From IMG/VR virus record IMGVR_UViG_3300041809_001460: a stretch of 20,000 nucleotides of DNA; one strand, written 5' to 3'. The stretch comes from an uncultured virus (IMG/VR IMGVR_UViG_3300041809_001460) (taxonomy: Duplodnaviria > Heunggongvirae > Uroviricota > Caudoviricetes). Under the pieces are notes generated by a model. That model ran no database searches. It was not told where the DNA came from and saw only the letters and a program-made list of their open reading frames with translations. This document shows, in pieces, positions 1 through 20,000 of the stretch. Position 1 is the first letter of the stretch. Every line of letters begins with the position of its first letter. The position numbers were made by a program, and so were the translations under genes.

Positions 1-10
1 CGGCACTTAG

Positions 11-193
11 ATGAGGGCTTTATGCGAGCAAGTGGGCCTCTCGAAACTTACCTGGGAGGATGTTAGGTACATCCGCAGGCATTACTCTAAGGGTAAGAAA
101 AACGGGCTAGCCAAAAAGTTCGACGTGAGTTATGGGCAGGTGTGGAAAATTGCAAACGGATTAGTTTGGAAGGGTGGAGAGAAAACGATATGA
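11..193 (+). CDS. Small helix-turn-helix protein resembling the C-terminal DNA-binding module of phage HNH endonucleases
   Basis: SKLTWEDVRYIR...LAKKFDVSYGQVWKIANGLVW matches the 'SKLT..DV..IR....LA..F.VS...I..I..G..W' pattern. An in-frame TAG at 8-10 precedes the ATG. The stop overlaps the next start (ATGA at 190-193). Confidence 0.6.
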   Translation: MRALCEQVGLSKLTWEDVRYIRRHYSKGKKNGLAKKFDVSYGQVWKIANGLVWKGGEKTI

Positions 194-1149
194 GAGTGAT
201 TTGCATCGATGCACGGAATATGTGCTACAAGGCTGGATGGGTGGGTAAGCGCTTCAGGTCATCGGGCGGTGAAGAGACCGGCGTCGTACACGGAATTCTC
301 TTGGGCATGGCCGCCATCAAGAGGCGTTATCCGCTGGCTAAGTTTGTGATGGTCTGGGATGGCCTGGACAGGAAGAACAACTGGCGATTGAAAATCTTTC
401 CGCAATACAAGTCGAATCGTAGTGAAAGCATCTCGCAGGAGCACCGGGACCTGCGTGAGTCAGTGACGCGGCAGATTGGGCTTGTGAAGGAGCTGCTGTT
501 GTCCGTGGGCGTTCCGCAGATCGAAATTCCGCTGCTCGAGGCCGATGATGTGATCGGGATACTGACCGAGAAGATCGCGGCCCGCGGCTGGAAGCCAATG
601 GTTTTCTCCTCCGACCAGGACTATCTGCAACTGATGGACTATGGAGTGGAGATCATCACCTCCGCATCAGGCCCGCCGATCGACGAAAGGGCTGTGAAAA
701 GCAAGTGGCGCTGCACCTCCGAGAATGTGCTGCGTCTGAGGTCGTTGCTGGGGGATTCTAGCGATGGCGTGCCACGGCCGGTGTCTGGGGTCGGCCCGGT
801 GGCTGCGGCTCGCTATATCGAAGCTGGTGTGACCCCAGAGGTATCCAGGTTCGAGGACATGCCACGGTCTACCCGTGAGCAGGCTGAGAGGCTGCGGGAG
901 CAGTGGCCGCTGATCCACATGAACTACCGGCTGATGCGCATTCTTAGGGGGTGCCATGACCCGGACTTTCCCAAAGAGCTGGTGGCCCAGGTCAGTGTCG
1001 AGACGCGGCGTGTATTGAAGGCACTGGCCGAGCCGACGAAGCTGAAGCCGAGCGACTATCAGGCGATGCTGGACACGCTGGCCAGGCTCGATCTACAGGA
1101 GGCCATCGCCAACCGGCGGGATATTTGGAACCTCCAGTCCTCTAAATGA
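190..1149 (+). CDS. 5'-3' exonuclease / flap endonuclease (T5 D15 / PolI N-terminal-like)
   Basis: Motifs IDARN, VWDG, R..IFPQYKSNR, EADDVIG, SSDQDYLQL and LLGDSSDGVP..VSGVGP (H3TH). Start moved to ATG 190 based on GGTGGAG upstream and the ATGA overlap. Confidence 0.92.
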   Translation: MRVICIDARNMCYKAGWVGKRFRSSGGEETGVVHGILLGMAAIKRRYPLAKFVMVWDGLDRKNNWRLKIFPQYKSNRSESISQEHRDLRESVTRQIGLVKELLLSVGVPQIEIPLLEADDVIGILTEKIAARGWKPMVFSSDQDYLQLMDYGVEIITSASGPPIDERAVKSKWRCTSENVLRLRSLLGDSSDGVPRPVSGVGPVAAARYIEAGVTPEVSRFEDMPRSTREQAERLREQWPLIHMNYRLMRILRGCHDPDFPKELVAQVSVETRRVLKALAEPTKLKPSDYQAMLDTLARLDLQEAIANRRDIWNLQSSK

Positions 1150-1173
1150 CTGAAAATAGACTGAATAAAGACG

Positions 1174-1201
1174 TTGACTTTACGCCCCAGCGCGGTAGAA
1201 T
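1174..1201 (+). promoter_or_regulatory. Sigma70-type promoter TTGACT-N16-TAGAAT
   Basis: Near-consensus -35 (1174-1179) and -10 (1196-1201) in an intergenic gap, with an A-rich upstream tract at 1153-1170. Confidence 0.65.
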
Positions 1202-1224
1202 TATGACTGGTTGAGGTGAAGACT

Positions 1225-1482
1225 ATGGCAATGAGCAAACAGGACTTTATCGCACTGGCTGATTCGATCAGGGAATTCAATCGCACAGCGTTTTGGGGAA
1301 CCGATAAAAACGGGGTTCAAGGCACAGGGAACGCCCCGCTGCAAGGTGATGCCCTGAAAATGCTGGCCGACTTCTGCCAAAGGCAGAGCGGACCGGGCGG
1401 ATTCAAACGGCAGCGGTGGATGGACTATATCGCTGGCGAGTGCGGCCCGAACGGCGGCCCGAGGGGTGAGGCGAAGCTGTGA
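1225..1482 (+). CDS. Small phage hypothetical protein (MSKQDFIALAD... type)
   Basis: GAGGTG SD at 1213-1218 before ATG 1225; GTGA overlap with the next ORF. Confidence 0.7.
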   Translation: MAMSKQDFIALADSIREFNRTAFWGTDKNGVQGTGNAPLQGDALKMLADFCQRQSGPGGFKRQRWMDYIAGECGPNGGPRGEAKL

Positions 1483-1751
1483 AGAAATGCCAACATTGCC
1501 GAGAGGAAGTTTTACCGGGCGACGCTATCATGGCGTTCAACAACGGCGACGTGATCATGCACCGTGTCTGCGGACTTCGAGGCGTGATCGGCTCCGTGGC
1601 GCATCTCCAACGCCGGTGCTCCTGCTATGTCAAGGGATCGACCGAGGACGATCCGCCCGAGATGACACGCCGCCAGGCCGCGGAAGCAGCGGTTACGCTC
1701 TGGGAAACACAGAATCTAGGTAGTAAAGATGGGCCGAAAATTCACAGTTGA
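1479..1751 (+). CDS. Hypothetical protein, putative Zn-binding (CxxC...HxxC)
   Basis: CQHC...HRVC...CSC; coupled start GTGA and GAGG SD upstream. Confidence 0.65.
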   Translation: MKKCQHCREEVLPGDAIMAFNNGDVIMHRVCGLRGVIGSVAHLQRRCSCYVKGSTEDDPPEMTRRQAAEAAVTLWETQNLGSKDGPKIHS

Positions 1752-1778
1752 CAGGAGCGCCCGGCGGCGCTCTACTGT
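1748..1778 (+). promoter_or_regulatory. TTGACA-N19-TACTGT with a dyad (GAGCGCC-cggc-GGCGCTC) in the spacer; promoter/operator or weak terminator hairpin
   Basis: TTGACA at 1748-1753, inverted repeat 1755-1761/1766-1772, TACTGT at 1773-1778, directly upstream of the sigma-like gene. Confidence 0.4.
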
Positions 1779-1813
1779 GTATCTCTCTCGATTTCGTTTT
1801 GAAGGTGAAGTCT

Positions 1814-3460
1814 ATGCAAGTTTCTCCTCTAGTGGACAGCTGCCAACGCCTAATCCACCAAAAAGCCTTTCGTACCTACCATCGAATCGCACCGGAAAAC
1901 CGGCGCTGGATCGATCCTGAGGACGTGATACAGGACGGGATCATCGCTGCCTGGGAAGCCGAGCAGCGCTACAAGAAGAACCGCGGCGCTAAGTTTTCTA
2001 CCTATCTCTACAACGGTCTGGACATGCTGTTCTCGGGGAAGTATACCGTTCCTTTGAGACAGAAGAAGCGCCAAGCGTCGCTGCTGGAGCTGGACGCGCC
2101 GTTGCAGCTTGAGGACGGTAGTACCGCGCTGCACGAGTCCATTTCCGATGACGAGCATCCCAGCCAGTCCCCAGACAAAATGTTCGAGGCCATCTCCGGG
2201 GTTCTGCGGGTCTGCCATTCGATCCCGCCCTCAGCCCTGAGTTTCTTTCTGCAGGTGATCACCGACGAGACCGGACGGATACTGCGGCGGGACATTGTTG
2301 ACAAGAACAAACAGCTGCGAAGACGTAATGTAGACTTTATAGGATGTATACCTGAGACCTGCCGACGGTACAAAGTGACTCGGGAGGACTTGGCGCTGGT
2401 TATGGCGAGCGGTTATGCAAAGGGGATCGTGGTGGATGGAGTAGTGAAGTCCGCCGAGCACCTGGGAGAAGACGATGCCAAGGTGCTGGAGTGTCTTGAG
2501 TGCCGAGAACTGTTTTCATTGAACGATGCCCGGGCTGGGCGATACTCCGCTACGAGCCTTACTTGCTCGGCCTGTCTGCGCGGTCTACATCAGATCGGCC
2601 CGGATAACTCTTGCTTTGGACGGCGCAAGGTGGTAAAAAACGGTAGGACGGCAGCGGAGGGATATTCCGAAGCCGACGTCGAATGCAGATTGCATTGCCG
2701 CGACCGTGCAGCGTGCAGGAAGTATATCGAGGAAAGGGAGAAGGGTATGGCAGAGTCAGTTGACAACCTGGAACTCGAGTCGGAGCTGGAGGGGGTTGAC
2801 TTCAGCGACATCGAGGAAGAGGAAGAAGTTCCTGAAGTAGAACCTGAAACCAAAAAGCCCGCAACGTCGAAGAAGGCCGTGAAGCCGGCCGCGACGAAGA
2901 CCGTCAAGGCAGCAAAGGCTGCACCGGCGAAAGCCGCGAAACCAACCAAGACGGTGAAAGCAGCCCCGGCCAAGGCTGTGAAGGCAACCAAGACGGTGAA
3001 AGCGGCTAAGAACGTGAAGAAAGCCGCTCCGGCTAAGGCTGCTAAAGCAGCGCCGGCGAAGCGCCTGCGCGCTGAACCTGGCCATGCGAAGACCCCGCGG
3101 AATACCCCATCGGGGAAGATCGACCCCAAGGTGGCATTGAAGAAGGGGCTGATCAAGCTGGATGCGAAGGGACGCGATCTGCCTTACAAGGATGGGAGCG
3201 TGATGCGCTACTACCTTGAGCAGGCGTTGCAGCCCGGCGGAGTCAGCGAGGACTCGCTCGAGAAGTGGGCGATGAAGAACGGCTACGACCACCGCTATCA
3301 GCGTGCGGTTCTGGTTTCCGGGCAGAACGGCGGCACCGCCGTACGGCCCTACGCCACGACCCACACCTGGAAGGTGGAAGTGAAGAATGGCCGCATCCGC
3401 GTGTACGACCTGAAGCGGATCGCCTACTACAAGAAGATCGGGCGGCTGTTCAAGAAATAA
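1814..3460 (+). CDS. Sigma-70-family-like factor fused to a Cys-rich module, acidic linker, histone H1-like Lys/Ala/Pro tract and a C-terminal globular domain
   Basis: Region 2-like IDPEDVIQDGIIAAWEAEQRYKKNRGAKFSTYLY; region 3-like LELDAPLQLEDG...LHESISD; degenerate 4.2-like ETCRRYKVTREDL; CLEC/CSAC/CFG/CRLHC-x5-C; EEEEEVPEVEPE; KAAPAKAAK repeats. Start ATG 1814 follows AAGGTG. Confidence 0.75.
   Translation: MQVSPLVDSCQRLIHQKAFRTYHRIAPENRRWIDPEDVIQDGIIAAWEAEQRYKKNRGAKFSTYLYNGLDMLFSGKYTVPLRQKKRQASLLELDAPLQLEDGSTALHESISDDEHPSQSPDKMFEAISGVLRVCHSIPPSALSFFLQVITDETGRILRRDIVDKNKQLRRRNVDFIGCIPETCRRYKVTREDLALVMASGYAKGIVVDGVVKSAEHLGEDDAKVLECLECRELFSLNDARAGRYSATSLTCSACLRGLHQIGPDNSCFGRRKVVKNGRTAAEGYSEADVECRLHCRDRAACRKYIEEREKGMAESVDNLELESELEGVDFSDIEEEEEVPEVEPETKKPATSKKAVKPAATKTVKAAKAAPAKAAKPTKTVKAAPAKAVKATKTVKAAKNVKKAAPAKAAKAAPAKRLRAEPGHAKTPRNTPSGKIDPKVALKKGLIKLDAKGRDLPYKDGSVMRYYLEQALQPGGVSEDSLEKWAMKNGYDHRYQRAVLVSGQNGGTAVRPYATTHTWKVEVKNGRIRVYDLKRIAYYKKIGRLFKK
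2322..2345 (+). promoter_or_regulatory. Phage-type promoter motif copy 1 (intragenic): GACG-N10-TTTA-TAGGAT
   Basis: GACG 2322-2325, TTTA 2336-2339, TAGGAT 2340-2345; shares TTTATAGGATGTA with the copy at 9376. Confidence 0.55.
2851..3062 (+). repeat. Low-complexity coding repeat (K/A/P/T/V, histone H1-like)
   Basis: Repeated KAAPAK/TKTVK units; 19-nt direct repeat CAACCAAGACGGTGAAAGC at 2943-2961 and 2985-3003. Confidence 0.85.
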
Positions 3461-3481
3461 CTTTTCTCTCGGAGAGGGAAT

Positions 3482-3512
3482 AAACCGGCGTCGCTGACGC
3501 CGGTTTTCTTTT
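3482..3512 (+). terminator. Rho-independent terminator
   Basis: AAACCGGCGTC-gct-GACGCCGGTTT followed by TCTTTT; a weaker hairpin at 3462-3480 precedes it. Confidence 0.85.
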
Positions 3513-3519
3513 ATAGAAT
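3496..3519 (+). promoter_or_regulatory. Phage-type promoter motif copy 2: GACG-N10-TTTA-TAGAAT, 6 nt before ATG 3526
   Basis: Same spacing as the other copies; the downstream gene has no SD; overlaps the 3' arm of the terminator. Confidence 0.65.
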
Positions 3520-3525
3520 GAACTT

Positions 3526-4581
3526 ATGTCGGTGAAGGCGCGGTACAAAATTCTCTGTGGCGATGCGCTCGAGATGCTGAAAAAACTCCCCGACAATTCC
3601 ATCCAAGTCTGCGTGACCAGCCCGCCATACTACAACCTCCGCGACTATGGAACAGCGACCTGGATTGGCGGAGACCCGAAGTGCGGCCACAAGCAGAAGA
3701 TCGCCCGCTCGACAAAATCGAACTTGACCCAGCCGAAGAGCGGCAAGCGGAAGGTCGAAGAAGCTGGAAGGCCGTTTGGCTCTGTATGCCCGCTGTGCGG
3801 GGCGACGAGGACCGATCAGCAGATCGGCATCGAGGAGACTCCACAGCAATACATCGACCGGCTGGTGGCCGTCTTCGAGCAGGTGCGGCGCGTTCTCAAG
3901 CCGGGAGGGACCTGCTGGATCAACATCGGAGACAGCTACAACGGATTGGGCGCGCATTCTAATGAGCTGCGTGGGGCGAAAGCGCATCCGCTCGAACGTG
4001 AAGGGTGTTTGAAACAGGCTACGCATTTGGACGGCCTGAAGCCGAAGGACTTGATCGGCATTCCCTGGATGCTGGCCTTCGCTATGCGGAGCGCTGGATG
4101 GTACTGGCGGCAGGACATAGTCTGGTCGAAGACCTTCTGCCTGCCCAGCCCTATCAAGGATCGCTGCACCACTTCACATGAGCCAATCCTGTTTTTCTCG
4201 AAAAGCCGGTGTTACGAGTTCAATGCTGAGGCTATCGCCGAGCCTGCTGTGAGCGCGGGTACAACCTATGTAGTGAATGGCGAAGTGAAGACCATCGGTG
4301 AGATGAGGAATCGACGCAGTGTGTGGGCGATCGCTCCTTCATCGGTGCGAGATGAGCACTATGCACCGTTCCCGCAGGAGATTCCAAAGACCTGCATTCT
4401 CGCGGGCAGCGCCGAGAACGATATTATCCTGGACCCTTTCATGGGCAGCGGGACCACCGGGTTTGTAGCACTCAAACTCGGCCGCCGCTTTGTCGGCGTT
4501 GACCTTGATCCGCGCTCTGTGAAGATCGCTGAGAAGAGATTTGTGCGCGCCATCCCCAGCTTGGCCTGGGAGATGTACTAG
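3526..4581 (+). CDS. DNA amino-methyltransferase (N4-C/N6-A, beta-class order), orphan
   Basis: Catalytic VTSPPY near the N-terminus, SAM-binding [11 protein letters not shown] near the C-terminus, HYAPFP; Cys-containing insert CGH...CPLCG. Confidence 0.92.
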
Positions 4582-4584
4582 CTG

Positions 4585-4608
4585 GACGCGAAAGGAGTTT
4601 TATAAAGT
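4585..4608 (+). promoter_or_regulatory. Phage-type promoter motif copy 3: GACG-N10-TTTA-TAAAGT, 5 nt before ATG 4614
   Basis: GACG 4585-4588, TTTA 4599-4602, TAAAGT 4603-4608. Confidence 0.6.
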
Positions 4609-4613
4609 AGGGC

Positions 4614-5684
4614 ATGGCTACGCAGCAAGCGAAGATTCCTGCAAAAAACTTTCGCGCCCTGATCAGAGGAATTCTAAAGTTCCGGCCTTCTGCAGCAGCG
4701 CCAACGTCCCAGATCGTCAACTTCTCTGTGAACAACGGCCGCGCCCGCGCCTCTATTGGCGGGGGCCAGGGCACCGTGATTACGACCGGCGCTGTACTAG
4801 CGACACGGGAGGTCGAACCATTCGGCGCTTATTACAGCCACCTGGAGAGCTACGCTAATCTGCTGCCGGACGAGGGCGACGTGGAGTTGTCCAGGACCGA
4901 CGGGGATGTGCTGTTTTTGTGTGGGCCGAAACGCCGCCTCAAGCTGGCGCTGACCCCGGGCATCGTGATCCCGAGGCCCAAGGTGCCCGAGCCTTTCTTC
5001 GTGGCTGATGAGGAGACCGCGAAGATGCTGAAGTGGCTCGTGAGCGTAGCGGAGAAGGATGAGACCAAGCCGGACATGTGCTGCGTTTATCTGCGCAACG
5101 GCAGCGCCATGGCCGGGAATCAGAAGTGCATCGCCGTGGTGAAGCATGAGCGGCTGCCTGACGTGGAGTTGCCGCTGCCGCTGGCCGTATGCAATGTGCT
5201 CGAGCCGGGCGACAAGCTGGCCCGAACCGATAAGGGGCTGCTGCTGGTCAGCGGTGGATGCGTCTCTCAGATTCCGTATCTGATCCAGACCTTGCACTTC
5301 CCTGTAGGGACGATAGACCGCCTGGACAACGCTAAAGCTGAGAACTATGGGCACAGCACCGGCGACGCTATGAGAGTGGTGTTCAAGGAATCAGCTGATT
5401 GTGTGGCGCGGGTCCCGGGAGCGCAGGCCTGTGTGGTTCTGACCTTTGGCAAGGACGGAATCCAGGCTCGAGCGCAAAGCCAGAACGCGGCCTTCCGCAC
5501 GGTGCTGGATGGGACGGTTGAGAAGGACGGTGAATTGTGGCTGGAGCTGCCGGAAGCTGAAGAGGCTCTGGACCTGTTTGCTAATGGTGATGTGTTCTGC
5601 AAGAAGCTGTTGCCCAAGGGTGAGGCGATGCTCGAGGGGAACGGGGCGAAAGCCTTCTTCGCCCCCGTGCATCCGATCGGTTAA
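4614..5684 (+). CDS. Divergent DNA sliding clamp (DnaN/beta-clamp-like)
   Basis: 356 aa, alternating beta/alpha pattern. VAEKDETKPDMCCVYL...AMAGNQKCIAV resembles the beta-clamp 'A..DETRP.L.GV....VATDGHRLA' segment. A DnaX-like gene is in the same cluster. Confidence 0.6.
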   Translation: MATQQAKIPAKNFRALIRGILKFRPSAAAPTSQIVNFSVNNGRARASIGGGQGTVITTGAVLATREVEPFGAYYSHLESYANLLPDEGDVELSRTDGDVLFLCGPKRRLKLALTPGIVIPRPKVPEPFFVADEETAKMLKWLVSVAEKDETKPDMCCVYLRNGSAMAGNQKCIAVVKHERLPDVELPLPLAVCNVLEPGDKLARTDKGLLLVSGGCVSQIPYLIQTLHFPVGTIDRLDNAKAENYGHSTGDAMRVVFKESADCVARVPGAQACVVLTFGKDGIQARAQSQNAAFRTVLDGTVEKDGELWLELPEAEEALDLFANGDVFCKKLLPKGEAMLEGNGAKAFFAPVHPIG

Positions 5685-5794
5685 CCCGTCTTCTTCTTCG
5701 GCGCAGGCTTCGGAAGACGCACCGGCTTGGGAGGACGGAGCGCCACCGTAGCCTGGAGCTGTTTGATGTACCGACGCTCTGACCAAAAACTCAT
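5681..5794 (-). CDS. Putative 37-aa basic, Pro-rich antisense microprotein (MSFWSERRYIKQLQATVALRPPKPVRLPKPAPKKKTG)
   Basis: Below the ORF-track size cut-off. Its stop overlaps the clamp gene stop (TTAA 5681-5684), and a promoter -10 lies 6 nt upstream of the ATG. Confidence 0.55.
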   Translation of the reverse strand: MSFWSERRYIKQLQATVALRPPKPVRLPKPAPKKKTG

Positions 5795-5800
5795 AACCCG

Positions 5801-5829
5801 ACGGTAGCAAACTTTGAAATAGACGTCAA
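5801..5829 (-). promoter_or_regulatory. Sigma70-type promoter TTGACG-N17-TACCGT with extended TGn, leaderless geometry
   Basis: The minus strand reads TTGACG tctatttcaaagtttgc TACCGT cgggtt ATG. Confidence 0.55.
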
Positions 5830-5848
5830 ACTGAAGGGAGCACGAATC

Positions 5849-6100
5849 ATGGACGTAGAAGGTTCTTCCTATACCGATGAGGACGTGACGAAGGCATTTC
5901 GCGATGGTGAGCGCTGCTATCTCTGCGGCGGCACTTCATGGCTGGCTGGGCCTGAAGCTGGTCTAAGCCGGAACATTGAGTGCGAGGGATGTGGTGTTGA
6001 TCTCAACGTTTCACCGCTCTCCGTAGAGAGGATTGGCTGGAACCTGTCCGGCCGCTTCAATGATGACGGAACACTGAAACAGAAAATCCATGCCATTTGA
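5849..6100 (+). CDS. Small Zn-ribbon protein
   Basis: CYLC...CEGC; AAGGGAG SD upstream. Confidence 0.7.
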   Translation: MDVEGSSYTDEDVTKAFRDGERCYLCGGTSWLAGPEAGLSRNIECEGCGVDLNVSPLSVERIGWNLSGRFNDDGTLKQKIHAI

Positions 6101-8954
6101 AGAGCTAGTACAGGTTCGGACCGTCAAGCGAAAAAGCTTGAAGACGGACCCGCGCGGCTGCGAAGTGTGCCCGCTGAACGAGATCAAGGGAATTCAGAAG
6201 ATCATGGGCACCGTCGAGGGCAAGTCCATTCTCATTGTCGGGCAGAGCCCAGGCCAGAATGAGAACCGCGAGGGACAGGAATTCATTGGCGATGCCGGAG
6301 AATTTCTCTGGAACGAGCTGGACCTGGTGGGAATACACCGTGAGGACTGCGACATCTTCAACGTGGTTCGATGCCTGCCAGCGGACCAAATAGCCGGGAC
6401 CTACAGCTCGCGGCTTGTGATGCGGAGTCCGACGCCAGTCGAGATTCACTGCTGCTCTATCCACACTGAGGAAGCCCTGACGAAAACCAAGGCTCGGCAC
6501 ATCCTGATTCTGGGGCAGATCGCGCAGAAGGCATTTCTCAAGACCCGATCAGTCCCCGCGCAGAAGATTTTCTGGAGTGAGGAGCATCAAGCCAAAATCT
6601 ATTTAGCCGACCACCCAGCGTTCTTTGTGCGTGGCTACGGAGCCGGAGCCAGGATCGAGGCGTTCCGCGAGACCATGAAGCAGCTGGCTGCTGATTGGCA
6701 GAGCGCCGACGACGACACAGCGTCCGACAACTATCGCTACCTGCGGGAGCAGAAATACCATCTGATCCTAACTGAGGAGAGGGCCTGGAATGTCGGCCGT
6801 TTTCTACTCGCGTACGCTCGCAAAGGCATTCGCGTATCCGCCGACATCGAGTACGACATCATCGACGGAAAGAAGCTGATCTTCGCCGTCGGTTTCAGCC
6901 CCAAACCGGGCTTGTCTTTCATCTTCGTGTTCGACCATCCGAAGATCGCGCAGGCGCCACGCGACAGCAAGAAGTGCCGTGAGATGGCCTGGGCGCTGCT
7001 CAAGGCTGAGAACGTAAAGAAGGTGATGCACTTCGGGTGCTCCGACGTGAACGCGCTGCGAGAGGCCGGCGTCGAGACCAAGGGATACGACTGGGATACG
7101 AATTACAGCGAGTATCTTTACTATCCCGATGAGCACAACAAATACGGACTGGCGAACATCGCTGAGAGGAGATTCCAGCAATTCTCCGGTTACAAGTCCA
7201 TCATCTTTGACGATCTTTTTGACGCTGCGCCGCCGGGGGTCGAGCCCCCTGCCAATATCCGCAATGGCTCTTACGATGCTAAGGAAACGTGGTTGAAGCA
7301 GCACGACCTGTTTCACCTGACGAACCTGAGGCCAGACACGCTGCGCTTGTATACGGGAGGCGACGCCGATCTGACCAAGCGTATCGAGATCGACAACAAG
7401 AAGAAGGTGCCGCACGCGCTGGTGAAGCTGTACATGGACCTCGGGTTTTTGCTGCTGGCGATGGAGGACAACGGTCCCTGGTTCGACGAGTGGCAGCACC
7501 GGCAGGTGCATCGGCTCTGGCCGCATCTAGCTGCTGAGGCGCTCGAGAAGGTGCGGAAGATGATCGGAGACCCCGATTTCAACCCTGGCAGTTCCAAACA
7601 GGTCTACGACGCTATCTACCGGCGGCTCCATTTGCAATACCCGCTGCACAAGGGGAAGCCCAATACGCGAAAGCAGACCATGATGATGCTCTCGCGGGAG
7701 CACCCATTTCCGGGGGCTGTTCTTGCTTGGAGGAAGGCGAGTAAGGTTGTCTCCACCTACATTGACGGCCCCTATGAGGTAGCCAAGAGATTCGGTGGCC
7801 GTGTGAGGACTACGTGGTGGGCCACCGGCACAGCTGCCGGCCGGTTGTCGAGCAGCGGTGGTGATGAAGGGGGCATGAACCTGCAGAACCTGCACAAGGA
7901 CAAGCGTCTGCAGAATCTCTACGTGTCCGATAAACGCTGGCGGCGAGTATTCAACGCGATCAAGAGCATTCTTAAAACCGAGCCGCGGGTGATGTGGGAG
8001 CAGCTGATCGAGCAGTGGGTTCGCGAGAATATGCCCGATCTCAAGACCTTTCTGATTCTGGACTACGGGCAGATTGAAGTGCGTGTGGCCGCGCAGGTGT
8101 CGGGCGACGAGAACCTGATCGCGGATTGCGCCTCAGCCGACATCCACAGCACAGTCGGATCGCGTATGACCGGTTGGAGTGTCGTGAAGATCAAACACGA
8201 CAACAAAACCCGTACCTTGACCAAGAACGTCCACTTCGGGATTATGTTCGGCATCGACCGCCGGAACCTGTTTGAGTTCATCAAGGCTATGGACCCTGAT
8301 TTCAACGGCACCGAGGAAGAGGTGTTCGCGCAGTTCGACCGCTACTTCGAGCGGTATACCGGCATCGCCAGATACATCGAATCGCAGCGGGAGCTGGCGC
8401 AGGATCAGGGGTATGTGGAGACGATATTCGGATTGCACCGAGCGCTGAACCTCACCAGCTTCCGCAAGGACTTCGATGACGAGGACGGTGATAGCGACGA
8501 CTACATTGACGCAGCTGGTGAGAGGCAGACTTCGTGGCGCAATCAATGTATCAATACGCCGGTGCAGGGATCAGCCCACCAGCTGCTCGAGTGCGGGATG
8601 GTGAATATGGTGAGGAAGCCCCAAGAGTATACGGTCCTGGGAACGCCATCGATGGACGTACACGACGCACTCTACTTTATTGTGAACGTGCTGGAGCTGC
8701 AGGAGGCTTACCGCAAGGCGCGGTATTTGATGGAAGTGGATTCCCTCGCAACCGTGAAGAGCGACTTTCCTGAGATCGATTGGAAAGTGCCGATCGTGGT
8801 TGAGGCTGAGGCTGGGCTGAGGCTGGGCACGCGTGTGGAGCTGAAGGATGACCAGTTCACCGTGGGAGGCTATTTGCTGGATTGGTACAACGTGACTAAG
8901 AAGCAAATCCTTGATATGAAGAAGCAGCTGGATGAGCTGCCGGGGGCTGCATGA
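6090..8954 (+). CDS. Family A DNA polymerase with N-terminal family-4 uracil-DNA-glycosylase-like domain and 3'-5' exonuclease
   Basis: UDG4-like: CEVC, IVGQSPG..E..EG.EFIG.AG, NVVRC.P, EIHCC, HPA. Exonuclease: ADIEYD, YTGGD. Polymerase: GRLSS, NLQN, motif A DYGQIEVR, motif B RTLTKNVHFGIMFG, NTPVQGSA, motif C VHDA. Confidence 0.95.
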   Translation: MPFEELVQVRTVKRKSLKTDPRGCEVCPLNEIKGIQKIMGTVEGKSILIVGQSPGQNENREGQEFIGDAGEFLWNELDLVGIHREDCDIFNVVRCLPADQIAGTYSSRLVMRSPTPVEIHCCSIHTEEALTKTKARHILILGQIAQKAFLKTRSVPAQKIFWSEEHQAKIYLADHPAFFVRGYGAGARIEAFRETMKQLAADWQSADDDTASDNYRYLREQKYHLILTEERAWNVGRFLLAYARKGIRVSADIEYDIIDGKKLIFAVGFSPKPGLSFIFVFDHPKIAQAPRDSKKCREMAWALLKAENVKKVMHFGCSDVNALREAGVETKGYDWDTNYSEYLYYPDEHNKYGLANIAERRFQQFSGYKSIIFDDLFDAAPPGVEPPANIRNGSYDAKETWLKQHDLFHLTNLRPDTLRLYTGGDADLTKRIEIDNKKKVPHALVKLYMDLGFLLLAMEDNGPWFDEWQHRQVHRLWPHLAAEALEKVRKMIGDPDFNPGSSKQVYDAIYRRLHLQYPLHKGKPNTRKQTMMMLSREHPFPGAVLAWRKASKVVSTYIDGPYEVAKRFGGRVRTTWWATGTAAGRLSSSGGDEGGMNLQNLHKDKRLQNLYVSDKRWRRVFNAIKSILKTEPRVMWEQLIEQWVRENMPDLKTFLILDYGQIEVRVAAQVSGDENLIADCASADIHSTVGSRMTGWSVVKIKHDNKTRTLTKNVHFGIMFGIDRRNLFEFIKAMDPDFNGTEEEVFAQFDRYFERYTGIARYIESQRELAQDQGYVETIFGLHRALNLTSFRKDFDDEDGDSDDYIDAAGERQTSWRNQCINTPVQGSAHQLLECGMVNMVRKPQEYTVLGTPSMDVHDALYFIVNVLELQEAYRKARYLMEVDSLATVKSDFPEIDWKVPIVVEAEAGLRLGTRVELKDDQFTVGGYLLDWYNVTKKQILDMKKQLDELPGAA

Positions 8955-9373
8955 TCGACCGCTTCGAGGGTGAGAACAGGTTTCTCTCCAACTTTTATCC
9001 GTCGCCCGTGATGTATCAGGGGATTGTCTACCCCTCCGTGGAGTGTGCTTTTCAGGCTGCGAAGACTTTGGACACCAAGGTGCGCGCTGAGTTCGCGCAG
9101 CTTACAGCAGCGCAGGCCAAGAGCCATGGGCGCAGGGTCAAGCTACGTGAGGATTGGGAGAGCGTGAAGTTAGAGATTATGGAGATACTGCTGCGACGTA
9201 AGTTCAAGGACTCGACGCTGAGAGCTAAGCTGCTCGCGACCGGCCAGGAACAGCTGATTGAAGGCAACTGGTGGCATGACACCTTTTGGGGGGTCTGCAA
9301 CGGCGTGGGCGAGAACCACCTCGGCCGACTGCTGATGCGGGTGCGAGACGAGATTCGAGTTGACGGCCGCTGA
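8951..9373 (+). CDS. NADAR (YbiA-like) ADP-ribosylhydrolase family protein
   Basis: FLSNFY, YPSVE.AFQAAK, AK..GR, LREDWE, RKF, LLATG, LIEGN.WHD.FWG, GENHLGRLLM.VR. Confidence 0.93.
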   Translation: MIDRFEGENRFLSNFYPSPVMYQGIVYPSVECAFQAAKTLDTKVRAEFAQLTAAQAKSHGRRVKLREDWESVKLEIMEILLRRKFKDSTLRAKLLATGQEQLIEGNWWHDTFWGVCNGVGENHLGRLLMRVRDEIRVDGR

Positions 9374-9385
9374 ATTTTATAGGAT
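9362..9385 (+). promoter_or_regulatory. Phage-type promoter motif copy 4: GACG-N10-TTTA-TAGGAT, 6 nt before ATG 9392
   Basis: GACG 9362-9365, TTTA 9376-9379, TAGGAT 9380-9385. Confidence 0.65.
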
Positions 9386-9391
9386 GTAATG

Positions 9392-9937
9392 ATGGCGATT
9401 ACCGCTGACGTGCTAATCAAACGACTGGCCTTGGTGGACGAGAACGTTCTTGTCGAGGCCGCGCAGCAGCCGCTGCGATTTGTCGATGCTGCCAGGTATC
9501 GTGTCGCCGCGATGAAGAACCGAGCACAGGTGACCGCCGAGCTTGGGTATTTGAAGAGCCGTCTTGCGATGGCCATCCGGGCTAAGGGGAATGAGGCTGG
9601 AGAGCGCGTCACCGACAAGGCTTGTGCTGAGCGTGTGGAGAAGCATCGACTGGTACGGGCGCTGAGCGCGAAGCTGGACCGAGCCTTGGAGCTTGAGGAG
9701 TTTGCTCGGCTGATCATGGAGGCCTACAGGATGCGCCGTGACGCGATTCGAGTGATTGCCGAGACCCAGATCGCTGAGGGTGTGAAAGAGGGGCATGAGG
9801 TTGATCGGATCGAGCAACGCCGCCGACTACATACAGCTGCACGGAATTTGGAGCAGAAACGGTCGAGAATCGAAGCCCCGGGCAACGATGACCCGGACAT
9901 TGCCGACGGCGTGGAGCAGGAAGAGAACTTGAGATGA
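9392..9937 (+). CDS. UvsY-like helical recombination mediator protein
   Basis: LALVDENVLVEAAQQPLRF... followed by long amphipathic helices; located upstream of the SSB and RecA genes. Start is ATG 9389 or 9392. Confidence 0.5.
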   Translation: MAITADVLIKRLALVDENVLVEAAQQPLRFVDAARYRVAAMKNRAQVTAELGYLKSRLAMAIRAKGNEAGERVTDKACAERVEKHRLVRALSAKLDRALELEEFARLIMEAYRMRRDAIRVIAETQIAEGVKEGHEVDRIEQRRRLHTAARNLEQKRSRIEAPGNDDPDIADGVEQEENLR

Positions 9938-10266
9938 GCGACAAGCCGCTAAGTAAACTCGGCATTTCGGCTATTACCGTGAGCGTGGAGATAGCTGACA
10001 AGACCTACGGCTCCGGCGAGTCGTTGTTTATGTCGGTAGGATCGCGGCTGCCTGAATCCACGCCGGGTCTACCATTGACCGCTGATGAAGCCATTGACGA
10101 CGGCATCGATAAATACCTCGTGGCCTGGCAGACGCTGCTTCAGGCTGCGTTGGCGGAAGGAAGGATTTCTCAGGGCGATTATAAGAGGCAGACGGTTAAC
10201 ACATTGCATAGAGTAAAGCAGGTTCGCGAACTCTATCGTCGGATCGTGAAGGCGGAAGCCGTATGA
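9934..10266 (+). CDS. Hypothetical protein
   Basis: ATGA-coupled to the upstream gene; fits the operon. Confidence 0.7.
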   Translation: MSDKPLSKLGISAITVSVEIADKTYGSGESLFMSVGSRLPESTPGLPLTADEAIDDGIDKYLVAWQTLLQAALAEGRISQGDYKRQTVNTLHRVKQVRELYRRIVKAEAV

Positions 10267-10296
10267 TGTGCGGTATCTCAACTGGAGAAGAAGAAA

Positions 10297-11430
10297 ATGG
10301 CGATCGACGAAAGAGAGTACGCGCGAAAGCGCGCCGAACAGCGGCAGCAGAGTTCCTGGTACAAGCTGAAGGAAGGTGACAACTGCTTCCGCATTCTGCC
10401 TACCCCGCCGTCCGATGATGTGCAGACGAACTGGTTTGAGTACGCTGTGCATCGTGAGGTCGGACCTAAGAAGACAACCGTGCGCTGTGGCATCGACCCT
10501 GTGAGCGGCGAAGGTCAATGCTGGATTTGCGACAAGCTGATTCCGCATCTGAAAGCGAAGAAGCTGGAGCAGCGGGCGACGGCCCTGGCGCCTCGGGCCA
10601 ACGTGCTGATCCAAGTGGCTAAGGTGGATGAGAATGGGAAGATGACCGGGCCTTATCTCTTTACCCCAGCCAAGACCCTGGCCGACCAGCTGCTGGCGTC
10701 GATCTTCGGATCGCGGAAGCGCAGCTATATTGATCCCGTTCGGGGATACAACATCAATGTGAGCCGCACCGGCACCGGAAGGCTGGACACCAAATACGGA
10801 ATGCTCGAGCCTGACCAGGACTCGACAGCCGTTCCCAAGACATTGCTGGCCAAGGTGCAGCCCTTCAGTGAGCTGAAGGAAGTGCCTGTTTACTCGCAGG
10901 CCAAGCAGCAGGCCGCTTACAGCGGCAAGGATGTGGCTGAGGAGCCGGAACAAGATGAAGAAGAGCCACCCCGCCGCCGCGCCCGTGTTGCTGCGCCTGT
11001 CGAAGAGGAAGAGGTTGCGGACGCTGGTCTGGATGATGACGAGCTAGCCACCGACGACGTCGGCGACGAGGACCTGGTGGACGACCCGGACCCTGATGCT
11101 GAAGAGGAGCCGGCGCCACCCAGACGGGCGGCGAAGCCTGCTGCGAAGCCGGCCGCAAGGCCAGCTGCGCGGAGAGCCGCCCCGGTGGAAGAGGAAGAGC
11201 CGGAGGCGGAACTGGCCGGCGACGATGAAGAGCTGCTCGAGGACGATCTACCGGATGAGATCGACCTCAACGACCTCGGCGACGAGCCGCCGCTCGAAGA
11301 AGAGGAAGAGGCGCCTGCTCCGAAGCCACGGGCCGCAGCTAAGCCCGCGGCGCGGCCAGCAGCGAAACCTGCGGCACGGCCTGCCAGCAAGGTAGCGGTG
11401 CCCGCACCGAAGCCGAAGGCGCGGCGATAA
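10297..11430 (+). CDS. Single-stranded DNA-binding protein (T4 gp32-like, His/Cys Zn site) with long acidic/basic disordered tail
   Basis: WYKLKEG.N.FRILP, VH...C...CWIC, GYNINVSRTGTG.DTKY; GGAG SD. Confidence 0.75.
   Translation: MAIDEREYARKRAEQRQQSSWYKLKEGDNCFRILPTPPSDDVQTNWFEYAVHREVGPKKTTVRCGIDPVSGEGQCWICDKLIPHLKAKKLEQRATALAPRANVLIQVAKVDENGKMTGPYLFTPAKTLADQLLASIFGSRKRSYIDPVRGYNINVSRTGTGRLDTKYGMLEPDQDSTAVPKTLLAKVQPFSELKEVPVYSQAKQQAAYSGKDVAEEPEQDEEEPPRRRARVAAPVEEEEVADAGLDDDELATDDVGDEDLVDDPDPDAEEEPAPPRRAAKPAAKPAARPAARRAAPVEEEEPEAELAGDDEELLEDDLPDEIDLNDLGDEPPLEEEEEAPAPKPRAAAKPAARPAAKPAARPASKVAVPAPKPKARR
10939..11427 (+). repeat. Low-complexity coding region with alternating D/E blocks and AAKP/AARP repeats
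   Basis: AAPVEEEE occurs twice; two AAKPAA(K/R)PAA blocks. Confidence 0.8.
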
Positions 11431-11447
11431 CCGATCAAACTGTGAGT

Positions 11448-11467
11448 GGGGCCCGAACCTGGGCCCC
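11448..11467 (+). other. Intergenic GC hairpin (GGGGCCC-gaacct-GGGCCCC); weak terminator or mRNA-stability element
   Basis: Perfect 7-bp stem between the SSB and RecA genes, followed only by TT. Confidence 0.5.
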
Positions 11468-11485
11468 TTGCATCTAGGAGCAGAT

Positions 11486-12541
11486 ATGGCTGTGCCCAAA
11501 CCCAAAGCTAAGAAGGTGGCGAAGCAGAGCGAGCGTGAGATGCAGGCCATCGAAGACGCCGTTGACAAGGCCGGCGAAGAGTTTGATGAAGAGCAAGAGA
11601 CCGAGGACCTTGTAGAGGACGTTGGGATACAGATCAACGGCGACGAAATTCAGGCTGCGGTGCGAAAGATGATGAAGCTGTCGCTGTTTGAGCCGCCGGA
11701 GAATTTCTGGTTGAACACAGGATCGCCGGAACTGAACTCCGTTTTCGGCTCACGCAAGCTGGGCATTCCCTACGGCAAGGTGATCGAGGTAGCTGGGCCC
11801 GAACACTGTGGAAAGACGCTAATTGCCAATGTGATGATGGGCATGGCGCAGCGTGATGGAGCCGCGGCGGGATATATCGATTTGGAAGAGAGCCGCGACG
11901 CCAACTGGGCAACCAAGCTGGGTGTGAATTGGGAGGCTGTGACAAAAATCTATCCTGAGCTGGTGAAGCAGAAAAGCGGCCCGCCGATGCTGTTGAGCGC
12001 CGAGCAGATTTGCAATCAGGCCGAGCAGGCCATGTATCTGCTGCACAAGGCCGGGGCCAGAAAGCAGTTCTGGTTTCTGGACTCTATCGCCATGCTGATA
12101 CCAGCGACGCAGATGGAAGCTGGGCTGACCGGAATCAATATGCGGACGAAGCTGGCCCGAGCCGACTTTCTAGCTACACTGATGCCGAGATGGGCTGGCC
12201 TGGCTGCGAACTACAACGCGTTGATGCTGGTGTCCAACCAGCTTCGAGCTAAGATCGGCTCCTTTGTGATGGGCGATCCCGACGAGACCACCGGCGGCAG
12301 GGCCCTGCGTCATGTAGCCTCGATCAGAGTCCGCGGCAGGCGCTTAAAGGGTGGAAGACTGAAGCAGGGAACCGCTATAGTAGGATTAGCTGGTGTTTTC
12401 AGGAACACCAAGAACAAGTCGGGTGGAGGGTCCGTAGAGGGATGCGAAGCGGCCTTCAAAGTCCGTTGGGACAGGCCCAAAGCATCCGTCAAATTTATGC
12501 CCGTCGCGGAGCTGAAAGCCGAGATGGGGGAGGAGAAATAA
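11486..12541 (+). CDS. recA: RecA/UvsX-like recombinase with charged N-terminal extension
   Basis: TGSPELN, GIPYGKVIEVAGPEHCGKT (Walker A), YIDLEE, FLDSIA (Walker B), NQLRAKIG, TTGGRALRH.AS.R, KNK; AGGAG SD before ATG 11486. Confidence 0.92.
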   Translation: MAVPKPKAKKVAKQSEREMQAIEDAVDKAGEEFDEEQETEDLVEDVGIQINGDEIQAAVRKMMKLSLFEPPENFWLNTGSPELNSVFGSRKLGIPYGKVIEVAGPEHCGKTLIANVMMGMAQRDGAAAGYIDLEESRDANWATKLGVNWEAVTKIYPELVKQKSGPPMLLSAEQICNQAEQAMYLLHKAGARKQFWFLDSIAMLIPATQMEAGLTGINMRTKLARADFLATLMPRWAGLAANYNALMLVSNQLRAKIGSFVMGDPDETTGGRALRHVASIRVRGRRLKGGRLKQGTAIVGLAGVFRNTKNKSGGGSVEGCEAAFKVRWDRPKASVKFMPVAELKAEMGEEK

Positions 12542-13024
12542 ATGCCGCCGAAGAAAACGCAAGATACGCCTGAAAGCGTAGCCGGGCCTACGGCCGATGA
12601 ACTGAGGATTGAGCAGCTGCAGGATGACCTGGAGGCTGCCAACGGCACTATCGCCCTACTGCGCCAAGAGGTGAGTGACATTGGCACGAGCCTGGACGCG
12701 CAGAAGAGATTACGTGCTACTGAGCGTGAGACACATCAAATGGAGCTGGCCAGGGCACAGGATACGATCAACGCTCAACTGACCCGCGTACAGACCGGCA
12801 TTATCAGCAAGAAGGCCGCGACGCCCGAGGAGGCTGTCGGCAACATCATCGCCTTCTTCGCTGCTGTGGCTCTGGGCGGGCCTGCGGCTAGTCTGCGGCA
12901 CGCCGTGCATGAGATTGCGGAAGGGTTGGACCGGGAAGGCAAAGCGAAATTCAGGGAGTACGCGATGCGGCTGCGTAGTGCCGCTGAGGCTGCTGAGCAG
13001 GAGACCGCGACGATCGGCCTTTGA
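12542..13024 (+). CDS. Coiled-coil hypothetical protein
   Basis: Heptad-like IEQLQDDLEAANGTIALLRQEV; GGAGGAG SD. Confidence 0.7.
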   Translation: MPPKKTQDTPESVAGPTADELRIEQLQDDLEAANGTIALLRQEVSDIGTSLDAQKRLRATERETHQMELARAQDTINAQLTRVQTGIISKKAATPEEAVGNIIAFFAAVALGGPAASLRHAVHEIAEGLDREGKAKFREYAMRLRSAAEAAEQETATIGL

Positions 13025-13036
13025 TGGGGATGACCT

Positions 13037-13288
13037 ATGAAATTCGACACGCTGGAGAAAGCGCGACGTGTTTTGCCGTCCTTCGCCTTTCCACTTCTTG
13101 AGAAGAGCGGCGATCTGGGTGCCCTGCGTCGTTGTGTGAGGATCGAGAGGGACCGGATCAAGGTTGAGGTGCTGGAGGCCATGGCCGCGACTCACAGCGG
13201 TTATTATGCTACCCCTGAGATCAAAGAGATGCAGCGGAGGCATCTGCAGTTAGATAATTTCTTGAACATAACCGGAGGGACGTGGTGA
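13037..13288 (+). CDS. Hypothetical protein
   Basis: Fits operon packing; GGGGA upstream. Confidence 0.6.
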   Translation: MKFDTLEKARRVLPSFAFPLLEKSGDLGALRRCVRIERDRIKVEVLEAMAATHSGYYATPEIKEMQRRHLQLDNFLNITGGTW

Positions 13289-13608
13289 AGCTGGTTTGTG
13301 GAGTTGTGGACGGGAACGGGGTGAGGAGAATCCTCGCCGCTGAGAGCACGCCTACGCTCCAGAACATCGACGACCTGGCGCTGCTGGCTCCTGAAGGGTC
13401 ATGTGACTGGGGGCCGGAAGCGGAGGCATGTGAGAGTGAGACTACAGCCAAAATTATTCTCTCTTGCGTGGCTAAGTGGGATATTGCTACTGTCTATGCT
13501 CGGCGGTACGCCGAGGATGTGGTGAGCAAGCTGGGCACCGACCAGATGTGGATTTTGCCTCTTGAGGAGATCGAGCAATGGCTGACGGAGAACAGAAAAG
13601 TGGCGTAG
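13282..13608 (+). CDS. Hypothetical protein
   Basis: GGAGG SD; GTG start at 13282 or 13285 overlapping the previous stop. Confidence 0.6.
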   Translation: MVKLVCGVVDGNGVRRILAAESTPTLQNIDDLALLAPEGSCDWGPEAEACESETTAKIILSCVAKWDIATVYARRYAEDVVSKLGTDQMWILPLEEIEQWLTENRKVA

Positions 13609-14639
13609 AAGACAGTCAGCTCTCGCTCTCCGCTCGCCCCAAAACTCTGGATGGCCTAATCGGACAAGAGAGAACTGTACGGGCCATTCGAGGCCATATC
13701 AAGACCGGCCGCTATCCTAAAGCGTGGCTGTTCTACGGCCCTAAGGGCACCGGCAAAACGACCGCCGCACGAATCATATCCCTGTCTTATCAGTGTGAAC
13801 ATCAGCAGCACTTCGGGCGCCCCTGCAACGCCTGTCGCGCTTTGTCTCCGATGGGGATTTTAGAGGGCGTATGGGGAGCCTTTCCTGTAGTCGAGATTGA
13901 TGGAGCTACAATTTCGACGAAGGAAGAAATGACCGATGCCATGTACGCCTGCCGTTCCGGCATCATGGGGGCTGGGAGATACCGCATCTACATCGTGAAC
14001 GAGGTGCAGCGATGCAGCAAGGCCTGCCTCGACATCTTCCTGTCGCGCCTCGAGGACACGCCGCGCAGCACTGTTTTTATTTTCACCACCACCGACCCGT
14101 CGGAACTTTCTGAGCCCTTCCGTTCCCGCTGTCAGTGTTACGAATTCAGGGAGCTGGCGACCGACGACGTTGAGAAGCTGGTGGAGCGGTTGCTGAAGAG
14201 AATCAGCAGCGATCTGCCTGTGGATCGGCTGACCATGGCGCTGGCCGATGCCAAGGTGTCATCACCGCGGCTGGTCGCGCAGGCCGTGGAGAAGTACGCC
14301 GCTGGTTGTGACCCCGAAGAGGCAGCGACCGTGACCGGAGCGCCGGAGCTGGACATTCTAGGGCTGTCGAAGGCCATTACCCACGGAGACTGGATCGGGG
14401 CATCGAGGTATCTGCAGATGATTAAGAGCGGCCAGGCCCGCGCTCTGCGGATGATGATGATGAAGTATCTGCGTGAGCAGCTGCTTGAGTCATCGGAGAT
14501 CGGGCCCAGAGCCGACAACATTGCGATGGCCATCGACTTGATGACGTCGGTAGCCAACGCTGAGGATTCGCTGGTCTATGCAGCAATATGCAGCAGCGCC
14601 TACAGCCTTTGTAAACTTTTCGCGAACTATACGGTGTGA
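13578..14639 (+). CDS. DnaX (DNA Pol III gamma/tau)-like clamp loader AAA+ ATPase
   Basis: ARPKTLDGLIGQE, WLFYGPKGTGKTTAARI, C...PCNAC, VVEIDGA, IYIVNEVQ, LEDTP, VFIFTTT, RSRCQ. Confidence 0.88.
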   Translation: MADGEQKSGVEDSQLSLSARPKTLDGLIGQERTVRAIRGHIKTGRYPKAWLFYGPKGTGKTTAARIISLSYQCEHQQHFGRPCNACRALSPMGILEGVWGAFPVVEIDGATISTKEEMTDAMYACRSGIMGAGRYRIYIVNEVQRCSKACLDIFLSRLEDTPRSTVFIFTTTDPSELSEPFRSRCQCYEFRELATDDVEKLVERLLKRISSDLPVDRLTMALADAKVSSPRLVAQAVEKYAAGCDPEEAATVTGAPELDILGLSKAITHGDWIGASRYLQMIKSGQARALRMMMMKYLREQLLESSEIGPRADNIAMAIDLMTSVANAEDSLVYAAICSSAYSLCKLFANYTV

Positions 14640-14647
14640 GGTGGGAG

Positions 14648-14974
14648 ATGAAAACTAGAGTCTACATCGCCGGTCCTTATACGAAGGGAGATGCAGCGGT
14701 TAACGTGAGGAACGCATTTGAGGCGGCAACCCGTTTGGCGGACCTGGGATTTGCTCCGTATGTTCCGCACACCACGCATTTCTGGCACATGATGTTTCCA
14801 CACCCGTATGAATTTTGGCTTGCCTTGGATGATGAATTCTTGTCGGTATGCGATGTGCTTCTGCGGCTTCCGGGAGAGTCGAACGGCGCTGACAAAGAGG
14901 TTGAAACCGCTTTCCAACGTGGGATTCCTGTCTACCGTAGTATCGAAGAATTGATTGGGCATTTTACTTTATGA
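14648..14974 (+). CDS. DUF4406 / nucleoside 2-deoxyribosyltransferase-like protein
   Basis: VYIAGPYT, L...GF.PY.PH, CDVLLRLPGESNGADKE...A...GIPV. Confidence 0.8.
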   Translation: MKTRVYIAGPYTKGDAAVNVRNAFEAATRLADLGFAPYVPHTTHFWHMMFPHPYEFWLALDDEFLSVCDVLLRLPGESNGADKEVETAFQRGIPVYRSIEELIGHFTL

Positions 14975-14984
14975 GGAGAACGAT

Positions 14985-15188
14985 ATGGATTGTAAAGACT
15001 GTAAGTGGGCTGCGAGAGCCAAGAGAGCGCCGGATTATCTGCGCTGCCATCTGAACCCTCCGCAGCTCGTGAGCATCAAGAACGTTGAGGGGAACCGCAA
15101 GGTGACGGGATTCTTCCCCATTGTCAACGAAGGAGACTTCTGCTCCTATTGGGAGGCACGACCCGATGCGCCTGCTGCTAACTTCTGA
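14985..15188 (+). CDS. Small Cys-rich phage protein
   Basis: CKDC...CHLNPP...FPIV...DFCSYW; GAGGAG SD. Confidence 0.75.
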   Translation: MDCKDCKWAARAKRAPDYLRCHLNPPQLVSIKNVEGNRKVTGFFPIVNEGDFCSYWEARPDAPAANF

Positions 15189-18009
15189 TTGGCAGGCCGA
15201 CTTCAGCAATTTGCAGGAGTGCGAGACCTCACTGGAAGAGCTGCTTGAGGCCGCAGCCAGGTACAAGCCTGCGGCGATCATTCACTGCGGCGACCTGAAG
15301 GAAGCCTATTCGCCGATCGACACCGAGGTGGTGAAGTTCTGCGTTCGAGCAGTGCGGCGCGTCTGCGAGGCCGGATACCGCTTCATTATTCTGCTCGGGA
15401 ACCATGACCGGGTAAGCCAGTCGGCTGAGTCGAAGGACTGGCTGGATGTGATGCAGGCGGCTGGGGCCGAGGTCGTTACCCGCCCCGCGGTCAAAAAGGT
15501 GGGGAATTTGGTTCTGGCGTGTCTTCCCTACATGGCGCTAGGCCAAGACACCATCCGGGCTGCGCAGGCTCTTCTACGGTCAACCCAGAGGGCCCCAGGG
15601 GCCAAAATTCTGCTATTCCACACGGAATTGGCGGGTTCTGAGCTGAATTCAGCTGGCCGGGTAGGGGTCGGCCCAACGGCCGAGGAGCTGGGATTCAGCC
15701 AGTACACAGCCTGCTTCGGCGGCCATATCCACAAGCACCAGAAAATAGACCAAAACGGCTGGTATGTCGGAGCACCGTTTTGCCAGGATTGGGGCGACGC
15801 CAACTCCAGCCGCGGGCATCTGCTGGTGGAGGTATTCGATGACGCGAGAAAGTGGGTTAAGGTCACGCAGCTGCGGACCAAGATTCCGCATTGGTATGAC
15901 GTGGAGTACCTCGAGAAGAACGGAATCATTCCCGAGCCTGGAGCCTATGTCCGCTCGCGAGTGAATGTGACCAGCCGCAAGATCACCGATCAGATGCGTG
16001 AGGAAGAAGAGCGGATCAGGAAAGCCTACGGTGATGTGCGGATTCATACCGTGCCTGAGCTGGTGGATGATGCGCCAGCGGAGATGGTGCTCAAGGGAGC
16101 TACCGATCGAGAGAAGATTGAGCAGTACGTGGCCGCGACCATTACCGAGCAGCATCGCTTCGAGCCGATGCAGGCTGTGAGTTATATGACTGCGAGGCTG
16201 GCCGGGACCAAGGAGGCTGCGCAGGGTGGCGAGCTGTATTTCAACCGTGTTGAGGCTGACAATGTTTTGGTATTCGAGCATGTGGCGATGCGCCTTGCGA
16301 AGCTTGGCCTCGTGCTGATTCGTGGTGAGAATCAGGATTGGCCTGGAAGATCAAACGGCACCGGCAAGAGTTCGCTGCTGAGTCTGACGCCGATCGCCAT
16401 GTTTGGGACCGTACCGAATAAAAAGCAGCGCTCCGACGCCTGGGCCTACGAACGCAACGAGGATCAGGCCTCGGTGAAGCTGACGTTGATGGACGCTGCC
16501 AAGCGCAAGATCGAAATCAGCCGCGGCCGCCGCCCCCACTTTATCTCCCTGCGTATCGATGGCGAGGACAAGTCGGCCGGGATCAGGGGCCTGGGCAAGA
16601 ATGAGACCCAAGGGCTGATCGAGCGCGCCACCGGCTACGACATACAGATGCTGATGAACGCCGTGTACATCGACCAGGCCGTGGCCAACGGTTTTGTATT
16701 CGGCACACCCGCCGGTCGCATGGACCTGATCGCGCGGTTCCAGAACCTCGAGCGCTTCGAGGAAGGACTGAAGCGCGTGAATGAGGATTACAAGAAGTGG
16801 GAGATGCGAGCTGCTTTGTTCTCAAACGAGATTGAGACCTTCGAGAGTGAGATCGCCAATCTTCAAGCTGAGCTGAAGGAGCTGGCAGAGCAGGCTGAGT
16901 CGGACTGGGCTGAGCAACTGCGGCATGAGCAATCGAATCTGGACAACCTGATCGAAGAGCACGCGGCTATAGCTGGTGTAGCTATTACCTATGAGGAGCT
17001 GCAGCGATCGCTCGACGATCTGGAAAAGGACCGGGAAAACATCAATAACGAAATTACGCTAGCCTCCCGGCAGGCTGGGATTATGGGAGACCGTCTGGGG
17101 CGTGGGCGCAAGCTGATTGAGTCGGGGAAGTGCCCGACGTGCCTGCAGCCGTCGACCGGAGCCGGAGAGAAGATTGTAGCCCAGGCCGAGAGGCAGCTGC
17201 TCGAGGCGCAGGATCAAGAGGAAAAGCGGAAGCGCGACCGCGATCTGGTGAAGGATCGCATCGATGCCGCAAGGAAGAAATTGACCGCCTACAACACGAG
17301 GAGGGACGATCTCAATGCCCAGATCAAGCGTGCTCGTGAGCGCCTGGGAGACCTTGAGAAGGCCGCTGCCGATGAAGCTGAGAGAAACGCTGGCCGCGAA
17401 GCTAAGATTCGACGCAAGAGCCTTCAGCTAGGGTTGCAGAAGCGTTATCGAAGAGCGGCGATCGCAGCGCGGCAGGAGATGAGCGTCGGAGTGGAGATGC
17501 TGGAATACGTGAAGAAAGCCTTCCAGCGCAGCGGCATTCCGCTTTATCTTTCTGTGTCTCTGTGTCCGCTGCTCAACAAGGCCGCCGAGGAGTATAGCGA
17601 AATCTTTACCGACGGCAATCTCAAGGTAAGTTTTCGTGTCGAGGACGGTGAATTTGCTGTGGATGTGGTGAACCCGGTTGGGTCATCGACCGTGGAGGGA
17701 CAGAGCGAGGGAGAATCGGCCATGGCGGGACTCATCGCGGCTTTTGCTTTGCGCGAGGCCGCGCCGAAGACCAACATGCTGATCCTGGATGAGCCTGGAA
17801 CGAAGCTGGACCCTGAGGGGTGCAAGCAGTTTGCGCGTGGAATTCTACGGCTCAAGGACCACTTCGAGACTATTCTGCTGGTCACGCACAGCCCCTACAT
17901 TTCGTCGCTGCTTTCCGGTGAGACGGTCTATACTGTGAAAAAGAGAAACGGACGTAGCCGTTTGTTTCTATCATCAAGCAGGGAGAGTGTGAGAAATGAG
18001 CAAGGTTAA
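15166..18009 (+). CDS. Fused SbcD(Mre11)-like nuclease and SbcC(Rad50)-like ABC ATPase
   Basis: Phosphoesterase motifs SDWQ, GDL, GNHD, FH, GHIH. ATPase motifs NGTGKSS, YIDQ, coiled coil with CPTC hook, QSEGE signature, LILDE, KLD, VTH. No stop between the halves; GGGAGG SD before ATG 15166. Confidence 0.92.
17951..17974 (+). promoter_or_regulatory. Phage-type promoter motif copy 5: GACG-N10-TTTC-TATCAT upstream of the cold-shock gene
   Basis: GACG 17951-17954, TTTC 17965-17968, TATCAT 17969-17974; AGGGAG SD and ATG 17996 follow. Confidence 0.5.
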
Positions 18010-18232
18010 CGACAGCCAAAGAGTACGCGGCAAGGTGAAGTGGTTCAACGCCGCCAAGGGTTTCGGATTCATTGGCCCCGACGACGGCAGCGAGGATGTG
18101 TTTGTTCACTACTCAGCCATCAGCGGTGAGGGGTTCAAGTCCCTTAACGAGCATGACGAGGTGGAGTACGCTACGCAGCCTTCCAAGAGCAAACCAGGCA
18201 AGTTCGAGGCGCTGGACGTCGTGAAGGTGTAA
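17996..18232 (+). CDS. Cold-shock domain protein (CspA family)
   Basis: [15 protein letters not shown] (RNP1), DVFVHYSAI (RNP2), GFKSL.E...VEY. Confidence 0.95.
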
Positions 18233-18234
18233 CT

Positions 18235-18675
18235 ATGCGAATCGCGATTGTGGGGGCCAAGGAGCGGGACACCGAGGAGGATCGACAGCTCGTAGCCGCC
18301 TTGATGGACAAGATAACCGCTGAGGCCCCTTATACAGTTTTTGTAGCGATGATGACGCACACCGGCGTCGGGCGCTTTGTGAAGGACAAAGCGCTATGCA
18401 AGGACGCTGATGGCCGCTATGGGCACCGCATGGTCGAGTGTTCGGTGCGCGTCTTTGCCAAGGGAATGTCGAAATCCGAGCTGGTCGAACTTTATCTGGC
18501 GCGGAACGCGACACCGTTCGAGCTTTCCGACATGCTGATCTATTTGGCGTCGGAGGACCGACGCGGGACCTGTGAGGAGCTGCTGGAGCGCTTTGAAAAG
18601 GCCAATCGGCCGGTGCTGGTGATGCACCCAGGCGATCCGGTTCCCGAACATATTTTGGAAGGAGTGGGGGTGTAA
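18235..18675 (+). CDS. Possible SLOG-superfamily (Rossmann-like) protein
   Basis: MRIAIVG..., YLARN....ELSDMLI...RGT....F.KA.RPVLV resembles the SLOG 'RN....SD..I....S.GT....A...PV' pattern. Confidence 0.5.
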   Translation: MRIAIVGAKERDTEEDRQLVAALMDKITAEAPYTVFVAMMTHTGVGRFVKDKALCKDADGRYGHRMVECSVRVFAKGMSKSELVELYLARNATPFELSDMLIYLASEDRRGTCEELLERFEKANRPVLVMHPGDPVPEHILEGVGV

Positions 18676-18676
18676 T

Positions 18677-18901
18677 ATGGCTGATCGAGCCCTTCCCGTA
18701 AAGTGTGGAACGCCCGGGTGCGACTGCAAAGGGCCGTTCTACGTTCACAACAAATGTCACCTAGACGCGCCTTCGTGGCCTGTAATTTCCGGCGACTTGC
18801 TGATCCTGCGCTGCGCTGAATGTGGCCAAGTGACAGACGGATTCAGGGTGACCGGCATCGCCCCGTATGCGGAGGCGAAAGCCTGTCTCAACGTTCAGTG
18901 A
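18677..18901 (+). CDS. Small Cys/His-rich putative Zn-binding protein
   Basis: CGTPGCDC...HNKCH...CAEC. Confidence 0.65.
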   Translation: MADRALPVKCGTPGCDCKGPFYVHNKCHLDAPSWPVISGDLLILRCAECGQVTDGFRVTGIAPYAEAKACLNVQ

Positions 18902-18908
18902 GGGAACG

Positions 18909-19643
18909 ATGATCGCTGTATGCTCGATAGGGTGTGGGCGCAAAGCGTTCGAGGGCTTCCCCTCCTGGCCGGGGTTGTTTGCTTTGGATGGCGACTATTC
19001 ACTCTACTTCAACTATGAGATGGCTGGAGATGGCGCCAGCGACTTCGATCCAGTTACCAATCCGATTGCTATGAAAGTAGAGCACTACGCCGAGGGAAGC
19101 AGTGTACCTTGGTCGCTGGACCTGTGGCGCTGGGGAACTGTGGCTGGGAAACTATGGAGGGCGCAGCCGCAGTACGACCAGGATCAAGCACGGCTGGCCC
19201 CTATCGCGGTCGCCCGCAATATGTGCCGCACCTTCGCCCACGCAACCGGAGCCTCGCATCTGCTATTCATTGACGCCGACGTGATCCCACCCAGCGATGT
19301 GATTCCGAAGCTGCTGGCGATGGATCACTGTCTGGTAGGAGGAGTGGTCCCGGGCCGCGGCTGCCATAGCAAATGCCAGTACATTTTCGGTGAGCAGAGG
19401 CGATTCGACCATAACGGAATACAGGTTATTGAGGTTGACCACGGAACCTGTGGCTGCATGATGATCGAGCGCCGCATATTCAACGACATCACCTTCCGCT
19501 ACAGCAACGACGATGGGCTGTCCGAGGACCCGGCTTTCACTCACGACGTTAAAAGAGTCTTCGGGGAGAATATGTGGCTGCGCGAGGATGTGGTCTGTAC
19601 GCATGTAGGCGACTTGAAAGAGAACGAGGCCAGTGGCTGGTGA
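18909..19643 (+). CDS. GT-A fold (GT2-like) glycosyltransferase
   Basis: IAVARN, HLLFIDADV (DxD), GCMMIERRIF, SEDPAF, VVCTH; GAGGGA SD before ATG 18909. Confidence 0.8.
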   Translation: MIAVCSIGCGRKAFEGFPSWPGLFALDGDYSLYFNYEMAGDGASDFDPVTNPIAMKVEHYAEGSSVPWSLDLWRWGTVAGKLWRAQPQYDQDQARLAPIAVARNMCRTFAHATGASHLLFIDADVIPPSDVIPKLLAMDHCLVGGVVPGRGCHSKCQYIFGEQRRFDHNGIQVIEVDHGTCGCMMIERRIFNDITFRYSNDDGLSEDPAFTHDVKRVFGENMWLREDVVCTHVGDLKENEASGW

Positions 19644-20000
19644 AGCCTTTAGCCGTCTGCGCCATCTTCCGTGACGAAGCCCGCTACCTACGGGAGTGGA
19701 TCGAGTTTCATCGCCTGGTGGGAGCTGAGAAGTTTTATCTCTACCAGAACCGTTCCGTAGACAATTGGCGTGAAGTGCTCGAGCCATACATGGCTGAGGG
19801 CATCGTGGACGTAACCGACTGGCCATATCGGATGGATGGGTGCTACGCCGCTACAGCACAGGTGGCCGCCTACAAGCACTGCTGCGACCGTCTACGGGGA
19901 TCGCATCAGTGGATCGCTTTCATCGACGTCGATGAGTTTTTGTTTTCTCCATTATTCAACACCGTGACCGAGGCTCTGGACACCTTGCCGCCAACCTGGG
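19640..20000 (+). CDS. Glycosyltransferase, GT92/DUF23-like (3'-truncated by window end)
   Basis: Not in the ORF track. GTG 19640 (GTGA overlap) reads MKPLAVCAIFRDEARYLREWIEFHRLVGAEKFYLYQNRSVD...QVAAYKHC...WIAFIDVDEFLF. Confidence 0.85.
   Translation, partial: MKPLAVCAIFRDEARYLREWIEFHRLVGAEKFYLYQNRSVDNWREVLEPYMAEGIVDVTDWPYRMDGCYAATAQVAAYKHCCDRLRGSHQWIAFIDVDEFLFSPLFNTVTEALDTLPPTW

Follow-up and report, generated by a model that had tools for sequence, protein, structure and literature searches.

The locus considered here, a window of 20,000 nucleotides (the whole stretch of DNA analysed) from an uncultured virus of the Caudoviricetes, raises the question of whether a promoter-like motif repeated along it defines a phage-specific promoter class, and of which protein reads it. 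A sequence-only reading had listed five copies of GACG-N10-TTT(A/C)-TAnn(A/G)T and had proposed as their reader the sigma-like fusion encoded at 1814-3460. All five, at 2322, 3496, 4585, 9362 and 17951, lie where they had been placed, on the plus strand, and a sixth, at 10191-10214, had been overlooked.

GACG-class sites in the window and in related phages

The five copies of the full pattern compare with a mean of 0.01 and a maximum of 1 in 200 shuffles, this pattern having been fitted post hoc; hence, separate independent tests were carried out. In its loose form, GACG-N14-TAnnnT, the motif occurs nine times on the plus strand of the window and never on the minus strand, against a mean of 2.0 and a maximum of 6 in 300 synonymous-codon shuffles, and spacers of 10-13 or 15-20 nt between GACG and TAnnnT give 0-2 matches each. 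With a matrix built from 30 sites of two other phages, the five sites take ranks 1-5 in the window (14.3-18.9 bits), the best minus-strand score being 9.4 bits; in the additional 7.8 kb further upstream provided by the nearest record (G001/G003), which covers the window to about 15,960, scores never rise above 11.1 bits. The TTT(A/C) element of the original pattern was over-fitted, because the full pattern matches just three sites in the related phage G002 and one in G005. The family consensus consists of GACG (-30 to -27), a gap of 8 nt, (A)TT-N-T(C/A) and TAnn(A/G)T, without a -35 box, positions -36 to -31 carrying no information. None of the six window sites is among the sigma-70-type promoter calls, and a TTGACA-like -35 element at 16-18 nt is absent from them. 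Three further loose matches are probably due to chance: those at 8484 and 8655 lie in the DNA polymerase frame on Asp...Tyr codons and score low, and that at 17411 has no counterpart among the G002 or G005 sites.

Regarding genomic context, the site at 3496..3519 ends 6 nt before the ATG of a DNA methyltransferase gene (3526-4581), in leaderless geometry; G002, L017 and L021 likewise have a site after the sigma gene, ahead of different genes. It overlaps a terminator-like hairpin of the same strand (3482..3506) at the end of the sigma transcript, as is also the case in G002, and RNA contigs from three studies end at 3468-3472, just before this hairpin, which constitutes a weak hint. The site at 4585..4608, with counterparts in G002, G005, L016 and L021, lies 5 nt before the ATG of a clamp-like gene (4614-5684) and heads the clamp, DNA polymerase (6090-8954) and NADAR genes. 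The site at 9362..9385 lies 6 nt before the ATG at 9392 and has counterparts in G002, G005 and L017, another motif being present there in the distant relative G012; the UvsY-like label of the gene at 9392 is that of the sequence-only reading, the protein matching PHROGs of unknown function only. The additional plus-strand site at 10191..10214, with counterparts in G002, G005 and L017, heads RecA-like, clamp-loader and SbcCD genes and stands 82 nt before a gene (10297-11430) that gave no family match and is putatively SSB-like, to judge by its position. The site at 17951..17974, found in G002 and G005 and replaced by another motif at that place in G012, lies on the final codons of the SbcCD gene, its hexamer ending 21 nt before the ATG of the cold-shock gene (17996-18232), and overlaps a hairpin at 17946-17963. 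An Rfam search of the window gave no match. The start codons at 3526, 4614 and 9392 were correctly described as having no properly spaced SD; leaderless geometry, proposed on that ground, holds for 9 of 30 sites, at which starts fall 5-7 nt past the hexamer, and does not hold for the class overall.

Beyond the window, genome-wide tests were run on the relatives G002, G005 and G012. G002 and G005 are related phages of 107-119 kb that carry the motif at the same places as the window, and sites recur at eight orthologous positions across the relatives. An unguided search of the 383 TAnnnT hexamers that lie before called genes puts GACG at -30 ahead of every other 4-mer (35 cases, p 1.7e-25), and it comes first as well in G002 (12/98) and in G005 (17/199) taken separately. 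The loose form counts 18 in G002 and 27 in G005, against 7.1 and 10.0 under a synonymous null, and the strict form, whose pattern was, like the late and G012 patterns, derived from the same genomes in which it was counted, 13 against 0.2 and 11 against 0.3, with none on the minus strand. No GACG excess was found in G013, G014 and G015, which have a weak sigma-2 match or few common genes. When the 30 sites were folded, most showed a weak hairpin or none, a hairpin with a T tract being confined to a minority.

The sigma fusion gene and its internal site

The gene at 1814..3460 (plus strand) encodes a protein of 548 aa matching Pfam Sigma70_r2 (E 1.4e-9), as do 19/19 full-length homologues. It is composed of a sigma-70-family part (aa 1 to about 196), a Cys-rich zinc finger (about 197-311), an acidic then Lys/Ala-rich linker (312-430) and a C-terminal domain (431-548). 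The predicted model has a sigma-2 fold (Z 9.4 and rmsd 1.7 against 1sig, 70 residues aligned), profile comparison matches aa 31-149 to bacterial sigmas with a probability of 97%, and D37 and Q40, which presumably have a core-binding role, are invariant in 69 sequences of the family, which spans 81 clusters at E up to 1e-30. Residues 115-215 alone reach a probability of 0.2% against a sigma-4 profile; in the model, a region-3.2-like linker leads into a helical domain predicted with good confidence, whose first helices align to bacterial sigmas, and the whole model aligns to sigmas with an rmsd above 10. In fold searches with the whole model, the matches listed were taken up by the sigma part, with the zinc finger and C-terminal domain barely covered; a solved-structure match for the C-terminal domain and an Atlas match for the zinc finger were not found. 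In G002 and in G005, no convincing sigma-70-family match other than the fusion was found. No relative appeared in the assembled genome contigs searched, nor did tblastn of three fusion segments match any GenBank phage.

Within this gene, the site at 2322..2345 (plus strand), with a start predicted near 2352, before the part coding for the zinc finger, had been left unexplained; it seems to act as a promoter within the gene, driving the domains of the fusion that follow it. Counterparts exist in G002, G005, L016, L017 and L018, and all six carriers use there the rare codon ATA, which makes up 8-12% of Ile codons. A candidate internal-start product, 2747..3460 on the plus strand, would comprise 237 aa, namely the acidic and Lys/Ala-rich stretches and the C-terminal domain, a purine-rich SD-like stretch preceding the ATG at 2747; an in-frame ATG at 2402 could bring the zinc finger into the internal product. 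A Met 3-28 aa past the zinc finger is present in 63/69 family members. RNA contigs, which carry no information on strand, start or level, begin in two studies at 2375 and 2379, just past the predicted start (a weak hint), and in two others span the site, beginning at 2092 and 2196; near 4614, 9392, 10221 and 17981, contig ends are inconsistent.

Promoter classes and the reader of the motif

Besides the GACG class, a candidate early host-type promoter on the plus strand at 1164..1201, AATAAAGACG, combines TTGACT (1174), 16 nt and TAGAAT, and this TTGACA/TTGACT class has one example in G002 and four in G005. A TTGACA element at 1748..1778 (plus strand), just upstream of the sigma gene, with TCTACT at 17 nt and TACTGT at 19 nt, may likewise act as a host-type promoter; TTGACA-17-TCTACT is also present in L012 and L016. 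GACG sites lie before genes for replication and accessory functions, the virion module having its own motif: only 1 of 24 strict sites falls in virion modules, which make up 36% and 29% of the genomes. At the level of sequence, the three promoter classes fit a three-step cascade in which GACG is the middle class. The claim of a phage-specific, replication-phase promoter class thus stood up, with conserved positions, strand bias, virion depletion and separate early and late motifs, as well as no excess in candidate hosts.

In the syntenic distant phage G012, whose sigma is 27% identical, the GACG class shows no excess (7 against a null of 8.4); a motif of its own, WTCCTG-TAnnAT, counts 9 against 0.15, and five of these sites are at positions equivalent to GACG sites. 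The -18 to -13 block conserved in the GACG group, which is not a host-type TG extension, is changed there, and the late motif differs too. The G012 sigma ORF ends at the promoter equivalent to 2322, the zinc finger being a separate ORF with a GTG 6 nt past the hexamer. As judged from sequence, the motif changes along with the sigma between the GACG group and this one whole outgroup genome, in which all proteins are diverged and the host may differ. In L019/L020, a related fusion without the internal site is accompanied by GATG-15-TATAAT before the clamp gene. A protein tree places the six GACG carriers together on one side of a supported branch, with kin sharing labels, proteins paired with loci by eye and three of the rows scored as not seen relying partly on 5-7 kb contigs; it was discounted as evidence of co-evolution on account of kinship, short contigs and pairing by eye.

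Set beside the observed motif with its conservation, position and strand bias, the partition between modules, the sigma-2 fold and the change in G012, the reading that we favour as probable is that GACG sites are the middle promoters of a 107-125 kb phage family, read by the sigma of the fusion. Host RNA polymerase with the housekeeping sigma would first transcribe early genes from TTGACA-16/17-TAnnnT promoters, the fusion itself probably being among them. Its sigma part, to judge from fold and conserved residues, would bind the host core enzyme; region 2 would melt TAnn(A/G)T and read (A)TT-N-T(C/A) at -18 to -13, and the diverged C-terminal helical domain, or else the zinc finger, may read GACG at -30 to -27, which would lie about 3 bp nearer than a normal -35 box. 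Transcription would thereby switch to replication, recombination and accessory genes, with leaderless mRNAs from about a third of the sites. From the promoter at 2322 a shorter mRNA may arise that lacks the sigma domains and encodes the zinc finger, the basic C-terminal part or both, and a third motif would drive the virion genes.

The phage sigma is the most likely reader of the signal, and its designation as such in the sequence-only reading is supported indirectly, by sequence and model; a MotA-like activator is a less likely candidate. In such a T4-like appropriation, rather improbable on the whole, the host sigma would read TAnnnT and a separate phage activator GACG, the fusion serving for example late GCTGTTG promoters. 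The plain sigma-70 type of the -10 box, an upstream box centred near -29 as for MotA, the lack of a sigma-4 match in the fusion, the altered late motif of G012 and the many small proteins of no known family common to G002 and G005 would all agree with it. Against it stand the conserved -18 to -13 block, changed in G012 and unlike a host-type TG extension, and the finding of one sigma gene per genome behind candidate host-type promoters, as expected of a middle factor such as SPO1 gp28 (PMC13401047). Moreover, no transcription-regulator domain reached the Pfam cut-off in the 25 of 35 shared small non-virion proteins scanned, nor were MotA or AsiA homologues found among 25 proteins of the window, 34 larger proteins of relatives and these 25 small ones.

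That the motif is a host promoter type, housekeeping or alternative, adopted by the phage is very unlikely. Several phyla commonly use leaderless TAnnnT promoters, and the candidate host is only a lead: among the 80 best cold-shock-protein loci, 36 are named in the records as Acidobacteriota, with Pedobacter and others also ranking among the 80, and a DNA search of 401 genomes of the candidate host class, with just two candidates scored per genome, gave mainly cold-shock-gene matches among the matches listed. Yet Acidobacteriota loci totalling 452 kb have no GACG-Nk-TAnnnT peak at k=14 (12; range 11-25), TTGAC peaking there at 17; 44 other bacterial loci show no clear GACG peak at 14, and strict matches number 4 in five acidobacterial genomes, the control giving 7. 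Besides, the phages hold separate canonical TTGACA promoters, and the motif is swapped in G012. Least credible of all is that the sites are not promoters but operators or by-products of T-tract terminator hairpins or coding constraint; the sites at 3496 and 17951, likewise a few in relatives, do overlap hairpins, and in-frame Asp...Tyr codons do create loose matches such as 8655, yet weak or absent hairpins at most folded sites, rare codons at in-gene sites, the fixed spacing to the -10 box, the single-strand orientation and the nearby starts at 9/30 sites argue against it.

Relation to known systems and significance

To our knowledge, few phage sigma factors have known promoters. A literature search, with subscription journals and supplements outside its scope, found neither the GACG motif nor the fusion protein described. 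In SPO1 (PMC13401047), the host sigma serves early genes, then the phage sigma gp28 redirects the core to middle genes with the help of gp27, a modular protein with a disordered region. The order proposed here, early genes by host sigma and middle genes by phage sigma, is alike; unlike in SPO1, a single sigma gene was found, its sigma part being followed in one protein by a zinc finger, a low-complexity charged linker and a C-terminal domain, and the -10 box is host-like. In phiEco32 and 7-11, experiments showed (PMC8948821) that promoter positions are kept and the motif changes with the sigma, namely tAATGTAtA for gp36 and GTAAtg-(16)-aCTA for gp47, late genes included. One sigma per genome, and a single-block versus a two-part motif mirroring G012 versus the GACG group, bring these phages close to the present case, which differs in that virion genes are avoided, a 14-nt spacer is used and the sigma belongs to a multi-domain fusion whose gene holds a probable internal promoter. 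In T4 (PMC2988021), middle promoters pair a -10 box of the sigma-70 type with a phage-specific box around -30 in place of the -35 element, under host sigma, the MotA box WWWTGCTTtA standing 12 +/- 1 bp from the -10 box. The likeness lies in the -10 box, the box near -30 and the location before replication and recombination genes, and the differences lie in a 4-bp GACG at 14 nt, the lack of TGCTT, the -18 to -13 block and an own sigma. With housekeeping sigma-70 promoters the TAnnnT hexamer is shared; the spacer, 14 nt versus 16-18 nt (PMC11598898), and the lack of information at -36 to -31 are not.

More tentatively, and with the odds against it, the fusion could represent a widespread undescribed sigma family joined to its own helpers (zinc finger, charged disordered linker and C-terminal domain), which reads the -30 GACG and also drives expression of the second half of its own gene from the promoter copy embedded there, the sigma-free product forming the next tier. 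This product might activate late AGYTYGCTGTTG-19/21-YAnnnT promoters or, in the manner of SPO1 gp27, act as a helper that compacts DNA or forms condensates.

The predicted sigma-promoter pair has an unusual geometry, with a host-like -10 box, no -35 box and a 14-nt spacer, and the GACG group and G012 offer a natural variant pair in which specificity residues could be mapped by swaps. If ignored by the host sigma, the pair could serve as an orthogonal expression system. The family, uncultured and represented by sequences in wetland metatranscriptomes, also gains a full map of candidate early, middle and late promoters, together with a case of a promoter maintained within its own sigma gene and, should the two-tier reading be true, of one gene accounting for two tiers of a three-tier cascade.

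A probable promoter class of replication genes

The window is a phage replication module in which every gene (exonuclease, sigma-like protein, DNA methyltransferase, clamp-like protein, family A polymerase, RecA-like protein, clamp loader, SbcCD and cold-shock gene) lies on the + strand. A uracil-DNA-glycosylase-like domain stands at the N-terminus of the family A DNA polymerase (6090-8954), and one ORF (15166-18009) unites an SbcD-like nuclease and an SbcC-like ATPase, a fusion also present in G002, G005 and G012. The relatives compared were the genomes G002 (118.9 kb, complete) and G005 (106.8 kb, 91%) and several contigs of 2-11 kb, alongside G012 (125 kb), distant from the window phage yet syntenic; gene calls in these records came from a simple purpose-written script, start positions thus being approximate.

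The GACG motif is a real feature. The five sites of the sequence-only reading (2322, 3496, 4585, 9362 and 17951) were all found exactly where it placed them and take ranks 1-5 in the window with a weight matrix built only from 30 G002 and G005 sites; its TTT(A/C) element was too narrow, the full pattern matching no more than 3 times in G002 and once in G005. Matches to the loose form, GACG-N14-TAnnnT, number 9 on the + strand of the window and 0 on the - strand, vs. a mean of 2.0 and a maximum of 6 in 300 runs with synonymous codons shuffled and proteins kept, and neighbouring spacers give 0-2 matches. Three relatives have counterparts of a sixth site, at 10191; those at 8484, 8655 and 17411 are probably chance matches. 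Across 33 upstream sites, the consensus comprises GACG at -30 to -27, A/T-T-T at -18 to -16, T(C/A) at -14/-13 and TAnn(A/G)T followed by G, positions -36 to -31 carrying no information.

When no upstream box was presupposed, GACG at -30 came out as the top 4-mer, with 35 cases in a set of 383 upstream TAnnnT hexamers (p 1.7e-25), and it did so in G002 and G005 taken separately as well. Loose counts in these genomes reach 18 vs. 7.1 and 27 vs. 10.0 expected under the synonymous-codon null, and strict counts 13 and 11 vs. 0.2-0.3, on the coding strand throughout. Sites recur at eight orthologous positions, even if another gene now stands downstream, and the virion module, recognized from its portal, head-tail adaptor and minor head matches, holds only 1 of the 24 strict sites for 36% and 29% of the two genomes. 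This excess at -30, positional conservation, strand bias and scarcity among virion genes uphold the proposal of a phage-specific class of replication-gene promoters. An in-frame ATG or GTG lies 5-7 nt past the hexamer at 9 of 30 sites, a called start 12-40 nt away at another 9, and none within 40 nt at 12. At G002 32244-32273, the helicase gene has kept the -10 box and leaderless spacing and lost GACG at -30, the G005 orthologue retaining it; a strong site (G002 8871-8894, 22.6 bits) lies within a large virion-region gene, with the next called start 900 nt further on.

Two further candidate promoter classes

Early, middle and late labels for the three classes are inferred from gene content. 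The candidate late motif, AG(C/T)T(T/C)GCTGTTG (G002 2927, 6193, 20140 and 108624; G005 50871, 54070, 57546, 66327 and 69383), has 9 of 9 copies inside the virion module, a location partly circular as the pattern was derived from the same regions. All nine are followed 19-21 nt downstream by a (T/C)AnnnT hexamer (chance about 7% each), and several, those at the portal genes included, end 6 nt upstream of an ATG; the motif is absent from the window and from G012. The host-type class, AATAAAGAC(G)-TTG(A/C)(C/A)-16/17-hexamer, has one copy in the window (1164), one in G002 and four in G005. The G005 copies (16037, 43404, 56833 and 91691) also hold an overlapping sequence, GACT-N14-TAT(A/G)GT, that nearly matches the middle class, and may therefore be dual early/middle promoters. 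RNA contigs of two studies both stop at window 1173, beside the -35 box of the candidate early promoter and off its predicted start.

The sigma fusion and its internal site

ORF 1814-3460 (548 aa) is a true fusion, its layout being kept in 19 homologues of 440-579 aa, and a profile search with it gathered 81 clusters at E up to 1e-30. Upstream, TTGACA-17-TCTACT is conserved (window 1748-1778, L012 and L016), with an atypical -10 box and, in the window spacer, a short inverted repeat GCGCC...GGCGC; this may be an autoregulated promoter. In G005, 29 tRNA genes and a permuted tmRNA lie close to the sigma gene region or directly downstream of it (contig records L031 15711-19934, L032 19-1146 and L027 15503-15875); G002 has none.

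Site 2322 is conserved in G002, G005, L016, L017 and L018. Identity in the surrounding DNA lies at 48-67% between most pairs, and at 83-90% among three close ones, hence about four independent lineages. Ile at the hexamer is encoded by ATA in 6 of 6 sequences, a codon making up 8-12% of Ile codons, and the G012 sigma ORF (192 aa) stops at the equivalent promoter, a zinc-finger ORF beginning 6 nt past the hexamer. For these reasons, site 2322 is best read as a putative promoter that the fused gene has kept for its downstream domains. In 63 of 69 family members, a Met comes after the zinc finger, and the window ATG at 2747 is preceded by an SD-like stretch. Four wetland metatranscriptomes each gave one contig over the 3' part of the gene (2092-3468, 2196-3471, 2375-3291 and 2379-3472); three stop just short of the hairpin at 3482, and two start 23-27 nt past the predicted start while two cross it. 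As assemblies that carry neither strand nor start information, these contigs give a weak hint. In G012 (reversed, 89641-90600), sigma and zinc finger occupy an ORF each, and no match to the basic linker or the C-terminal domain was found in that genome; many other records have the zinc-finger domain as a stand-alone protein of 85-140 aa.

The probable reader of the GACG promoters

The GACG promoters are probably read by the host core with the phage sigma, which would recognize GACG together with the block at -18 to -13 and the -10 hexamer, much as SPO1 gp28 reads promoters of SPO1 middle genes with host core (PMC13401047). That the fusion is the reader, as had been suggested, agrees with the sigma region 2 fold of residues 4-81 (Z 9.4, rmsd 1.7 over 70 residues to 1sig; model pLDDT 86.8) and with its being the sole convincing sigma-70-family match in G002 and G005, six-frame translation included; in profile comparison, residues 31-149 match bacterial sigmas at 97% probability, a stretch that takes in the linker and reaches the first helices of the domain behind it. 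Residues 115-215 alone, however, gave no match to sigma-4 (0.2%). This negative speaks for T4-style sigma appropriation, as does the promoter layout, which matches that of MotA promoters (PMC2988021); such a mechanism, the leading alternative, is rather unlikely.

G012 encodes a sigma of 27% identity, and its GACG sites are no more frequent than expected by chance. G012 has another motif, (A/T)TCCTG-TAnnAT (9 on the coding strand vs. 0.15 under the null, never within its virion module), five sites of which match GACG positions: helicase, the gap behind it, sigma gene end, UvsY-like gene and after SbcCD. Differing motifs at equivalent positions are likewise documented for phiEco32 and 7-11 (PMC8948821), and the swap, in this one outgroup, favours a phage-encoded reader, not specifically the sigma. 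A promoter class of the host is very improbable: the 14-nt GACG class was not seen in the Acidobacteriota examined, a phylum that is only a lead as host, from 36 of the best 80 loci for cold-shock-protein matches. The small ORF 1479-1751 has two matches (window 1518-1705, 73% DNA identity) in G378, a genome of the searched acidobacterial class, a weak lead to the host. Slighter still is the chance that the sites are of non-promoter origin, as the hairpin overlap at 3496 and 17951 is real but not general.

The result listings of a literature search, with subscription papers and supplements outside its scope, showed no description of this GACG motif, of its 14-nt spacing to a host-like -10 box, of this multi-domain sigma fusion or of the promoter inside it. 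The phage sigma regulon is itself an already known kind, whose promoters were predicted earlier from genomes (PMC4331800), and the proposed reading by phage sigma on host core would add the GACG promoters to it.

Follow-up and report, generated by a model that had tools for sequence, protein, structure and literature searches.

The closest described system is that of phage SPO1, in which Gp27, a condensate-forming protein, serves as helper of the weak middle sigma factor Gp28 and stimulates rather than inhibits it (PMC13401047). Gp27 was presented in 2026 as the first phage protein to use condensates in aid of a weak phage sigma factor, and it was reported as confined to relatives of SPO1; neither "zinc" nor "cysteine" appears in the main text of the report (PMC13401047). 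In-frame nested phage genes are on record in the available parts of the papers on the phiC31 repressor, of which one gene gives several in-frame isoforms (PMC4557955), and on the two-polypeptide endolysins (PMC9430671). Metal-sensing sigma factors of the CorE/CorE2 type (former ECF44 and ECF238) have a CxC in the linker between sigma2 and sigma4 and a terminal Cys-rich domain, as set out in the available part of PMC8999054.

The gene described here, from an uncultured phage, is an in-frame fusion of a sigma-like half and a tail half. A literature search, outside which most subscription journals lay, turned up neither this kind of fusion nor a phage sigma gene with a nested product. It also turned up no case in which a sigma gene contains, in frame and driven by its own class of promoter, a second protein that helps or restrains the sigma.

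Domain anatomy and genomic setting of the fusion gene

The window (the whole stretch of DNA that was analyzed, 20,000 nucleotides) belongs to the replication arm of a phage. It holds genes for a 5'-3' exonuclease, the sigma fusion, an N6/N4 methyltransferase, a clamp-like protein and a UDG-PolA protein, together with NADAR, an SSB-like protein, RecA, a clamp loader, a fused SbcD/SbcC and a cold-shock protein. The order primase, exonuclease, sigma-fusion gene, clamp-like gene and polymerase was kept in relatives, the contigs of which reach 135 kb and include a complete 118.9-kb genome with terminal repeats (G003); the family was described as uncultured phages of approximately 100-135 kb. The sequencing runs holding the window's sequence are labelled wetland metagenome. 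A scan of G003, based on a rough set of 117 ORFs that does not cover all its genes, gave one sigma-family match and no RNA-polymerase match. Coordinates of all features are collected in Table 1.

Table 1. Features of the fusion gene and of promoter-like and terminator-like elements in the window.
Feature	Position	Strand	Basis or remark
Sigma70-type (early) promoter-like site TTGACT-N16-TAGAAT	1174..1201	+	10/12 consensus; two small ORFs upstream of gene
TTGACA-N17-TCTACT, candidate weak early promoter, non-consensus -10	1748..1776	+	Directly upstream of gene
Long ORF, 548 aa	1814..3460	+	Sigma-like part, Cys modules, disordered linker, winged-helix-like domain
Sigma region-2 domain, aa 1-86	1814..2071	+	Pfam, PDB profile, fold match, conserved residues
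Region 3.2-like linker (ELDAP, aa 90-112)	2081..2149	+	Weak; no folded sigma-3 domain before it
Helical domain at sigma-4 position, aa 120-216	2171..2461	+	Predicted fold
Intragenic GACG-N14-TAGGAT promoter-like element	2322..2345	+	Predicted +1 near 2351-2352
First Cys module, CxxC-x20-CxxC, aa 227-254	2492..2575	+	Zinc-ribbon-like by pattern
Second Cys module, C-F-G...C-x3-C-x5-C, aa 257-306	2582..2731	+	Homologous to N-terminal domain of SPO1 Gp27
Internal Shine-Dalgarno (-8.4 kcal/mol) and ATG 2747 (Met312)	2729..2749	+	SD scoring, conservation
Nested in-frame ORF, 237 aa (short form)	2747..3460	+	Translation inferred
Acidic head, aa 312-345, net -16, L-E/D-G/D-V-D-F-type motif	2747..2848	+	Composition; motif in 30/47 rows
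K/A/P-rich disordered tract, aa 346-420	2849..3073	+	Composition, predicted fold
Winged-helix-like C-terminal domain, aa 431-548	3104..3457	+	Predicted fold, structural neighbors; no Pfam family
Intrinsic-terminator-like hairpin and T tract	3482..3513	+	Overlaps next promoter element
GACG-N14 element before DNA methyltransferase gene	3496..3519	+	ATG at +7 (leaderless)
GACG-N14 element before clamp-like gene and polymerase	4585..4608	+	ATG at +6
GACG-N14 element before 182-aa gene, SSB-like and RecA genes	9362..9385	+	ATG at +4/+7
GACG-N14 element upstream of SSB-like gene	10191..10214	+	Spacing scan
GACG-N14 element before cold-shock-domain gene	17951..17974	+	Spacing scan

The gene was read as a single frame, in agreement with an earlier note made from the letters alone, and its domain anatomy is well supported. 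A search with aa 1-315 returned 18 proteins, the query included; the 17 homologues were 329-579 aa in length, the 329-aa one being a fragment from a cluster with a 484-aa member. A profile of the C-terminal domain gave 65 matches among 1.84 billion representatives. With a partial entry (P0019) and an unrelated repeat protein (P0058) left out, 50 proteins carrying the Cys module remained, and removal of three truncated ones left an alignment of 47 rows. The fusion is conserved: each of these 47 rows, of which the query is one, has the full architecture, at 25-58% identity to the query. None of the 50 ended right behind the Cys module, and a search for proteins of 30-300 aa with the sigma side alone found one partial entry. 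A stop codon lost at 2700-2750, or another assembly artefact, was excluded by the 17 homologues, by the identical junction in a second assembly (L002) and by contigs from RNA runs, all four examined spanning this region without a changed letter or indel. Neither half of the 548-aa protein was matched in 50,697 GenBank phage records, and two pattern sets found no match in GTDB genome contigs; the ESM Atlas held nothing for aa 113-311 and, for the C-terminal domain, only unnamed clusters under 0.9.

By its region 2 the fusion protein is a relative of sigma-70. The region 2-like segment seen earlier was confirmed with Pfam Sigma70_r2 (aa 6-66, E 1.4e-9, 38 bits against a cutoff of 24), which matched all 18 members of set A1 at E<=0.5, and structural likeness of the N-terminus to region 2 was found with 1sig_A (Z 9.8, rmsd 1.9, 70 residues). 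In a PDB profile search aa 1-86 matched SigA best (E 1.4e-5), and the sigma-H chain 3mzy_A was matched over positions 39-155 (E 0.0013). RpoD residues D403, Q406, E407, S428 and Y430 have known roles, the tyrosine lying on the melting side. The residues of regions 2.2 and 2.3 that align to them were kept in 46 (D37), 46 (Q40), 43 (D/E41), 44 (S62) and 42 (Y64) of the 47 rows. The RpoD W433/W434 pair was absent; N67 and G68 stand in its place, and Trp was not among the four commonest residues of either column.

Further along, the likeness to sigma-70 fades. No folded sigma-3 domain was predicted, only about 35 low-confidence residues between the domains, and the supposed region 3-like segment was reduced to a short LDAP stretch resembling region 3.2 (3.4 bits against RpoD 506-531). 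The degenerate 4.2 helix of the earlier note was not confirmed, aligning to RpoD in the claimed register at an hhalign probability of 0.3%, and Pfam region-4 models matched none of 18 members. Region 2, a 3.2-like linker and a helical domain with no sigma-3 before it are shared with two-domain sigma-70 factors (ECF, SigH-like), from which the fusion differs by its unrecognizable region 4, some 330 extra residues and a promoter spacer of 14 rather than about 17. CorE-like factors, in the available part of their description, have like the fusion a Cys-rich extension after the sigma-4 position, but aa 87-119 of the fusion contain no Cys and thus no linker CxC; its Cys pattern matches Gp27, a long tail and a winged helix follow, and it is phage-borne. 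The fusion is not CorE-like.

Linker histone H1, mycobacterial HupB and Pseudomonas AlgP have K/A/P-rich tracts, and H1 has a winged-helix fold. The E/D-rich stretch and the 70 or so residues of K/A/P repeats reported earlier were both recovered (Table 1), the latter as 75% K/A/P with a net charge of +24, and an acidic-then-basic linker was found in 32 of 46 members. The SSB-like protein of the same phage also bears a K/A/P-acidic tail, so such tails may be a general trait. The C-terminal domain, which had been called unrecognized, still has no Pfam family, but its predicted fold (alpha/beta, pLDDT 82) is winged-helix-like: nearly all structural neighbors were winged-helix proteins, at low Z (best 4.9, rmsd 5.2, 69 aligned). 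Linker histone H1 was not among the 50 structural matches listed for this domain, Foldseek gave nothing at E<=0.001 for either predicted model, and PDB sequences searched with a short-form profile gave nothing relevant. The best viral row in Foldseek was a DUF3489 protein (E 0.14), which is a lead only. The phage tail thus resembles H1, HupB and AlgP in its K/A/P-rich tract, and H1 in its fold class as well, whereas H1 and HU domains gave no sequence or fold-search match and the phage tract, unlike theirs, is N-terminal to its fold and behind an acidic block. Judged by composition and model, the tail would be H1-like only in composition and general fold, a resemblance in working at most.

Cysteine modules and the relation to SPO1 Gp27

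The eight Cys residues noticed earlier were invariant in 47/47 rows; they form two modules, not the single one proposed. The pattern of the first suggests that it may bind metal. The second is the Gp27-type module. A profile of aa 258-312 placed gp27 at the top of 309 SPO1 frames (12.9 bits), and a reciprocal profile built from eight gp27 proteins scored 51 family members at -5 to 16.5 bits, 19 of the 51 beating the best of 255 shuffles (2.8 bits), all 19 on the CFG module. The query itself scored just -3 bits with the gp27 profile; the link is carried by family profiles and by members with a short loop. Alignment of the CFG module to gp27 with hhalign gave 76-78%, E 2e-5 over 37 columns. Four Cys were invariant in the eight gp27 proteins, in a pattern C-F-G...EC-x2-C-x5-C, compared with which the fusion has an extra His between the second and third Cys and a longer loop. 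The Cys region was of low confidence in the predicted fold.

Gene order extends the comparison. Gene 27 follows gene 28 in SPO1 and seven other annotated Spounavirinae, and gp27 was found directly behind an annotated sigma gene in four records and behind an aligned gp28 homologue in four more. Both gp28 and the fusion sigma match phrog_351, the sigma-2 of the fusion being nearer to cellular sigma factors than to gp28. In SPO1 gp28 and gp27, as in the fusion, a sigma coding sequence is followed by a C-F-G/Cys4 module, a lysine-rich disordered tract (by composition, 24 K/R in 75 aa in the query and 23 in 70 aa in Gp27) and a small folded domain. The fusion differs from SPO1 in being in frame, in its extra CxxC-CxxC module, its acidic head, its winged-helix-like C domain and its other promoter consensus, and in having a second start behind the Cys4 module that leads to a short product lacking the module. 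Its C domain was unrelated to the two-helix C-terminal RNAP-binding domain of Gp27 (hhalign 6.7%, 19 columns). Because that two-helix domain is missing, the fusion is a Gp27 relative by one domain and not a family member. The short form, which has no Gp27-type module, is for that reason no equivalent of Gp27. In SPO1 and, by its predicted promoters, in the fusion gene, the helper part is under early and middle promoters. By analogy, the fusion may work as SPO1 gp28 and gp27 do together; the coupling of promoter recognition to a DNA-binding tail that the earlier note had suggested gains support, as a link, from the Gp27 homology.

Promoter-like elements and a probable internal in-frame start

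The GACG element of the earlier note proved to be part of a promoter-like class, GACG-N14-TAnnRT. The motif came from the window itself and was sharpened once relatives had been inspected; a stricter pattern, likewise made from the window, occurred four times there against 0.01 in shuffles. When the spacing in GACG-Nk-TAnnRT was varied, a peak stood at k=14, with 7 sites in the window (other k 0-1), 18 in G003 (1-6), 21 in G004 (1-8) and 10 in nine further loci (0-5). The plus strand, which is that of the replication genes, carried 54 of the 56 sites. In G003, 1 of 17 plus-strand sites fell within a 42-kb arm read as structural, and the class for this reason looks like middle promoters. At several sites the ATG stands at +6 or +7 (leaderless). 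The -10 part is similar to the housekeeping consensus, and an element also precedes the clamp-like gene in L003, L005, L008 and L011. The class was not evident in the short loci L012-L017.

One such element is intragenic and lies 422-425 nt upstream of the internal ATG. It was at the same place in six of nine loci (window, L003, L004, L008, L009 and L010) and absent at that place from L012, L014 and L015; all six use ATA for Ile within it, a codon that makes up 7% of Ile codons in ten window genes. Sites of sigma70 type were not enriched over shuffles in the window. The TTGACA-N17-TCTACT arrangement recurred in five of nine loci (window, L003, L004, L008 and L010), a canonical site was present in L015, and no TTGACA-type pattern was found upstream of the gene in L012, L014 or L016. 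Strong hairpins followed the stop in 8/8 loci; with a terminator at this point, no gene further along is left for the internal promoter to serve.

At position 2747, which the earlier note had treated as the site of a possible lost stop, the evidence points instead to an internal start in the same frame that has a promoter of its own. Met312 was invariant in the first 18 sequences, and 49 of the 50 Cys-module proteins, query included, have a Met at a distance of 5-18 residues after the last Cys, the remaining one having Val; by chance, a window of this kind would contain a Met with a probability of about 0.23 in each protein. The residue after that Met was A, S, T or K in 38/49 cases, against 117/394 for other Mets and 1/52 for the conserved structural Met of the C domain. 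By column, Met312 and Met464 were equally conserved (39/47 and 38/47). The internal ATG had the strongest SD among internal Mets in 8/8 loci with DNA (-5.6 to -8.5, the median of 60 others being -2.4); it surpassed the 5' start, which in the long ORF has a moderate SD of -4.4 kcal/mol, in 4/6 loci, and local RNA structure was weaker there (8 loci). The relatives share kinship, so P values for the start signals overstate significance, and synonymous recoding gave no SD excess beyond that from K/E/G/R residues (P 0.24-0.60). Database entries starting at the Met312 position (10 and 2 more) were all on contigs of 0.9-5 kb and may for that reason be fragments. Met197 was considered as the start of a longer nested product and was not favored, its SD being about 14 nt away and the Met present in 8/47 rows; with a wider SD window it outscored Met312 in two loci, at the 14-nt spacing.

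Nine RNA runs hold part of the window, and four were examined, three of them picked for partial word share. Each of the four had one contig of the 3' half (2352-3409, 2375-3291, 2537-3407 and 2196-3471). The contig from 2352 begins 7 nt behind the -10 hexamer, at the offset of the leaderless ATGs of the sister promoters, and the X3 contig runs 156 nt across the predicted start. Being assembled contigs, which cannot show starts, strand or level, they give a hint of an internal message. Contig depth was 9-24 on the 3' contigs and 3-4 on the 5' contigs, which is not evidence of level; parts of the 5' half and the region behind 3471 had no cover, and this was not used as evidence.

Taken with the start signals, the gene very probably encodes two products, the second of which would be synthesized from Met312. 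With such a start, the H1-like activity probably resides for the most part in a separate short protein. A full-length and a C-terminal product with a common stop are also what the available descriptions of the phiC31 repressor and the two-polypeptide endolysins report; the present gene differs from these in that the host gene is a sigma gene and that the promoter of the internal product is of the class which that sigma is predicted to read.

A proposed middle-transcription switch and its alternatives

We propose a sigma-Gp27-like middle-transcription switch with a self-encoded short DNA-binding form, in which one gene would do what SPO1 does with genes 28 and 27. The host holoenzyme would transcribe the gene early from TTGACA-type sites, and the modest ribosome-binding site would yield little long form. 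The long form would bind host core RNA polymerase through sigma-2 and redirect it to the GACG-N14-TAnnRT promoters before the replication genes; as a candidate reader of GACG the winged helix is on a par with the 4.2-like helix and the Cys modules named earlier. The intragenic promoter, strong internal ribosome-binding site and terminator would together give a message of roughly 1.15 kb for the 237-aa protein, made up of the acidic head, the basic K/A/P tract and the winged helix. By analogy, the short form would coat or condense phage DNA, and the long form, having both the tail and a Gp27-type self-association module, would be drawn into this compartment, which would offset a weak sigma as Gp27 does for Gp28. 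At first the loop would reinforce itself, since the sigma would drive expression of its helper and not of itself. This explanation, taken whole, is favored with moderate confidence. A bolder form of it, a self-amplifying compartment from one gene in which the sigma, equipped with a Gp27-type zinc module for self-association and a tail that binds DNA, transcribes a histone-like truncation from the 14-bp-spacer promoter within its coding sequence, the truncation condenses DNA and recruits the holoenzyme, and the winged helix replaces sigma-4 on GACG, is tentative and in our estimate rather unlikely to be right in full.

The short form could instead be an abundant histone-like protein that coats DNA and has no role in transcription, the tail of the long form being the passenger of an old fusion. 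Tail composition and the winged helix agree with this, as does a second K/A tail behind the C domain in 14/45 members (an H1-like layout), and the domain occurs without sigma in P0077, P0078 (166 aa, on a 95-kb contig) and P0030, on contigs of 50-180 kb. A passenger should, however, have been cut off by a stop codon in at least some lineages, and no such loss was seen among the 50 proteins or in the sigma-side searches; the module adjoining the tail is, moreover, Gp27-like. We regard this explanation as unlikely, with some chance of being correct.

Less probable again is a brake, by which the short form, binding the GACG box or the same partner without sigma-2, would shut off middle transcription as it accumulates (negative feedback). 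Such a product lacks an effector domain and comes from the promoter class that the long form is thought to drive, and in-frame isoforms of a phage regulator exist, as the available part of the phiC31 repressor paper describes (PMC4557955). Against a brake, the winged helix shows no evidence of sequence specificity, the large basic tract suggests non-specific binding, and Gp27 stimulates (PMC13401047).

A similarly small chance is given to the long form being an inhibitor or appropriator of core RNA polymerase, with GACG-N14-TAnnRT read at -10 by the host sigma and near -30, in the box, by a phage activator, in the manner of T4 middle transcription; the winged helix could be that activator. The MotA box of T4 middle promoters lies at about -30. 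These promoters need MotA and AsiA, according to the available part of PMC6024815, and the housekeeping-like -10 part, the unrecognizable sigma-4 and the missing tryptophan pair would all suit this explanation. Against it, 42-46 of the 47 rows keep the residues aligned to RpoD D403/Q406/E407/S428/Y430; one of these is the melting-side Tyr, for which an inhibitor would have no use. Synteny and the domain link also tie the gene to the SPO1 gp28/gp27 pair. That only a single protein is made is the most doubtful of these explanations. Met312 would then be structural or left over from the fusion, and the GACG element inside the gene would serve genes downstream or nothing. This explanation fits the equal conservation of Met464, the negative recoding test and the Met of SPO1 gp27 that lies 7 residues behind the last Cys without any SD. 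It is at odds with the varying distance of Met312 from the last Cys, the type of residue that follows it, its SD and the open RNA structure there, and also with the RNA contigs and the terminator that leaves the internal promoter without a gene downstream.

If the switch operates as proposed, the locus offers a compact test system: one gene, two products and one defined promoter class, of which the 14-bp spacer is unusual and several targets are leaderless. The four-cysteine site in Gp27 itself, probably a zinc site, has gone unremarked and is pointed to by the comparison. The natural joining of a sigma factor to the N-terminal module of Gp27 in a distant phage family suggests that this coupling is older and wider than the relatives of SPO1.

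Promoter-like elements and apparently leaderless genes
The element TTGACA-N17-TCTACT occurs once per genome and was retained immediately 5' of the sigma gene in five loci. Its −10 has C at the second position, which is normally invariant; the element may hold sigma expression low, or may be a hybrid promoter. Leaderless transcripts of the GACG-N14 class (GACG-N14-TAnnRT) are apparently made from three genes, those for the methyltransferase, the clamp-like protein and the 182-aa product. At window position 3496 the promoter element and the terminator hairpin that follows the sigma gene overlap, an arrangement also present in the related locus L003. One RNA contig from run X7 (depth 3.3, short side) skipped 122 nt at window 1391-1514, which is probably an artefact.

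Coordinates of features in the window and in the SPO1 record (L039)
Feature	Position	Remark
TTGACA-N17-TCTACT	1748-1776	directly upstream of sigma gene
Methyltransferase gene	3526 (ATG)	apparent leaderless, GACG-N14 class
Clamp-like gene	4614-5684	apparent leaderless at 4614, GACG-N14 class
182-aa gene	9389-9392 (ATG)	apparent leaderless, GACG-N14 class
SSB-like protein gene	10297-11430	
Cold-shock-domain gene	17951-18232	own GACG-N14 element, strong RBS
SPO1 gene 27	L039:20262-20729	

Fused genes and domain arrangements
An SbcD-like nuclease and an SbcC-like ATPase share a single 962-aa frame (window 15121-18009), also in the complete relative G003. PolA is fused to a Uracil-DNA-glycosylase domain (window 6090-8954; L003:13590-17498), and the polymerase of G003 is longer by ~350 aa, possibly an intein. 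The winged-helix-like domain was also found in other settings among database proteins P0036, P0057, P0077, P0030, P0078 and P0074: it follows a CxxC module, is repeated in tandem as a pair, stands by itself between K-rich flanks (on a contig of 95 kb), or is joined by a further C-terminal domain. Four Cys are invariant in the N-terminal domain of SPO1 Gp27 (8 homologues) and likely form a zinc site; this candidate goes unmentioned in the main text of PMC13401047.

Charged tails and the clamp-like protein
The long tail of the SSB-like protein is acidic and rich in K/A/P, which make up 78% of a 40-aa stretch. It resembles the predicted 237-aa short form of the sigma gene product, and the two proteins could occupy a common compartment. 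In most relatives the clamp-like gene and the sigma gene are neighbours. At the start of the short form (window 2774-2809) is an acidic-hydrophobic V-D-F motif that is conserved. T4 late transcription involves clamp contact, and by analogy the short form might possibly contact the clamp-like protein through this motif.
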